Shown here: piece after piece, positions 1 to 64,000 of the stretch
Position numbering within the stretch: position 1 is the first letter of the stretch
How the letters are laid out: each line of letters opens with the position of its first letter
Source: a virus
Length of the DNA stretch: 64,000 nt
Virus record (IMG/VR): IMGVR_UViG_3300034062_007046
Coordinates: 18,846 to 82,845 of that record
Strand: one strand, 5' to 3'
The notes under the pieces: model-generated
What the model saw: only the letters and a program-made list of their open reading frames with translations
What the model was told of the DNA's origin: nothing
Database searches by the model: none
Program-made: the position numbers and the translations under genes

Positions 1-2
1 TT

Positions 3-1127
3 ATTTATAGATCTGTTACAAATAAAGACCCTAACTCTGCTACATTAGCAAAAGAAATTTTAAAACCATTTATAGTGCCAAGAAGATTTACTTTTGAAAG
101 TGAAATCGGCGCTTCATATATTCAATTCGGAGCAAGCTCCGACGTGACAGTACCAGATAATTTGAGTATGATTACAGACCCTGCAAACGCAATTTTGCAG
201 TTACATGGCAAAGAATATATTTCAAGCGATACTTTTGATCCGACAAGATTAACAAACAGCGATAAACTTGGTATTAGCCCTTCAAATACAGTTTTGACGG
301 TGACTTATCGCTATGCACAGACAAATGCTGGTGCTAACTTTGCAATCGATTCTCTAAACGAAGTTATAACTCCACAGTTTGCTTTTAACGATGAACAAAA
401 TTTATTACAAACAACGATTGCCTCTGTGATTTCTTCTCTTGAAGTAACTAACGAAACACCAATTGTTGGAGAAGCTAATACTTTTGATTCTAAAGAGCTG
501 AAGATAAGAATTCAAAATTCGTTTTCAACACAAAATAGAGCGGTTACAGCAGAAGATTATAAATCCTTATGCTATACAATGCCAAAGAAATTTGGCTCTA
601 TTAAAAGAATTAATACAGTTAGAGACGATGATTCCTTAAAAAGAAATTTAAATATTTATGTTTTATGCGAAGATTCTAATAGTTTTTTAACCGAAGCAAA
701 TCAAATAGTAAAAACAAATTTAAAAACCTGGCTTTCAAGAAATAAAATGTTAAATGACTCTATAGATATTCTTGACGGAAAAGTGGTAAATTACGGAATA
801 GAATTTGTTGCGGTAGGATCAAATAATAGACCTAAATATGACATCCTGACTGATGCAATTTCACAGTTAAAAATTGATTTTTCTACTTTACCTGATTTTG
901 GAGAAACTTTTTTTATAACAAATGTCTTAAGCAGCCTTAAAAAAGTTGATGGCTTATTAGATGTGATTAGCGTAAAAATAGTTCCAAAAAATGGTGGTGT
1001 ATATTCTGATAGCATATTTAGCTTTGAAGACAATACTTCGGCAGACAAAAGGTATATAAACATTCCATTAAATGTTGTAATGGAATTAAGATTCCCCAAC
1101 TCAGATATTAAAGGTACAATAATCTAA
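3..1127 (+). CDS. Baseplate wedge subunit (T4 gp6 / baseplate J-like), 5'-partial
   Basis: Frame is open from the window start. Contains the gp6/J-type motif 'QNRAVTAEDY' and 'YIQFG'. Confidence 0.8.
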   Translation: MYRSVTNKDPNSATLAKEILKPFIVPRRFTFESEIGASYIQFGASSDVTVPDNLSMITDPANAILQLHGKEYISSDTFDPTRLTNSDKLGISPSNTVLTVTYRYAQTNAGANFAIDSLNEVITPQFAFNDEQNLLQTTIASVISSLEVTNETPIVGEANTFDSKELKIRIQNSFSTQNRAVTAEDYKSLCYTMPKKFGSIKRINTVRDDDSLKRNLNIYVLCEDSNSFLTEANQIVKTNLKTWLSRNKMLNDSIDILDGKVVNYGIEFVAVGSNNRPKYDILTDAISQLKIDFSTLPDFGETFFITNVLSSLKKVDGLLDVISVKIVPKNGGVYSDSIFSFEDNTSADKRYINIPLNVVMELRFPNSDIKGTII

Positions 1128-2554
1128 TGCCATTCAAAAAATACGTAGCGAGTAAAGATACTACAATAACAAATGCTTATAGATTAGATCTTATTAATAG
1201 AGCCACAGATGCTAATATGGGTGCTTCTGACTCTCTTGAGATGTTTTCGATATATGGTCAAGCAAACTCCTCCTCAGTCGAAAAAAGCAGAATTTTAGTA
1301 CAGTTCCCGACAACGGACATAATCGCAGACAGAAATTTATCGAGAATACCATCTTCTGGTAGTGTTAAGTTTTTTCTTAGAATGTTTAACGTAGAGCATC
1401 CTTTTAGCGTGCCAAGAGATTATACAGCAAGTGTCGCCGCTCTGTCTCAATCTTGGGATGAAGGATATGGTTTGGATATGGAATCCTATACAGATAAAGG
1501 CTGGAGCGCACAAATGGTCGGCGCTGGTGCAACATGGATTTATTCTGTTAGTGGTACTTTATGGTCAACGCAAGGCGGTTCTTTTTTAACTTCGTCCGAT
1601 TATAATTTTAATGTTCCATTTTCATCTGGTTTGGAAGATATAGAATTAGATGTCACAAAGGTAGTAGAAGATTGGATGGCAGGAACCATTAGTGACAACG
1701 GTTTTATTATTAAACTGTCTGGGGCGTTTGAACAAGGTGATCAGTTCCGCAGCTTTTATACAAAAAAATTCTCAGCCAGAGGGTCTCAATTTTTCTATAA
1801 AAGACCGATAATTGAAGCTCGTTGGGAGGCGGTAGTTAAGGATGATAGGAATCAGTTTTTTGCTTCAAGTAGCTTACTGAATGCAGAAGACAACACCATG
1901 AATCTATATTTTTATAATAAAGTTGGCGGTGTATCCAAAAACATAGTTGGTAATATTTTACCAGGAGTTAAATTTTATTCGAATTCTTCTCTTACGAACG
2001 AAGTTTCTTCTGCGTATTTAAGCGTTACAAACCCTTCTGTTGGCGTCTATAAAGCGAGCGTTGCTATAAATACGACTGCAAGCGTTCTTTACGATAAATG
2101 GTACAATACAAGCTCTTCTGGTACTATCTTTTCAAGCTCTTTTGATGTTCTGCAAAGAGAAAATTATGACTACGAGTATGCGCCAGAGTACATTATAAAC
2201 ATTAACAATCTTAAAGTTACTTATAACGAAAACGAATCTGCGAGATTTAAAATTTTTGTCAGAGAAAAAGATTGGCAACCAACAATATACACAGTTGCAT
2301 ACAATACTGTAGAAAATTCAGTAATTACAGATCTTTATTACAAAATTTTTAGACTTAATGATAATTATACAGTAGTAGATTACTCTACTGGTTCGTTAGC
2401 TTATACCAAAACTTCTTATGATTCAAATGGCAATTATTTTGATTTGGATATGAAAAATATTGAAAAAGGATATGTTTATGGTATAAAATTAGCGAGATGG
2501 AATGGATTAGAATTAAAAGAATTCCAAAACGTTTTCAAATTTAAGGTTGAATAA
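1127..2554 (+). CDS. Virion structural protein with DNRLRE-like domain
   Basis: Motifs ASKDTTI, SRILVQF, SWDEG, DVTKVVEDW..NGFII, RPIIE resemble the DNRLRE domain; lies in the baseplate cluster. Confidence 0.55.
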   Translation: MPFKKYVASKDTTITNAYRLDLINRATDANMGASDSLEMFSIYGQANSSSVEKSRILVQFPTTDIIADRNLSRIPSSGSVKFFLRMFNVEHPFSVPRDYTASVAALSQSWDEGYGLDMESYTDKGWSAQMVGAGATWIYSVSGTLWSTQGGSFLTSSDYNFNVPFSSGLEDIELDVTKVVEDWMAGTISDNGFIIKLSGAFEQGDQFRSFYTKKFSARGSQFFYKRPIIEARWEAVVKDDRNQFFASSSLLNAEDNTMNLYFYNKVGGVSKNIVGNILPGVKFYSNSSLTNEVSSAYLSVTNPSVGVYKASVAINTTASVLYDKWYNTSSSGTIFSSSFDVLQRENYDYEYAPEYIININNLKVTYNENESARFKIFVREKDWQPTIYTVAYNTVENSVITDLYYKIFRLNDNYTVVDYSTGSLAYTKTSYDSNGNYFDLDMKNIEKGYVYGIKLARWNGLELKEFQNVFKFKVE

Positions 2555-2556
2555 AT

Positions 2557-5500
2557 ATGTCAATAAAAGATTTATTTGGTAAAAAATCAGAAGGTATAGT
2601 AGCGTCACAACAAGTACAATCTCTATATGACGATGCAGAATCGGAAGGCTTTTTAACTGAAAAAAGAAAAGAGAACGAAAGGTTTTTACCCTCTGTAGAT
2701 TTTTTAACTGCTTCAAATTTTGCCAGATACGGCTCCGCTGAAAAGTACTATTCGGACGCTATTAAAAATATTTATCAAACCTATCCTTATGATGGATCTA
2801 AAAAAGAAAAAACAGAATGGAGAAATTCTGTCTCTCAACTGGATTTATATGTTTTAGATAACATCTATCCAAAAACTACTGGTTATGTTATTTTTAATTC
2901 ATCTTCACAACAATATGTAACAGTAAAAGGCGGTCCAAATACTGCTTCTTCTGGTAAGTTTGTTGACGCGAACATATACGATTTAAGTAAAAATAGAGAA
3001 TCAAATTTAGCGTTAAATCCATTAAATTTAGGTAATACTGTAGAGTTTTGGTATAAGGAGTCTGGATCTAACGCGTCAACATATGCGTTATTTGATCTCT
3101 GGAACGGTGCTTCTTCTGGCTCTGTTAGTTATACAAGATTTTTAATTGAAAAAGTTTCATCTGGGTTTAGACTAACTTATTGCTCTGGAACCTCTGGTGT
3201 GCAAAATGCTTCTATTGCATACACGCATGACATAAATAACTGGCACCACTATGCGTTCTCGGTTAACTCAGCTTCAACTGGATTAAATCTTTGTTTGTAT
3301 GTTGATGGTGATTTAGTAAATAATTCTATTACAGGTTCTGCTTTTTACGAAATAGCAAATAATGCTAATTCTATAGCTAATTTAGGCGCTTATAGAACTG
3401 GTTCTGCCGTTTATGTTAATGGAGCATTTGACGAATTTAGATTTTGGAAAGAAGCAAGAAGTTCAAAAAAAATTAGTAGATATTGGTTTACAAATGTCGA
3501 TGGTGGCGCAAACACAGACGATTCAAACACTGAACTCGGCATTTATTTTAAATTTAACGAAGGGATATTATCATATAATTCCGTAAACCAATACGATACT
3601 CAATGCTTGGATTACTCGGGTCGTATCTCAAACGGCTCAATAATAAATTACACGGTCGCGGTCAGGAGTACTGGTTCCGCTTTAGAAAGCTATTCGTCTG
3701 ATTTTGTTGAACAAAAAGACCCAGTAGTGTATTCGATACATCCAGACGTTCAAGCAGTTTTGACTGAATACTCTCAGCTTGGTTTCGAGCACGATAAAAT
3801 CAATAATAGTAGCATATATAAGTCTATACCTTCTTGGATAACTGAACAGCAGGAAGATATTCAGGGCGAAGATTTATCTAATCTAACTCAAATTATTTCA
3901 AGTTATTTTGATACTCTGCATTTACAAATAGAAAACTTAACTAAACTTAAGGACATAAAGTATTTTTCAGATGGCGAAAAACCACTACCATTTATAAATA
4001 AAATACTTTCTTCTTATAACTTTAATAATTTAGAGATTTTCAATAATACTACATTTTTAGAAGACTTATTATCAAGAAATGAAACTGATGAATTTGAAGA
4101 AAGTTTGTTTGATATAAAAAATACAATTTATCAAAATATCTATAACAATTTAATTTATATTTATAAGTCAAAAGGCACAGAAAAATCTCTAAGAAATCTT
4201 ATAAGATGCTTTGGCGTAGACGATGAATTAGTAAAAATAAATCTATACGCGGATAACGCACAATATAATTTAACGAATAAATATCAATATGTTTCAACTC
4301 CTAAAAAGTTTGTCGATTTTAATGACGAAGATCGGTTTGAAGCCGTTGTTTATCAAAAAGCTTTTAGCGGCGACTCCAACACAAGAGGGTATATAAAAGG
4401 AGAAAGCTCGGGAAAACTAAGTTATATTCCTGTGACGCTTCAAGCAGAAATAATATTTCCAAAAAAAGTTGATTACGACAATCCAAATTATATAATCCCA
4501 GAATTTACAACAGTTTCTTTGTTTGGCGTTCATACTGCAAACAATAATCAAAATATTTTAACTTGGGGAAATGATGAATTTAACTTTCAAGTATATGCAG
4601 AAAAAAGAAACTTTGAGAGCAAAGATGTATATTTTAGATTATCGGGCTCGTTGTCAGGAAGCAGCTTCCAGCTAACATCAAGCTGGTACAACGAAACCTA
4701 TGACAACAATAAGTGGAACCTTGCAGTAAGAATTAAGCCACAAAAAATAGAAAATGTTGATTTGGTGTCTGGCTCCTCAACTGGCGATTATGTCGTTGAG
4801 TTTGTTGGTTTTAACACAACCTTAGACAATATTGATGATAGTTTTATCCTTTCTGCTTCGATACCAGAAGCTAATGCTAAATCTGCTTTATCTAAAAATA
4901 AAAGAGTTTATGCAGGCGCTCATTATCAAGATTTTGATCCAATGCAATTAATGGCAAAAACTGACGTAAAAATCTCGTCTGTTCGGTTTTGGCATGATTA
5001 CTTGAACGATGAAGAAATTAAAAATCATTCATATGATTCTTCTAATTTTGGTCGAGAATACCCATATTGGAATGCTTTCTTGACTCAAACAGATGCTAAC
5101 AGTTTGATGCTAACGAAAGCAGATTTATTAACATTAAATTGGGATTTTGCGGTTGTCACAGGATCGGATTCAAGTGGAGAATTTTTAGTCGAGGATGCCT
5201 CTTCTGGATCTGTCGCTGCTGCTACAAAATATGGTGTAGGTTGGCTTGGAGATATCCTTTTTTATAGGCATACTGGTTTAGGAACCCAATTTTATCCAAG
5301 CGACTCACAGGTTGTTAATAAGGAATTTATCTATTCAGCGAAGCTGCAAACCCCAGAAACCTTGGCTGGTTCAGATTTGATACAAATTAGAAACACTGAT
5401 GATATTGAATCAACAAGAAACACCAAGCCAGTAACATACTTCTATTCAGTAGAAAAAAGTATGTCACAAGTTATTAACAACGAAATTATTAATTGGTTTT

Positions 5501-8500
5501 CTACAATAAATGCGTTTAATAATTTAATAGGCGACCCATCGGAGCGTTATAGAAGAGAATATAAAAACTTATCTTATTTAAGAAAGTTGTTCTTTGAAAA
5601 GGTTCAAAATGAACCAAGCTTCGAAAGATTCATAGAATTCTATAAGTGGATCGATTCTTCTATCTCTATGATGATAGCACAGCTTGTACCAGCTTCTGCA
5701 AACATATCAGAAAACGTTCGAAACGTTGTTGAAAGCCATTTATTAGAGAGAAATAAATACGAAAATAAACTTCCAACAATAGAAGCAAAGGGTGAAATAA
5801 CAGCTACTACGAGTAACTTTAGAACTTATGGTAACCCAAATGATCAACGCGCGCCTAACAATCCAACTGGCAGCACTTGGTTAAAGCTTAGAGCAGAAAG
5901 AACACACCCATTAGTTACATCTGGCGATGCAAATACAGACGCAAATAGAGAAACTATTAGAGAAGTTTTAATCGGAAAAAATTTAAATAAAGTTCCTAAA
6001 CAATATGATACGCAAACGCAACAGTTTTATGAAGGCAAAAGAGATTTAGTCAGAGGTTACGCCTCCATAAATACAATTAGCAGTAGCTTGTTAGAAAACC
6101 CAGAAGACTCAATAAGACCAGTGACTGTTGAAAATAGTAGATTCACATCAGATTTTCAATTTGCAAGCGCGAGCGTAACTGGTTCTGGGCAAATATTAAA
6201 AAAAGATAACAAAATCGGTAATTTTAGGAATACATATGAATATTTCCAAACGTCTGGTCGTTCAGATGTTAATTTAAAACTACCAGAAGTAGCGGAACAG
6301 CTATTGAGTTCTTCTACAGAGAGCGCAGTTGACGGAATTTTTGAAAGAACACTGCCAACAAGACCAGTAGTTAAGACTGTAATAGTTGAAAAATTCTCTG
6401 CTCCCGGTGGTCCTGAAGTTATGAGTAGGGGATATTTGGATGCCGCCTCTGAAGAATTTTCTGTATATAACGGACTAAACAACAGAAATTCTTTGGTCAG
6501 AAAAAATTTGAATAAATGGTCAGCAGAATCCGCAAGCATTGATGTAGAGAGTCCGTCATATCACAAAGTAAACAAAAATACTGGCTATACAGTAAATGAT
6601 AACGGTACTTCTAATCCTCAATATGATAACAGCTTTATCCAACATCAAATTCCAAGAAGCGATGCACAATATTCTTGGATTACTGCCTCTTTGATTAGCA
6701 AGCCAAGCGCAAGCGGATACTTCAGCGAATACGATAATTTAAATGTTTATAATAGCAGTTCTGCTCAGTTCCTCTCTGCTTCCGTTTCTGGTTCAAGCAC
6801 GCTTGATTTTATTGGATTAAATACAAATATTCAAGTTGTAGCTGATGAAGCAACCAATACTCTTTCTGCTTCAAATGTAAGCGATTTAAACAAATACTTA
6901 TTGAATATCAACGGTCCTTACGGAAATGCTTCATGGAAGCAAATTCGTCAATCATTTAATAAGATTGTTAGCCTTTCAAGAAAAAACAATAGAATTTTGG
7001 TGCAAGACCGCCCGCAACAAAAAACAAAAAATGAAAAAGGCTTCCTAAGATTTTTTACACCAAGACAAAGCGACACATTTACAAGCTATATAGAGCCACC
7101 AGTTTCATATAACCTACCAATGACCCACGTTGTATCAGTCACTGGCTCTAAGTTGCCAATTGAAATTGTCAGCACATACGACAATAACAAAGAAAAACTT
7201 GCTAATGAAGCCTTAATAAAAGTTTTGGGCGTAAAAGAAAGAACAGAACCACAAACTCACGATGTTTTAAAGAATCTTGAAAATGGCTTATATGAGCCAA
7301 GACCTTCAATAAAAGAAGTTGTCTATCAGCAAAATATATTTCCAAGAAAAGATAAAGTCGGTACAAAAGAGACAAGAACAAGACCAGAATATGCAGAAGT
7401 CGCTGGTACAGGTTCAAATGGATATGATCGCAATATAGCAAAGATTAGAAGCTTCTGGAGAAATAACGTAAATAATAGAATTAGAACTATTGGTAGTGGA
7501 ATTACTGGGTCTATCAATTCATTAAATTATCCAAGGCTACAATCAAATACTTCATCACTATCGTTTCAAGGAGCTTTTATCAACACGATTTTTACTTACG
7601 AGCCTACTGGTACAATAACTTATACAGCTTCTTTAACGAACGAAATAGACACGGTCTGGAGTATTGACAATGAATATACCAATTTTTCATCGTCTGTACT
7701 GAGCAGCTCTTCGCAGGTCTCAGCCAATTACACATATTCAAGTTCTTATTTTGGCGAATTGTCAACATATAAGCTTCACGAAAAAATATTATTAAACTTA
7801 CAGCCAAGTGGTACATATACAACTGAGAGTGTCGTGAACTCGGTCGGTGCCGCTTCTACTAAATATAAATTTACGTATCAAAGCGGAAGCTACCGGGTTA
7901 TACCAAGACCACAATTCGCATTTTTTGATAATCCATATGCGTCAAGAAATGATTTTTCATCATTAACGAATCGCAGTGCTTCATTATATTATTTTGATGT
8001 TTTGCCTTACAAAACCAATGTTTTATCTAATAATTCTCCTTGGTATGATTCTTATGAAGATTTTTTTGAAGATATAAAACCTTATTCAAAAAAGTATTCT
8101 TTAGCACCAGAATATAAAATCAATAATTTAATTGATTTTTATTTTAAGGAAAATAATGGAAATTTTGATGTGCCGCTTACAGCAAGCTATTTATCGTTGG
8201 ACGGCGCTTCAGCGGACTACGACGCAGTACAAACTGGTTATAATTCGTCCGATGAATTAAATAATTTTATTTTTGAGCAAGATAACGGAGAAAAAAGCAT
8301 TAAAATAAAAATTAATGCCGTCAAAAAGCTATTGCCATATAAAGGTTTTTATCCTCAAGAAAGAGCCGTTCAAGTTGTAGATTATTTTAGGGATTCTTTC
8401 TTTGGGCTGACTGACCAGCAAATTTTAACTGGTTCATTTTCAACATCTCCATCAACAACAAGTGGATCGACTCCTGTTGATCAGCAAATAGCAACAGTTT

Positions 8501-10533
8501 TACAGCCATATTTTGCCCCTGGAGTATTGTTTAATACCATTAAGGCAGGCGTAGCGGTTCACTTTCCTACTATAATAACAAGTTCTGATTACGACGCCAC
8601 CTCAGTTCCAAGTTATTTGACTGCTTCTAATAATACTAATTTAGTTAGTAACGCAACAATAATAGAAGCGGGAAGAGCTGTCGATGTTGGTCCTTTTAGT
8701 TATTTGTTGCCAAACACAAATTATAATTTTCCTTTTGAATCTTTGTTAGATATAGACAACTCTATTCCATCCGAATTTAGAAACGAAGACTATAGTTTAA
8801 TATTATTGAATCAAAGATCTATGGGAATGGATTATTTAAGCGGAACAATTAGAGATAGAATACGCTTTCCTTCTGTCTCTATTAAAGACGATTTTTCTGA
8901 TATAAATAAAAATTGGAGCGAAAAAAATCCTTTGTATAGGTTGGCGATAAATAATTTCCTTTCAGAAATCGTAGATTTTTTCTTGTTAGACGGAAAATTG
9001 AATAATTTTACCTCAAAGCCACTAAAAAATGTTTCTGTTATAAGCGGAACAACCTACTATATGGATGTATATTTCGATAAAAACCCTGAGCACAAACACT
9101 TTATAGTAAAAAACTTTCAAGGAGAACTACCCAAAGAGAATTCACCTAATTCTTTGCATTTTGCGCTCGTTGATGAGAATGCTGTTTATTCTCCTTTTTT
9201 TAATTTATTAGGAGAAGAGCCAATAAGACTTTCTATGCCTATTGGTTATACTACTTTTGCTCCTCCATACTCTTTAGGAAAAAATAAAGCAACCCTATCG
9301 TATACAGCAAAACAAACAGGTTTAGTATCCTTAAAAGACATTTTGGAAGAATTGCAGGTACAATACAGATTTAGTTGGTTCGCTGAAGATATACAAGCTA
9401 ATCTTCCGTATTTTATGCCGTTATCAGCCAGTATAAATTTCAAGCAGTTAAAAGAAAATAAATTAGTAACTTATGATGAATTTGGAAATACCGTTGAAGT
9501 CTCTGATAACCCGGACGTTGATTCGTTTATTTGGTCTATTCAAACTAAATTTGAAACACCTGTGTTAAACTTTAATAATGATCTTAATAGGTCGCAATTA
9601 ATAAATATAACAAGTAGTTCTAACAATTTGACATCCATACAGAAAAATATTATTGGTTTGTGGAGCGGCTATGGGGAAGTACCAAAAAGCGGCGCGGCAA
9701 TAAAATTTGGCATAGAGGAGACCTATCAAGAAGTTTATGATTCTTTAACCGGCTCATTAATAAAATTGTGCGGGTTTAGACCAGCAGTAAAAGATATAGG
9801 CAGAATAGCGAGCAGTAAAGAAATAAGTGAAGCTGTTGTTATTATACCTTACGTTGAATTAGGTGGAGAAAATCTTAATTCAACGAATAATATTGCATTA
9901 AATATTTTAGGAATACCTGGGGAAAATGACATTAACGGACTATCTGTTGGAAACGGTCCATTCTACTTCTCAGTTAACAAAAATACTATAAATGAATTAT
10001 TAGATGCTCAATTTGATGCATCATCTGTTGAGCAATTACAAAAATTAACTGCCAAAACAAAAAATATTAATAATTCAATTATTAAAACGATTAATAGTAT
10101 GACAAAATACAATATACCGCCTCATTTAGACTGGGTGCAAAATAAAAACATCGAACCTTTTGTTATGTATATTGCAGAATTTAAAGAAACTTTAGATCAG
10201 CAAGATTTAGCAGATATCTGGCAGGGGTTGATGCCGAAAATAGCCAGAAATTGTAAACTTGATGAAAACTTCATAGAACATCCTTTGAAGGAAGACGAAT
10301 TTTTTCATGGCAAGTCGATCCCAGCGGGAGTTAAATTTAAGATTTTCAAAGTTAAGAAAAAAGCAAAGAAAAGCTACTATGATTTAACCGATGATTCAAG
10401 TGATGACACAAGGTTTAGATTCGATTTCGCAAATCAGAAAACAACGCCTGATTATTCATTTAATTATCCTTATGATTTCTTTTCTTTAGTTGAGCTAATT
10501 AATATCGAGACTTCAACTAAAAATAAAAAATAG
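2557..10533 (+). CDS. Giant baseplate wedge protein (gp7/P2 gpI-like) with LamG/ConA-like domains, 2658 aa
   Basis: 'YKSKGTEKSLRNLIRCFG' is a gp7/gpI-type motif. LamG-like signatures WHHYAFSV..LYVDG..FDEFRFW, and a second at KWNLAVRI..ISSVRFW. Confidence 0.65.
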   Translation: MSIKDLFGKKSEGIVASQQVQSLYDDAESEGFLTEKRKENERFLPSVDFLTASNFARYGSAEKYYSDAIKNIYQTYPYDGSKKEKTEWRNSVSQLDLYVLDNIYPKTTGYVIFNSSSQQYVTVKGGPNTASSGKFVDANIYDLSKNRESNLALNPLNLGNTVEFWYKESGSNASTYALFDLWNGASSGSVSYTRFLIEKVSSGFRLTYCSGTSGVQNASIAYTHDINNWHHYAFSVNSASTGLNLCLYVDGDLVNNSITGSAFYEIANNANSIANLGAYRTGSAVYVNGAFDEFRFWKEARSSKKISRYWFTNVDGGANTDDSNTELGIYFKFNEGILSYNSVNQYDTQCLDYSGRISNGSIINYTVAVRSTGSALESYSSDFVEQKDPVVYSIHPDVQAVLTEYSQLGFEHDKINNSSIYKSIPSWITEQQEDIQGEDLSNLTQIISSYFDTLHLQIENLTKLKDIKYFSDGEKPLPFINKILSSYNFNNLEIFNNTTFLEDLLSRNETDEFEESLFDIKNTIYQNIYNNLIYIYKSKGTEKSLRNLIRCFGVDDELVKINLYADNAQYNLTNKYQYVSTPKKFVDFNDEDRFEAVVYQKAFSGDSNTRGYIKGESSGKLSYIPVTLQAEIIFPKKVDYDNPNYIIPEFTTVSLFGVHTANNNQNILTWGNDEFNFQVYAEKRNFESKDVYFRLSGSLSGSSFQLTSSWYNETYDNNKWNLAVRIKPQKIENVDLVSGSSTGDYVVEFVGFNTTLDNIDDSFILSASIPEANAKSALSKNKRVYAGAHYQDFDPMQLMAKTDVKISSVRFWHDYLNDEEIKNHSYDSSNFGREYPYWNAFLTQTDANSLMLTKADLLTLNWDFAVVTGSDSSGEFLVEDASSGSVAAATKYGVGWLGDILFYRHTGLGTQFYPSDSQVVNKEFIYSAKLQTPETLAGSDLIQIRNTDDIESTRNTKPVTYFYSVEKSMSQVINNEIINWFSTINAFNNLIGDPSERYRREYKNLSYLRKLFFEKVQNEPSFERFIEFYKWIDSSISMMIAQLVPASANISENVRNVVESHLLERNKYENKLPTIEAKGEITATTSNFRTYGNPNDQRAPNNPTGSTWLKLRAERTHPLVTSGDANTDANRETIREVLIGKNLNKVPKQYDTQTQQFYEGKRDLVRGYASINTISSSLLENPEDSIRPVTVENSRFTSDFQFASASVTGSGQILKKDNKIGNFRNTYEYFQTSGRSDVNLKLPEVAEQLLSSSTESAVDGIFERTLPTRPVVKTVIVEKFSAPGGPEVMSRGYLDAASEEFSVYNGLNNRNSLVRKNLNKWSAESASIDVESPSYHKVNKNTGYTVNDNGTSNPQYDNSFIQHQIPRSDAQYSWITASLISKPSASGYFSEYDNLNVYNSSSAQFLSASVSGSSTLDFIGLNTNIQVVADEATNTLSASNVSDLNKYLLNINGPYGNASWKQIRQSFNKIVSLSRKNNRILVQDRPQQKTKNEKGFLRFFTPRQSDTFTSYIEPPVSYNLPMTHVVSVTGSKLPIEIVSTYDNNKEKLANEALIKVLGVKERTEPQTHDVLKNLENGLYEPRPSIKEVVYQQNIFPRKDKVGTKETRTRPEYAEVAGTGSNGYDRNIAKIRSFWRNNVNNRIRTIGSGITGSINSLNYPRLQSNTSSLSFQGAFINTIFTYEPTGTITYTASLTNEIDTVWSIDNEYTNFSSSVLSSSSQVSANYTYSSSYFGELSTYKLHEKILLNLQPSGTYTTESVVNSVGAASTKYKFTYQSGSYRVIPRPQFAFFDNPYASRNDFSSLTNRSASLYYFDVLPYKTNVLSNNSPWYDSYEDFFEDIKPYSKKYSLAPEYKINNLIDFYFKENNGNFDVPLTASYLSLDGASADYDAVQTGYNSSDELNNFIFEQDNGEKSIKIKINAVKKLLPYKGFYPQERAVQVVDYFRDSFFGLTDQQILTGSFSTSPSTTSGSTPVDQQIATVLQPYFAPGVLFNTIKAGVAVHFPTIITSSDYDATSVPSYLTASNNTNLVSNATIIEAGRAVDVGPFSYLLPNTNYNFPFESLLDIDNSIPSEFRNEDYSLILLNQRSMGMDYLSGTIRDRIRFPSVSIKDDFSDINKNWSEKNPLYRLAINNFLSEIVDFFLLDGKLNNFTSKPLKNVSVISGTTYYMDVYFDKNPEHKHFIVKNFQGELPKENSPNSLHFALVDENAVYSPFFNLLGEEPIRLSMPIGYTTFAPPYSLGKNKATLSYTAKQTGLVSLKDILEELQVQYRFSWFAEDIQANLPYFMPLSASINFKQLKENKLVTYDEFGNTVEVSDNPDVDSFIWSIQTKFETPVLNFNNDLNRSQLINITSSSNNLTSIQKNIIGLWSGYGEVPKSGAAIKFGIEETYQEVYDSLTGSLIKLCGFRPAVKDIGRIASSKEISEAVVIIPYVELGGENLNSTNNIALNILGIPGENDINGLSVGNGPFYFSVNKNTINELLDAQFDASSVEQLQKLTAKTKNINNSIIKTINSMTKYNIPPHLDWVQNKNIEPFVMYIAEFKETLDQQDLADIWQGLMPKIARNCKLDENFIEHPLKEDEFFHGKSIPAGVKFKIFKVKKKAKKSYYDLTDDSSDDTRFRFDFANQKTTPDYSFNYPYDFFSLVELINIETSTKNKK

Positions 10534-10545
10534 TGGGAACAATTA

Positions 10546-11526
10546 ATGTCATTTTTTGATTCAAAGCAAGAAGTTTTAAATATTGAATTAACTCAATATG
10601 GGAAATACCTTCTATCAAAGGGTAAATTTAGTCCATCTTACTATGCTTTTTTTGATGATGACGTTGTATATGACAGTTTATATATGAACGTTACCGAGTC
10701 GCAGAACTATTCCCAAGATAGAATCCTTAATGAAACTCCAATTTCAAAGCCAACTTACAACTTTTCTTCTGTTGAACAAGACGTTAATGAACAACAAAAA
10801 TTAATAATTACGGAGAATTTAGAAGGTTTAAAAAAATTAGAAGACGGAATAAAATCCTTAAGTAACACTTCGCAAGCAAGTGTTTTGCCTTTAGGAACCA
10901 GCGCCTTTAATTCGGAGTACTATCCAGCGTGGAGCATTAAAGTTGTTAGCGGAAGCATTGAAAGAACAGAGGAGTATTTAGATAATTCTTTAGTTGCTGA
11001 TCTAAAAGGTGTTCTAATGCCGTATCTGAGAGTGCCACAAATATCGTGCGCCACTTCAAGTTATGGTATAAATGCCGTTACTTCTCTTATAAATAATAAA
11101 GATGACGTTTTAGTAGAAATATTTATAGACGAAGATAATTCAATTTTTCTAACTGGCGATAAAAAGAACTTGACAAATATTTTTGATATTTTAGAAGAAA
11201 ATGTTGAAGATAAAAAAGAAAATTTTGATATAGAAGTTTTTATAGAAGAAGAAAGAACAAAGGCAGACGGTACATCTGAAAAATATTTAAATAAATTATA
11301 TTTTTTTAAGAAGCCAACAAATATAAAAAATAACATTTTATTAGACGAATATATTTATAAAGAAGCAGAGAACGCCGTACCAGACGAAACAAATGTAGAA
11401 TATTATTTTGATCTGCTTATAGATAATGAAATAGATCTCCCACCAGAAGCAAAATTGGGTATTGGAGCAGATATTTATTCTTCAACTATTACTGAGGCGG
11501 ATAAGCCATTTGGTGAGGATTGCTAA
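10546..11526 (+). CDS. Baseplate structural protein; N-terminus paralogous to 16580
   Basis: 'IELTQYGKYLLSKG..YAFFDDDVVY' aligns with 'AVLTDTGRMRLAKG..FALGDDEINY'. Confidence 0.55.
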   Translation: MSFFDSKQEVLNIELTQYGKYLLSKGKFSPSYYAFFDDDVVYDSLYMNVTESQNYSQDRILNETPISKPTYNFSSVEQDVNEQQKLIITENLEGLKKLEDGIKSLSNTSQASVLPLGTSAFNSEYYPAWSIKVVSGSIERTEEYLDNSLVADLKGVLMPYLRVPQISCATSSYGINAVTSLINNKDDVLVEIFIDEDNSIFLTGDKKNLTNIFDILEENVEDKKENFDIEVFIEEERTKADGTSEKYLNKLYFFKKPTNIKNNILLDEYIYKEAENAVPDETNVEYYFDLLIDNEIDLPPEAKLGIGADIYSSTITEADKPFGEDC

Positions 11527-14500
11527 TGTTTTTTAAATTGTCTAATGAACAAATATCCGCCGTTAGAAAAGAAACGTTCCCAGAACCAGAAACGTTTTCA
11601 ATAAAAAATTGTATTTTTAAAACCTCTGGAACCGATACAGTTGCCGATTTAGAAATTTTATTAAATGATTCATTAGAAAAACCAAAAATTTTTAAAAAAC
11701 AAGCAGAGAAGAATTATATAAAATTAAAAGTATTTCAAATTCTCTCTGGCGATATGAAAGGCGAGCTTCTACAGTCAACTGATATCGTACAAATAGAAGA
11801 AATTATTAAAAAATATGGTGTAGAATATAAAGAACTGTTTGCTTGTGCTGATTTTATAGGAAGCAAAACAGACGAAAACGATCATATCGTGGAAGGAAGC
11901 AACATAACTTTAAAGTATAATACCAATATGGTATTTTCAAAAAAAGATATTGGATTTCTTTCATTCGGCATGGTATTTTATTATAATTTTAGAGAATATT
12001 CGATTCAAGAAAATATCTCTGAGAAGCATATAATCAAAGAAACTCTTTCAAGCAATCTAAAAATTGTTGATGTCTTTAACTCTGAAGGTAAAAATGTAAA
12101 TATTGACATAGTTCAGGATTTGAGGGTGGTTAACAAAGTGTTTAGTAACAAAGACTCACTAAACAGTCTCAGCGACAAAGTTAACATAGAGCAAAAAGTT
12201 TTAAAACTTCAGTCGCAACCCAAAAAAACGCCTAATAATACACAATTTTTCTCTTCACTTTATAATTCAAGAGACGCTCTGGGAAATTTAAATATACTAT
12301 TTTTTATGGATTATAAAAAAATAATTGAAAATTATTCTAATTTTACTAATATAATTCAAAACAGTGAATTTTCATCGGAAGTTTTGAAAAACTGTAAAAT
12401 AAGCTCTTTAAAAATCGTAAGAAGGCAGATGGAATTTTCAAAAGAGAGCAAAAAAAGATTTATACCTAAAAGATTGCCTCAAGAAACAGTTGTGTCTACG
12501 TCGCAAGATAAAAATAATGGTTTAGTAGCACTCGCGCCTGTTGAAAATAACCTTGCTTCTATTTCCGAGAATAGCATCCTATCAGAGTTTAGAGCTATAG
12601 AAGTAGTAGATAAAACCGTATATAAATCTAAGAGATCTTTTTACCAATATGGTATTGAACTTAATGTAAATGATGGTTTTTATGCTTATCTTAAAGATAT
12701 AAAAGAGCAATTAAATTTTAACGTAAAAGCATTTAAAGACTATTATCAAGAAACAACAAAAATTATTAAAACCAACAATCAGACATCGCAACGCGGCTTC
12801 CAAAAGCAGATGTCAATTGGATACTATGATCCAATTTTAAACTCGTTCTCAAGAACATTTGCAGAAGAAGTCTTCCCGGAACTATACGAAGAAAAAATAT
12901 TAAAATCCGTTTCTTTTCTCGTTTCTTCATTAAAACTTTTTGGTTCCTTAAATTCACAAGAAGATGAATTATTAAAATCCCTTATAGCCTTAGCGAGTCC
13001 AATTAGCACAAATAGCGACACGATATTATATTTTATAAGAATCTATGAAAAATTTATAAGTCAAGTAGAAAATATATTAAAAAACCTATCTAATACGTCG
13101 TTTTCCTTACAATACTGGTTCGATAAAGAAGTTATAGATGCAAGTGAAAATCCAGCCGTTGGATATGGTTTTTTTAATAAAAATACTGCTGGCGTGTCGA
13201 AGATTAGTAACTTGACCTTAGAGACAAAAATAGCTACAGATACAAGAGAATATGTTAAAAACAATTCTATACCAACAGAAAAAGAAAATTACAAATATTC
13301 AAGCGTTTGTCCAACTTTTATAAGTACAATAAACAAAAAAATGTCTTTGTCGTCAATTAAAGACATAACAAACGAAGATTTTAGAGAGATGGAATTAGAA
13401 ATAAAAAGATATAATTCCATCGGAGCCTCGGAGCCCCAACCATTCCTTGATGATGATTTGCAAGTTGTAAATGAAAAAAAGCTTGTTACGAACTTAAAAA
13501 CAGAAAAATTAATGAATAAATTCTCATTTTTTACAAAAAATCGAGCATTAAATCTAAGCGATCTTTCTAAGATTAAACGAAAAGCAAACGAAAATTCTGA
13601 AAAAGTTAACACGGACATAGACCCAGAACTATTGTTTTTAGGAATGTTAAAAAATTCAACAAAAAAACCAGTTTTTAAACCAATAACCCCTTATCTTATT
13701 TTTAATACAGGTGGCATCCTAAAGCCAATTCTTTCTCTGAGAGATAGGAAATACAGAGAAGATATTCCAATTCAAATTTACAGTTTATTAAACAAAACTG
13801 ATACTTTTTTTACTGAATTTGGTATTAAATATTTAACAGATTTAGAGAATAATTCTAAATTTTTGTTACTTTATAACACAATCCATCAAATAGAAATTTT
13901 AGATATTTCAAAAAATGTAAAAGACGAAAAATGGAAATTATTAACAAAAGATATTTATAATTCCATACCTCAAAATTCAAAAGTATTGTGCAAGCTTAAG
14001 TTATTCCAAGATGTTGATTCAAGTATCACTTCATTCGAGGAAATCAGCCTGCCTATTTATGACAAATACTTTATTTTAGAAAAAAATGTTTCGCAACAGG
14101 ACATAGATAAAAGTTTAGAGTTTGTTAAAAAAACTTTTGATTTTTCTGTTTTAAGAACAGCAAGCACTATAGCCTTTAATCTATCTCCAAATATATTTAA
14201 AGCGCAACCAATTAGAAGAGTGACGCAGATTATAAATCGTGCTGCAATACCAAGATTGGGTAATCAAACACGAACTATCGCCCCAGCCCAAACGACTGGC
14301 GCTTTAGCTAATATTAATCAGCAAAGAGCTAATATACCAAGCACCACATCTCCGCTCGCTACGGTTATGCAGCCGCAATCAAATGCAACCAAGCCATTAC
14401 AACAAGTCAACGCGACTGCGTCAAACGATATTGCTACTACAGTGCTACAAGAGCCAACTTCAACAAAAGAAAATGAAAAAACCGCAGTTACAAAAAATAA

Positions 14501-14549
14501 CTTTTTAAATAAAATACTAAAATCAGCTATTATTAATAAAGATAAATAA
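11526..14549 (+). CDS. Hypothetical large (probably virion) protein with Q/T/A/P-rich C-terminal tail
   Basis: Long ORF; the ATG at 11526 overlaps the upstream TAA, so it is preferred over the TTG at 11520. Confidence 0.6.
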   Translation: MFFKLSNEQISAVRKETFPEPETFSIKNCIFKTSGTDTVADLEILLNDSLEKPKIFKKQAEKNYIKLKVFQILSGDMKGELLQSTDIVQIEEIIKKYGVEYKELFACADFIGSKTDENDHIVEGSNITLKYNTNMVFSKKDIGFLSFGMVFYYNFREYSIQENISEKHIIKETLSSNLKIVDVFNSEGKNVNIDIVQDLRVVNKVFSNKDSLNSLSDKVNIEQKVLKLQSQPKKTPNNTQFFSSLYNSRDALGNLNILFFMDYKKIIENYSNFTNIIQNSEFSSEVLKNCKISSLKIVRRQMEFSKESKKRFIPKRLPQETVVSTSQDKNNGLVALAPVENNLASISENSILSEFRAIEVVDKTVYKSKRSFYQYGIELNVNDGFYAYLKDIKEQLNFNVKAFKDYYQETTKIIKTNNQTSQRGFQKQMSIGYYDPILNSFSRTFAEEVFPELYEEKILKSVSFLVSSLKLFGSLNSQEDELLKSLIALASPISTNSDTILYFIRIYEKFISQVENILKNLSNTSFSLQYWFDKEVIDASENPAVGYGFFNKNTAGVSKISNLTLETKIATDTREYVKNNSIPTEKENYKYSSVCPTFISTINKKMSLSSIKDITNEDFREMELEIKRYNSIGASEPQPFLDDDLQVVNEKKLVTNLKTEKLMNKFSFFTKNRALNLSDLSKIKRKANENSEKVNTDIDPELLFLGMLKNSTKKPVFKPITPYLIFNTGGILKPILSLRDRKYREDIPIQIYSLLNKTDTFFTEFGIKYLTDLENNSKFLLLYNTIHQIEILDISKNVKDEKWKLLTKDIYNSIPQNSKVLCKLKLFQDVDSSITSFEEISLPIYDKYFILEKNVSQQDIDKSLEFVKKTFDFSVLRTASTIAFNLSPNIFKAQPIRRVTQIINRAAIPRLGNQTRTIAPAQTTGALANINQQRANIPSTTSPLATVMQPQSNATKPLQQVNATASNDIATTVLQEPTSTKENEKTAVTKNNFLNKILKSAIINKDK

Positions 14550-14568
14550 TAGCAGGTAAATCCATAAT

Positions 14569-16530
14569 ATGGCAATAGCAAAAATAAAAAAAATCAATAA
14601 TATCGCGGGCGACGAGGCGTTAAGTAAAATAAAAAGTTTGCCTACCGAGACTTATAAAATAGAAGAAAATAAAGAATTATTTTCTGGTATGGTAACATCT
14701 TTAACAGATGAACTGCAACCAGCTTCCCTAACTCAGATATTTTCATATTTAAATTTTTCTTCTAATTGTCACTATGAAGCAAAAAAAGAATTAAAACCCC
14801 AACAAAAGTTATCCGATTTTTTTAAGGTACAAATTAATCTTGAATATAATTTTTTAATCAGAGAGTTTGAAAAACATATCACTGACAATAGAGTTCCAGA
14901 GCTTAATCTCCCAAACTTCTATGATACTATTAATTTAGAACTTTCAAAAGAAACAACATTTAATAGCGTAGATTTTTTTGAACAAGACCTTTTAAAAAAA
15001 TACCCCACAGATTTAACCATCCAAAATAAAGACAGTTATACAAAAATATTTTATAATTCTAATTTAGATGAAAGTTTAGCACAAACAGTTAGTGCAACAA
15101 AATTTTCTGAATACTTAAAAAAATATAATGCGTTTAAAGAGCAGTTTCCGTATTATACAGAAATTTTTATAGATAATTCTGAAATACCAAAACCAACTAT
15201 CAGTATACCGAACAGAAATGATCGTGGAGGCAATTTTTCATTAAAAACTTTTAATGATATATTTGAAAAATATTCATTGCATGAAGATGCATTTAGTTAT
15301 TTTGATAAAAATAAAAGTTCTATAAAGCTTAATCAAGCCGAACAAAAAGATTCAGAAGTTACAGAAGAAATTATAGACATAAACTTAACTGATCTGATTA
15401 CTTTTTTTAATAATATTATTGTTATTAATCCATCTATTATTAGTGAGATTAATGCTATAAGCTCTCTATACCAAATAACTTACAGCAAAATAGTTAGCAA
15501 TACTGCTTGTTATTCGGAAGTTGTTGGATATAAAATATATAAATATGATACAGAAGGCAATCTGCCATTACAAGAATTTTATATACCTAATAGCAGGGAA
15601 AAAACAACTGAATTTATCGATACCCAGATAAAATATGGTAAGAAATATAGATATAAAGTATCTCTTTTGACTATAGTAATCGGAACTGATTATAAGTATA
15701 TCAACAATAGCCAAGATAAAAAAACAATAAATTTTGAATTACAACCAAAAATATTTTTAGTTGAAATTGATAGCATGAGCTACCAAAATTTCTTGTTGGA
15801 TTCGCCACCAATAGAGCCAGAGGTAGATATTATTCCGTTTGTTGGAATACAAAACAAAATTAAATTTAATCTAAATACGGCTGTTGGTAGAAAACTTGAA
15901 GAACCCATTACATTCACTGATCAAGAGAAGGAGAATGTAAGAAAACTCAAAGATTCGCAGGATCGAATCGATAATTTAATAAAGTTTGAATCAGAAGAGC
16001 CAAGTGATTTTTTTGAAATATATCGCTTAGAAAAAGAACCAAAAACTTTTAATGATTTTATAGGTTCAAAAAAAATAGTTGCAGAAAACAATGAAAGCTC
16101 TGCTGGCTCCTACGTTGATGCGCTTGTCCCTAACAAAAAATTTTATTACACGTTTAGAAGCGTTGATTACCACGGAAATGTTTCTAATCCAAGCGTTGTT
16201 TATGTCGTAGAAATAATTAATGACAACGGAACTATATTTCCACTTATAACAACTCTTGAAATAAAACCAGACCCGTTGAAAATGGAGAGTAAAAAATTCA
16301 GAAGGTTTTTATCTATATCTCCAAATTTGTCAAATACATTAATAAGCTTAGAAAAAAATAATAATTTCGAAGGTTTGACGAGTAAAGAAAGTATTCTTAA
16401 AGACGCTAAAATCGGGTTAAACCAGCAAGGCGTGTGGGACAAGAAGTTTAAAATAAGAATAAATTCTATATCAAGCGGAAGAAAGATAGATATAAATGTT
16501 ACATTTAAAATAGACAAGAAAAGTCAATAA
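14569..16530 (+). CDS. Virion protein with fibronectin type III-like domains
   Basis: 'GYKIYK..FIDTQIKYGKKYRYKV' and 'FEIYR..YVDALVPNKKFYYTFRSVDYHGNVS' are FN3-like patterns. Confidence 0.55.
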   Translation: MAIAKIKKINNIAGDEALSKIKSLPTETYKIEENKELFSGMVTSLTDELQPASLTQIFSYLNFSSNCHYEAKKELKPQQKLSDFFKVQINLEYNFLIREFEKHITDNRVPELNLPNFYDTINLELSKETTFNSVDFFEQDLLKKYPTDLTIQNKDSYTKIFYNSNLDESLAQTVSATKFSEYLKKYNAFKEQFPYYTEIFIDNSEIPKPTISIPNRNDRGGNFSLKTFNDIFEKYSLHEDAFSYFDKNKSSIKLNQAEQKDSEVTEEIIDINLTDLITFFNNIIVINPSIISEINAISSLYQITYSKIVSNTACYSEVVGYKIYKYDTEGNLPLQEFYIPNSREKTTEFIDTQIKYGKKYRYKVSLLTIVIGTDYKYINNSQDKKTINFELQPKIFLVEIDSMSYQNFLLDSPPIEPEVDIIPFVGIQNKIKFNLNTAVGRKLEEPITFTDQEKENVRKLKDSQDRIDNLIKFESEEPSDFFEIYRLEKEPKTFNDFIGSKKIVAENNESSAGSYVDALVPNKKFYYTFRSVDYHGNVSNPSVVYVVEIINDNGTIFPLITTLEIKPDPLKMESKKFRRFLSISPNLSNTLISLEKNNNFEGLTSKESILKDAKIGLNQQGVWDKKFKIRINSISSGRKIDINVTFKIDKKSQ

Positions 16531-16541
16531 TGTACTTAACT

Positions 16542-16550
16542 ACTAATTAT
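16542..16550 (+). promoter_or_regulatory. Putative late promoter motif ACTAATTAT
   Basis: Copy of the recurrent ACTAWTTAW motif, 30 nt upstream of the ATG at 16580. Confidence 0.6.
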
Positions 16551-16579
16551 AACAACTATTACAATTTTGGGAGATAAAA

Positions 16580-17560
16580 ATGGCATTTTTAGATAACAGT
16601 GGTGATATTATCCTTGACGCTGTTTTAACAGATACAGGAAGAATGCGTTTAGCAAAAGGCGACGGCTCTTTTAGAGTTACAAAATTTGCTCTTGGAGATG
16701 ATGAAATTAATTACTCTCTCTATGATAAAAACAACTCAAGCGGTAGCGCTTATTTTGATTTAAATATTCTTCAAACGCCTGTTTTTGAAGCTTTTACAAA
16801 TAATATTGCTTCATTGAATAGTAGACTAATTTCTATTTCAAGAAATAATCTACTGTATCTACCAGTTTTAAAAATTAACGATGTAGAAAGCGGCGTATCA
16901 AATTATGCTATCCCACAAATAGTACAAAACGGTTATATTTTAGCAGTCGATAATTCAACAGAAACCTTGCTACAAAAAAATGCTTTAACTTATAACGGTA
17001 CCAGTGTTAGCCAAAAGGGTGTTTTAACTGGCTTCTCGCCAAGAAATGGTGTTACTGTTAGAATAGATCAAGGCATCGATAACACAAGCATACCAGCAAG
17101 CTTAGTGTTAGATCCAGACCTAAAAGAAACTCAGTATTTAGTTGAAATTGATAATCGTTTTGGGCAAATAGTAGATCCAACTGGCGAAACTGTCGCAACT
17201 CCATCATTTATCGACGATGATGACGTAGCAACTTATTATTTCTCACAAGGTGTAGACGATGTGTTTGTGCAAGATAATAAAAGCACAGAAACAATCACCA
17301 ACGCAACACAAAATGCAAGCAGAGAAGTTATAGCTGGTTCGCGCGGTACAATTCTTAAGTTTAAAATTAAATCAGCATTAGAGGTCGCTACAAGCGATTA
17401 TCTATTTAATCAGATCGGTAGCGATATCACAGCCCTACTTGGTGGCGTAACACCAACAGTAGCAAATGCTAAAAGTATTATCACAACAGTTAGAGTGACT
17501 GGTTTAACAACTGGCTATGCTATCGATGTTCCTTTGGTTCTTATCAAATATATTTCATAA
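16580..17560 (+). CDS. Baseplate/tail-collar protein (N-terminal half of a DUF3751/P2 gpH-like domain)
   Basis: 'VLTDTGRMRLA..TKFALGDD' resembles the P2 gpH N-terminus; GGAG SD present. Confidence 0.55.
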   Translation: MAFLDNSGDIILDAVLTDTGRMRLAKGDGSFRVTKFALGDDEINYSLYDKNNSSGSAYFDLNILQTPVFEAFTNNIASLNSRLISISRNNLLYLPVLKINDVESGVSNYAIPQIVQNGYILAVDNSTETLLQKNALTYNGTSVSQKGVLTGFSPRNGVTVRIDQGIDNTSIPASLVLDPDLKETQYLVEIDNRFGQIVDPTGETVATPSFIDDDDVATYYFSQGVDDVFVQDNKSTETITNATQNASREVIAGSRGTILKFKIKSALEVATSDYLFNQIGSDITALLGGVTPTVANAKSIITTVRVTGLTTGYAIDVPLVLIKYIS

Positions 17561-17575
17561 TTTAGGGGTAATTAA

Positions 17576-18703
17576 ATGGCTACTACTTATAAAAGTTTCT
17601 TAGACGATGACATTGTTTCAACAAAAACACTTCTACACGAAAACATTCCCGTAACAGGTACAATAATCTCCAGCTCTACTTATGGAACTGGTAATATAAA
17701 ACCGTATGCTCATGGCATGTTCCAGAGTGTTTATGATTACCCTTATTTAAGCTCATCAGCTAATCATTTGTTTGACATGTCAGTAGGGCTGGCTGCTAAT
17801 ACCCCTGGTAGCAGCAGTGCGGACTCTTTTGTAACCAAAAAAGTTAATCTTTACAATCAGATGGCGCAAATTTTGGTAGGCTTCGATGCTACGGGCTCTA
17901 TTTTAAAATTTGATCGCGATGGCGATACAGCAACGGCAGATGCAGTTGAAAAATTTAATTCAGCGTTTTTCTTAAACTTTAGCCGTCTTTTAGTTAAAGA
18001 TGAAATTAAAAAAGGCAGCTTCCAGCTTACTTTGGGCATTAACTCTTCCAGCGCTTCCCCTTTTAACGCTACATGTTTAATATCTGATGCATCCGCCTCT
18101 TCTGGTGGTGGTTATAAAGTTAATTCGCCAACTGGTGAATATGGTGTTCTCTATGCTTCAAATTTTTCAAGTGCGTCCGCAGGAAATTCAAATGATGAAG
18201 TTGGTTTAATATTCTACCAAGCTGGTGTTGCTGTTATTTCAACGGCAGTATTCGCACAATCAAGTTCAAATAGTGTGTTAACATCAATGTCTGGAAATCA
18301 ACAAGGGCAATTAGCTTCTGGCTACGTTCTACAAATGGCTGGAACTGGTAGCACTTATGCAAATGTTGAAGCTCTATATGGTACAGGGTCCATTTCAGAC
18401 GCCGCAGCTGCCCTGAGAAATAGAATCAGAAATGTGACTTTCAATAACACAACAGAGTTGAATTCAACAATTCATTTTTGTAGAGTAAATCATAATGATT
18501 TTAACTATAGTTCTAATCCAACTTACCTAAGTTCAAGCCAGATTAGAGTCAAAAATAAAACAACCGATGCCCCAGTTAGTTACATAACTACGGTAGGTTT
18601 GTATTCGCCTGACAACGAATTATTAGCAGTAGCTAAATTATCGGAACCAATCAAAAAAGACCCAACGCAAGAATTAATTCTAAGAGTAAGATTGGATTAC
18701 TAA
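17576..18703 (+). CDS. Baseplate structural protein (C-terminal DUF3751-like half)
   Basis: C-terminus 'ITTVGLYSPDNELLAVAKLSEPIKK'; paralogue of 18944. Confidence 0.55.
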   Translation: MATTYKSFLDDDIVSTKTLLHENIPVTGTIISSSTYGTGNIKPYAHGMFQSVYDYPYLSSSANHLFDMSVGLAANTPGSSSADSFVTKKVNLYNQMAQILVGFDATGSILKFDRDGDTATADAVEKFNSAFFLNFSRLLVKDEIKKGSFQLTLGINSSSASPFNATCLISDASASSGGGYKVNSPTGEYGVLYASNFSSASAGNSNDEVGLIFYQAGVAVISTAVFAQSSSNSVLTSMSGNQQGQLASGYVLQMAGTGSTYANVEALYGTGSISDAAAALRNRIRNVTFNNTTELNSTIHFCRVNHNDFNYSSNPTYLSSSQIRVKNKTTDAPVSYITTVGLYSPDNELLAVAKLSEPIKKDPTQELILRVRLDY

Positions 18704-18704
18704 T

Positions 18705-18935
18705 ATGTCATTTAAAAAATTTGAAAAAAGTGATGTTTTTAAAAATGTTGTAAAAACAACTCCTTATTTTGAATTTAAAATTTATGGTGGAAAAGTATAT
18801 TTAAATAATTCTCTTAGAGGATATACGGATTTAAACACTTTAAAGGAAGCGCCCGCTATTTCAGCTGGTTGTGATATTCCAAACTCTTTTGATTTCTCTT
18901 GTGAAGATAACTCATACAATGTTTCACTTGTTTAA
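18705..18935 (+). CDS. Small protein; probable detached N-terminal part of the 18944 protein
   Basis: Tightly packed 76-aa ORF; 'MSFKKFEKSDVF' resembles the N-terminus of paralogue 17576 ('YKSFLDDDIV'). Confidence 0.55.
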   Translation: MSFKKFEKSDVFKNVVKTTPYFEFKIYGGKVYLNNSLRGYTDLNTLKEAPAISAGCDIPNSFDFSCEDNSYNVSLV

Positions 18936-18943
18936 CATGAAAA

Positions 18944-19924
18944 ATGGCAGATAATACAAAATATTATGCATATTTACCAAAAGGAAGTAGTGAGTCCTCT
19001 TTTAAGACCGTCACTACTTCTTCGTATAATTCTGCTTTAGACGGGGATTTGCAAGTATCGTACTATCCCTATTCATCTTCTATAGATGTTAAATACCTGT
19101 ATCAGACAAACGAATATACGCCGTATAAAAAACACATTTATGCATTAAAAAATGTATTAGATAGAAATATAATTTACAGTAAACATTTTGCTTATAGTTC
19201 ATCTTTAGGTAATAAAGAAACCCAACAGTTAACTCTCGTAAGCATACCGTCTATTTTCTATGGGTCATCCATAGAAAAAGGTAGTTTAGAATTAAAATTT
19301 TTTGTTACCGGGACTCTTATTGGTAAATTAGAGGATTCTAAATTAAACGGAGAGCTTATAGAAACAACTGGGTCGAACGCTGGTTCTGTAGCTGGTGTTG
19401 TGCTATATAAAGAAGGCTTTATATTACTTACTGGCTCTTGGAATTTAAATAATTCCCACACAGAAGTATATGAATATGTACCAAGCATTGGTTCACCCAC
19501 TAATCCAAAATGGATTTACTGGGGTGCTGGGTTCAACAACACTTCCTCAAATCCAGCGAGTTCAAGCTTTGACATAAACTTCAGAGGAACTAATTATGTT
19601 CCTACTGTCACTTTATTAGCCCATGCCGAAAAAGGCGAACTAAACCATTCCAATAATCCTACATACATAAAATATAATGAGATTAATGCAAAAAATAAAA
19701 TAACTTCATCTACCTCTTATTATGAGCCTAATAACATAGAAATAAAAAATGTCGTAAAATATCCTTATGAAAATTATAGTGGCTCGCTTGAAAAGGAGAC
19801 ATATATAACAAAAATAGGTATCTATGATGATAAGAAAAATTTAATAGCAGTTGCTAAATTAGCAAAACCAATAAGAAAAACACAAAATAGAGATTTTACT
19901 TTTAAACTTAAGTTGGACATATAA
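18944..19924 (+). CDS. Baseplate structural protein, paralogue of 17576
   Basis: Shares 'IxKGS', 'G.V.Y..G', 'N.S.NPTY' and 'ITKIGIYDDKKNLIAVAKLAKPIRK'. Confidence 0.6.
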   Translation: MADNTKYYAYLPKGSSESSFKTVTTSSYNSALDGDLQVSYYPYSSSIDVKYLYQTNEYTPYKKHIYALKNVLDRNIIYSKHFAYSSSLGNKETQQLTLVSIPSIFYGSSIEKGSLELKFFVTGTLIGKLEDSKLNGELIETTGSNAGSVAGVVLYKEGFILLTGSWNLNNSHTEVYEYVPSIGSPTNPKWIYWGAGFNNTSSNPASSSFDINFRGTNYVPTVTLLAHAEKGELNHSNNPTYIKYNEINAKNKITSSTSYYEPNNIEIKNVVKYPYENYSGSLEKETYITKIGIYDDKKNLIAVAKLAKPIRKTQNRDFTFKLKLDI

Positions 19925-20997
19925 TGAGCGATACATCTGAAAAAGTAAAAGTATTAAACCAAAGCACAATTGAAACAATTGATGCAGCTTTTTTAGACTA
20001 CGTAGAGGGTCTTAATCTATTTTGCACAACTATAAATGGATGGGAAAAAATACCAGTTATTTGGTCTTCTGCGGAAAGAGCTTTTCAAATAAAAAATAAC
20101 AGAGAGATCAGAGACAAAAATGGTTCTCTCATTCCACCAATAATTTCTATAGAAAGAACATCTACTGTCAAAGATCCAAATAAAAAAGGCTCTTTTCAAG
20201 CTAATTTGTCGCCAAAAAACGATAGATATGTTTACGCAAAAGAACTAAACCAAGATAAGACATCTAATTTTGCCAATGCGGATACTTTAAAAACAAGAGG
20301 ACAAATAAATTTTGCCACCTCTAAGAAAAATAAAAAAAAGGTATATAGGTATATATCCGTTCCTATACCAGTATACATTACTGTTGAATATAAAATTAAT
20401 ATAATAACAAACTATCAAAGTCAAATGAATGAAGTGATTCAGCCGTTTATGTCAAGAAACGCTCAGAATTATTTTGTTATAAATAAAGACGCGTATAGAT
20501 ATGAATGTTTTATGGATCAAAACTTTCAACAAGATAGTATTGCGAGCCTTGGCGAAGAAGAAAGAAAGTATAAATCAGTAATTACAGTAAAAGTTCTTGG
20601 TTATTTGATCGGAGAAGGAAATAACCAAGAAAAACCGCAAATTATTGAACAAGAAAATGCTGTTGAATTAAAAATACCAAAAGAAAATTTATCTATAATT
20701 CAAGAAGAGCCAAGAAGGCAAAGAGAGGCTCCAAGTTTATTTAGAAGCAACGGAGTTACACAAACTGCTGCCACTATACCAGTTAAAAAAATATATTTAA
20801 TAGGAAATGGTATTGATTCAATCTATAAAGTTACTCATGGAATGGGTACAAGAGATATTTTTGTGATTGTCAGAGAAAGTGCTTCTCCTTATTCGATTGT
20901 AGAAGTTGGTATAGATTATAGTGACTTAAATCATATTGATATCGATATGGGCGATATTATTAGTAGTGATAGCTACACGGTAACAATTATAGGTTAA
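19924..20997 (+). CDS. Tail completion/terminator protein (T4 gp15-like) with extra C-terminal beta domain
   Basis: 'IPVIWSSAER', 'PPIISIERT', 'PVYITVEY..QMNEVI' and 'YKSVITVKVLGYL' fit gp15-like proteins. Confidence 0.55.
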   Translation: MSDTSEKVKVLNQSTIETIDAAFLDYVEGLNLFCTTINGWEKIPVIWSSAERAFQIKNNREIRDKNGSLIPPIISIERTSTVKDPNKKGSFQANLSPKNDRYVYAKELNQDKTSNFANADTLKTRGQINFATSKKNKKKVYRYISVPIPVYITVEYKINIITNYQSQMNEVIQPFMSRNAQNYFVINKDAYRYECFMDQNFQQDSIASLGEEERKYKSVITVKVLGYLIGEGNNQEKPQIIEQENAVELKIPKENLSIIQEEPRRQREAPSLFRSNGVTQTAATIPVKKIYLIGNGIDSIYKVTHGMGTRDIFVIVRESASPYSIVEVGIDYSDLNHIDIDMGDIISSDSYTVTIIG

Positions 20998-21011
20998 AAA
21001 AATTGTTTAAA

Positions 21012-21020
21012 ACTATTTAA
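21012..21020 (+). promoter_or_regulatory. Putative late promoter motif ACTATTTAA
   Basis: Recurrent motif in the gap before 21044. Confidence 0.6.
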
Positions 21021-21043
21021 AAATATAAATTTAGGAAAATATC

Positions 21044-21733
21044 ATGGCAGATCAAAGCTTAATAATAAAAGATGGAAATGGGTCTTTAAGCGCGCTATCA
21101 GTTTTCAGCGGCGCTCTTGGATTAGTGCCAGAACATGCAATCAGTGGAACTGTGAATGTTACTGCTTCCCTAACAAACCCCGTTTATACAACTGGAACAG
21201 TTGCAGTTTCAAATTACCAGTCTACTTCTTTGTGGGTTACATCGTCATTTGCAAGCCCAGTATATGTTTCGTCTTCTACTGGAAAAGAGCTTTATGTTAC
21301 AAATACCTCGACTACACCAATACACGTCACCTCATCAGAAATCAATCCAGTAATTACAAAAAATACTATAGCAACTATTCCTGTTAGAAATACATTTTCG
21401 TCATTTGCAGGTACAATAAACTGGGCGGGGACTGGTTCATCTAATATTAGCGGTACATTTATCTTAGCACAAACTTCCTCTACGAGAAAGGGACTGATGT
21501 TCGCTAATAATACAAATAAAGATCTGTATGTAGCACTTGGCGATACAGACTTTGCTTCAACAAACGGGTTCTTGTTAACAAGTACCGCAGTTGCTCCTTC
21601 GTATTATTCATTTATAGTCTATCCGTCTGGTACATACTTTGCAGAACCAACATTTGTAAATCTTAAGCACAGCGGTTTTTTTGTAAGCTCATCAAATATC
21701 GATGTTCAGATTTCATCAGTAACCACAGAGTAA
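21044..21733 (+). CDS. Ser/Thr-rich virion (decoration/fibre) protein
   Basis: Short internal repeats of the form VT(A/S)S..NPVY; AGGA SD. Confidence 0.55.
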   Translation: MADQSLIIKDGNGSLSALSVFSGALGLVPEHAISGTVNVTASLTNPVYTTGTVAVSNYQSTSLWVTSSFASPVYVSSSTGKELYVTNTSTTPIHVTSSEINPVITKNTIATIPVRNTFSSFAGTINWAGTGSSNISGTFILAQTSSTRKGLMFANNTNKDLYVALGDTDFASTNGFLLTSTAVAPSYYSFIVYPSGTYFAEPTFVNLKHSGFFVSSSNIDVQISSVTTE

Positions 21734-21737
21734 AAAA

Positions 21738-22220
21738 ATGTCTATTTCATATCCAGTTTCATCAGGCGGCGGCGGTACCACAATAGTAAGCGAGAGAGCT
21801 CAGTACGCTATTCCTGCAACAATAAATACCACTTTTCCTATCGTTATAAGTGGATCAACTTCTTCGGGGCAAATAGCTACACTGTTTATTCCCCCAACCT
21901 ACCTTTACCAAATGTCTGGCAGCTATTCGCTGGTTGTAGTAGGAGAAATTACTGGTGCAGCTGGCGTAACTGGAAGTTTGCAAGTGGAAGGTCCAGAAAC
22001 TTTTACAGCTAAATTGACAGCGTATGATCCGGTTGGTGCTGGTAATTCTGCTATGGGCGTTAGGCTTTCTGGAAGTACACAAGGGTACGACTTTATCAAC
22101 TATCCTCTTGATCTTGGACCGGGTAATGATTTTGGTGCTTCGTTGCCAATTAGCTTTTCTGGCTCGGTTTCCAACTATACAGCGAGCATTTATAGTGTTC
22201 ACTTAAGCCCAACCCTATAG
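21738..22220 (+). CDS. Small Ser/Gly-rich virion protein
   Basis: 160 aa beta-type sequence with many xSGS/xTGS/xTAS motifs. Confidence 0.55.
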   Translation: MSISYPVSSGGGGTTIVSERAQYAIPATINTTFPIVISGSTSSGQIATLFIPPTYLYQMSGSYSLVVVGEITGAAGVTGSLQVEGPETFTAKLTAYDPVGAGNSAMGVRLSGSTQGYDFINYPLDLGPGNDFGASLPISFSGSVSNYTASIYSVHLSPTL

Positions 22221-22254
22221 TATAACAAAAAAAGTTCTTTTTTTAAATTTAAAT

Positions 22255-22304
22255 ACTAATTAATCTACAACGCTCTAAGGCAAAGAAATTTGTTTTAGGG
22301 CGTT
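22255..22304 (+). promoter_or_regulatory. Late promoter motif (22255-22263) followed by a 16-bp GAAA-tetraloop hairpin (22269-22304)
   Basis: ACTAATTAA, then AACGCTCTAAGGCAAA-GAAA-TTTGTTTTAGGGCGTT with three G:U pairs. Confidence 0.6.
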
Positions 22305-22337
22305 TTCATTGGTCATGTGACCGGGAGAACTAAATTA

Positions 22338-24308
22338 ATGGCTAATCCATTAAAAATTTTAACTCACTTATCTGCAAGCGAAGCAGCAGATTTCGCAAAA
22401 GCAGTAAAATTCAACGAAGTTGTTACACTTGCTAACAAAAAAATCGTTGGTCTTGCTGAAGGTACGGCAGCAGGCGATGCAGTTCGCTATGAGCAATTAA
22501 CCGCAGAAGCATCACTCCGCGTTTCTGGCGATTCTTCACTAACATCACGTCTATCAGTCGAAGAATCAAACCGCGAAGCAGCAGTTAGCAGCGAAACATC
22601 ATCACGCATTTCAGGTGATAACTCATTAGGCGCTCGCGTTTCAGCCGAAGAGTCAACCCGCGCTTCCGCTGATACATCGTTAACATCACGTATCTCAGCA
22701 GAAGAATTGGCACGTGCTTCAGCTGTCACTTCAGCTGCAACTTCAATTGATGCTCGCGTATCAACAGAAGAATCAGCAAGAGCATCAGCAGATACTTCAT
22801 TAACAACAAGATTATCAGCTGAAGAATCTGTAAGAGCTTCAGCTGATACAGCAGAAGCATCAGTACGCGCTTCAGCCGATGCTTCACTAACTGCTCGTCT
22901 TTCAGCAGAAGAAAGTGCATCACTATCAGTTGATGTAAGCCTTTCAGGTCGCATCACTGATGAAGCATCAATTCGTGCTTCAGCTGATGGTTCATTGGCT
23001 CTTGCGTTTGCTTCAGCTGATACTTCACTATCAACTCGTCTTGCAAGTGAAGAATCATCCCGCGCTTCAGCAGATACTTCTCTAACATCACGCATTTCAG
23101 CAGAAGAATCAGCCCGCGCTTCAGCAATCGTTGCAGCAAATTCTTCACTTGATTCACGTATTTCAGCAGAAGAATCAACACGCGCTTCAGCAGATGGTTC
23201 ATTAGCTGTTGCGTTTGCATCAGCCGATACATCATTAACAACTCGTTTATCAACTGAAGAATCAGTACGCGGTTCAGCTGTTGTAAGTATTGACGCGGCA
23301 ATTTCAGTCGAAGGATCAACACGTGCATTAGCAGACTCTTCATTAACAACTCGTCTATCAACTGAAGAAGTTGCCCGCGCAAGCGCAGATACTTCATTAA
23401 CAAGCCGTGTATCAACTGAAGAATCAGTACGTGCTTCAGCAGACGCAAGCCTTGTTGCTGCTCTTTCAGCGGAAGCTTCATCACGCGCAGCGGAAGATCT
23501 AAAATTCCTCTATCTTGATGGCACACGCGCAATGCAAGGCGGTCTTAACATGGGTGGTTACGATATCACCTCTGCTAAGAGCGGTTCATTCAGCGGTGAC
23601 GTTACCGTTCAAGGTAGCCTCAACGTTAAAGGCGCTCTAACTTACCTTGAAACCACAAATACCCAAGTTAAGGACAACCAAATTGAACTTAACTACGCAG
23701 CAACACCAGTAAGCAATGCAAATGCTGGTATCGTAATCAAGGGTAGCGAAGCTGGTAAAGACGTAAGCATGATCGTTGATGCAGACGGCGGTAATTTAGT
23801 TGTCAACACAATGGTTTCTGCTTCAGCACTCAAGGCATCAGGCAACGGTGAACTTGGTGGTGCATTAGTAGTTAAGGGTCAAGCAGCTGTAAGCGCCTCA
23901 TTAATGATCTCTGGCGCTTCATTTGGTGACGCCGGCGCAGATGCAGCACTTGGCTATGCTAACAACATGTACAATGTTGATAGCGCTATCCGCTTCTTGG
24001 CTGGTAGAAGCACCGGTATGGCAGACGGCTACACCAGCCTACGCCACGTTGCTGATTTTGCACTTGTCGGTGGTACAAAGACATATGCATTACCAGAAAC
24101 TGCTGCATTTGCATCAGGACAACTCAACAAAATTATGGTTGATGTTCTTGTTGCTGGCACAACTGGTGGCTGGGTCAACGATCTAATCGCTGTTAAACTC
24201 GAAACCGTTGGTAGCTATCTACAAGTCGTAATCGATGCGCCAGCCCACGGTAACGGTAATGTACGTCTAATCGCCGTTAACGAAGGTATGGGTATCGAAG
24301 GGGAATAG
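22338..24308 (+). CDS. Long coiled-coil fibre protein with Ser/Thr-rich repeats
   Basis: GGGAG SD at 22323 favours the ATG at 22338. Repeats of consensus ADTSLTTRLSTEESVRAS; codon bias like the major capsid gene. Confidence 0.7.
   Translation: MANPLKILTHLSASEAADFAKAVKFNEVVTLANKKIVGLAEGTAAGDAVRYEQLTAEASLRVSGDSSLTSRLSVEESNREAAVSSETSSRISGDNSLGARVSAEESTRASADTSLTSRISAEELARASAVTSAATSIDARVSTEESARASADTSLTTRLSAEESVRASADTAEASVRASADASLTARLSAEESASLSVDVSLSGRITDEASIRASADGSLALAFASADTSLSTRLASEESSRASADTSLTSRISAEESARASAIVAANSSLDSRISAEESTRASADGSLAVAFASADTSLTTRLSTEESVRGSAVVSIDAAISVEGSTRALADSSLTTRLSTEEVARASADTSLTSRVSTEESVRASADASLVAALSAEASSRAAEDLKFLYLDGTRAMQGGLNMGGYDITSAKSGSFSGDVTVQGSLNVKGALTYLETTNTQVKDNQIELNYAATPVSNANAGIVIKGSEAGKDVSMIVDADGGNLVVNTMVSASALKASGNGELGGALVVKGQAAVSASLMISGASFGDAGADAALGYANNMYNVDSAIRFLAGRSTGMADGYTSLRHVADFALVGGTKTYALPETAAFASGQLNKIMVDVLVAGTTGGWVNDLIAVKLETVGSYLQVVIDAPAHGNGNVRLIAVNEGMGIEGE
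22500..23495 (+). repeat. Imperfect coding tandem repeats (~54-bp/18-aa units with 11-aa spacer units)
   Basis: Repeated gcttcagc(a/t)gatac(t/a)tcattaacaac..tcaactgaagaatca units. Confidence 0.85.
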
Positions 24309-24339
24309 TAAAAATTAAAATCAGTTTAGTCTGATTTGG

Positions 24340-24369
24340 GGAGCGGAGAGAAATCTCCGCTCCTTTTTT
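24340..24369 (+). terminator. Rho-independent terminator
   Basis: GGAGCGGAGA-GAAA-TCTCCGCTCC followed by T6. Confidence 0.9.
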
Positions 24370-24419
24370 ATTTATAAGCTATTTTTAGACTACTTATGTA
24401 TAGAATATTGGAGTCTAAA

Positions 24420-25550
24420 ATGAATAAAATAAATTTAGGTATTACCGTACTTATAGATAAGCCAACCGAGTCTTTTTTTACAAATGGCATCAGACAAAAC
24501 GCAATAATAATGCGTGATCTTTATAAAAAAATAGATTTTGTTGGTGATGTTTATTATGTAAACTTTGGAAAACAGAAAGATTACTCGCAGTCTCCTTGGA
24601 AAGAATACGAGGAAAACATCATACAATTTGAGGAAATGTTTGATAAAATAAATGTTTTGGTGGTTTCATGTGTTACCATCAATAAAGATATAGCTGAATT
24701 AGCGAAGAAAAAAGGTATAAAGATCGTACACCATATTATGGGTAATGAATATTACTCATTTGTTGAAAGCGTATTATTTAAAAAGGAAGAAACGACTGTT
24801 TTTTCAAAAGAGCGTCATTATGATGCAGTTTGGATTTCCCCACATCTATACGAAACAAATAAAGATATTTTTGAAGTATCCTATGAATGCCCAGCATATG
24901 CTGGAGCTTACGTTTGGTCACCGCAGTTTCTTGAACAGCACGTAAATGCTCTTTATGAAACTAAAAAAATAGCATCTAAAATTTATAATCCAGCAGGCAT
25001 AGAACAAAAAAGACTTGGAGTATTTGAGCCAAACTTAAGTTTTATGAAAAATTCTATTTTTCCTATATTAATAGGAGAAAAACTGCAATTAAAACACCCA
25101 GAACTATTAGATAGTTTAAATTTGTTTGGCTCATCTTCAATAAAAGATAAAAAACAATTAATAAATTTTGTAAAAACATTAGAAATTCAAAAAAATAAAA
25201 AGATTTTCTTTGAAGATAGGTACCCAATAGCTTGGGCGCTTTTCCAGCACACAGACATTTTGTTATCCCATACACATCATTGCGATCTGAATTATGTATA
25301 TTTTGATGCTGCTTGGTTAGGATTTCCAGTGGTACACAATTCTAAATTTATCAAAAAACTTGGTTGGTATTATGATGAGTTTGACGCAGATGATGCTGTG
25401 AAGCAAATAAAAAAATCAATAAATTATTTCGATAACGCAAACAATAGAGAGAAATATTTAAAAAATTCAAAAGAATTTATTTCTGCCTATTTGCCAACGC
25501 AAGATAAAAATGTTGAAGCTTATAAGTTATTATTAGAAAAAATGTTTTAG
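24420..25550 (+). CDS. DUF2827-like putative GT-B glycosyltransferase (copy 1)
   Basis: 'IGIT..S.FTNGIRQN', 'GNEY', 'YVWSPQF', 'FEPNLSFMKNS..P', 'LNYVYFDAAWLGFPVVHNS', 'GWYY' match DUF2827-type proteins. Start moved to 24420 (GGAG SD; parallels the paralogue's start). Confidence 0.7.
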   Translation: MNKINLGITVLIDKPTESFFTNGIRQNAIIMRDLYKKIDFVGDVYYVNFGKQKDYSQSPWKEYEENIIQFEEMFDKINVLVVSCVTINKDIAELAKKKGIKIVHHIMGNEYYSFVESVLFKKEETTVFSKERHYDAVWISPHLYETNKDIFEVSYECPAYAGAYVWSPQFLEQHVNALYETKKIASKIYNPAGIEQKRLGVFEPNLSFMKNSIFPILIGEKLQLKHPELLDSLNLFGSSSIKDKKQLINFVKTLEIQKNKKIFFEDRYPIAWALFQHTDILLSHTHHCDLNYVYFDAAWLGFPVVHNSKFIKKLGWYYDEFDADDAVKQIKKSINYFDNANNREKYLKNSKEFISAYLPTQDKNVEAYKLLLEKMF

Positions 25551-25558
25551 GAATTTAA

Positions 25559-26698
25559 ATGAAAAAAATAAATATTGGTATCACACTTTCAATAGATCCA
25601 ACTGAATCGCTTTTCACAAACGGTATCAGACAAAATGTTATTATTTTAAGAGAGCTTTACGAAAGATGCGAAGGCGTTGAGAAAGCATATATTATAAATA
25701 CTTCTGGAAAAAATATACCAGATGATCCAAATACTCCGCTATATCCTTTTCGTAACCTTATAATCGATCTAAAAGATGTAAAAAAATATTGTAATTTTGT
25801 TGTTGTAGCTCATGGCTCACTATTGCCAGCAGAATATAAAGAATTACATAATTCTGGGATAAGGATAGCAAAATTAATTCTTGGTAATTTATTCTCAATG
25901 TTTAATGAGCAAATTTTATTCAAAAGCAACGATGAATATTATGGGGTTTTTAATAGAAATGAAGGGTTTATAAGTAAAACTTGGCTGTCGGCGCATTACT
26001 TTAGAGATAGGTATTTTTTTGAAACACTTTATGGATGCGAGGCAAAAATTGCTCCTTATGTTTGGGATCCGCGCTTTATAGAAAAGAGTAATGAAAATTA
26101 TAAATCTCTTTATGGAAAAACTTGTGAATACAGCCCAAGTGGAAAACAAGAAAAACGTATATTAAATTTTGAGCCAAACCTTAACATGGTTAAGACTTCA
26201 ACACAATCTGTTGTGGTATTAGAGAGATTTTATCGACAAAATCCACAATATGTTGGTGATTGTTATTTTTTTAATACCAATATCATAAAACAAAAAAAAG
26301 ACTTTATAGATTTTGTAAAAAATCTCGATATTTATAAATCTGGTAGGGCTTCTTTTGAGGGCGGTATTGCAATAGTAAACGCTTTGGGAAAATATGGTGA
26401 CATTGTAATAGCAAGCCAAAATCAAAACGAGCTAAACTATCTTTATCTTGACGCGGCTTGGATGGGCTATCCAATTCTTCATAATTCGCCAATGATGAAA
26501 GAAATTGGATACTGTTACGAAGGTAACGATGCTCAACAGGCTTCAGAAATCTTGTTAGATATATGCCAAAATTTTGATAAAAATCATGAACAATACAAAC
26601 ATGAATCAAGACAAAAAGCAAGCAAATATATGATAACAAACGAAGAGCACATAAAAGAATACACAAAGCTTATACACGAAGTTATGGATAGCAAATGA
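25559..26698 (+). CDS. DUF2827-like putative GT-B glycosyltransferase (copy 2)
   Basis: Full-length paralogue: FTNGIRQN, PYVWDPRF, FEPNLNMVKTS, NELNYLYLDAAWMGYPILHNS. Confidence 0.7.
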   Translation: MKKINIGITLSIDPTESLFTNGIRQNVIILRELYERCEGVEKAYIINTSGKNIPDDPNTPLYPFRNLIIDLKDVKKYCNFVVVAHGSLLPAEYKELHNSGIRIAKLILGNLFSMFNEQILFKSNDEYYGVFNRNEGFISKTWLSAHYFRDRYFFETLYGCEAKIAPYVWDPRFIEKSNENYKSLYGKTCEYSPSGKQEKRILNFEPNLNMVKTSTQSVVVLERFYRQNPQYVGDCYFFNTNIIKQKKDFIDFVKNLDIYKSGRASFEGGIAIVNALGKYGDIVIASQNQNELNYLYLDAAWMGYPILHNSPMMKEIGYCYEGNDAQQASEILLDICQNFDKNHEQYKHESRQKASKYMITNEEHIKEYTKLIHEVMDSK

Positions 26699-26892
26699 AA
26701 CGCAAAGTTACCTATTTAGTAAAATATATGGATGAAATAATAAAAGAAGTGCTGATGCATACAAGGGATATAAAAACGCAAGGAGAATTATTAAAAAATA
26801 GGCAAATACTTGATGAAGCAATAAAAAAATTAGAAAAAAAATACGATAATATCATAAAAGACATACAAAACGATATAGATGGCGAAGAATAA
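26695..26892 (+). CDS. Hypothetical small helical protein
   Basis: ATGA overlap with the upstream gene. Confidence 0.55.
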   Translation: MKRKVTYLVKYMDEIIKEVLMHTRDIKTQGELLKNRQILDEAIKKLEKKYDNIIKDIQNDIDGEE

Positions 26893-27146
26893 TGAAAAAT
26901 AAATTTAATTTTTTACAATTTACAAATTGGCTTTTTATTTGTAGAGAAAACATAGAATCAATAAAACAAGATGTATTGCAAGAAAAAATAACAAAACAAG
27001 ATGCAATAGAAAAATTGCTTGCAGAAAAGAAAAAAATCTCTATTTTGAGAGATGTTTTAGATAGAAAAGTACGACTATTTGGTATTCAAGCTGGCTTTTT
27101 ACGATCATTAAAAGATCTTAAAAAAAGATATGGAATAGAAGAGTAA
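26892..27146 (+). CDS. Hypothetical small basic protein
   Basis: TAATG overlap; fills the operon. Confidence 0.55.
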   Translation: MKNKFNFLQFTNWLFICRENIESIKQDVLQEKITKQDAIEKLLAEKKKISILRDVLDRKVRLFGIQAGFLRSLKDLKKRYGIEE

Positions 27147-27147
27147 G

Positions 27148-27156
27148 ACTAATTAT
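27148..27156 (+). promoter_or_regulatory. Putative late promoter motif ACTAATTAT
   Basis: Recurrent motif upstream of the GAGG SD of 27178. Confidence 0.6.
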
Positions 27157-27177
27157 TCTATATTTGAGGAATAATGA

Positions 27178-29310
27178 ATGTCAGGCAACGGTAATGGCAA
27201 CGGTAATGGCAACGGTAGAAAACCAGTAAAAGTTCTTACCGACCTTGAAACGCGAAAGCAAATTTTAAAAACTGATTCCGGCAATAATGTACTTTTTAAA
27301 GTTTCTGGTACGCTTGGTAATGGCGCAGTTAGCTCTTCTCTACCAATAACAGGCACTCAAGCCTATTTTTCAAATGATGTGACCATTGATGGTGTTCTTA
27401 AAGCCAGCGAAATTCAAGTTACAACTTTAGTAAATTCATTAAATTATGAAACTTCCATTTCTGCGTCTATTAACGCCCTTTTAGATGTTTCCGCTTCATC
27501 CGCAGAAGTTGATCAATTTCTTAAATGGAATGGAAGCCAATGGGTTCCCGGCGATGTCAGCAATGGATCAATCGGTGCTGCCGAAGATGGAGATTATACC
27601 GATGGTTTGTTCACAGATTTCACCGAAGCAACGCCAATTGGTACAGCCGTAGATAGAATAAATGAAGTTCTAAAAGGTTTAGCCCCCAAAGTAGCACCAG
27701 ATTTATCAAATTTAGAAAAAACATCTGGTGCTACTGGTACAAATATGCGCCTCGCGTTTGGTGCTTCTTATTCAGTAGCTGGTTATGAGTCGGTTACGGC
27801 ATCATTAGGTGCAACATTAACAAATAAAGATTTTACAGAAGCATTTACAGCTGCAAATGGGGCAGGAGGCTTCCCAGTAAGATTAGGTGCTTATGCCTCA
27901 CCAGTGGCATTAACCATGTCGCTGAATAACAATGTTTCTGCGGACGCTGGAGCTTTTACAAACTATCCAGCAAAAGCGTTTAATGTTCCAACTAACGGCG
28001 CAGGAGCATATATTTTAGAAGTAAACGGCACTCAAATTACTCCATCTGGTTCTACATCAGACACTAATTCTGCTGTTAGCCAAACATTCTTGCTATCCGC
28101 AGCGAATACAGCATCATTTATTGGTTCTGGTCAAGGTTTTGATCTATTTCGGCACAGAACCGCTACAGTTGGTATACCAACAAGTTTATGGCGCAATGGT
28201 CATAACTACGCAAAAGTTACACATGTTTCTTCGCTTGGAACGCATGTAACAAACTTTATTGACTGGGTTTATGATCCATCCGCCGCAGCTGGAACAAATA
28301 ATTATGGCTTTACCTCCCCGACTTCAGCATCTTTCGTCGTAAGCGGAGCAAAGTATCTTTCTGGTGTCAAGTACTATACAAGCGTAGCATACAACTTTAC
28401 TACAAATGTAAGTAACTTCTATAGAAATATTTATCCGGTAGCTGGTGGGTTATCTTTTAGCGGTTTGACCGCAGGATTGAGCGCTGGAAGCGTTTCTATC
28501 CCAACGCCAACAACAAATCTTGATGATATTGCAGTAAGTGTAGGTCATACATTTAATGGATCATATAGATTACTCGGAGCATCTCTCGCTTCAACGCTAA
28601 ATTCAGCAAATGGTCTCGGCAAAACAGGTGCAACAACTTTAACAACAAATACAATTCTTTACGATAATGTGAACACTGCTAATACAACAGCAGCTGAATA
28701 CTTCTGTTTAGAAAATTATCGTGCTGAATCTGGCAGTTATGCAATCCAAGCGGACGCATCTAATGCAATAGGAGCCTTCCCAAGCGGATCATCATTAGCT
28801 GCTGGCGAATTAGCGGTTTACAACGGCGCAATGCGTTACCCAACAAAAATTTTAAATAATGGCGATATAGACGGCTCTGGTGTTGTACATATGATTGCAG
28901 GACAACCAGATTATTCTGCTGAAAGTGGCAATAAAACCTATCACCGCGTATTCCGTAATGGTAGCAGCGCAATTGCAGTATTTACCTTAACAATAAATGG
29001 CGGTAGCGGAATCAACGTAACAACCCACGAAGGAACGTTGAATACCAATAATATAAAAGCTTGGATTAAAATTCCCGGCAAAACAGGATGGCGTGATATA
29101 GCAACAGGAACGCCTGCGCCCGGTTATTCCGCCACTGCGGATAATTTAGGAGCTTTGCAAGGTTCTAAAGTTACAACTTCAACCTCTTCAACCCATACAA
29201 TTAACTTATTAACTGAAGGTTTAGCTGTTAATGAATATTTTGTATTAAGAATAGAAGCTTCTGATACTTGGACTAATAATATAAGCTCTATAACCATAAC
29301 AGGACTCTAA
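27178..29310 (+). CDS. Virion fibre/decoration protein, 710 aa
   Basis: (GN)5 N-terminus, 'LLDVS..FLKWNGSQWVP' fibre motif, Ser/Thr/Gly-rich. Confidence 0.6.
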   Translation: MSGNGNGNGNGNGRKPVKVLTDLETRKQILKTDSGNNVLFKVSGTLGNGAVSSSLPITGTQAYFSNDVTIDGVLKASEIQVTTLVNSLNYETSISASINALLDVSASSAEVDQFLKWNGSQWVPGDVSNGSIGAAEDGDYTDGLFTDFTEATPIGTAVDRINEVLKGLAPKVAPDLSNLEKTSGATGTNMRLAFGASYSVAGYESVTASLGATLTNKDFTEAFTAANGAGGFPVRLGAYASPVALTMSLNNNVSADAGAFTNYPAKAFNVPTNGAGAYILEVNGTQITPSGSTSDTNSAVSQTFLLSAANTASFIGSGQGFDLFRHRTATVGIPTSLWRNGHNYAKVTHVSSLGTHVTNFIDWVYDPSAAAGTNNYGFTSPTSASFVVSGAKYLSGVKYYTSVAYNFTTNVSNFYRNIYPVAGGLSFSGLTAGLSAGSVSIPTPTTNLDDIAVSVGHTFNGSYRLLGASLASTLNSANGLGKTGATTLTTNTILYDNVNTANTTAAEYFCLENYRAESGSYAIQADASNAIGAFPSGSSLAAGELAVYNGAMRYPTKILNNGDIDGSGVVHMIAGQPDYSAESGNKTYHRVFRNGSSAIAVFTLTINGGSGINVTTHEGTLNTNNIKAWIKIPGKTGWRDIATGTPAPGYSATADNLGALQGSKVTTSTSSTHTINLLTEGLAVNEYFVLRIEASDTWTNNISSITITGL

Positions 29311-29313
29311 TAA

Positions 29314-30432
29314 ATGGCTTTAACAGAGAAAAACCAGTTATTAATAGCATTTAAAAAACTTTATGGTAAGAGCCATACAAGCGCTAAATTTGGTATTTTT
29401 AACGAAAGTATAGGATCTTCCGTACAGCTTGGTTCAAGCACTATTTTTGGGAATAACATACCGTCAGTCCCAAGTTCCTCATTTTATAGCATAACAGAAG
29501 GCACGGTAGAAAAAATACAATTTACTTTAGAGCCAATTGCGCTTTCTACTTATGCAAGCACATTAGGTTCCATCGCTGGTACTACAATAGACGATGAAGG
29601 CAATACGGCAGTAAACGGAGTTCATGCTTATAAATTAGTTCTACCAAGTGATTATGTAAGTAATTCGTCTAATGCTAAAAAGGGAACTGGAGCATTTTTA
29701 AATTCTGCTGTTCTTTCTGACTCAAATGGTGCTCTGCAATTAGTTCCTCCATCTTTTGGGGATCTTTATAGCGCACAAATAAGCAGTTCTTCTGGGATTA
29801 TTGGCGGTCTTGACGACGAGGATTATTATTTAGATTATTATTCTGGTATTTTATTTATACAGGATATTGGTAGAACACCAACAGCGGTCACTGCGTATGC
29901 ATACGTAGGTGATTTTGTTAGCGATTTGCTAACAGATATAACCTCTGATTATATTACAGAAGTAGTTGCTGGAACAAATTTAACTGGCGGTGGCTCAAGC
30001 GGTTCGGTAACAGTAAGTTTAGCTGATAATATTTCATTAACTTCCGTAACGGCTTCGTTATATGGTACTGCATCCCACGCAATAACAGCTTCATACGCTG
30101 AAAGCACCACTTTTGATCCTACACAAATTATTCATGCTTACAAGCGCTTAAGATATCAAGAGATTGGGTATTTTGATGCATCTGGTAGTGCATTAATACA
30201 GTTGCCGACTGGTGCCTACGGGGGTTCGGCATTTCCAACAGCTTCTTTAGATTATGTAAATGTAAGCGTTTTTGTAAAAGATGGCACTTTGTGGACAAAT
30301 GATATCTTGGCAGTTAGTGTTTATGAGTCATCAAGCTATATTTATGTTTCTCTTGAAGCGCCAGAATTGACTGATACCGATCAATACAAATTATTAGCCA
30401 TAAATGAAGATCCAACATATTATACTATTTAA
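29314..30432 (+). CDS. Virion structural protein with shared C-terminal fibre domain
   Basis: 'ITEVVAGTNLTGGGSSGSVT' fibre-like motif; C-terminal domain paralogous to those in 22338, 30535 and 33008. Confidence 0.6.
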   Translation: MALTEKNQLLIAFKKLYGKSHTSAKFGIFNESIGSSVQLGSSTIFGNNIPSVPSSSFYSITEGTVEKIQFTLEPIALSTYASTLGSIAGTTIDDEGNTAVNGVHAYKLVLPSDYVSNSSNAKKGTGAFLNSAVLSDSNGALQLVPPSFGDLYSAQISSSSGIIGGLDDEDYYLDYYSGILFIQDIGRTPTAVTAYAYVGDFVSDLLTDITSDYITEVVAGTNLTGGGSSGSVTVSLADNISLTSVTASLYGTASHAITASYAESTTFDPTQIIHAYKRLRYQEIGYFDASGSALIQLPTGAYGGSAFPTASLDYVNVSVFVKDGTLWTNDILAVSVYESSSYIYVSLEAPELTDTDQYKLLAINEDPTYYTI

Positions 30433-30489
30433 TTCTGCATGTGAAATGGTATAATATTTTAACTTACTTTGCAAAATAGGTAGCTCAAA

Positions 30490-30498
30490 ACTATTTAT
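30490..30498 (+). promoter_or_regulatory. Putative late promoter motif ACTATTTAT (second copy at 30424-30432)
   Basis: Recurrent motif in the gap before 30535. Confidence 0.6.
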
Positions 30499-30534
30499 TT
30501 ACATATCTACTTTTGCTTGGAGTTTTAGATATTT

Positions 30535-31491
30535 ATGGAAATTAAACCAGTTAGAGTATTATCGGATTTAGAAGCCACACAGGACGTTGTAGTTAGCGGT
30601 TCGCTAATCATAACAACCACCGCTTCTTTCGATACTATACCTGTTGTAACTGGTGCGAACGGCAGTTATGATGTAGATTATGCTTTACACCAAGTAAACG
30701 ATTCAGTTTACCAAACAAATGCAAATATAGCAAATGCGATTGCCGGATTTGCGGATGAGTACAATAAAAATAGGTACACATTCACTGGTTCGCTTGATGC
30801 AAGCGGCTTAAAAGAGATTAATCTAACAACATCTATTATATCTGGTTCTGTTAACTTTGCAAGCGGTAATTTATTTGATATAGCAATTGATTTCCTGCTG
30901 GATACAAACGGTGATGGAAAATATAGAAACGATTTAACATCATATCAGATATTTGCCTCTGGTAGTGATTTGCTTATCGCGATTGACGCCCCAGCATCAC
31001 CTAACTGCAATTACAGATTGTCTGTTCAGAATCAAAGATCGCTGTCGCCTGTATCTGGCAGCAATGGCGTTCTTATAATTGCAGGTCCGCAGGGACCGCA
31101 AGGCACGGCTGGAGTAGCTGGCGCTAACGGTACAAATGGAGCTAACGGTAAAACATTTATAACCGTCGCCAGTAATCTTTCAACAAATAATATAATCGAT
31201 ACCATAGCTTCTAATTTTCCTTTAAGCCCATCGCAAGCACCAACTGGTTTTTATTTAGACGTAACTGGCTTTACGCAAAACACTTCCTATCCTATGGTTG
31301 TAAAGCTTTATGATTTAGCGTCGAATACAGTTATTGATTCGGATTCTATTAGCTCCACAAGTCCTAATACAATAAGATTAAATGGGTCAATACCAAATGT
31401 ATCTAACAAACAATACGAATTAAGATACTATTCTTCTGGTTCCTCAAGCAACTATGTATATTTGCAAACTGCAATAATAGAAATTTTATAA
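30535..31491 (+). CDS. Short fibre protein with collagen-like segment
   Basis: GPQGPQGTAGVAGANGTNGANG (Gly-X-Y); N-terminal region paralogous to 33008. Confidence 0.65.
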   Translation: MEIKPVRVLSDLEATQDVVVSGSLIITTTASFDTIPVVTGANGSYDVDYALHQVNDSVYQTNANIANAIAGFADEYNKNRYTFTGSLDASGLKEINLTTSIISGSVNFASGNLFDIAIDFLLDTNGDGKYRNDLTSYQIFASGSDLLIAIDAPASPNCNYRLSVQNQRSLSPVSGSNGVLIIAGPQGPQGTAGVAGANGTNGANGKTFITVASNLSTNNIIDTIASNFPLSPSQAPTGFYLDVTGFTQNTSYPMVVKLYDLASNTVIDSDSISSTSPNTIRLNGSIPNVSNKQYELRYYSSGSSSNYVYLQTAIIEIL

Positions 31492-31506
31492 TTTTGGAGA
31501 AATAAA

Positions 31507-32610
31507 ATGAGTTTAGAATTAAATTGGTCATGCTCTGGTAGCGTTTCTGGCGAGATGGTGAACGTCGTGAACCCACGCGCCTCTACCTCTGCTGACGCAG
31601 TTAATGGTCCAGCATGGAATTTGTGGTGGATGAAGGAACGTATGAAAGAAGTCGGTTGGACTGTTGTTAGTTCATCAGATTCACAAAGCACAGGCTCCAG
31701 TGATTTGTGGGGTAGCACATTTGATGCTACATTAAGAAGTAGCAAAAATAGCAAAGTCTTTTATCATGCTACTGGCGCTCCCCATTCATGGATAGTTCTT
31801 CAAGCCCCATCTGGTTCTGCTTCGGATTATTATTTTATTATTGATTATACGTCAGCTGATGTTATTTCTAATAAAGCGCAATTTACGGTCACCAAAGGTC
31901 CAATTGGTGGCGGTACAACGTCTACACGACCAACTGGTTCTGCGGATTTCGGCATTAACTCAAACGCAAATGCTGGTGCGCCAACACTGATTATTTTTGA
32001 TAATTATACAAGCACAACAGCCCAACACAGAGTTAATTTTCAATATACAAGCGATGGGGCTTTTATGTTTTCTGAAGTACAAGTTGGTAAAGGAAAATTT
32101 ACAAACTTTTTATCATTCCTGCCATTACAAAATACTCATGCGGCGGATCAATTTAAGTGGGTGTTAGTAGGATTAGACATTTATGCTGGTGCTGATGGCG
32201 GAAGTGCTTTTTACAATTTTGGTATTACTGGTCAGCCACTTTACACAGAAGGGTCTAACGCTATTTCAGGACGATCACATGATGGCGCAACCGCGCTTAA
32301 TTTAGCTGGTGCCATTCCAGCCGTAATCCCAGAAGGCGGCTCAATAGGCACTGGTATTTTATTTAATAGCGTTTTAACAGCACCAAACGCCTCTGATGCT
32401 ACATATAGTGATTTTCCAATAACGGTTGTCAACGTCGCAAATGGTCCAGTTGAATTAAAAGGCAGACTACCAGACATTACTTGGACAAGCGTTTCCATTC
32501 CAAACGGAGCAGTAACGCCTGTTAAATCCGTTGCTGCTGACACTTACGAAAGAACAAAGTATTTAATGATGTGGTTGCCTTGGACATCAGTAGACGCTCC
32601 AATTCTATAG
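31507..32610 (+). CDS. Putative virion/fibre-associated protein
   Basis: GGAG SD; Gly/Ser/Thr-rich beta-type sequence in the fibre cluster. Confidence 0.5.
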   Translation: MSLELNWSCSGSVSGEMVNVVNPRASTSADAVNGPAWNLWWMKERMKEVGWTVVSSSDSQSTGSSDLWGSTFDATLRSSKNSKVFYHATGAPHSWIVLQAPSGSASDYYFIIDYTSADVISNKAQFTVTKGPIGGGTTSTRPTGSADFGINSNANAGAPTLIIFDNYTSTTAQHRVNFQYTSDGAFMFSEVQVGKGKFTNFLSFLPLQNTHAADQFKWVLVGLDIYAGADGGSAFYNFGITGQPLYTEGSNAISGRSHDGATALNLAGAIPAVIPEGGSIGTGILFNSVLTAPNASDATYSDFPITVVNVANGPVELKGRLPDITWTSVSIPNGAVTPVKSVAADTYERTKYLMMWLPWTSVDAPIL

Positions 32611-32618
32611 GATAAAGT

Positions 32619-32996
32619 ATGTCAGCTACAGAAATTACAACATTTAATGATTTAAGCATTTCTACCAATAATAGAAATTTTATTATTGAATCGCTAAATG
32701 ATAACTCTGTAGCAACAATAAATTTTTCTAATAAAACATATTCTTTGGAAGAAGATAAATTTTTATTAGATAGTAAAGAGTTTGCGAATCATAACTATAG
32801 ATTAGAAAGCAAATTTTTTGCTACTATGCAATTTAGTGCCCCAGCTGCGAATAATCTACGATATAATATGCGTGCAAGAAAAGTTTCTGATAATACTTTT
32901 ATTTATTGGAGAACAACAGCAGTAGATTCAAGCGGCGCAGAGAGTGGGTTTAATGTTAATGAAATTTATGATATCTGTGTGTTAGGCTATAACTAA
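32619..32996 (+). CDS. Hypothetical protein
   Basis: 125 aa ORF with AGGA SD inside the operon. Confidence 0.55.
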   Translation: MSATEITTFNDLSISTNNRNFIIESLNDNSVATINFSNKTYSLEEDKFLLDSKEFANHNYRLESKFFATMQFSAPAANNLRYNMRARKVSDNTFIYWRTTAVDSSGAESGFNVNEIYDICVLGYN

Positions 32997-33007
32997 AAGG
33001 GAATAAA

Positions 33008-35365
33008 ATGGCAAGAAAAATAAAAATACTAACCGATGTTGACGGAAAGCAAGATTTAGCAGTTAGCGGAGCATTAACTGTAAAGGCTGATTCTACTTTC
33101 GTTATTCCTTCTATTTCAACATCGTCTGATGGTTTTTATTCCTTAAACAATGCTATACACAAGATAGATCAATCCTTACAAGAAGTTAACGCAAGAGTTG
33201 TTAGCTCTGTAGGAAACGTCCTTGGGCAATATAACGCAAGCCGTTACGTCTTTAGCGGCTACTTTAGTGAATCTGGTTCAGCTACTATAAATTTAACAAG
33301 AGGTTCACCATCAGGTTCTGTGTATTTTACAGAAAGCGAGATTGGTAATTTATCAGTAAATATCTTAACCGATTTTGATGGCGATGGTATTTTTACTAAT
33401 AATCTTGTCCCATTTCAATTACGCCCAGCAAGCGGAGATTTATTTTTAGATATTAGTGCGCCAAGCGCTCCATATGTAATGTATAAGGCGACTGTTACAA
33501 ACGATTCAGCGATTGTAGACATCCCAGCTCAAAATGATGTTTATTTAGTTCAAAACTCTGGGTCTTCCACCGTTGACGCGCAGACAGTTCTTTTAGATTC
33601 GACAAAGCTTTATAATAAAAATATTAGAAATTTTTATGTTTCCCCAACTGGCTCCGATGATAACGATGGACTTACTTTAACAAGCTCATTTGCCACAATT
33701 CAAAAAGCAGTAGACTCTATCCCTACCTATAATAACGCAGCAGCAACAAGAGTGCAGTATCATACTATTGTAAATATTGCAAGCGGGACGTACAACGAAA
33801 AAATAAATATTTTAAATAAAGGATATTCTGGTAATGACAGCAACCTTTTAGTTTTATTTAAAGGAGCGACACAAGCAGTTTACGAGAATCTATCGCCTAT
33901 TTCGCAAACTTCAACAGATGCTGATTCTGGGGATACAAACGGTTTCAGATCTCTTTTGCTAAATTTTTCAAGCCCACCAGCTAATAATTCACTTAAAGGT
34001 TTCTATATCAACAGAAGAACAAATCCTTTTACTTCTGATATATTAATAACTGGTAATTCGGGCAGCACAATACATACAAATAATACAACCTACTCGTCTT
34101 ATTTTGGTTATAGCGACTATTATATTATCAGGAACGTCAGCACAGTAAACGGCTACTTTAGATCTGCTGGTAATCAAGGTGTTATAAGTTTTAAGAATAT
34201 TAATTTAAATGTACCATTAAATGATGGCGGTGGCACTGACACTTACTTCTTTTCTTCTGTTTATCATCCAGTAGGCGTTGTTGATGAAAACAATTCGGGT
34301 CAAATAGCTGGCACTGGTCTACAGGCAAGGTACGGCTCATATTCTAACGATGAGATCCGTATATCTTCCTGTAACATAATTAATCTTGTTCAACCAACTG
34401 GTAGTTCTGCTGCGAGATTAGTTTTAGGTCCAAAAACATATTTAGCGTATGTTTATTTTTCAAGCTTGTATCCGAGTGCTTCTATTTATTCTTCATATAG
34501 TCAAGTAGATTCATTTAATGCAGTAGCATGCTATTTTGAAAATATTGGTTTAAATTTTACAAGCGTACCTCTTATAGATCTACGTAGCTCTTTTACAAAC
34601 AATTGTTCCTTGACTTTTACATCTTGCGACAGCGTAACGCTACCAAGAAAAATGATAAGCAATAAAGCATCAGGCGATAGAGTTTCACTATATAGTTCAG
34701 TGGTTGGGTCGAATCCAAACGATTCAGTTTACTATAAAAGCATTGGTTTCGATGGCTACAATCAGTCATTTTTAAATTTAGTTTCACCAATGACAGCACA
34801 TGGACCATTTTTTAGATTTATAAATGCGACAAATAATACCTTCATAGAATTTGGAGCGGTTAGTTCGACTTCTTCTCTATCTGGCACAAGCAATTCCGAT
34901 TATCTAATGTTGTTAAATGGTAAATGTAACCTAAATATTAACTCTGTATTAGATTTAAGAAATGTTTATAGCGCAATTACAACGCCTTTTATTGCTTCTT
35001 TTAAAAGCGACATTAGAATATCTTACTATAATCCTTTATTCGCTGCTTCTGGTAGCGCAAATTACAGATCAAATGGTGATTTTCGAGCAGATGACAAAAA
35101 TTATTTTTATTCTGAATTGCCTATTATTACTGCTGAAACAACAAAAGTAGATAATCGTTTAAATATAGCAAATACTAAAATGGATTATCAATATCCAATT
35201 GAAACAAACAAAAATATTACTTTAACTGGGTCTGCACAATTGATAAGCTCTTTGGTAAAATTAACTCCATATACAACGTTACCCGCTGGTTCGTTAGGGT
35301 TAATGGCTGTAAGCGGCACAACGTTGTATTTCCATAATGGTACAAGCTGGACAGCTATAACATAA
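33008..35365 (+). CDS. Tailspike/receptor-binding protein with beta-helix-like region
   Basis: 'YVSPTGSDDNDGL..FATIQKAVD..VNIASGTYNE' is the cap motif preceding pectin-lyase-like beta-helices; C-terminal 'LYFHNGTSW'. Confidence 0.65.
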   Translation: MARKIKILTDVDGKQDLAVSGALTVKADSTFVIPSISTSSDGFYSLNNAIHKIDQSLQEVNARVVSSVGNVLGQYNASRYVFSGYFSESGSATINLTRGSPSGSVYFTESEIGNLSVNILTDFDGDGIFTNNLVPFQLRPASGDLFLDISAPSAPYVMYKATVTNDSAIVDIPAQNDVYLVQNSGSSTVDAQTVLLDSTKLYNKNIRNFYVSPTGSDDNDGLTLTSSFATIQKAVDSIPTYNNAAATRVQYHTIVNIASGTYNEKINILNKGYSGNDSNLLVLFKGATQAVYENLSPISQTSTDADSGDTNGFRSLLLNFSSPPANNSLKGFYINRRTNPFTSDILITGNSGSTIHTNNTTYSSYFGYSDYYIIRNVSTVNGYFRSAGNQGVISFKNINLNVPLNDGGGTDTYFFSSVYHPVGVVDENNSGQIAGTGLQARYGSYSNDEIRISSCNIINLVQPTGSSAARLVLGPKTYLAYVYFSSLYPSASIYSSYSQVDSFNAVACYFENIGLNFTSVPLIDLRSSFTNNCSLTFTSCDSVTLPRKMISNKASGDRVSLYSSVVGSNPNDSVYYKSIGFDGYNQSFLNLVSPMTAHGPFFRFINATNNTFIEFGAVSSTSSLSGTSNSDYLMLLNGKCNLNINSVLDLRNVYSAITTPFIASFKSDIRISYYNPLFAASGSANYRSNGDFRADDKNYFYSELPIITAETTKVDNRLNIANTKMDYQYPIETNKNITLTGSAQLISSLVKLTPYTTLPAGSLGLMAVSGTTLYFHNGTSWTAIT

Positions 35366-35374
35366 AGGCTTTTT

Positions 35375-35899
35375 ATGATATTAGGATTAGATATAAGTAC
35401 ATCAATAACTGGGTTCACTGTTCTTACAGAAGATGGTCATATTTTACATAATGAAATGATTGATCTAAGAAAATTAGATTCAATGTTCAAAAAAGCCCAG
35501 ACTGTAAAGGAACGCTTAATAGAGATAAAAAATTTATATAACATTAAAGACGTTTATATTGAGCAATCCCTTAACGCATTTCGACCAGGTTTAAGTAGCG
35601 CACAAGTCATCTTGACGCTCGGTAAATTTAATGGTATAGTTAGTTGGATATGTTGCGAAATTTTTAAAAAAGAGCCTGAATACATCGGAGCGTCTTCTGC
35701 CCGTAAAAAACTTGATATTAAAGTTGAAAAAGGCGAAAATGCAAAAGAAGTGGTACTGAAGAAAATTTTAGAGCTTGAACCCAAATTTAAAGTAGAGTAT
35801 ACTGCTCATGGTAATCCAAAGCCCGGTACATATGACCGTGCAGATAGTTATGTGATTGCAAAGGCTGGCTATATTCTATGTCAGAAACAAAAAAGTTAA
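35375..35899 (+). CDS. ruvC: RuvC-like Holliday junction resolvase
   Basis: 'ILGLDISTSITG', 'VYIEQ' and 'DRADS' RNase H-fold catalytic motifs. Confidence 0.8.
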   Translation: MILGLDISTSITGFTVLTEDGHILHNEMIDLRKLDSMFKKAQTVKERLIEIKNLYNIKDVYIEQSLNAFRPGLSSAQVILTLGKFNGIVSWICCEIFKKEPEYIGASSARKKLDIKVEKGENAKEVVLKKILELEPKFKVEYTAHGNPKPGTYDRADSYVIAKAGYILCQKQKS

Positions 35900-36822
35900 A
35901 TATCTTAAAAGAAATATTAGGCGATTACAATCGCGTTGGGAATGAGCATCTTTTCTTTTGTCCAAAGTGTAAACACCATAAGAAAAAACTTAGCATCAAT
36001 CTATCAAAAGATAAGTTTAAATGTTGGGTATGTGATTGGAATGGCTCTACTATCCGCAGAATTGTCATTCGCTATGGCAGTTTTAGCCATAATCGCAATT
36101 GGAATGAACTTCACGGAATTGTTGAAATATCAGATTACGATAAAATTTTCGATGCACCAGATACAACAGAAGAAAAAACAATACTTCCAGAACTTCCACC
36201 AGAGTTTCAAACGCTTTGTAATCGGGATCAATCGCTAACTTCGCTACCAGTGCGTAGATATTTGCGTGAACGTGGTATTTCGCAGCAAGATATCATGTTT
36301 TGGAAGATGGGATATGCAGTTTCTGGAGAATATGAAAATCGCGTCATCATTCCATCCTTCAATAATGAAGGCAAAATCAATTATTACGTCGGCAGACGTT
36401 ATGACGGCGGCGGCTGGTCGAAGTATAAAAACCCCGATGTAAGCAAAGATCTGGTATTTAATGAACTTTATGTTGATTGGAGCAGCGATGTTACAATCGT
36501 AGAAGGTGTTTTTGACGCAATTAAAGCGCGTAATGCTATTCCAATCCTTGGATCTACGATGCGTGAAAGCTCAAAGCTGTTCAGAGATATCATAAAGCAC
36601 GACCCAGCGATCTATATTGCATTAGACCCAGACGCCGAAAAGAAAGCAGAACGTTTGATTCTTGATTTACTGCAATACGATGCAGAAATTTACAAAGTTC
36701 CAATACCATATGGTATGGATGTTGGAGATATGTCACACGAACAATTCTTGGAATGCAAACGGAACGCTAAACTAATTAATGGAAAAGATTATTTTCTCTT
36801 AAATAAGTTGGTAAACCTATGA
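35878..36822 (+). CDS. DNA primase (zinc finger + TOPRIM)
   Basis: CPKC..CWVC zinc finger, 'YLRERGI', 'RVIIP', 'KYKNP', 'IVEGVFD', 'ALDPDA'. Confidence 0.85.
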   Translation: MSETKKLNILKEILGDYNRVGNEHLFFCPKCKHHKKKLSINLSKDKFKCWVCDWNGSTIRRIVIRYGSFSHNRNWNELHGIVEISDYDKIFDAPDTTEEKTILPELPPEFQTLCNRDQSLTSLPVRRYLRERGISQQDIMFWKMGYAVSGEYENRVIIPSFNNEGKINYYVGRRYDGGGWSKYKNPDVSKDLVFNELYVDWSSDVTIVEGVFDAIKARNAIPILGSTMRESSKLFRDIIKHDPAIYIALDPDAEKKAERLILDLLQYDAEIYKVPIPYGMDVGDMSHEQFLECKRNAKLINGKDYFLLNKLVNL

Positions 36823-37265
36823 AAATCAAAACAAGTTTTATAAAACAGTTAATAAAAGAAGAAGTAAGAAAAGTTCTTTATGGTGATCCTATTAAACAAA
36901 AAGTTATTCACTTATTCGTAAAAGCAAGAGATGGCATGGATGATCCTGCTAATAAACAAGATTTTATACAGGATTTAATTCAATCTCTTGAAATGATTGG
37001 AGTTACGCCAAATAAGGCTATTGATCTGTTATCTCCAGAAGAGATAGATCAAAATTTTTATATTCGTTGCAATGAGATTCACAATGAAATTGTAAAAATA
37101 ACTGGTGGTAAGAAAAGAAATATAAATGCATTTGCCCACTTTCCAAGGATAGATCACGATCCAAATATTGATCAAGATCCAGATTTTATGCGTAAGCCAA
37201 AAAATGCTGCCGCTTATGATCAGCTGGACACAAGAAAGCACACAAAGAATTTAATACAGCCGTAG
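36819..37265 (+). CDS. Hypothetical protein with N-terminal 'KQLIKEE' motif (possible internal head protein)
   Basis: Preceded by ACTAATTAA at 36771-36779 inside the primase gene; N-terminus resembles those of 47336 and 52457. Confidence 0.55.
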   Translation: MKIKTSFIKQLIKEEVRKVLYGDPIKQKVIHLFVKARDGMDDPANKQDFIQDLIQSLEMIGVTPNKAIDLLSPEEIDQNFYIRCNEIHNEIVKITGGKKRNINAFAHFPRIDHDPNIDQDPDFMRKPKNAAAYDQLDTRKHTKNLIQP

Positions 37266-37291
37266 ACAAGAATATATACTTGTTGTATACT
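37263..37291 (+). promoter_or_regulatory. Sigma70-type (early) promoter for the Mre11-Rad50 gene
   Basis: TAGACA-17 nt-TATACT; inverted repeat ACAAG..CTTGT (37266-37283) spans the -35 end and the spacer. Confidence 0.6.
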
Positions 37292-37292
37292 G

Positions 37293-37323
37293 GTCCCGTT
37301 AGTGTCCCTAACGGGACTTTTTT
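37293..37323 (+). terminator. Rho-independent terminator
   Basis: GTCCCGTTAG-TGTCC-CTAACGGGAC followed by T6. Confidence 0.8.
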
Positions 37324-37334
37324 ATGAGGCATAA

Positions 37335-40300
37335 ATGAAAATTGCTCACATAGCAGATACGCACATCAAAAATCTTAAATATCACGATGAATATCGTGAA
37401 GTTTTCAGTAAAATGTACGACATTCTACGCTCCGAAGGAGTAGATTATATCGTTCATTGTGGCGATATTGCCCACACAAAGACGCAAATTTCACCAGAAT
37501 TTGTTGAAATGGCTGGTGATTTCTTCAAAAATCTTGCCTCTATTGCCCCAACCTATATTATTCTCGGTAACCATGATGGCAACCTACGAAACGATAGCCG
37601 TCAAGATGCAATTACACCCATTGTAAAAGCTCTAAATTTACAAAATCTTTACCTTTTAAAAGATGCTGGCGAGATTTCTGTAAATGATCGGCTTTCTTTT
37701 AACGTTATGAGCGTATTTGACGAGAAAAATTGGGTCAAACCAAGCGATCCAAACAAGATTAACGTTGCTCTTTTCCACGGATCTGTTGCTGGTGTTCAAA
37801 CAGACATTGGTTATGTCATGGAACACGGAGATTATTCTGTAGATATCTTTGCTGGACACGATTTTGCGATGCTTGGCGACATTCACAAAACCAATCAAGT
37901 GTTGGATTTGGAAGGAAGAGTAAGATATCCTGGTTCTACCGTGCAGCAAAACTTCGGCGAAACAGACGATAAGGGTTTTTTGATCTGGAATATTGAAACC
38001 AAGGACAAGTTTAGCTGCAAGCACTACGCAATTTCAAATCCACGCCCCTTTTTTACTATTACTCTTGATGACAGTGGACAAATTCCAGATGTTTCTGTGA
38101 AAAATGGCGCACGTATCCGTATTGTTGCTGATAAAAGCGTGTCGTTAGATAAGATCAAGAAGGCTACAGAAGTCGTTAAGAGCAAATACAGCCCCGAAAG
38201 CGTTACATTCGTTAACAAAGCTACAGCAAGCGCCAGCGACCATGAATTAGTATCAAATGTTGTGACGCATAGCGAGAACTTACGTGATCTTTCTGTCCAA
38301 GAGAAGCTGATTCGTAATTATCTAAAGGATTTCAAAGCCGAAGATGTTGTTTTGGACAAAGTTGTTGCTCTAAACAAGAAGTTTTCTTCATATCTTGAAG
38401 AGAACGAAGAAGTTTTGCGTAATGTTAATTGGAAGCTAAAGACTCTTGAATGGGATAATCTGTTCAATTATGGCGAAGGCAACAAGATTAACTTTGAAAA
38501 TCTGGAGGGGATTGTCGGTATCTTTGGAAAAAACTATAGCGGCAAAAGCTCAGTGATTGATTCACTGCTATACACGGTTTATAATACAACATCAAAGAAC
38601 AATCGTAAGAATATTAACGTTATTAATCAAAATCGTGATAAAGGCGCTGGTAAAGTAGAGGTTGAAATTGACGACGAGCTTTATACGATCAAAAGAACAT
38701 CAGAAAAATATACAAAAAAGCTTAAAGGCGTAGCAACCACAGAGGCAAAGACTGACGTAGAGTTTACCACAAGCGGTGAATCACTAAATGGTCTTGCTCG
38801 TAACGACACGGACAAGAATATTCGTCGTTTTTTTGGAACAATTGATGACTTTTTCTTGACTTCTATGGCAAGTCAATTTGGTTATTTATCATTTATTGGT
38901 GAAGGTTCTACAAAACGTAAAGAAATCCTGGCAAAGTTTCTTGATCTTGAGAATTTTGAGAAGAAATACAAGCTTGCAAAAGAAGAATCATCAGAAGTTA
39001 AGAGCCTCTTGAAGAAACTTGAAGGCAATGATTATGATAGAGATATTGCAACAGCTGAATTAGAGGTTGTTGCAGCAGATAATCTTCTAAAGCAAAAGTC
39101 CGATGAAGCCGAAAGCATCAAACTTTCTATTGATAGCTTGAATGAAAAGCTTTGTACGCTAAATAAATCGTTAAATAGCATCCCCACTGAAATTATTGAC
39201 TATAATGCAGAGTCTTTAAGGGCTGTCCAAATCGAAATGGATATTGGACACCACCTTGAAGCAAATCAGCAGATGCAAATAGAAAACGATAGTGCTAAAA
39301 ACGCTATTAAAAAAGCAGATGAGCTGCTTTCAGCGATTAATTCAACTGATATTACCAGGGATCAAGAAGAATTGGAGAGATTGAACGCAAAGATTCTTCC
39401 ATTAGAGAAAGAAATTTCATCTATTTCAGCTCAATTAAGTGGCGCAAAGCATAAATTAGAACTTTTAGATAGTGTTCCATGCGGAGATTCATTCCCAAGC
39501 TGCAAATTCATTAAGGATGCGTTCGGATCTAAGAAGTTATATCCAGAACTAAAGAAAAAATCAGATGATAAAAGTGAAGAACTAACAGAATTAAGCAAGA
39601 AATATGATGAACTTGACGAACAAGTCGCTGACTTGTTTAACAAAAAGACTAAAATTACCCAAAAAAGATTAGAGATTGAGAAAAAATTAACCTCAAACGA
39701 GCTAAAAATTGAAAAAAATAATGTTGCTATTGAAAAAAAGACAAAAGAGCTTGAAGATCTTAAAAGAAAACTCGAAAACTATGCTAATAACAGAGAAGCT
39801 ATTGAAAACTGCCAATTATTATTCAACAATCGTGAAATTTGTCGCTTTCAACTTGGTTCTTCAACAAAAGATCTCAAGCGATGTGAAGCAGAAATCATCG
39901 AAGCTCATAGAAAAAATGGTTCAGCAACAGAAAGAGTGGAGATCTTAAAGAAGCAAAAGGCTGATCTTGAAAATTTGCGTAAGGAATACGCCGCATACGA
40001 TCTTTTTCAAGCTTGTATGCATCCAAGCGGCATTTCTTATGAGATTATCAAGCAAAAGCTACCAGAGATCAATGCAGAAATTGCTAAAATTCTAACAAAT
40101 ATTGTAGAATTTGGCGTTTATCTTGAGAATGATGATGATAAATTGGATATTTTTATCAAACATCCTAAATACGATGCACGCCCATTAGAAATGGGCAGCG
40201 GTGCAGAAAAAACAATCGCATCAACAGCAATAAGATTAGCACTTTTGAATGTAACAACGCTTCCAAAAGGTGATATCTTCATCTTAGATGAACCTGGGAC

Positions 40301-40466
40301 TGCGTTAGACGAAGAAAATATGGATGGCTTTGTACGTATCTTAGAACTAATTAAGACATATTTCAAAACTGTCATACTTATTTCACATTTAGACAGTTTA
40401 AAAGACTGTGTTGATATGCAAATTTCAATTGAAAAGATAAATGGATACGCGCATATTGACCAATGA
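37335..40466 (+). CDS. Fused Mre11/SbcD nuclease - Rad50/SbcC ATPase (T4 gp47-gp46 fusion)
   Basis: Metallophosphoesterase motifs ADTH, GD, GNHD, FHG, GDIH, YPGS. Walker A GKNYSGKSS, coiled coil, signature GSGAE, Walker B FILDE, H-loop ISH. Confidence 0.9.
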   Translation: MKIAHIADTHIKNLKYHDEYREVFSKMYDILRSEGVDYIVHCGDIAHTKTQISPEFVEMAGDFFKNLASIAPTYIILGNHDGNLRNDSRQDAITPIVKALNLQNLYLLKDAGEISVNDRLSFNVMSVFDEKNWVKPSDPNKINVALFHGSVAGVQTDIGYVMEHGDYSVDIFAGHDFAMLGDIHKTNQVLDLEGRVRYPGSTVQQNFGETDDKGFLIWNIETKDKFSCKHYAISNPRPFFTITLDDSGQIPDVSVKNGARIRIVADKSVSLDKIKKATEVVKSKYSPESVTFVNKATASASDHELVSNVVTHSENLRDLSVQEKLIRNYLKDFKAEDVVLDKVVALNKKFSSYLEENEEVLRNVNWKLKTLEWDNLFNYGEGNKINFENLEGIVGIFGKNYSGKSSVIDSLLYTVYNTTSKNNRKNINVINQNRDKGAGKVEVEIDDELYTIKRTSEKYTKKLKGVATTEAKTDVEFTTSGESLNGLARNDTDKNIRRFFGTIDDFFLTSMASQFGYLSFIGEGSTKRKEILAKFLDLENFEKKYKLAKEESSEVKSLLKKLEGNDYDRDIATAELEVVAADNLLKQKSDEAESIKLSIDSLNEKLCTLNKSLNSIPTEIIDYNAESLRAVQIEMDIGHHLEANQQMQIENDSAKNAIKKADELLSAINSTDITRDQEELERLNAKILPLEKEISSISAQLSGAKHKLELLDSVPCGDSFPSCKFIKDAFGSKKLYPELKKKSDDKSEELTELSKKYDELDEQVADLFNKKTKITQKRLEIEKKLTSNELKIEKNNVAIEKKTKELEDLKRKLENYANNREAIENCQLLFNNREICRFQLGSSTKDLKRCEAEIIEAHRKNGSATERVEILKKQKADLENLRKEYAAYDLFQACMHPSGISYEIIKQKLPEINAEIAKILTNIVEFGVYLENDDDKLDIFIKHPKYDARPLEMGSGAEKTIASTAIRLALLNVTTLPKGDIFILDEPGTALDEENMDGFVRILELIKTYFKTVILISHLDSLKDCVDMQISIEKINGYAHIDQ

Positions 40467-40476
40467 GGAAAATTAC

Positions 40477-40722
40477 ATGGGGATAATAGAAGATATGAAA
40501 AAAGAAGTAAAAAAAGAATTAAAAGAACAAGAGAATGATCGTGGATTATTAGATATAATCACAGCAAAGGCTATTTCAAGAAAACTTTTAGTATGGATTA
40601 CGGCTTCTGTATTTTTAGGTCTTGGAAAAATCACTCCCGATGAGTGGACGGCTATATCTTTAGGATACGTAGGAGTCGAAGGGTTTGCTGACTTAGCTTC
40701 TAAGTGGAAATTTGGTAAATAG
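40477..40722 (+). CDS. Putative holin (two TM segments)
   Basis: 'SRKLLVWITASVFLGLG' and 'WTAISLGYVGVEG'; GAGG SD supports the start at 40477. Confidence 0.5.
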   Translation: MGIIEDMKKEVKKELKEQENDRGLLDIITAKAISRKLLVWITASVFLGLGKITPDEWTAISLGYVGVEGFADLASKWKFGK

Positions 40723-40731
40723 GAAAAAATA

Positions 40732-41118
40732 ATGGAAAAATTAAAAGCTTTATTTTTAAAAATTAAAAAATGGATATGGCTTGCGATAGCTGGAATTGTT
40801 ATTGCATTTGTAGCTTGGAAAAAACATTTACAATCCGAAACTAATTCGCAGCTTGCTAATAAAGAGGAAGAAATAAAAAACAAGGCTGATGAAAAATTAG
40901 TAGTAGAAACAACTAAATTAGAAGAAGAAAAAAAGAAAGAGTTAAATAGGATAGAAGAAGAAAAAAAGAAAAAAGAGTCTGAGTTAGCAGCGCAGGAGCT
41001 AAAAGAAAAAATAAGATTAACAAAATTAGCTAAAGAAAATAGAGAAGAATTTAAAAAAGAAGTAGCTAAAAAAACAGGAGTTGCTGAGAAAAAGAAAGGA
41101 AGACCTAAGAAGAGATGA
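40732..41118 (+). CDS. Putative i-spanin-like protein (N-terminal TM + coiled coil)
   Basis: 'WIWLAIAGIVIAFVAW' followed by a K/E-rich coil. Confidence 0.45.
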   Translation: MEKLKALFLKIKKWIWLAIAGIVIAFVAWKKHLQSETNSQLANKEEEIKNKADEKLVVETTKLEEEKKKELNRIEEEKKKKESELAAQELKEKIRLTKLAKENREEFKKEVAKKTGVAEKKKGRPKKR

Positions 41119-41570
41119 TAAACCTTAAAAACGTACTCATAACACTGGTGTTGCCAATTATTTTGGCGACACAACCAGCTATTGCCTTAGCAGAAACACC
41201 AGAACTGGATTCCGAGGGATTTATAGAATTAGAGCAGGGACAAGTTTCACCTGTAGGTGGGCTACTTTTTGATGATAAGGCTATGGCTAAACTCTTAGCA
41301 AACCAAGAATCAAAAATTGCTAAAATAGCTTTAGAAAAAGATACAGAGATTTCTAAAATAAAATTAGTATTAGAAACAGATATAAAGAAAAAAGAGAAAG
41401 AAATAGAAATAAAAGAAGAACTACAAAAAAGTTTATTAAATGCAAAGCAAGAAAGAATAGATCTCTTAGAAAAACAAAACAAGTGGTCTAATCTATATTT
41501 TATAGGCGGTTTTATAGTTGGCGTTACAATATCTATAACAATATTTTATGCAGCGGTACAGATAAAGTAG
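41115..41570 (+). CDS. Secreted coiled-coil protein with C-terminal TM (possible spanin partner)
   Basis: Signal peptide ending ALA/ET with no lipobox Cys; C-terminal 'LYFIGGFIVGVTISITIFY'; ATGA overlap. Confidence 0.45.
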   Translation: MINLKNVLITLVLPIILATQPAIALAETPELDSEGFIELEQGQVSPVGGLLFDDKAMAKLLANQESKIAKIALEKDTEISKIKLVLETDIKKKEKEIEIKEELQKSLLNAKQERIDLLEKQNKWSNLYFIGGFIVGVTISITIFYAAVQIK

Positions 41571-41577
41571 AGGAAAT

Positions 41578-41925
41578 ATGAAGGACTTAAACTATATTCA
41601 AGCATTAGAAAAAGCAGTGAAAGAAAAGTATGGTGATCTCGCCACCCAGAACCCAAAACAATTCTGGGATGAAGAAAAGGAAAAACAATACATTCAGCAA
41701 CAAAAAGAAGCAGTTTTTAAAAAATATAAAAACGAAGAGACAAGAGAAAAAGTTGAAGTCGACGGAGTTTTATTACCAAAGAAACTAATTAATAAAAATA
41801 TAGAAAAACAATGTAGTATTTGTAAAAAATACTCTTTCGATAAACGTGACGATTTATATTTAAATAAATTTAAAGCTTGTTATAGATGTTATTTATGTGA
41901 GTTAGAGGATAAAAAAAATGGCTAA
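41578..41925 (+). CDS. Hypothetical zinc-finger protein
   Basis: CSIC..CYRCYLC near the C-terminus. Confidence 0.6.
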   Translation: MKDLNYIQALEKAVKEKYGDLATQNPKQFWDEEKEKQYIQQQKEAVFKKYKNEETREKVEVDGVLLPKKLINKNIEKQCSICKKYSFDKRDDLYLNKFKACYRCYLCELEDKKNG

Positions 41926-42421
41926 TATTTTAGAAGTTATTGTAGGAATTCAAGATGCCTTAAAAGCCAAACACCATGGTGGCACTGAATTTGGTCTTAA
42001 ACGAGAAACGCAAGATTTAATTCAAGGATGCTCAATCTACGATCCAAGAGTTATGGATGGGTTCGGTGTGCAATTTCAAGGTGATCGTTTGATTATTAAA
42101 TATCATAGCGAAGAGCCCCTAACAAGAATTCATAATAAAAATTTTGAAACTGACACAAGAGATATTGTAAAACAAATCACAAAACATCTCAAAGAAGAAT
42201 ATCGTAAATCAACAAAATCAAGCTTATCATTGACGGAAGAAGGCGATATCCAAATTTTGGTTCAAACAGCAAATCGTAGAACTGCCTATGTAAATGCTAT
42301 TCAAGTTTATAAAATCGGAAATGTAGATATTGATGGTTCTGGAGAGAAGGTATACGATTCAGAACAAGAACGCATGGCAGATATTTCAAAACGCTGGTTA
42401 ATGAATACAAGATCAAAATAA
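41918..42421 (+). CDS. Hypothetical protein upstream of terminase
   Basis: 167 aa, GAGG SD; promoter-like ACTAATTAA at 41784-41792. Confidence 0.6.
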   Translation: MANILEVIVGIQDALKAKHHGGTEFGLKRETQDLIQGCSIYDPRVMDGFGVQFQGDRLIIKYHSEEPLTRIHNKNFETDTRDIVKQITKHLKEEYRKSTKSSLSLTEEGDIQILVQTANRRTAYVNAIQVYKIGNVDIDGSGEKVYDSEQERMADISKRWLMNTRSK

Positions 42422-42439
42422 GGTAATCAGGGTGATGGC

Positions 42440-44017
42440 ATGTCTTACAAATTATCTAAAGAAGAACTTAAAAGTGAAATTCTTAAATGCGGAAGAGATC
42501 CAGCATATTTTTTAGATAATTATGCAAAAATTGTTCATCAAGAAAGAGGCGTAATACCGTTTAAAACGTTTGCTTTTCAAAAGCAGCTCTTGAATGACTT
42601 TCATGATCATAGATATAATATAATTTTAAAAAGTCGCCAGATGGGTATTTCGACTATCGTATCTGGCTACTGCTCTTGGATGATGCTTTTTCACAAAGAG
42701 AAGAACGTCCTCGTCATGGCAACAAAACAAAAAACTGCCATTGAAATAGTCGATAAAGTTAAAGATATAATCGAGTCAGTCCCAGACTTTCTAAAATTAG
42801 CCACTGTCACAGTAAATAATAAAACTACATTTGAACTAAGCAATGGTTCAAAAATTCAAGGTACGCCAACCAGCAAAGATGCTGGTCGTGGTCAAGCCTT
42901 AAGCCTTTTAATTGTTGACGAAGCTGCATTCGTTGACGATATGGATGACCTCTGGACAGGTCTATTACCAACTATTTCAACTGGTGGGCGCTGTATCGCT
43001 CTATCAACTCCTAATGGTGTCGGTAATTGGTTTCATAAAACGTATGTAGACTCGGAAGCTGGTGGAAACAATTTTAAACCTACAAAACTCTCTTGGACGC
43101 TACATCCAGAGTATGATCAAGCTTGGTTTGATAATATGACCAAGAACATGAGCAAAAGACAAATTGCTCAAGAGTTTGAATGTAATTTTAATCAATCTGG
43201 TGAAACTGTCATTAATGCGGATGATATTAACCGCATGAAAAAAAATTCAAGGGAACCTTCTTATAAAACTTATATTGATCGAAATTTACATATCTGGAAA
43301 CCTTTTGAATCTGGTGGCAGTTATCTTTTAAGCGCCGACGTTGCTCGCGGAGATGGAAAAGACTATTCAGTTTTCCATATCATTGATGTAAAAAATATGG
43401 AACAAGTAGCGGAATATCAAGGAAAATTAGATCCTGATAATTTTGCTAAACTTATTTATGATACTGGGTTAGAATATGGTGGTTGCATGGTTGTTGTAGA
43501 AAACAACAACATCGGATACTCTGTGATCACAAAGCTTGTAGATATGCGCTATCCAAATGTTTATTACAGCACAAAATCATCTCACGAATTTATGGATACC
43601 ACTTCTGCACAGTATAGCAGTAATAGTGTTCCTGGGTTTACTACAACCATGAAAACACGTCCACTAATTGTAGCTAAACTTGATGAATTTATCCGTAACA
43701 AAAACGTAAATATTAACTCGCAAAGAACTCTGAATGAATTAGACACGTTCATATGGAATAACGGTCGTCCAGAAGCACAAAAGGGTTATAACGATGATTT
43801 AATTATGTCTCTCGCTATAGCTTGTTGGGTGAGAGACACTGCTATAATAAACAACGAAAGAAATTTGGAGTATTCAAAAGCGTTTCTTGGGGCTTTAACA
43901 AACTCAAGAAATTATCTTAATACCACCATACCTGGTATGCAGGGGTATGAATATGAACAAAAAATTAAACAACAGCAAAATACTTATAAACAATTTGCTT
44001 GGTTGATAAAAGGTTAA
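42440..44017 (+). CDS. terL: Terminase large subunit (T4 gp17-like)
   Basis: 'KSRQMGIST' Walker A, 'LIVDEAAF' Walker B, 'STPNG', nuclease 'ADVARG..DYS', 'VENN', 'DDLIMS'. Confidence 0.95.
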   Translation: MSYKLSKEELKSEILKCGRDPAYFLDNYAKIVHQERGVIPFKTFAFQKQLLNDFHDHRYNIILKSRQMGISTIVSGYCSWMMLFHKEKNVLVMATKQKTAIEIVDKVKDIIESVPDFLKLATVTVNNKTTFELSNGSKIQGTPTSKDAGRGQALSLLIVDEAAFVDDMDDLWTGLLPTISTGGRCIALSTPNGVGNWFHKTYVDSEAGGNNFKPTKLSWTLHPEYDQAWFDNMTKNMSKRQIAQEFECNFNQSGETVINADDINRMKKNSREPSYKTYIDRNLHIWKPFESGGSYLLSADVARGDGKDYSVFHIIDVKNMEQVAEYQGKLDPDNFAKLIYDTGLEYGGCMVVVENNNIGYSVITKLVDMRYPNVYYSTKSSHEFMDTTSAQYSSNSVPGFTTTMKTRPLIVAKLDEFIRNKNVNINSQRTLNELDTFIWNNGRPEAQKGYNDDLIMSLAIACWVRDTAIINNERNLEYSKAFLGALTNSRNYLNTTIPGMQGYEYEQKIKQQQNTYKQFAWLIKG

Positions 44018-44020
44018 AAA

Positions 44021-45988
44021 ATGGCTAATAGTAATTCATATACTAAAAAAAGTATTTCAAGCAACAATCCAAAAAATCAAGAGTCGCCACTCTATAATGC
44101 ATTAACAAGGCTCTTTTCTGGACCAGTAATAAACTATCGTCAACAGTCGCAAATTCGCTTTAAACGTAGAGATTTAGATCGTTTTAAATTCACTTCAACA
44201 AGTGGACAAAGCTTTAAGAAGAAAAGCTACAATCCATTTGAAGCCATACAAAGTAACATCATGGCTAATCAAAGCCGTGCAGAACGTTATAGCGATTTTG
44301 ATCAAATGGAATTCATGCCAGAAATCGCATCAGCAATGGATATTTATGCAGATGAGATGACTACTTTTAATCAATTTAGACCAATTTTATCAATCGATTG
44401 CAAGAACGAAGAAATAAAACAAATATTACATAGTCTTTACTACAAAACTCTTAATATTGAACAAAATTTGTATGGCTGGTCTCGTACAATGGTCAAGTTT
44501 GGTGATTTTTTCTTATATCTTGACATAGATGAAAGGATTGGAATCAAAAGTGTGCTTGGGTTACCTTCACCAGAGGTTGAAAGACTTGAAGGAGAAGACG
44601 AAACTAACCCAAATTATGTACAATTTCAATGGAACAGCGCACAGATGACATTTGAAAATTGGCAAGTAGCCCATTTTCGCATTCTTGGACAAGATAAGTA
44701 TTCTCCATACGGTACATCCATCTTAGAGCCTGCTCGTCGCATTTGGCGTCAACTACAATTATTAGAAGATGCTATGATGGCTTATCGAATCGTCCGCGCT
44801 CCAGACCGTCGTGTATTTAAAATTGATGTTGGAAATGTTCCACCACAAGACGTTGAGCAATATATGCAAAAAATTATAGCTCAAATGAAACGCAATCAAA
44901 TTGTAGATCCAAATACTGGTCGTGTAGATCTTCGATATAATCCAATGAGTATTGATGAAGACTATTTTATTCCTATTCGTGGAACAAGTAGCGGAACCAG
45001 CATAGATACACTTCCTGGTGGACAATATAATGGCGCTATTGACGACGTTAAGTATTTAAGAGATAAATTGTTTTCTGCTCTTAAAATTCCTCAAGCATAT
45101 CTCGCAAGAGGTGAAGGCGCAGCAGAAGATAAAACAATGTTGGCGCAAAAAGACATACGTTTTGCTCGCACAATTCAAAGACTGCAAAAAGTTATAATTG
45201 GAGAATTAGAAAAAATAGGAATGATCCATTTATACACTCTTGGTTTTCGAAACGATGACATTCTTAAATTTAGTCTTCGTTTGCATAATCCATCAAAATT
45301 AGCTGAATTACAAGAATTAGAACATTTAGATAAGCAATTATCTGTAGCTGGAAGCGCAAAAGAGCAAGGTTTTAGCAAAAGACACATATTTGAAAATATT
45401 CTTAAGATCGAACCACAAGAATTTGTTAGAATTCAAAGAGAGTTATCATATGATGCAATGCTATCTAAAAATCTTGAAGGTATTGGCTCCGAAGAGACCC
45501 CAGACGCTGGTGGCGGTGGTGGATTAGGTGGTGGTGAAGGCGAAACAATCCCAGCAATAGGAACAGAAGCGCCATCGGCAGGAGAAGCGCAAGAAACGCC
45601 AGAGGCAACTGGTGAAACAGGTAAAGAGTCGCCATTATTAGCCGCCCCAGCCCGCCGTGAAGATAAATCCGTCTTTTCTGTTAAGACACCTCATCTAACT
45701 TCTGGCTCAAAAGGTAAATGGTATAGACCAGTCTCCTCTTCTCAAAACGGTTCAGGTGCTCGACAAAGATCATATTCTGCACAATCAGGAGGACAAGTTG
45801 CATCTTCAGCGAGTAGAAATATATTTAAAGGTATGAGTGGCTTAAATACACTGTCAAGAGGATTAACTGAATCTGATATATTCGAAAAAGACGAACAATT
45901 ATTATTAGAAGTTCAAGAAAAAATTGAACAAATTGATAAAATATTTGGTAAAAAAGAAATAATTGGAGAAAACAAAAATGAAACATAA
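44021..45988 (+). CDS. Portal protein (T4 gp20-like)
   Basis: 'QLQLLEDAMMAYRIVRAPDRRVFKIDVGN', 'EDYFIP', 'IDTLPGG', 'LFSALKIP'. Confidence 0.95.
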   Translation: MANSNSYTKKSISSNNPKNQESPLYNALTRLFSGPVINYRQQSQIRFKRRDLDRFKFTSTSGQSFKKKSYNPFEAIQSNIMANQSRAERYSDFDQMEFMPEIASAMDIYADEMTTFNQFRPILSIDCKNEEIKQILHSLYYKTLNIEQNLYGWSRTMVKFGDFFLYLDIDERIGIKSVLGLPSPEVERLEGEDETNPNYVQFQWNSAQMTFENWQVAHFRILGQDKYSPYGTSILEPARRIWRQLQLLEDAMMAYRIVRAPDRRVFKIDVGNVPPQDVEQYMQKIIAQMKRNQIVDPNTGRVDLRYNPMSIDEDYFIPIRGTSSGTSIDTLPGGQYNGAIDDVKYLRDKLFSALKIPQAYLARGEGAAEDKTMLAQKDIRFARTIQRLQKVIIGELEKIGMIHLYTLGFRNDDILKFSLRLHNPSKLAELQELEHLDKQLSVAGSAKEQGFSKRHIFENILKIEPQEFVRIQRELSYDAMLSKNLEGIGSEETPDAGGGGGLGGGEGETIPAIGTEAPSAGEAQETPEATGETGKESPLLAAPARREDKSVFSVKTPHLTSGSKGKWYRPVSSSQNGSGARQRSYSAQSGGQVASSASRNIFKGMSGLNTLSRGLTESDIFEKDEQLLLEVQEKIEQIDKIFGKKEIIGENKNET

Positions 45989-46793
45989 TAAGAAAAGAAA
46001 TACTGCTTTTCTTTACGAAGTCTTATTAAGAGAAGGCACTCGCGGAGCATTAGATGGTGATGTTGAAAAGATAAAGCTTGTAAAAAATATAATTTTAGAG
46101 CATTTTTCGCCAAATTCTGAGTTGTATAAAGAATTGAAGTTATATAAATCTTTAGAAGAAAACTCTGTTGAGCAAGAATTTGCTGAAAAATTTATTAAAG
46201 AAGTAGAACAGCGTTATCAGAAACTAAACAAAAGAGCAATTTTTAACGAACAAACGCAATTAATTAATAAAATTAATAAAACTCTTGGCATAGGCTTGTA
46301 TAATTCTTTTGTGCCAAATTATAAAGATTTAGCGACCATTTCGCAAATTTTTAATGATGCTACTCCAATTAAAGAAAAAATCTTATTAGAACAAACAATT
46401 ATTAATAAAATTAAAATAGTCGATGAAAATAAAAATAGAAAAGTTATGCAGCCTATTGATAATATTGTATATTCCACTTTTAGCAGAAGCTTTAATGAAA
46501 AATATTCTTCTTTATTGAAGGAGCAAAAAGATTTATTAAATAAATTTGTAGGTTCTTTTGAAAATAACGGATTAGAATTTAAAATATTTTTAAATGAAGA
46601 GCTGGAAAGATTAAAAAATGAAATAAAAAAATCGGTCGTCAGAGAAGAGATAAGCTCAGACAAAAATATGGTTATTGCTACTAACAAAACATTAGACTAT
46701 TTAAGTAAGTTTAAAGAAGTAAAAGAAATTTCTGAAGACATGTTACAAAAAGTCTTAAAAATACAACAGTTTGTTCATGAGGTCAACAATTAA
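45978..46793 (+). CDS. Conserved hypothetical head-module protein
   Basis: GGAG SD favours the ATG at 45978 (MKHNKKRNTAFLYE). Confidence 0.65.
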   Translation: MKHNKKRNTAFLYEVLLREGTRGALDGDVEKIKLVKNIILEHFSPNSELYKELKLYKSLEENSVEQEFAEKFIKEVEQRYQKLNKRAIFNEQTQLINKINKTLGIGLYNSFVPNYKDLATISQIFNDATPIKEKILLEQTIINKIKIVDENKNRKVMQPIDNIVYSTFSRSFNEKYSSLLKEQKDLLNKFVGSFENNGLEFKIFLNEELERLKNEIKKSVVREEISSDKNMVIATNKTLDYLSKFKEVKEISEDMLQKVLKIQQFVHEVNN

Positions 46794-46794
46794 T

Positions 46795-47319
46795 ATGTTA
46801 AAGGTTTTTATAAAAGATAAACAAAGTGGCATAAAAAAAGAAGTACAGATAACAAGGTCTCTAAATGGAGATTATATGTTAACTGAGCATCCAGATATTG
46901 ATATCATCATAATGCCGCAGAAAAATAAACTTCTTGTTTTACCTAAAGAAGATTATAATGAACATGTTTACTCTCTACAAGATTCTTTTTTAAAATATAT
47001 GACCAAAAAGGGTGTTCTGCTACCAGAAAGTATATCTGGTGGTAACATATACGGTTCTTTTCAAGCCTCTTATACTCCACAACCATCGGGAGGTGAAAAC
47101 CCTTTGCAAGTAATTGTCTATAGCGCTGCAAACTTTATAGAACAAGAACGTCCAATATTTACGTTTGAAAAAGAATTTGAAGATACAATGGAAAAAGAAC
47201 TATTGTACCCATCAGTACAAGATTCCACCGAACTTGGAGAGGTTCCACAAGAACCATTCAAGGGCTCTATTCCAAAATATGGTTTCCCAACTCGCGGTAT
47301 TTACCGATACAATTATTAA
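46795..47319 (+). CDS. Hypothetical protein
   Basis: ATG at 46795 with GAGG SD; promoter-like ACTATTTAA at 46696-46704. Confidence 0.6.
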   Translation: MLKVFIKDKQSGIKKEVQITRSLNGDYMLTEHPDIDIIIMPQKNKLLVLPKEDYNEHVYSLQDSFLKYMTKKGVLLPESISGGNIYGSFQASYTPQPSGGENPLQVIVYSAANFIEQERPIFTFEKEFEDTMEKELLYPSVQDSTELGEVPQEPFKGSIPKYGFPTRGIYRYNY

Positions 47320-47335
47320 TTTAGGAGAAAATATA

Positions 47336-47848
47336 ATGTTAATAACAGAGTCACAAATCAGACAGATTATTAAAGAAGAAATTCAAGCAATGGTAGAGGA
47401 AGGTATTATTGACGAAGGATTTGCAGATACTCTTAGAAGAGGCGTAGGTCAACTTGGAGCAAGATTGGCTTCTGCGGTTGGCACAACTTCAGCGGATGTG
47501 GCTGACATAGAAAAAGCAAAAGCATCTGAAAAAGCTGCTGGAGAAGAAAAAGCTACTGCCGCTAAGAAAGAAATGGCTAAAAAACAAGTTGTTCAAAAAG
47601 CAAGAGAAGCTTCGCAAGCTCTTTTAAAAATTGATAATGATATGAGAAAAATTAGCGAATTATCGGGTCCATTAAGTTATGCTGATGGCACAAAATTAGA
47701 TGTTACATCAATTGGGTCTGCTATTGAAGCTTTGATGCAAGAATTAGATAAAGTTGAGCAAAAAATTACAGGAGAAACTGGTCATACAACTGGAGGAAGT
47801 TTAGGGCTTCACCCAACTTTGAAAGAAAAGAAAGCAGCTAAAAAATAA
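47336..47848 (+). CDS. Putative internal head protein with 'RQIIKEE' N-terminal motif
   Basis: AGGAG SD supports the ATG at 47336 (MLITESQIRQIIKEE); Ala/Lys/Glu-rich. Confidence 0.6.
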   Translation: MLITESQIRQIIKEEIQAMVEEGIIDEGFADTLRRGVGQLGARLASAVGTTSADVADIEKAKASEKAAGEEKATAAKKEMAKKQVVQKAREASQALLKIDNDMRKISELSGPLSYADGTKLDVTSIGSAIEALMQELDKVEQKITGETGHTTGGSLGLHPTLKEKKAAKK

Positions 47849-48111
47849 TGCAATTATTAAGCTTCATTCTTGCCTGCTACGGAATGACGATGATCGCGGT
47901 CTATGGCAAGATTTTTGATGCTGTTAGACCGCAGTATCATTTTTTTAAATGCCCTATGTGCATGGGATTTTGGGTTGGAGTATTTAATTGGCTTTTAATA
48001 GACGTAAGTTTTAATTGGTTTGTTGCTGGATGCATTTCATCTGGCACATCGTATCTGTTATCTCGCGTAGCAGATGACGACGGATTAACAATAAAAGTGA
48101 AGAAACAATGA
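47848..48111 (+). CDS. Small membrane protein, DUF1360-like
   Basis: Hydrophobic, with 'CPMCMGFW' motif. Confidence 0.55.
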   Translation: MQLLSFILACYGMTMIAVYGKIFDAVRPQYHFFKCPMCMGFWVGVFNWLLIDVSFNWFVAGCISSGTSYLLSRVADDDGLTIKVKKQ

Positions 48112-48117
48112 AACTTC

Positions 48118-48126
48118 ACTATTTAT
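48118..48126 (+). promoter_or_regulatory. Putative late promoter motif ACTATTTAT
   Basis: Recurrent motif upstream of a GGAGGTG SD. Confidence 0.65.
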
Positions 48127-48147
48127 ACTGAATGGAGGTGATTTATT

Positions 48148-48225
48148 GTGAATACTGAACAAGTATACATCCGTCGTTATATGTTGCAACCCGTTAGACG
48201 CTGTTGCAACGGTAGCATATCGTAG
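48148..48225 (+). CDS. Unannotated 25-aa peptide MNTEQVYIRRYMLQPVRRCCNGSIS
   Basis: Strong SD GGAGGTG 7 nt before the GTG; fills the gap before the protease gene. Confidence 0.55.
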   Translation: MNTEQVYIRRYMLQPVRRCCNGSIS

Positions 48226-48254
48226 CCTCTCGGAGAAAAAATCTGAGAGGCTAC
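48222..48254 (+). other. 13-bp RNA hairpin without U-tract
   Basis: GTAGCCTCTCGGA-GAAAAAA-TCTGAGAGGCTAC; overlaps the peptide's stop codon. Confidence 0.65.
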
Positions 48255-48275
48255 AACCTTTCACCAGAGAAACAA

Positions 48276-48893
48276 ATGAGCAAATTATTATTAAGAGAAT
48301 TTTTTGAATTGTGCGAAGGCGGCGTCTGTCAAGATCTATTGACAGAGCAAGAAAAAATATTCGTCAAAGATGGTGGCTTGATGCTGTCTGGCATCATGCA
48401 AAAAAGCGATCAAGAAAATGGGAATGGGCGTGTATACCCACGTAGAATTCTTGAACGTGAAGTAGAAAATTATCAAAAATTAGTTGAAGAACGTAGAGCA
48501 TTAGGTGAATTAGACCATCCTGATGATTCTGTCATTAATTTAAAAAATACATCCCACATGGTTACTAAAATTTGGTGGGATGGCAATAATGTTATGGGTA
48601 AAGTTAAGGTTTTAGACACACCATCTGGTAATATTCTTAAAAATTTAGTAAAAGGTGGTGTAAAATTAGGTATTAGTTCGCGTGGTCTTGGTTCTACAAG
48701 AAAAGAAAGCGGTAAAACAGTTGTTGAGGATGATTTTCAATTAATTTGCTTTGATTTCGTGCAAGAACCATCAACTCCTGGTGCTTTTATGGGACCAAAA
48801 GAGTTAGCGGAAGGCAAAACGCGAGACACAAGCAAAATATTCAGCAAGGCAGATAGATTGAATCGTTTGCTAAACGATATTATAGGAAAATAA
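48276..48893 (+). CDS. Prohead core protease (T4 gp21-like)
   Basis: 'NGNGRVYP', 'ALGELDHP', 'SHMV', 'LGISSRGLGS', 'FDFVQEPSTPGAF'. Confidence 0.92.
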   Translation: MSKLLLREFFELCEGGVCQDLLTEQEKIFVKDGGLMLSGIMQKSDQENGNGRVYPRRILEREVENYQKLVEERRALGELDHPDDSVINLKNTSHMVTKIWWDGNNVMGKVKVLDTPSGNILKNLVKGGVKLGISSRGLGSTRKESGKTVVEDDFQLICFDFVQEPSTPGAFMGPKELAEGKTRDTSKIFSKADRLNRLLNDIIGK

Positions 48894-48896
48894 AAT

Positions 48897-49298
48897 ATGT
48901 CAATTCAAGGTTTTGAATATCCAAAAGCAGGGTTAGGAAATGTTGCAAGTTATCAAGTGAGCGGTATTCCTTGGGTAACTTCTTCTCTAACAGCTCCTGC
49001 ATCTTCCTCTGTTCCATTAGAGATTAATTTTCCAAGCGTTACAAAAAGTATTCTTGTTAAAAATATTAATCCCACAACTAACAAAATTAGAGTTGGCTTT
49101 AGCGCAAATGGCGTTAAAGGAACAAATTATCTTTTAATAGAAAAAGATGAATCATTTGAAGCCGATGTTAAAATAACAAAACTATACTTGTTAAGCGACA
49201 CATCGGGTTCTGCTATTGCATCTGTAGTTGCGTCTCTTACAGGAATTGATACAAGTTCGTTGCCTAATAGCTGGTCTGGTTCTTCTGGTGTAGGATAA
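48897..49298 (+). CDS. Small virion (head decoration-like) protein
   Basis: 133 aa Ser-rich beta-type protein in the head module. Confidence 0.5.
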   Translation: MSIQGFEYPKAGLGNVASYQVSGIPWVTSSLTAPASSSVPLEINFPSVTKSILVKNINPTTNKIRVGFSANGVKGTNYLLIEKDESFEADVKITKLYLLSDTSGSAIASVVASLTGIDTSSLPNSWSGSSGVG

Positions 49299-49319
49299 AT
49301 TTAATAGGGGGCTCTTAAC

Positions 49320-51448
49320 ATGTTAAGATATGGAGTTCCACCATTGCCAGCGGGCATACCTAATACTGCTTCGCTGCTTATCAATGATGGTATCGGTGGA
49401 GGCTGGGTAAGTTCTGCATTAGTAGACAATGTATTAAGCGCTTCATATGTTCCTGCAATTGTTACAACAGACGGTATACAGGGAAATGGAACGGTTGGTA
49501 GCCCTGTACAGCTACAACCAAGCATTTCTATTACGGCAGTAACGGCTTCGCTAAAAGGCGATGGTTCACAAGTTACAGGGGTTATTTCTTCTTCTTTTGC
49601 TACAACGGCGGCATTTGCTCAATCGATTAATAGTTCTTCTCTTGCAACTACTGGCTCAAATATTTTTGTTGGCAATCAAACATTCTCCGGCTCCCTTTAT
49701 CAGTCAGGAACTTTTTATGGCGACCTTATTAATTTAGCATTTGGGTCAACCCAAACTGGAACAGGCTCTTATCTTCTAAACGCGGACGATCAGGGTACAA
49801 TACAATTTGATACTTATCAAAACATAGGAGCTGCGCTACAACCATATGTAAACACTGGCTCTTTTAGTGGTTCATTTATTGGTACGGTGAGCGCATCAAC
49901 TATTACTGCAACTAAAATAACCGCTTCGTCAGGCATAAACTTAACAAATACACAAATAGAAGCAGTAAATTATATTGATTTTTATACAGGATCTTCACCA
50001 GCGTGGCGTAATGGTAGAATATTTTGGGATGATGCGCAAGGCGCTTTAGCTGTATATAATGCTGAAGCTGATATCACGCTACAAGTTGGACAAGAAAACT
50101 ACGTAAGAGCGCGTAACCAAACAGGAAGTCCAATACTAAATGGTACAGCCGTTAGATTGTCTGGTGCCCTTGGGGATAGACCAACCATAACAAAAGCACA
50201 ATCTATTGATCAAACTGCGCTTTTATCAAATCGAAACGATATCGTAGGTGTAGCAACACATGATATCGAGCATGGAACAGATGGCTATGTTACTACACAA
50301 GGTCTGGTTAATGGTTTAAATACAGATGCCTACGAGGCTGGTGATTTGCTATGGGTATCACAAACAGCAGGAGAATTAACCAATCAAGTACCGGATGCTC
50401 CCTATGACAAAATATTTATTGGTGTTGAACAAGAAAAAATACAAATAATGGTTCTATTTTTGTTTTTCCAAGACAATCTATGCACTTTCATGATTTGTCT
50501 TCTGTTAGTTCGTCGTTGTATACACAGGGCGATATATTCGTATACCAAGTTTCTGGTTCAAGCGGAGTTTGGACGAATACAAAACAATTAAGTGGTTCTT
50601 ATAGTTTTACTGGTTCATTGAATATAACTGGAGCATTGTCTGGCTCACCAAATATAACAGTAGCGAGCAACATAGTTCCTGTTTCGTCTGGAACAATTTC
50701 TCTTGGATCTTTAGATAAACCATTTAAAGAGATATTTGTTGGTAGTGGTTCCATCAGTATTGCAAGCCCAATTTCTGGCGACCCAGCAACCGTTATTAGC
50801 AACAACGCAGGCAACTTGGAAATAAGTGCCGGTGGTATTAGATTATTGGGAACGGGCTCATTTATTGCAGCAACTGGTTCATTTGAGTATGTGTCTGGTA
50901 ATGTTACTTGGGAAGGTAACAGTAACCAATTGGGCTATATTTCAGCTTCAAATGGCTTTACGGGATCATTTACTGGTAGTTTCTACGGGAATGATAACCT
51001 TACAAAATATTATGGTGTATTTAGTGACGAGACTTTACAAACAGCTTCTGCGATAAACACAGAAGCCGCAATACGATTTGGTAATACCCACGAAGCAAAT
51101 GGAATTAGCATAGTAAGCGGTAGCCAAATTAAAGTAACAAAAGCTGGGGTATACGATATCGCATATACAGCTCAATATCACAAAACAACTAATCCTTCTG
51201 TGACAGTATCAAACTGGTTAAAAAGAACTGGATCAAACGTTGATAAAACAAACGTTGATTTTATAATGCCTAACAACACAAACTATCATACGTTTGTAAA
51301 TTTCTATACATTATATTTAAACGCAAATGAATATGTTGAAATTATGTATAGTGATGGGGCAACATTTCAATTGTCTGGCACTGGCGCACAAATTACTCCA
51401 ACAAGACCTTCAACACCAAGCGTAAGATTAAAAATAACTAAATTATAA
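49320..51448 (+). pseudogene. Fibre protein interrupted by a -1 frameshift near 50427 (ORFs 49320-50591 + 50480-51448)
   Basis: Frame 0 becomes implausible after 'KIFIGV'. The -1 frame opens at 50429 with TRKNTNNGSIFVFPRQSMHFHDLSSV and continues the same S/T/G-rich fibre sequence. Confidence 0.7.
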
Positions 51449-51449
51449 A

Positions 51450-52448
51450 ATGAAAGTATTAGCAACGTTGACAGTTTCCGGTGGTTTAAACATGGCTTCA
51501 ACAGCCAAAGACGAATTTACTATTGGAACACCTTTAGAAAATAATAATGGTCTTATAGATAATTTAACGGTCTATGCTAATGCTGATTTTAAAAATAATG
51601 TAATTATAGGAAGCAGCTCTACTGATACATTGCTCATCAATTCCAAGACAACTGCCTCTCAAGACTTATTTCTTAATAATGCTAATTTACTTATTAGTGG
51701 TTCTGGTACGATTTATTATAATGGCATGGATGTTTTTGCGTCTATGGACGGTGGCGCAAATGAAGGTGACGGTGAAGAACAAACTGTAACTGATATCGTG
51801 TCTGCTGGCGAAATTTTAACTTCAAGAAGTGGTTCTACGATAACGCTAACATTTAATACAGCTTCACTTGATGGTTATAAATTCTTACTAAATTCTTCAA
51901 ATTATACTCCTCAAGCTGGTGAAAAGACAATCTATTTTTCATTTGAACCGCACTATTCGGCTGTAACTTATTTTGATGCAAATTCGCAAGGATTAAACTT
52001 GAAACGCGCAGATTATGCAGTTTCAAATTTAAGTATGTCGATAAACCTCCCGCCAGTCCAAACTCATTTAGGCAAGACATTTACTTTTATAAATGCTACA
52101 TATGTCGGTAAATATACAGATTTTAATTCTATTGGGTATTCTTCTTCTGCTGGCGGATTAACTACAATAAATGGTAGGTATTCTGTTCATAAAATAATTT
52201 TTTATCCATACTCAAGTGGAAATTATACAGATTATATTGGATCTGGAAAATTAACCGAAACCAATATCTTAGAAACTTATTTAATAACAAATAACATAAA
52301 AGACTATATAATGGTTGTAGGTCATGAAAATGAAACAGACCAGCATAATTTTATTACGTTACAAGCAGTTTCATCAAGTCAATTTGGTTACACTTGGATG
52401 ATTAGGGACGTAAATGATTATCAGCCATTCTCCATAGCAGCAATTTAG
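51450..52448 (+). CDS. Fibre-like virion protein
   Basis: 'VIIGSSSTDTLLIN' fibre-like motif and 'INLPP..GKTFTFIN'. Confidence 0.5.
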   Translation: MKVLATLTVSGGLNMASTAKDEFTIGTPLENNNGLIDNLTVYANADFKNNVIIGSSSTDTLLINSKTTASQDLFLNNANLLISGSGTIYYNGMDVFASMDGGANEGDGEEQTVTDIVSAGEILTSRSGSTITLTFNTASLDGYKFLLNSSNYTPQAGEKTIYFSFEPHYSAVTYFDANSQGLNLKRADYAVSNLSMSINLPPVQTHLGKTFTFINATYVGKYTDFNSIGYSSSAGGLTTINGRYSVHKIIFYPYSSGNYTDYIGSGKLTETNILETYLITNNIKDYIMVVGHENETDQHNFITLQAVSSSQFGYTWMIRDVNDYQPFSIAAI

Positions 52449-52456
52449 GGGTTAAA

Positions 52457-52906
52457 ATGAATAAACAAGATTTAAAAAAAATTGTTAAGCCTATAATCAA
52501 AGAGTGCTTAACAGAGATATTGTATGAACAAGGATTAAACAAATTAATTGAAGAGTCAATTAAGACAAAACAGCGTGAAGTAGTAAAAGAAAACCGCGAA
52601 GAAGAATCGTCTTATGAAGCAAAAGAAGCTCGGTTTATGAAGCAAACAGCTTCAAGCAAGCCAAACAAGTTACAGGAAGCTAAGAAGCAATTATTACAGA
52701 AGATTTCAATGGGTGGATTTGACCCATTTGCAGGTTCAATGCCAATTGAAGGCAGTGAAGAACAAATTGTAGAAAATCTAAATCCTCAAGCAACAGTGTT
52801 ACCAGGTATTCAAGGCTCTGGTGTCGATATTTCAGGGCTTTTGGGACAAAATAAACAGATCTGGAAAGGTCTATCAACTGCCTTAAATAAAGGCAAGAAA
52901 GAATAA
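52457..52906 (+). CDS. Hypothetical head-module protein with 'KPIIKE' N-terminal motif
   Basis: MNKQDLKKIVKPIIKECLTEIL; C-terminal 'GVDISGL'. Confidence 0.6.
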   Translation: MNKQDLKKIVKPIIKECLTEILYEQGLNKLIEESIKTKQREVVKENREEESSYEAKEARFMKQTASSKPNKLQEAKKQLLQKISMGGFDPFAGSMPIEGSEEQIVENLNPQATVLPGIQGSGVDISGLLGQNKQIWKGLSTALNKGKKE

Positions 52907-52914
52907 GGTGTATT

Positions 52915-53178
52915 ATGGGAAGAGCAGCACATTTAGAAGTAAAATTACCACCGCACGTTAAGCCAACAAACGAAACTAATGATCAATTAATTAAAAAGTT
53001 TCTAAAAGAATGCAGTAAGGACTCTTTATTGCAATATTTATTTGAAAAAAGTGCTTATTCAAGAAGATTTGAAAAGAAATCCGTAATTACAAGACAAAAA
53101 AAACTTAAATATAAAAGAAATGCTAAAAAATATAATGAAGAAATAAATTCTAATCGTTTAGATAAGAAAGCAAAATAA
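52915..53178 (+). CDS. rpsU: Divergent phage-encoded ribosomal protein bS21
   Basis: 'EVK..NETNDQLIKKFLKECSKDSLL..RRFEKKSVITRQKK' follows the bS21 pattern; basic 87 aa protein directly before scaffold and MCP. Confidence 0.6.
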   Translation: MGRAAHLEVKLPPHVKPTNETNDQLIKKFLKECSKDSLLQYLFEKSAYSRRFEKKSVITRQKKLKYKRNAKKYNEEINSNRLDKKAK

Positions 53179-53233
53179 GATTCTGACAGGTTTTAAAGAT
53201 AAAAGATTAAATAGTCATTTGCGTATAAGTTAC

Positions 53234-53242
53234 ACTATTTAT
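53234..53242 (+). promoter_or_regulatory. Putative late promoter motif ACTATTTAT
   Basis: Recurrent motif upstream of the scaffold-MCP operon. Confidence 0.65.
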
Positions 53243-53280
53243 TTAAAAATATCTTTTCCTGATAACAGGAGTACAATTAT

Positions 53281-54699
53281 ATGTCAAATTTGTTAGAGCA
53301 AGCAATTATAGATGCTGCCGCGTTAAAAGAAGTGGCGATGAAGAACGCAGAAGCAGCGTTAATTGAAAAATATTCAAGAGAATTTAAAGAGTCTGTAGAA
53401 AGATTATTAGAGCAAGAGCAGCCAACCGTGGATACTGTTGCTTCTGCTGATCCATTAACAACATCTGCGGCTACTGATTCTTCTGGAATGCAATCAGGTA
53501 CGATGCAAAATGGTCCAGAAGAGGCTTTTAGTGATGTAGGATCTTCTTTCTTGGAAGGCGAGCAGCATGAGTTAGTAACAATTGATTTTAATGAATTAAA
53601 AAAACAAATATCCTCTGCGCTCTCACCACAGAGCCCAATGTTAAGCAGTCCAGAAATAGATCTTGCTACATCGGAAGAAGATTCAGAAGTAGCAACAGAA
53701 ATTAATGAAAATTTTGAAGAGAGCCATGATGCTGGTGGACAAGACAAATCGTCACCAAAAGATGACGGACTTCATGAAGAAGAATATGAAGTAGAGGAGG
53801 ATGTTTTAGTAGATCCTTTGGAAAAAGAAATAAGAGTAAAATCGGGGCTACCAGCAGAAGATTCAGAAGAAGAGCAAGATGAATATGAAGAATCCTTAAT
53901 GGCTCTTGAGGAGTTTGAGCTTGAAGAAGGTGCAGAGGACCAAATCCCAGCAGCAGAAAAAGCTGTCGGCGTTGCCCAAAACCGCTTAGGAAATTTAAAA
54001 GCACAAGCAGCAGAAGAGAAAGCAAAAGAAGAAGAAAAACTCGCTGCTATTAAATCTGGAAGCAGTGGCTTGGAAGAAGGTATTGAAATCTCTGAAGACG
54101 AACTGAAAGAATTAGCAGAAGCATTTAAAGTGGATCTTAAGATTGGTAACCTAAGCGACGGTCATATGGGAACAACGGAAAGAGAAAAACGAGAACAGCG
54201 CGCTCTTGAGTTGACTCTTGCCCGCGATGAAAAAGAAATGGAAGAAAGAAAGCAAGAAGAAGCAGAAATGGGTGATTTAAAGAAACAACTTGATGAATCA
54301 ATTAAGCTTGGTGACTCTTTGGTCAAAGAAAATGATGAATTAAACGAAAAAATGTTAGAAATGCAGGAAAATTTACAAATTTTGAGAGAAAATATTGAAA
54401 AATTAAGCATTTCAAACGCGAAATTACTATATACTAACAAAGTATTAGGAAATGCCTCGTTGAATGAGCGACAAAAACAACAAATTGTCGAAAACATTTC
54501 CAATTCTACCAGCGTTTTAGAGGCTAAAACCATCTATAACACGCTTCAAAGCACGGTGTCGGGTATTTCTTCTAAGAAACCGAAAGAATCACTTAGCGAA
54601 GCGTTGATCCGTGGTAACTCGCCTTTCATAACGCGCAAAAAAGAAGAATCAGAAATTCCATTCGCAGAACGAATGAAAAAATTAGCAGGTATAACCTAA
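53281..54699 (+). CDS. Prohead core scaffolding protein (gp22-like)
   Basis: Very acidic coiled coil with many (L/I)xE motifs, directly upstream of MCP; ends 'RMKKLAGI'. Confidence 0.75.
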   Translation: MSNLLEQAIIDAAALKEVAMKNAEAALIEKYSREFKESVERLLEQEQPTVDTVASADPLTTSAATDSSGMQSGTMQNGPEEAFSDVGSSFLEGEQHELVTIDFNELKKQISSALSPQSPMLSSPEIDLATSEEDSEVATEINENFEESHDAGGQDKSSPKDDGLHEEEYEVEEDVLVDPLEKEIRVKSGLPAEDSEEEQDEYEESLMALEEFELEEGAEDQIPAAEKAVGVAQNRLGNLKAQAAEEKAKEEEKLAAIKSGSSGLEEGIEISEDELKELAEAFKVDLKIGNLSDGHMGTTEREKREQRALELTLARDEKEMEERKQEEAEMGDLKKQLDESIKLGDSLVKENDELNEKMLEMQENLQILRENIEKLSISNAKLLYTNKVLGNASLNERQKQQIVENISNSTSVLEAKTIYNTLQSTVSGISSKKPKESLSEALIRGNSPFITRKKEESEIPFAERMKKLAGIT

Positions 54700-54732
54700 A
54701 AAACGTAAATATAAATTTACAGGAGATTAAAA

Positions 54733-56508
54733 ATGTCAAACGGAATGTTAGAAAGATTAACAGAAGGCGTCGTTGAACGCAACATGTTAAAGGAAACCGA
54801 AGCAGTTGTTTCCAAATGGGAAAAGTCAGGTCTATTAGAAGGTCTAAAGTCAACTCGTCAAAAGAGCACAATGGCAGTTCTCTTAGAGAACCAAGCTAAA
54901 GAATTACTAAAAGAATCAACCACAATGGCTGGTGGTGACGTACAAGGTTTCGCAGCAGTTGCGTTCCCAATCGTCCGCCGCGTATTTGCTGGCTTGATTG
55001 CTAACGATCTCGTAAGCGTTCAACCAATGAGCTTGCCATCAGGTCTTGTATTCTTCATGGATTTCAAGCGTGGTACAGACGTTGGTAATATCGGTGATCG
55101 TGTATTTTCACAAGATGAATCATTCTTCGGTGATCGTTTGGGCGTGCAAATCACTGGCGGTGTTCGTGTTGATGGTGTTGCATTCGCTGAAAAAGGTTTC
55201 TACAACATGGCAAATGGTTATAACACATCACGTTATAACACATTCGTACCAACAGCCAGCGTAGTCGAAGTTGCAACATTCGGTGTTGCAGGTGCTACAG
55301 CCGAACAAAAATCATTAGTACGTTGGGATGCCGACTTATTAAATGATTCAACCGTAGTATCGGCTTCAGTTCTCGAAGTTGCTCTTTCCGCGTTATCACA
55401 AAGCGCGCTATTAGCGGTACAAGACGTATTCGCGCTTTCAGTTGCTCAAGCTGCCTCTTATGTAGCTGGTACAGCTGGCGATGCAACAGGTTCAGCACTT
55501 GGTGGCACTACACCAAGAGTTATTCGTCGTCTAAGCAAGATCATCCAAAGCGGTTCATCTGGTGCAACAGCTGGTGTACCAGCACTACAATTCGTAGTTG
55601 CTGCTGGCGGTTCAGCTGCTAAGGCGACTGTTCTTTCAGGTTCACACGCGCTTCTTTCATACCCAATCAAGGACAATCTACAAAGCGTCGGCACAAATGC
55701 TCTCGGCGCTATCGTCGGTGACGCACCTTGGACATTCGAAGGTTCAGCAGCAATTCCAGAAATTGAATTGAAGGTTGATTCATTCTCAATCACTGCTCGT
55801 ACCCGCAAGCTCAAGGCTGCATGGACACCAGAATTAGGTCAAGATTTGAACGCATACCACAACTTGGATGCAGAAGTTGAATTGACCTCAATGTTGTCAG
55901 AACAAATCGGTCTTGAAATCGATCAAGAAATCATGAACGATCTTGTCAAGGGTCAAACAGCTGGCGTTAAGTACTGGTCACGCCGTCCAGGTAAATTCGT
56001 TAACCGTGATTCAGGCGTAGAAATCACTGGTACATACTCACCAGACTTCACTGGTAACGTAAGCATGTGGTACGAAACACTTGTTGAAACAATCAACGAC
56101 GTTTCAGCTCTCATCCACCGTAAGACATTACGTGGTGGTGCAAACTTCCTCGTTTGCGGTCCAGAAGTTGCAAACATCCTTGAATTCACTTCAGGATTCC
56201 GCGCTTCAGTAACTGCTGACGCAGAGAAGGGATCAATCGGTGCAGTTAAGACCGGCGATCTAAACAAGAAGTGGGATGTTATCGTTCATCCATACTTCCA
56301 CCGTAACGTAATTCTTGTCGGTCGTAAGGGTGCAAGCTTCCTCGAAAGCGGATATGTCTATGCTCCATACGTTCCACTACAAAGCACACCAACCATCTTC
56401 GATCCAGACACCTTCGTACCACGTAAGGCTGTTATGACTCGTTATGGTAAAGCAATGGTTCGCCCAGATATGTACGGCTTAGTTGTTGTACAAGATCTAT
56501 TAGGTTAA
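54733..56508 (+). CDS. Major capsid protein (T4 gp23-like)
   Basis: 'AVLLENQ', 'VRRVF..LIANDLVSVQPM..PSGLVF', 'RKLKAAWTPELGQDL', 'YAPYVPL', 'TRYG'. Confidence 0.97.
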   Translation: MSNGMLERLTEGVVERNMLKETEAVVSKWEKSGLLEGLKSTRQKSTMAVLLENQAKELLKESTTMAGGDVQGFAAVAFPIVRRVFAGLIANDLVSVQPMSLPSGLVFFMDFKRGTDVGNIGDRVFSQDESFFGDRLGVQITGGVRVDGVAFAEKGFYNMANGYNTSRYNTFVPTASVVEVATFGVAGATAEQKSLVRWDADLLNDSTVVSASVLEVALSALSQSALLAVQDVFALSVAQAASYVAGTAGDATGSALGGTTPRVIRRLSKIIQSGSSGATAGVPALQFVVAAGGSAAKATVLSGSHALLSYPIKDNLQSVGTNALGAIVGDAPWTFEGSAAIPEIELKVDSFSITARTRKLKAAWTPELGQDLNAYHNLDAEVELTSMLSEQIGLEIDQEIMNDLVKGQTAGVKYWSRRPGKFVNRDSGVEITGTYSPDFTGNVSMWYETLVETINDVSALIHRKTLRGGANFLVCGPEVANILEFTSGFRASVTADAEKGSIGAVKTGDLNKKWDVIVHPYFHRNVILVGRKGASFLESGYVYAPYVPLQSTPTIFDPDTFVPRKAVMTRYGKAMVRPDMYGLVVVQDLLG

Positions 56509-56530
56509 TCAAGAGCTTAAAAAGATAGAA

Positions 56531-56562
56531 GCCCCGCTAATCGAAAGGTTAGCGGGGTTTTT
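56531..56562 (+). terminator. Rho-independent terminator after MCP
   Basis: GCCCCGCTAATC-GAAA-GGTTAGCGGGGT followed by a T-run. Confidence 0.9.
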
Positions 56563-56585
56563 ATTTGCTTTAAACCGCGAACAAA

Positions 56586-56594
56586 ACTATTTAA
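56586..56594 (+). promoter_or_regulatory. Putative late promoter motif ACTATTTAA
   Basis: Lies between the terminator and the neck gene. Confidence 0.65.
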
Positions 56595-56618
56595 TTTATA
56601 TTATTTGAGGAAAAATAG

Positions 56619-57905
56619 ATGGCTTTACCTGTGTTATCGCCTGCTTCACAAATGAGCAAAGTTATATTACCAGTAACGGGTAATACAGCCAATGTTGTTG
56701 GTTCTGCATTACCATTTGGTATTTATACAAGCACAGATTATTGGACGCAAACGCAAGTAGATATGTTTAAAACAGGCGCTGCGGAACAAGTAACCTACAC
56801 ATACAAAAAAATAGGTGGCGATGTATTAGATATTGAATTAGTTGAAGGAAACGTATATGCTGCTTACGAAGAAGCAGTCTTAGAATACTCATACTTAATC
56901 AATCTGCACCAATCAAAGAATTTATTACCATTTGTTCTTGGACAAGCAACAGGAACATTTAACAACGACGGTCAATTAACTGGTTCTGACACTTCTATGG
57001 CAAGTGCTAATTTAGCATTTCCAAAAATGACTTTTAACTATGCAAAAAATATAGCTATAGGTGTTAGCAACGAAGCGCTTTTAAATGGAAATGAGCCTGT
57101 CTATTCAGCTTCTCTTGAGAGACTTGCGGGGGTTCAAGATTACGACCTACAAACAATAATAAGCGCCTCAAGCGCAATTAGCGGATGGGGAGTTGATAAC
57201 AAAAGAGTTGTCATAAGAAGAGTTTATTATAAATCACCGGGTGCAAGCTGGAACTTTTATGGATATTTCGGTGGTCTCAATGTTGTTGGCAATCTGAGTA
57301 CTTATGGACAATATGCGGATGATAGCACCTTTGAGATCATCCCAGCATGGCAAAATAAACTACAGGCTATGGCATATGAAGACGCGATCAAAACAAGAGT
57401 TTCAGATTGGTCATTTCAGATAAGAGATAATAAGCTAAGGCTATTCCCAGTGCCAAACGAATCAAGTCCAACAAACTATTGGGTTGAATTTACTGTTCCA
57501 AGCGATGCTTGGACACCGTCGATTGATTCAAATGGTAATCCAATAACTGATAGCGTTAATGGAATCAATAATATGAATACGATTCCACTACAAAACATAC
57601 CATATGATAAAATTAACAGCATCGGCAAACAATGGATTAGACGATTTGCTTTAGCGTTATGCAAGGAAATGCTCGGACATGTCCGTAGCAAGTTTAGCTC
57701 AGTTCCAATTCCTGGTGATAGTGTCACATTAGATGGTAAAGATCTAATCTCAGAAGCAAAAACAGATCAAAAAGACCTTAGAGAAGAATTAAAGACATTA
57801 TTGGCAGAAATGACATACGTTAAGGTCGGTGAAGATAGTGCTAAGATGATGGAAGACACAAGCAAAGTCCAAACATACGTTCCAAATTTGATATTTGTGG
57901 GATAA
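56619..57905 (+). CDS. Neck protein (T4 gp13-like)
   Basis: 'IGGDVLDIEL' and 'WIRRFALALCKEMLGHVRSKF..PIPG..TLDG'. Confidence 0.8.
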   Translation: MALPVLSPASQMSKVILPVTGNTANVVGSALPFGIYTSTDYWTQTQVDMFKTGAAEQVTYTYKKIGGDVLDIELVEGNVYAAYEEAVLEYSYLINLHQSKNLLPFVLGQATGTFNNDGQLTGSDTSMASANLAFPKMTFNYAKNIAIGVSNEALLNGNEPVYSASLERLAGVQDYDLQTIISASSAISGWGVDNKRVVIRRVYYKSPGASWNFYGYFGGLNVVGNLSTYGQYADDSTFEIIPAWQNKLQAMAYEDAIKTRVSDWSFQIRDNKLRLFPVPNESSPTNYWVEFTVPSDAWTPSIDSNGNPITDSVNGINNMNTIPLQNIPYDKINSIGKQWIRRFALALCKEMLGHVRSKFSSVPIPGDSVTLDGKDLISEAKTDQKDLREELKTLLAEMTYVKVGEDSAKMMEDTSKVQTYVPNLIFVG

Positions 57906-57910
57906 AATAA

Positions 57911-58417
57911 ATGCCAAGAAAGAAAAAAGAACAGAATGTTGCACAACTCCCACCAGAAGCTCCACCGCCTCCATTATTTCTTGGTGAAAAAGAGCGTAAT
58001 CTTGTTAAACAAGTAAATGATGAGATTATTGAAAGAGTTATTGGACAAACAGTTGTTTACTATCCAATAAGCAGAGAGCACACAAACTACCATCCTGTTT
58101 ATGGCGAAGCTGTACAAAAAACATTTTTAGCACCAATTAAAATTAATGTGCTTGTTGATTGGGAAGGTTCAAAAACTTCCACAGAGGCATTTGGTGTTGA
58201 TCGCGTTACTTCTATAGTTGTAAAATTTCACAGAAGAAGGCTAATTGAAGATCAAGAATTATACGTTAGAGAGGGCGATTTTGTATTATATGGTGATACT
58301 TTTTATGAAATAGTTACATTAAACGAAGCAAAAGTTTTGTTTGGACAAATTGATCACAAATTTGAAGTTTTGGCGAAGTGCATCAAAGCCAGAGAGAGCA
58401 TATTTAATGCAAAGTAA
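57911..58417 (+). CDS. Neck/head-closure protein (T4 gp14-like)
   Basis: 'GQTVVYY', 'VYGEA', 'EGDFV..FYEI', 'FGQ'; follows gp13. Confidence 0.7.
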   Translation: MPRKKKEQNVAQLPPEAPPPPLFLGEKERNLVKQVNDEIIERVIGQTVVYYPISREHTNYHPVYGEAVQKTFLAPIKINVLVDWEGSKTSTEAFGVDRVTSIVVKFHRRRLIEDQELYVREGDFVLYGDTFYEIVTLNEAKVLFGQIDHKFEVLAKCIKARESIFNAK

Positions 58418-58440
58418 AAAGACATTTCACTTTCTAAACT

Positions 58441-58449
58441 ACTATTTAT
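58441..58449 (+). promoter_or_regulatory. Putative late promoter motif ACTATTTAT
   Basis: Recurrent motif upstream of the sheath gene. Confidence 0.65.
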
Positions 58450-58495
58450 AATAAATTATTTTATAATTTGACAAGCTCCAAAGGAGAAATTAATA

Positions 58496-61279
58496 ATGCC
58501 AATTGAAAAGTTTAAGTTTGTAAGTCCCGGTGTTCAAGCGCAGGAAGTCGATCAATCACAAATCCCAAGAACACCAGAAGATATGGGACCAGTTATTATT
58601 GGACGTTCCTTGCGCGGTCCTGTTATGCGTCCAGTGAAAGTTGGTTCTTTTTCAGATTTCGTAGATGTATTCGGTGAACCAGTTCCAGGTGGTATTGGTG
58701 GTGACGTTTGGAGAAACGGTAATAAAACTGCTCCAACTTATGCTGCTTACGCCGCTCAAGCTTATTTACGCAATTCATCACCAGTTACTTTCGTTCGTTT
58801 AGCTGGTTATGAAAATCCAGATGAAACTACAGGTGAAGCAGGTTGGGCAGTAACAAACGCTTACGGCTTATTTATTGCGCCAATTGGCGGTTCTGGCGAC
58901 ATATGGTCGATACCAGCTGCTACAGCTTCACTTGGTGCAATTATTTATGCTGGCGCTGGAACTTTTGGTTTAACTGGTAAGCCATTAAGTGGTTCAACAG
59001 AAAGCATTGTTTCTCAAACAGGTAATTGGGTTCGCGTAACTGGAACTAATGGCGAAGTCAAACTAACAGTCTCAGGTTCAACAAAAAGCGTAAATTTTGA
59101 TGAAAATTCTAAAAAATACATCCGTTCAGTATTAAACACAAACCCAGTTCTAACAAATACCGATATCACAAGTGCGCCTGAATCTTATTTCCTTGGTGAA
59201 ACGTTTAAAACTTGGGTATTAGAGAAGCATCCAACATTATCAGGTTCATCTAATTTTGCGGCAATTCTTGTTAGATTAGATAACGGTACAGCAGATTTTG
59301 CAAACCACCAAGTTCAAGCAGAAGATGCCGCAACAGGATGGGTTGTTTCACAACACAAGGGTTTAGCAACTGATTTCGTTGCCAATGGTGCAACTGGTGA
59401 ATATCCAGTACAAAAACTCTTTAAGCTCGTCGGCTTAACTGAAGGTGAATGGAATAGCCAAAATCTTAAAGTAGCTATTGAAGATATTAAAGAGCCACCA
59501 AATGAATTTGTTAAATTTGGTTCATTTACAGTTTCAATCCGTAAAATGGATGATAGCGATTTAGTTCCACAATATGTTGAAAGATTCTCAAACCTTTCAT
59601 TAGACCCCTCATCAGAAAATTATATCGCAAAGAAAATTGGCGATAAGTACACAGAATGGGATTATGAAAAGAAGGCATTTGTTGAATATGGTACATATGA
59701 CAACAAGTCAAAATTTATCCGTGTAGAAATGAATCCAGACGTTGATGCAGCGCTAACAGATCCAGATTTAATTCCATTCGGTTTCTACGGTCCAGCGCAA
59801 TTAGCAGATGTAGCAGTATCAAGCTCAAGCGGTTCAGTAGCAGGAGCTGGCTTTTTCTTAGACACAGCGATTACTGGTAATGCTGCATATACTGCAAGCT
59901 TTGCTCTACAACAACTACCACTTCTAACAACAACAGCTGATTCACCAGCAGCTTCATTAGCTTCTGTTACATTTGGCTTCAAAACAAACGTTGATGGTAC
60001 AAAGAAGTACAATAAAGATATGCCAGACTACCTAAGAGCATATCCAAATGGTTGGACAGAAGATAAGCCTGCATTCTTGTTCTCTCTTGACGATGTTAGT
60101 GCATCGGTAAGCTCTGGATCAATCGTTCAATCAACTCCTGCAACGTGGACAGAAGGAAATAGAGCAGCAACCGGGTCATTAACTGCTTATGGTTCTCAAG
60201 GCACTCTAACATCATCAAATGGTTCAAGATTAGTTTTGGGAACATTCAACAAGTTCGTCATGCCTCTATTCGGCGGCACTGATGGCGTTGACATTACAGA
60301 AAAAGATCCATTCAATACAAGAGTATTGGGACAAACTGGTGCAAATGAATACACCAATTATGCTTACAACAGCGTTAAGGTTGCGGTTGAAAGCATCGCA
60401 GACCCAGAAGTTGTTGAAATGAATCTTGCAGCAATGCCAGGTATTGAAAATGAAGCCCTAACTGGTCTATTATTAGAGAAATGCGAAGTTCGCGGTGATG
60501 CACTTGCCGTTATCGATCTTAAGGGTGATTACGTACCAGAAGAGGGTAAGGCAACACCAAGCACATCAGCAGCAGCTCGTAAACCAGTTGTAGCAGATGC
60601 GGTATCAAATCTAAAGAACCGTGCGATTAATAGTAGCTATGGTTGTGCGTTCTTCCCTTGGGTATTAATCCGCGATAACTTAAACAACAATACCGTATGG
60701 GTACCACCATCAGTTGCAGCCCTTGGTACTTTCTCAAGTTCACAACGTAAGACAGAATTATGGTTTGCACCAGCAGGATTTAATCGTGGTGGTTTAACAG
60801 AAGGCGCAGCTGGTTTACCAGTTCTACAAACTTCACTTAAGCTATCATCAAAAGATCGTGATGCGCTTTACGAGGCAAATATCAATCCAATCGCTTCATT
60901 CCCAAGCGAAGGAATTGTAATCTTTGGTCAAAAGACACTACAAGTAACACCAAGCGCATTAGATCGCATCAATGTTCGCCGTTTGATGATTTACTTGAAG
61001 AAAGAAATCAGCCGCTTTGCAACAACGGTTCTATTTGATCCAAACATCGAAGTAACTTGGAAGCGTTTCACAAATCAAGCTATTCCTTTCCTTGAAAGCG
61101 TCAAATCAAGATTTGGTGTTAGTGAATTCCGTGTTGTGTTAGACGAGACAACTACAACACCAGAATTAGTAGATCGTAACATTGTTTATGCCAAGATCCT
61201 CTTGAAGCCAACACGCGCTATCGAATTTATCGCACTTGACTTCGTAATTACAAATACTGGTGCATCATTTAACGATTAA
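58496..61279 (+). CDS. Tail sheath protein (gp18-like)
   Basis: 'SPGV..EVD', 'WFAPAGFNRG', 'LYEANINPI', 'FGQKTL', 'DRINVRRL', 'PTRAIEFI'. Confidence 0.95.
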   Translation: MPIEKFKFVSPGVQAQEVDQSQIPRTPEDMGPVIIGRSLRGPVMRPVKVGSFSDFVDVFGEPVPGGIGGDVWRNGNKTAPTYAAYAAQAYLRNSSPVTFVRLAGYENPDETTGEAGWAVTNAYGLFIAPIGGSGDIWSIPAATASLGAIIYAGAGTFGLTGKPLSGSTESIVSQTGNWVRVTGTNGEVKLTVSGSTKSVNFDENSKKYIRSVLNTNPVLTNTDITSAPESYFLGETFKTWVLEKHPTLSGSSNFAAILVRLDNGTADFANHQVQAEDAATGWVVSQHKGLATDFVANGATGEYPVQKLFKLVGLTEGEWNSQNLKVAIEDIKEPPNEFVKFGSFTVSIRKMDDSDLVPQYVERFSNLSLDPSSENYIAKKIGDKYTEWDYEKKAFVEYGTYDNKSKFIRVEMNPDVDAALTDPDLIPFGFYGPAQLADVAVSSSSGSVAGAGFFLDTAITGNAAYTASFALQQLPLLTTTADSPAASLASVTFGFKTNVDGTKKYNKDMPDYLRAYPNGWTEDKPAFLFSLDDVSASVSSGSIVQSTPATWTEGNRAATGSLTAYGSQGTLTSSNGSRLVLGTFNKFVMPLFGGTDGVDITEKDPFNTRVLGQTGANEYTNYAYNSVKVAVESIADPEVVEMNLAAMPGIENEALTGLLLEKCEVRGDALAVIDLKGDYVPEEGKATPSTSAAARKPVVADAVSNLKNRAINSSYGCAFFPWVLIRDNLNNNTVWVPPSVAALGTFSSSQRKTELWFAPAGFNRGGLTEGAAGLPVLQTSLKLSSKDRDALYEANINPIASFPSEGIVIFGQKTLQVTPSALDRINVRRLMIYLKKEISRFATTVLFDPNIEVTWKRFTNQAIPFLESVKSRFGVSEFRVVLDETTTTPELVDRNIVYAKILLKPTRAIEFIALDFVITNTGASFND

Positions 61280-61295
61280 TAACTAAAAAAAATAG

Positions 61296-61328
61296 TTGGG
61301 GACTATATAAATTGTAGTCCCCAATTTT
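61296..61328 (+). terminator. Hairpin/weak terminator containing a promoter-like motif (ACTATATAA, 61302-61310)
   Basis: TTGGGGACTAT-ATAAATT-GTAGTCCCCAA followed by TTTT. Confidence 0.55.
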
Positions 61329-61342
61329 AGGAGAATAAAAAT

Positions 61343-61936
61343 ATGGCATTTTGGAGTCAGGCTACAACTGAGCCTTTAAGACAATTTAGATGGACTGTTA
61401 TTTTTGGAGCCAATGAAGGCGCAGCCACTTTAGATAGTCAAATATATGCACTTAAAAAAGTAGATAGACCTAAAGCAACAATCAGCGAAGTTACTCATAA
61501 ATACTTAAATCATGAATTTTATTATCCTGGTAGATTAAAGTGGGAACCTATTAATATGACAATCGCTGCTATTAGAGAAGGCGATGGCGATCTTTCAGGC
61601 GGTCCCGGAACTTCAACGGCTCTAATGACTACCTTAGTAAGTGCTGGATACATGATCCCTACTTCAATACAGCCAGAACAGAGAAAAACCTTGGCAAAAC
61701 AAAAATTTGCCAATGGTCTTGGCAGTTCAATTTTTATACAAAATTTAGATCCAGACGGAGTAGTTATAGAGCAATGGAAAATTTTAAATCCATTTTTTAC
61801 ATCCGTGCAGTTTGGATCTCTTGATTATGGTAGCGATGAAATAGTAGAAGTACAATGTACTTTGAAATATGACGCGGCATATCATACAGTAGGCGCTGGA
61901 GACGCTGCACCAGCTGGTGCAAATCCATTCGTATAA
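61343..61936 (+). CDS. Tail tube protein (gp19-like)
   Basis: 'EPLRQFRW', 'RPK', 'YYPGRLKWEPI', 'LDPDGVVIEQW', 'FGSLDY', 'LKYD'. Confidence 0.85.
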   Translation: MAFWSQATTEPLRQFRWTVIFGANEGAATLDSQIYALKKVDRPKATISEVTHKYLNHEFYYPGRLKWEPINMTIAAIREGDGDLSGGPGTSTALMTTLVSAGYMIPTSIQPEQRKTLAKQKFANGLGSSIFIQNLDPDGVVIEQWKILNPFFTSVQFGSLDYGSDEIVEVQCTLKYDAAYHTVGAGDAAPAGANPFV

Positions 61937-61949
61937 TAAATAAATTATT

Positions 61950-62465
61950 ATGGCTTTTTGGGGCAAACAAGATTTAAAAGAACCATTACGCCAAAATAGG
62001 TGGTATTTAAGATATAATGTAGATGGCTTGGATGCTTATACATTTGCTTTAAAAGAGTGCAAAAAACCAGAATATGAAATTGGGGTAACAGAACACCGTT
62101 TGCTAACACACACTGTTCGTTACCCTACTCTTTTAAAGTGGCTACCAATCGATATAAAAATGATATCTGTTCGTGGAACCGACGATGTTTCAAGTTTAAA
62201 TGGCGCTATAGAATCTTTTATATCTGATATTGGATACTCAAACCCAGTTACAAATGAACATCAGCAGATAAGCAAGCAATCATTGACTTTAGATATATAT
62301 CAAGTTGATGAAAACGGTAATAAAATCGAAGAATGGAATTTATATAATCCTTTAATTACCAAAGTTAACTATGGTACACTATCATATGAAAATGAAGGTT
62401 TAATGGAAGTTTCTTTAAGCATAACATATGATTTTGCTAATCATACTATATTAATCCCTAAATAA
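61950..62465 (+). CDS. Second tail-tube-like paralogue
   Basis: MAFW..EPLRQNRW, KWLPI, 'IEEWNLYNP', 'YGTLSY', 'ITYDFA' align with 61343. Confidence 0.75.
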   Translation: MAFWGKQDLKEPLRQNRWYLRYNVDGLDAYTFALKECKKPEYEIGVTEHRLLTHTVRYPTLLKWLPIDIKMISVRGTDDVSSLNGAIESFISDIGYSNPVTNEHQQISKQSLTLDIYQVDENGNKIEEWNLYNPLITKVNYGTLSYENEGLMEVSLSITYDFANHTILIPK

Positions 62466-62483
62466 AAGAAAGCGTAGGCAAAA

Positions 62484-63329
62484 ATGAGAAATAATGAAGA
62501 ACGTTTTGGTGTTCCCACGCAATTACAAGATGGAACTCCACCACAAGTATTGCAGCAAGCACAAGGTCTATCATTAGACTTTATAACACCAACAGAAATT
62601 GTTCCACTCCCATCAAAAGGCAAGTTTTATCCTGTCGGTCATCCGTTGAGAGGCAAAGACTCAATTGAAATCAAGCAAATGACGGCTAAAGAAGAGGATA
62701 TCTTGACGAACAAGAGTCTTCTTAAAAAGGGAATTGCTCTTGACAAGCTAATTCAATCTTTGATTGTAGACAGAACCATCAATCCTGATACTCTAACGGT
62801 CGATGATCGTAATGCCATCATTATTGCAGCGAGAATTGCTGCATATGGTGCAGAATATTCGACACAAGTAACTTGCCCGTCATGCTCACAAAAGAGCAAA
62901 TATTCATTTAATCTAATAGAAAAACTTCCAAAAGAAGATGAAGGTACATCAGAAACAGCAGTCGATGATAATGGGTTTTTTGTCATTAGTCTACCAGCTA
63001 CTAAATGGACGGTAGTCTGTAGAGCACTAAATGGAAATGATGAAAAGAATCTTCTAAAGACTTCAGAGCTAAAAAAGAAATCTTCCAATGATTCAATCTT
63101 CTTAGATCAATTGAAGTCTATGGTTGTTGCTATTCAAAACGTAACTGATCGTCCAACATTGGAAAAAGCATTAGCTGCTATGCCAGCTGGTGATACTCGC
63201 CATCTCCGCAGAGAATATCAAAAAGCTGTGGAATCTGTTGATATGAGACAAACATTTCTTTGCTCACACTGCGAAGAGGAAACCGTGATGGAGGTTCCGC
63301 TTTCAGCAGACTTTTTTTGGTTTAAGTGA
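62484..63329 (+). CDS. Baseplate hub / tail assembly chaperone (T4 gp26-like)
   Basis: 'VPLPSKGKFYP', 'MTAKEEDIL', 'DRNAIIIAAR..YG', CPSC and CSHC, ends 'DFFW'. Confidence 0.75.
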   Translation: MRNNEERFGVPTQLQDGTPPQVLQQAQGLSLDFITPTEIVPLPSKGKFYPVGHPLRGKDSIEIKQMTAKEEDILTNKSLLKKGIALDKLIQSLIVDRTINPDTLTVDDRNAIIIAARIAAYGAEYSTQVTCPSCSQKSKYSFNLIEKLPKEDEGTSETAVDDNGFFVISLPATKWTVVCRALNGNDEKNLLKTSELKKKSSNDSIFLDQLKSMVVAIQNVTDRPTLEKALAAMPAGDTRHLRREYQKAVESVDMRQTFLCSHCEEETVMEVPLSADFFWFK

Positions 63330-63501
63330 TCAATATCAACAAAACATCTATGAGCAGTTCTTCTATTTAAAGTATTATGGAGGATTCTCACTGTTTGAAA
63401 GTTATAACCTTCCAGTTGCTCTCCGAAAATGGTTTGTTGAAAAACTTGTAGAACAACTAAAAGAAGAAAGTGATCAAATAAAGAAAGCTTCAAGGAAATA
63501 A
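63319..63501 (+). CDS. Start-less +1-frame extension of the chaperone (frameshift product, gp51/GT-like)
   Basis: GLSDQYQQNIYEQFFYLKYYGGFSLFESYNLPVALRKWFVEKL..; no in-frame ATG/GTG/TTG after the TGA at 63286; T7 run at 63312-63318. Confidence 0.7.
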   Translation, partial: GLSDQYQQNIYEQFFYLKYYGGFSLFESYNLPVALRKWFVEKLVEQLKEESDQIKKASRK

Positions 63502-63531
63502 AAGAGGGCGGGGTAAAACCCGCTCTTTTTT
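63502..63531 (+). terminator. Rho-independent terminator
   Basis: AAGAGGGCGGG-GTAAAA-CCCGCTCTT running into a T-run. Confidence 0.75.
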
Positions 63532-63582
63532 CTTCTTATCTCTAATTATTTGTATAGTTTTTATTTTATGGAAAAATATTAA

Positions 63583-64000
63583 ATGGCTATTGATGATGTC
63601 ACTAAAAGTTTAGAAGCTATAAAAGCGCAAAAAGAAGCGACCGAAGCTACAACTAACGCTTCTAACGAGCAATTAAAAGTTCTTAAAGAAATAGCAGACC
63701 TACAGAAACAAATTTTAGACATCAATGCAAAAAAGAAAGAGCAAGAAGAAAAAACTCTTAAAGATATACAAAGCGCTAATGTCTCTTTAGAACAACAGTA
63801 CAAAGCAGCACAAAAAAATTCTAAAGAAAAAGCAGAGGCGGCAAAAGAATACTTAGATGGCTTGGAAGAAGAACTTAGAAACGGTAAAAAAAATAAACAA
63901 TTAACTGAAGAACAAATAAACTTTATTAGAGAAAAAATTAAAGAATTAAAAAAAGAAAATAAAGAATTAGACGAATTCTTAGTAAAAGAAGAAAAAAGAA
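63583..64000 (+). CDS. Probable tape measure protein, 3'-partial
   Basis: Open from ATG 63583 (MAIDDVTKSLEAIKAQKE..) to the window end. K/E/A coiled coil, follows the chaperone; promoter-like TCTAATTAT at 63541. Confidence 0.65.
   Translation, partial: MAIDDVTKSLEAIKAQKEATEATTNASNEQLKVLKEIADLQKQILDINAKKKEQEEKTLKDIQSANVSLEQQYKAAQKNSKEKAEAAKEYLDGLEEELRNGKKNKQLTEEQINFIREKIKELKKENKELDEFLVKEEKR

What the first reader, a model, noticed from the sequence alone, without database searches (positions are those of the whole stretch)
1127..61279. A [S/T]-[G/A/S]-S tripeptide marks exposed virion proteins only: candidate glycosylation sequon
Seen: hydrophobic-[S/T]-[G/A/S]-S motifs (ISGS, VTGS, LSAS, YTAS, VSSS) are dense in baseplate, fibre, decoration, neck, sheath and capsid proteins. 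By hand I count at least 7 in the 160-aa ORF at 21738 and about 14 in the 322-aa ORF at 50480. I find none in terminase (525 aa), primase or tail tube, and only one overlapping pair (ATASAS) in the 1043-aa Mre11-Rad50. In MCP and sheath they cluster in the variable insertions, not the conserved cores. The codons vary, so selection is at protein level. Established: some mycobacteriophages glycosylate their capsid and tail with their own glycosyltransferases. Inference: this is a virion-wide modification sequon, most likely for O-glycosylation by the DUF2827-like pair, giving a glycan coat.
Basis: partly seen in the sequence, partly recalled or inferred. Interest (0 to 1): 0.9.

Follow-up and report, generated by a model that had tools for sequence, protein, structure and literature searches.

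The report
Ser/Thr-Gly/Ala-Ser tag on phage virion proteins

Summary
In 53 ORFs, [ST][GAS]S occurs 222 times against 86.9 expected. The excess survives local shuffles. It is directional: T[GA]S 70/20.6 but S[GA]T 27/20.8. SGS, TGS and TAS top an unbiased scan of 8000 tripeptides.

The sharpened motif is [ST]-[GA]-S; a middle Ser is only baseline. Sites are dispersed, vary in codon and change position among 81 capsid orthologues. They sit in fibre, baseplate, decoration, neck, sheath and capsid-insertion proteins. They are absent from terminase and portal, and depleted in the tail tube.

The motif is clade-wide: 80 relatives' loci, Flavobacterium phage immuto, Microcystis phage Mel-JY01 and Rhodothermus phage RM378. 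It is absent from T4 and seven other phages.

The DUF2827 link fails. A complete relative without DUF2827 keeps the motif, and bacterial DUF2827 neighbours are depleted in it. DUF2827 is a GT-B fold enzyme sitting beside a Ser/Thr-rich repeat fibre, its more likely target.

A better candidate is a clade-specific collinear block of a nuclease and two GT4 glycosyltransferases. It lies next to a sugar island in the window's contig and its closest relatives.

Glycosylation remains unproven; a purely structural motif is the main rival. The scan has reported this motif and the DUF2827-fibre pairing before on other DNA.

The parts
1127..2554 (+). 475-aa baseplate-region protein, weakly motif-enriched
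   Evidence: It has 4 [ST][GA]S against 1.1 expected (p 0.02 whole-protein shuffle, 0.08 block-15). Orthologues in G013 and G016 show 10/2.4 and 8/1.1.
2557..10533 (+). 2658-aa giant baseplate/fibre protein with a Laminin_G_3 domain; the largest single carrier of the motif
   Evidence: It has 35 [ST][GA]S against 5.3 expected (p 0.0005 under both shuffles). Pfam PF13385 matches at E 1e-15.
17576..19924 (+). Two clade-specific virion proteins (375 and 326 aa), moderately enriched
   Evidence: They show 6/1.9 and 3/0.8. The G013 orthologues show 9/1.4 and 10/1.7. Homologues occur in all four clade genomes compared and in none of the six outgroups.
21044..22220 (+). First two genes of the optional fibre cassette (229 and 160 aa); the 160-aa ORF is one of the densest carriers
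   Evidence: The 160-aa ORF has 6 [ST][GA]S against 1.2 expected (p 0.0005 block-15). The cassette 21044-35365 is present in G016 and absent from G013, G006 and G015.
22317..24308 (+). 663-aa Ser/Ala/Thr-rich repeat fibre directly upstream of the DUF2827 pair; not enriched in the tripeptide; proposed real substrate of DUF2827
   Evidence: Composition is S 15.5%, A 17.5% and T 8%. It has 54-nt (18-aa) tandem repeats at 23010-23443. It has 5 [ST][GA]S against 6.0 expected. YadA_stalk matches only below threshold (E 0.031, 15.1 bits against a 28.4 cut-off). BLASTP to a Burkholderia adhesin is not significant (E 12).
24396..26698 (+). Tandem pair of DUF2827 proteins (384 and 379 aa), GT-B fold glycosyltransferase-like
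   Evidence: PF10933 matches at E 3.7e-81 and 5.9e-76. The AlphaFold2 model has pLDDT 90.6. Best Foldseek hits are GT4 enzymes BshA and MshA, then OGT, T4 alpha-glucosyltransferase and GtfA/B, with E 5e-10 to 2e-7 and TM about 0.4-0.6. Both paralogues keep all 36 invariant columns of a 35-sequence alignment.
27178..35365 (+). Six further cassette fibre or spike proteins (710, 372, 318, 367, 125 and 785 aa); five carry the motif
   Evidence: Counts are 8/3.6, 6/2.0, 7/1.3, 5/1.7 and 9/3.2. The 125-aa ORF has 0. The 318-aa ORF matches tail-fibre PHROGs and has a collagen-like stretch.
48897..52448 (+). Head-decoration block of 133, 423, 322 and 332 aa; the highest motif density in the window
   Evidence: ORF 49320-50591 has 12/1.4, 50480-51448 has 13/1.9 (both p 0.0005), and 51450-52448 has 4/1.1. 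The 423-aa ORF matches Phage_cement_2 and PHROG 122 head decoration. The 423- and 322-aa ORFs overlap and are probably one gene.
54733..56508 (+). Major capsid protein; all motif sites lie in the variable insertion domain
   Evidence: PHROG 138 matches at E 2e-67. There are 5 sites at residues 174, 210, 252, 273 and 302, giving 5/1.4. Across 80 orthologues T[GA]S is 195/61 and S[GA]T 73/61. Motifs occupy 64 alignment columns, 60 of them in under 20% of sequences.
56619..57905 (+). Neck / head-tail adaptor protein
   Evidence: PHROG 211 matches at E 2e-10. It has 3/0.8. Across 65 orthologues T[GA]S is 133/27, S[GA]S 148/31 and S[GA]T 34/27.
58496..61279 (+). Tail sheath; motif sites lie in the non-core N-terminal and middle domains
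   Evidence: PHROG 23 matches at E 3e-71. It has 9 [ST][GA]S against 2.3 expected (p 0.001). Of 13 [ST][GAS]S sites, 12 lie before residue 600.
61343..62465 (+). Two tail-tube paralogues: negative control, no motif
   Evidence: Both have 0 sites. Across 45 orthologues T[GA]S is 2/11 and S[GA]S 3/10, which is depletion. The gp19 Pfam match is below threshold.
42440..45988 (+). Large terminase and portal: negative controls
   Evidence: Terminase has 0 sites against 0.9 expected, and portal has 4 [ST][GAS]S against 1.6. In 8 portal orthologues T[GA]S is 1/3.

Best explanation
[ST]-[GA]-S, usually flanked by hydrophobic residues, is a genuine short linear motif kept at high density on the outward-facing virion proteins of a deep clade of aquatic T4-like phages. 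Members infect Flavobacterium, Microcystis and Rhodothermus.

Most likely it is an acceptor signal for cytoplasmic O-glycosylation of Ser/Thr in loops and strand ends of folded or folding virion subunits. The transferring enzymes would be soluble phage GT4 glycosyltransferases. The best candidate is a clade-specific collinear block of a PD-(D/E)XK nuclease, GT4 no. 1 and GT4 no. 2. This block would be fed by the variable nucleotide-sugar island beside it in the window's contig and its closest relatives.

The DUF2827 pair inside the window is a separate, optional module. It travels with a fibre cassette and probably glycosylates the adjacent Ser/Thr-rich 18-aa-repeat fibre (22317-24308). This mirrors DUF2827 arrays beside Ser/Thr-rich trimeric adhesins in bacteria.

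Shown: the motif, its specificity, its distribution, the gene content and the GT-B fold.
Inferred: that any sugar is attached, which enzyme does it, and that the conserved GT4 pair lies just off the 5' end of this contig (from synteny with relative G002).
For: Motif reality and specificity:
- establish the excess.
- In 105 S/T-rich proteins of 5 clade genomes, position 1 is S 3.07x or T 3.01x. Position 2 is G 3.8x or A 2.2x, with D, E, K, R and H at 0.3-0.6x. Position 3 is S 3.04x, with T only 1.39x.
- In 102 such proteins from 6 outgroups, no value exceeds about 1.6x for G, A, S or T at any motif position.

Dispersed sites:
- Neighbour spacings of 15 aa or less number 23 against 23.2 for random placement.

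Outer against inner proteins:
- T[GA]S is 3.2x in capsid orthologues and 5.0x in neck orthologues; S[GA]S is 3.5x in sheath orthologues.
- T[GA]S is 0.19x in the tube, and portal, protease and terminase show no excess.

Clade specificity (T[GA]S / S[GA]S ratios in S/T-rich proteins):
- G000 3.65/2.95; G013 2.40/2.39; G016 3.15/2.75.
- immuto 2.74/3.41; Mel-JY01 3.36/3.92; G006 3.28/3.45.
- G015 2.76/3.02; RM378 3.75/2.13.
- The outgroups T4, S-RIM2, Moby, GD1, pf16, Det7, S-CBS4 and phiPsal1 range over 0.23-1.65 / 0.72-2.08.

Enzymes:
- The contig start holds 2 GT4 genes, a DegT fragment, a 4,6-dehydratase, two methyltransferases, WbqC and a hexapeptide acyltransferase.
- Of G013's proteins, 12 have BLAST homologues in all of G016, Mel-JY01 and immuto and in none of 6 outgroups. 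The only ones recognised here as enzymes are three adjacent, collinear genes: a nuclease, GT4 and GT4. The block is also present in G002, and GT4 no. 1 with a weak no. 2 in RM378.
- PF00534 is absent from T4 and from 6 of the 7 further phages searched; the seventh is clade member Mel-JY01.
- GT4 no. 1 has homologues in only 10 of 50,697 phage records.
- LR756508 is a clade member whose virion orthologues lack the motif (3/2.5 and 7/3.2). It has the nuclease and GT4 no. 1, but no GT4 no. 2 was found beside them.

DNA as target is disfavoured:
- There is no ThyA or hydroxymethylase family gene in G013, G016 or Mel-JY01, while the T4 control is positive.

DUF2827 and the fibre:
- See, G016 synteny, and passages of the preprint 10.64898/2026.01.22.700529.
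Against: - There is no chemical evidence of any modification.
- The GT4-motif co-occurrence rests on essentially one clade plus one apparent loss (LR756508). It is therefore few independent events.
- For LR756508 I read only 160 of 484 kb. A weak second PF00534 match lies at 466 kb.
- S-CBS4 and phiPsal1 have a distant single homologue of GT4 no. 1 and no motif.
- The conserved GT4 pair was not seen in the window's own contig. Its only syntenic GT4 corresponds to G002's third GT4.
- Fragmentary relatives G006 and G015 show the motif, but their contigs end before the syntenic site. They neither support nor contradict the link.
- The GT4 genes could serve the host envelope or another target. Weak hits to 'GT4 in conflict systems' and the adjacent nuclease hint at nucleic-acid or defence roles.
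- Exposure was not measured. The capsid model is poor overall (pLDDT 54.6). It shows only that 5 of 5 sites lie at strand ends or loops of the confident insertion domain, which fits a structural turn motif equally well.
- Several large virion-module proteins carry no excess.
Confidence: 0.45

Rival explanations
1. The motif is purely structural. [ST]-[GA]-S between hydrophobic residues would be a favoured tight turn or strand cap in the beta-rich surface domains of this clade. It would be inherited and spread by domain shuffling, with no modification. The GT4 genes would serve something else, such as the host envelope, DNA or defence.
For: - In the capsid model, 5 of 5 sites lie at strand ends or in loops.
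- Flanks are hydrophobic at -1 and +1, and charges are depleted from -7 to +10.
- In phage immuto's tail spike the word occurs in short-period arrays such as SGSF/TASY, with spacing 6 seen 14 times against 3.5 expected.
- The GT4-motif link is phylogenetically shallow.
Against: - Orthologous folds in T4 and five other T4-like phages (capsid insertion, sheath, neck) show no excess, and T4 is depleted at 5/19.3.
- Positions turn over while density is kept: 60 of 64 capsid alignment columns are occupied in under 20% of sequences.
- Spacing in the window is random.
- Ser but not Thr at position 3, together with directionality, is hard to derive from turn propensities alone.
- Clade member LR756508 keeps the same folds without the motif.
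Confidence: 0.28
2. The motif is read in trans by something other than a glycosyltransferase. It could be the target of another modification (phosphorylation, acylation) or a docking word for an assembly factor. It could also be a weak adhesive patch for environmental or host polysaccharide.
For: The same evidence for trans recognition applies: specificity, dispersion and turnover. No chemistry fixes the modification type.
Against: Among clade-specific genes shared by all four clade genomes compared and absent from the outgroups, the only ones I recognised as enzymes were the nuclease and the two GT4 genes. Only 10 of G013's 210 ORFs were scanned against Pfam, so this is weak. There is no precedent for either mechanism that I could cite.
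Confidence: 0.1
3. One reading: the tripeptide is the sequon of the DUF2827 pair at 24396-26698, which coats the whole virion.
For: DUF2827 has a GT-B fold. The pair lies among motif-bearing fibre genes. G016, which has the pair, also shows the motif.
Against: - DUF2827 is present in only 2 of 16 long relatives' records.
- It is absent from the complete genome G013, and from G006 and G015 at the intact cassette site. All three are motif-rich.
- In bacteria, 16 Ser/Thr-rich neighbours of DUF2827 genes, in 15 of 28 loci, are built of SLSTG[LVI]S-type repeats. They are depleted in [ST][GA]S, for example 5/26.8 and 30/67.8 in L118.
- The fibre directly upstream of the pair is not enriched, at 5 against 6.0.
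Confidence: 0.04

Closest known systems
Virion glycosylation of mycobacteriophages by phage-encoded glycosyltransferases (Freeman et al. 2023, Cell Host Microbe). I saw only its reference entry and a one-sentence summary in PMC12619734; the paper itself is not held.
   Same: Phage-encoded soluble glycosyltransferases are proposed to decorate the phage's own virion proteins in the cytoplasm.
   Different: There the glycans sit at the C-termini of the capsid and tail-tube subunits. Here the candidate sites are a dispersed tripeptide on many outer proteins, and the tail tube is depleted of it. The host phyla and phage lineage differ, and nothing here has been shown chemically.
Ser-rich O-glycosylation signatures: the SASSAS motif of Lentilactobacillus S-layer proteins (passage in PMC10221546), and the GtfA/GtfB pair acting on serine-rich repeat adhesins (the latter recalled; GtfA/B structure 5e9t appears among the fold hits).
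   Same: The acceptor context is S-A-S-like, and the transferases are cytoplasmic GT-B or GT4-type enzymes, sometimes acting as paralogous pairs.
   Different: Those motifs lie in one low-complexity stretch of one substrate. Here single tripeptides are scattered over many unrelated folded proteins.
DUF2827 arrays beside trimeric autotransporter adhesins in Burkholderia, Veillonellales and Pasteurellales (bioRxiv 10.64898/2026.01.22.700529; abstract and three passages read; its supplements were not seen).
   Same: There are two tandem DUF2827 genes, predicted cytoplasmic glycosyltransferases, directly beside a long Ser/Thr-rich repeat fibre.
   Different: The phage fibre is not demonstrably homologous to the adhesins (BLASTP E 12; YadA_stalk below cut-off). 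The setting is a phage tail-fibre cassette rather than a secreted adhesin.
Flagellin O-glycosylation and autotransporter heptosylation (TibC/Aah). Both are recalled from general knowledge and were not checked in a call.
   Same: Both involve cytoplasmic O-glycosylation of surface-exposed Ser/Thr on proteins that later form an extracellular polymer, with sugar-pathway genes nearby.
   Different: As far as I recall, no strict tripeptide sequon is known for these systems. The enzymes belong to other families.

Membership tests
DUF2827 (Pfam PF10933) | Match to the family HMM above the curated cut-off | tested here: met
   The two proteins score 273.2 and 256.1 bits against a cut-off of 25, over nearly the full profile.
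DUF2827 (Pfam PF10933) | GT-B glycosyltransferase fold, as inferred in the preprint | tested here: met
   The model has pLDDT 90.6. Foldseek's top hits are GT4 enzymes BshA and MshA, with E down to 5e-10 and TM 0.57-0.60. Fold alone does not reveal the acceptor: T4 DNA alpha-glucosyltransferase also matches at TM 0.56.
DUF2827 (Pfam PF10933) | Tandem copies adjacent to a long Ser/Thr-rich fibrous protein | tested here: met
   In the window, the pair directly follows the 663-aa repeat fibre, and G016 has the same order. In bacteria, 15 of 28 loci have a neighbour of at least 500 aa with at least 30% S+T. The other 13 of 28 showed none within the DNA fetched.
   DUF2827 is in 2 of 16 records. 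The motif excess persists in G013 (complete), G006 and G015, all of which lack it.
   The bacterial neighbours are depleted in it, for example L118 at 5/26.8 and 30/67.8, and L119 at 9/26.8 and 24/47.8. Their enriched words are LST, SLS and STG.
Protein O-glycosylation sequon (generic) | Ordered residue pattern enriched beyond global and local composition | tested here: met
   
Protein O-glycosylation sequon (generic) | Sites are solvent-exposed on the assembled particle | tested here: inconclusive
   Only indirect evidence exists. Outer proteins carry the motif and inner ones do not. In the capsid model 5 of 5 sites are at strand ends or loops.
Protein O-glycosylation sequon (generic) | Co-occurrence with a dedicated transferase across lineages | tested here: inconclusive
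   The GT4 block is present in G002, G013, G016, immuto and Mel-JY01, and partly in RM378. It is absent from 7 PF00534-negative T4-like outgroups that lack the motif. LR756508 lacks both the motif and GT4 no. 2. These amount to few independent events.
Protein O-glycosylation sequon (generic) | A glycan is chemically attached to the motif Ser/Thr | not testable with these tools
   This needs virion glycoproteomics.
GT4 glycosyltransferases (Pfam PF00534) | HMM match above the cut-off in the window's genome | tested here: met
   L110 114-1289 scores 54.9 bits and 3563-4507 scores 42.0 bits, against a cut-off of 26.4. Both lie outside the window, upstream on the same contig.
Trimeric autotransporter adhesin stalk (for ORF 22317-24308) | Significant sequence match to YadA_stalk or to a DUF2827-linked adhesin | tested here: not met
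   YadA_stalk scores 15.1 bits against a cut-off of 28.4. BLASTP to the L122 adhesin gives E 12. The resemblance is only in composition, repeat organisation and gene neighbourhood.

The most novel reading that the evidence does not exclude
A deep, widespread clade of aquatic T4-like phages would coat its whole particle surface with phage-made glycans. This would happen through a true tripeptide sequon, [ST]-[GA]-S, read in the cytoplasm by a conserved pair of soluble GT4 enzymes. A second, exchangeable DUF2827 system would sugar-coat particular Ser/Thr-rich fibres. That would make a two-tier virion glycosylation system with a defined acceptor code, something not described for any bacteriophage.
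Probability: 0.4. Interest if true: 0.85.

Novelty: new variant of a known kind. Interest (0 to 1): 0.66.

Why it matters
If the tripeptide is a sugar-attachment code, phages abundant in lakes and oceans would carry a self-made glycan coat specified by a readable sequence rule. That would bear on several things:
- virion stability and stickiness;
- recognition by grazers and by host defences;
- interpretation of the many 'auxiliary' sugar genes in phage genomes;
- engineering of glycosylated phage particles.

It is directly testable. Three clade members that show the motif are cultured: Flavobacterium phage immuto, Microcystis phage Mel-JY01 and Rhodothermus phage RM378.

Even if no sugar is attached, the pattern needs an explanation. 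It is a three-residue word kept at about threefold excess with positional turnover, only on outer proteins, across hosts from three phyla.

Separating the DUF2827 pair from this motif also sharpens a second hypothesis. It points to a specific substrate, the adjacent repeat fibre, for an uncharacterised enzyme family that in bacteria sits beside adhesins.

Tried and rejected
Explanations tested and rejected:
- Composition artefact. Whole-protein and block shuffles, permuted-order controls and a Markov-1 model all leave the excess standing.
- DNA-level word. There are 107 distinct nonamers among 156 sites, and both Ser codon families are used.
- Tandem repeat unit. Spacing is random in G000, G013 and G016.
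- General property of phage structural proteins. It is absent in T4, S-RIM2, Moby, Paraglaciecola GD1, pf16 and Det7.
- The host Bacteroidetes periplasmic sequon D[ST][AILVMT]. This occurs 62 times against 68 expected.
- N-x-[ST]. This occurs 241 times against 234 expected.
- The DUF2827 link.

Work that led nowhere or was limited:
- The capsid protein fold with 61 sequences gave a poor model (pLDDT 54.6). Model coordinates cannot be read in the script box, so solvent exposure was not computed.
- phmmer of DUF2827 against PDB sequences found nothing meaningful (best E 0.25).
- BLASTP of the 663-aa fibre against a Burkholderia adhesin was not significant.
- Mel-JY01's raw S[GA]T excess (114/36) proved to come from one collagen-like GTS-repeat protein. 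I removed it with a 'Gly at every third position >50%' filter before the S/T-rich comparison.
- The S/T-rich subset (at least 150 aa, S+T at least 16%) is a composition filter, not an annotation of virion proteins.
- ORF calling in all fetched genomes was a crude longest-ORF greedy method. In GC-rich bacterial loci some listed ORFs are surely spurious.
- In G000 this caller dropped the 322-aa ORF at 50480 because it overlaps its neighbour.
- PHROG and Pfam left most motif-rich ORFs unnamed.

Literature:
- I found no paper reporting a [ST]-G/A-S sequon on phage virions.
- No paper mentions Mel-JY01.
- Two papers mention DUF2827.
- Supplements were not opened, and those of the DUF2827 preprint may list the neighbouring adhesins.
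- Complex prediction, the search of protein representatives, the protein-atlas search and the sequencing-run tools were not used.

Full report
**What the window is**

The window is 64 kb of an 82.8-kb viral contig, estimated 41% complete. All real genes are on the + strand.

It holds the late region of a T4-like myophage:
- baseplate wedge, terminase, portal, prohead protease and head decoration proteins;
- the major capsid protein, a neck adaptor, the sheath, two tube paralogues and a T4-type baseplate protein;
- an Mre11-Rad50 fusion, a primase and a RuvC-like resolvase.

Its nearest named relatives are distant. Flavobacterium phage immuto has 44% terminase identity and Microcystis phage Mel-JY01 has 43%.

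**Checking the observation**

Over 53 ORFs, [ST][GAS]S occurs 222 times against 86.9 expected from composition-preserving shuffles (z 14.6). The ratio stays at 2.0-2.3 when residues are shuffled only within blocks of 30, 15 or 8 residues. Local Ser/Thr/Gly richness therefore does not explain it.

The decisive control is order:
- T[GA]S is 70 against 20.6, and S[GA]S is 86 against 28.6.
- The mirror word S[GA]T is 27 against 20.8, and T[GA]T is 15 against 15.5.

In an unbiased scan of all 8000 tripeptides, SGS and TGS rank first and second and TAS seventh; the words ranked between them occur at most 5 times each. TGS, TAS and SGS remain 1.7-1.9-fold above a model that already knows the dipeptide frequencies.

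The sites use 107 different nonamers among 156 instances, and both serine codon families. Selection is therefore on the protein.

**Sharpening the motif**

I pooled 105 Ser/Thr-rich proteins from five clade genomes and compared them with 102 from six outgroup phages.
- Position 1 is S (3.07x) or T (3.01x).
- Position 2 is G (3.8x) or A (2.2x). Charged residues are depleted.
- Position 3 is S only (3.04x). Thr is at the outgroup baseline.

Flanks lean hydrophobic at -1 (P, V, L) and +1 (L, F, V). Charges are depleted around the site.

Neighbouring sites are spaced as if placed at random within each protein: 23 pairs within 15 residues against 23.2 expected. These are independent sites, not a repeat unit.

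**Where the motif is and is not**

Seven ORFs are individually significant under local shuffles, and about ten more are nominally enriched. All are baseplate, fibre, decoration, capsid, neck or sheath proteins.

Terminase, primase, the protease, the tube paralogues and all small non-structural ORFs have none. The 1043-aa nuclease-ATPase has one overlapping pair.

Not every virion-module protein is enriched. Seven sizeable ORFs are not, including the repeat fibre beside the DUF2827 genes.

In the capsid protein all five sites lie in the insertion domain. In the sheath 12 of 13 lie outside the conserved C-terminal core.

**The motif is a clade trait, not a property of this phage or of phage particles in general**

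Across 80 capsid-gene neighbourhoods of relatives (54-79% capsid identity):
- T[GA]S is 896/374 and S[GA]S is 1163/425.
- S[GA]T is 437/374.

In orthologue sets:
- T[GA]S is 3.2-fold enriched in 80 capsid proteins and 5.0-fold in 65 neck proteins.
- S[GA]S is 3.5-fold enriched in 37 sheaths.
- The tube is depleted to 0.19-fold, and portal and protease show nothing.

In an alignment of 81 capsid proteins, motifs start in 64 different columns. Sixty of these are occupied in fewer than 20% of sequences, yet each protein keeps 1-8 sites with a median of 4. Positions turn over while density is kept.

The same directional excess is present in whole or partial genomes of eight clade members, including immuto, Mel-JY01 and Rhodothermus phage RM378.

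It is absent from the following phages:
- T4, where T[GA]S is even depleted at 5 against 19.3;
- S-RIM2, Moby, Paraglaciecola GD1, pf16 and Det7;
- S-CBS4 and phiPsal1.

**The DUF2827 assignment fails**

The two genes at 24396-26698 are full-length DUF2827 proteins. A confident model (pLDDT 90.6) has a GT-B glycosyltransferase fold.

The link to the motif is not:
- DUF2827 occurs in only 2 of 16 long relatives' records.
- The whole block 21044-35365 is an optional fibre cassette. G016 shares it. The complete genome G013 lacks it, and so do G006 and G015, where the flanking genes abut.
- All three of these relatives are as motif-rich as the window.

I also fetched 28 bacterial DUF2827 loci.
- Fifteen hold a long neighbour with at least 30% Ser+Thr.
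- These are trimeric-adhesin-like proteins built of SLSTG[LVI]S-type repeats.
- In them [ST][GA]S is depleted, not enriched.

A preprint independently notes DUF2827 genes in two or three tandem copies beside such adhesins.

In the window, the gene directly upstream of the pair is a 663-aa Ser/Ala/Thr-rich protein with 18-residue tandem repeats. It shows no tripeptide excess. The economical reading is that the DUF2827 pair serves this fibre.

Homology of that fibre to the bacterial adhesins is not shown.

**A better enzyme candidate**

The contig begins with a sugar island outside the window. A first-stage note pointed me to it, and I checked it. It contains:
- two GT4 glycosyltransferases and an aminotransferase fragment;
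- a 4,6-dehydratase and two methyltransferases;
- a dioxygenase, WbqC and a hexapeptide acyltransferase.

I then asked which proteins of the complete relative G013 have homologues in G016, immuto and Mel-JY01 but in none of six outgroups. This gave twelve proteins. Nine lie in or beside the virion module (one is an orthologue of a gene the first-stage note calls the late sigma factor). The other three are adjacent and collinear in every genome: a PD-(D/E)XK nuclease and two GT4 genes.

Further points on this block:
- It is also in G002, the closest long relative. There it lies directly upstream of the orthologue of the window contig's first gene. In the window's phage it probably lies just off the contig end. 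That is inference only.
- RM378 has GT4 no. 1 and a weak no. 2 side by side.
- GT4 no. 1 has homologues in only 10 of 50,697 phage records.
- The megaphage LR756508 belongs to the clade by its capsid and terminase. Its virion orthologues lack the motif. It has the nuclease and GT4 no. 1, but I found no GT4 no. 2 beside them.
- G013, G016 and Mel-JY01 have no ThyA-family hydroxymethylase, unlike T4. A T4-style sugar modification of DNA is therefore unlikely to be the job of these enzymes.

**How strong is this?**

The motif itself is solid.

That it is read in trans is the best explanation of four features: its specificity, its dispersion, its turnover with kept density, and its absence from the same folds in other phages.

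The co-occurrence amounts to one clade plus one apparent loss.
- Two siphoviruses with a single distant GT4 homologue show no motif.
- Fragmentary relatives cannot be scored.

The capsid model was poor overall. It shows only that the five sites sit at strand ends or loops of the confident insertion domain. That fits an exposed sequon and a structural turn equally well. I could not compute exposure.

**Comparison with what is known**

Phage virion glycosylation is established for mycobacteriophages, at the C-termini of capsid and tail-tube subunits (one-sentence summary in PMC12619734; the original paper is not held). Here the tube is the protein most devoid of sites.

S-A-S-type O-glycosylation signatures exist in Lentilactobacillus S-layer proteins. 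From recall, they also exist in serine-rich repeat adhesins served by the GtfA/GtfB pair.

I found no paper describing a dispersed tripeptide sequon on phage particles.

Earlier follow-ups in this scan reached similar conclusions on other genomes, for both the tripeptide with a GT pair and the DUF2827-fibre pairing. I read them after my own analysis. They are not independent evidence.

**Verdict**

The finding is interesting because three cultured phages allow a direct mass-spectrometric test.

Noticed in passing
window 49320-51448 (overlap 50480-50591; A6 run at 50434-50439): The 423-aa and 322-aa ORFs overlap by 112 nt, and the last ~50 residues of the first look like out-of-frame junk. Reading across an A6 run joins '...IFIGVEQEK' to 'NTNNGSIFVFPRQSMHFHDLSS...' in the other frame. 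The two are probably one ~700-aa head-decoration or fibre gene, split by an indel or a frameshift.
   Followed up: partly
contig upstream of the window (L110 114-8122): This is a ten-gene sugar island. It holds two GT4 genes, a truncated-looking DegT aminotransferase (203 aa) and an NDP-sugar 4,6-dehydratase. It also holds a Methyltransf_24 and a TylF O-methyltransferase, a PhyH dioxygenase, WbqC and a PglD-like acyltransferase. The last gene is a GINT1_N/GH130-like protein.
   Followed up: yes
L108/L109 (phage T4, 70-169 kb): T4 proteins are depleted in T[GA]S: 5 against 19.3 expected overall, and 2 against 9 in S/T-rich proteins. This is the opposite of the clade studied here, and I have no explanation.
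   Followed up: no
Mel-JY01 record, 635-8430 (L146): An 805-aa collagen-like protein made of GTS/GSS triplets lies beside a motif-rich 508-aa ORF and a 1227-aa ORF that contains a GT4 domain.
   Followed up: partly
LR756508.1, 100-240 kb and 295-315 kb (L230-L237): This 484-kb uncultured phage shares capsid, sheath (two copies), neck, portal and terminase with the clade. Its virion proteins are Ser/Thr-poor (5-8% each) and lack the tripeptide excess. It has the nuclease and one GT4 of the conserved block.
   Followed up: partly
window 22317-24308: The fibre begins with a short stretch resembling an adhesin neck motif (...GDAVRYEQL...). About 330 residues of 18-aa Ser/Thr/Ala/Glu/Arg repeats follow (DNA period 54). 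No sequence homology to bacterial adhesins could be shown.
   Followed up: yes
window 61343-62465: Two adjacent tail-tube-like paralogues (197 and 171 aa) both hit a single tube gene in G013, G006 and G015. This looks like a lineage-specific duplication.
   Followed up: no
window 37335-40466: Mre11 (Metallophos) and Rad50 (AAA_23/SMC_N) are fused in one 1043-aa protein, and the fusion is conserved in G013, G016, G006 and G015. In LR756508 the two parts are separate ORFs.
   Followed up: no
G013 record 152.8-164.8 kb (L094/L095): The complete relative has a much larger modification island than the window's contig. It holds four GT4-type genes and at least five methyltransferases of different families, next to the conserved nuclease and GT4 pair.
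   Followed up: partly
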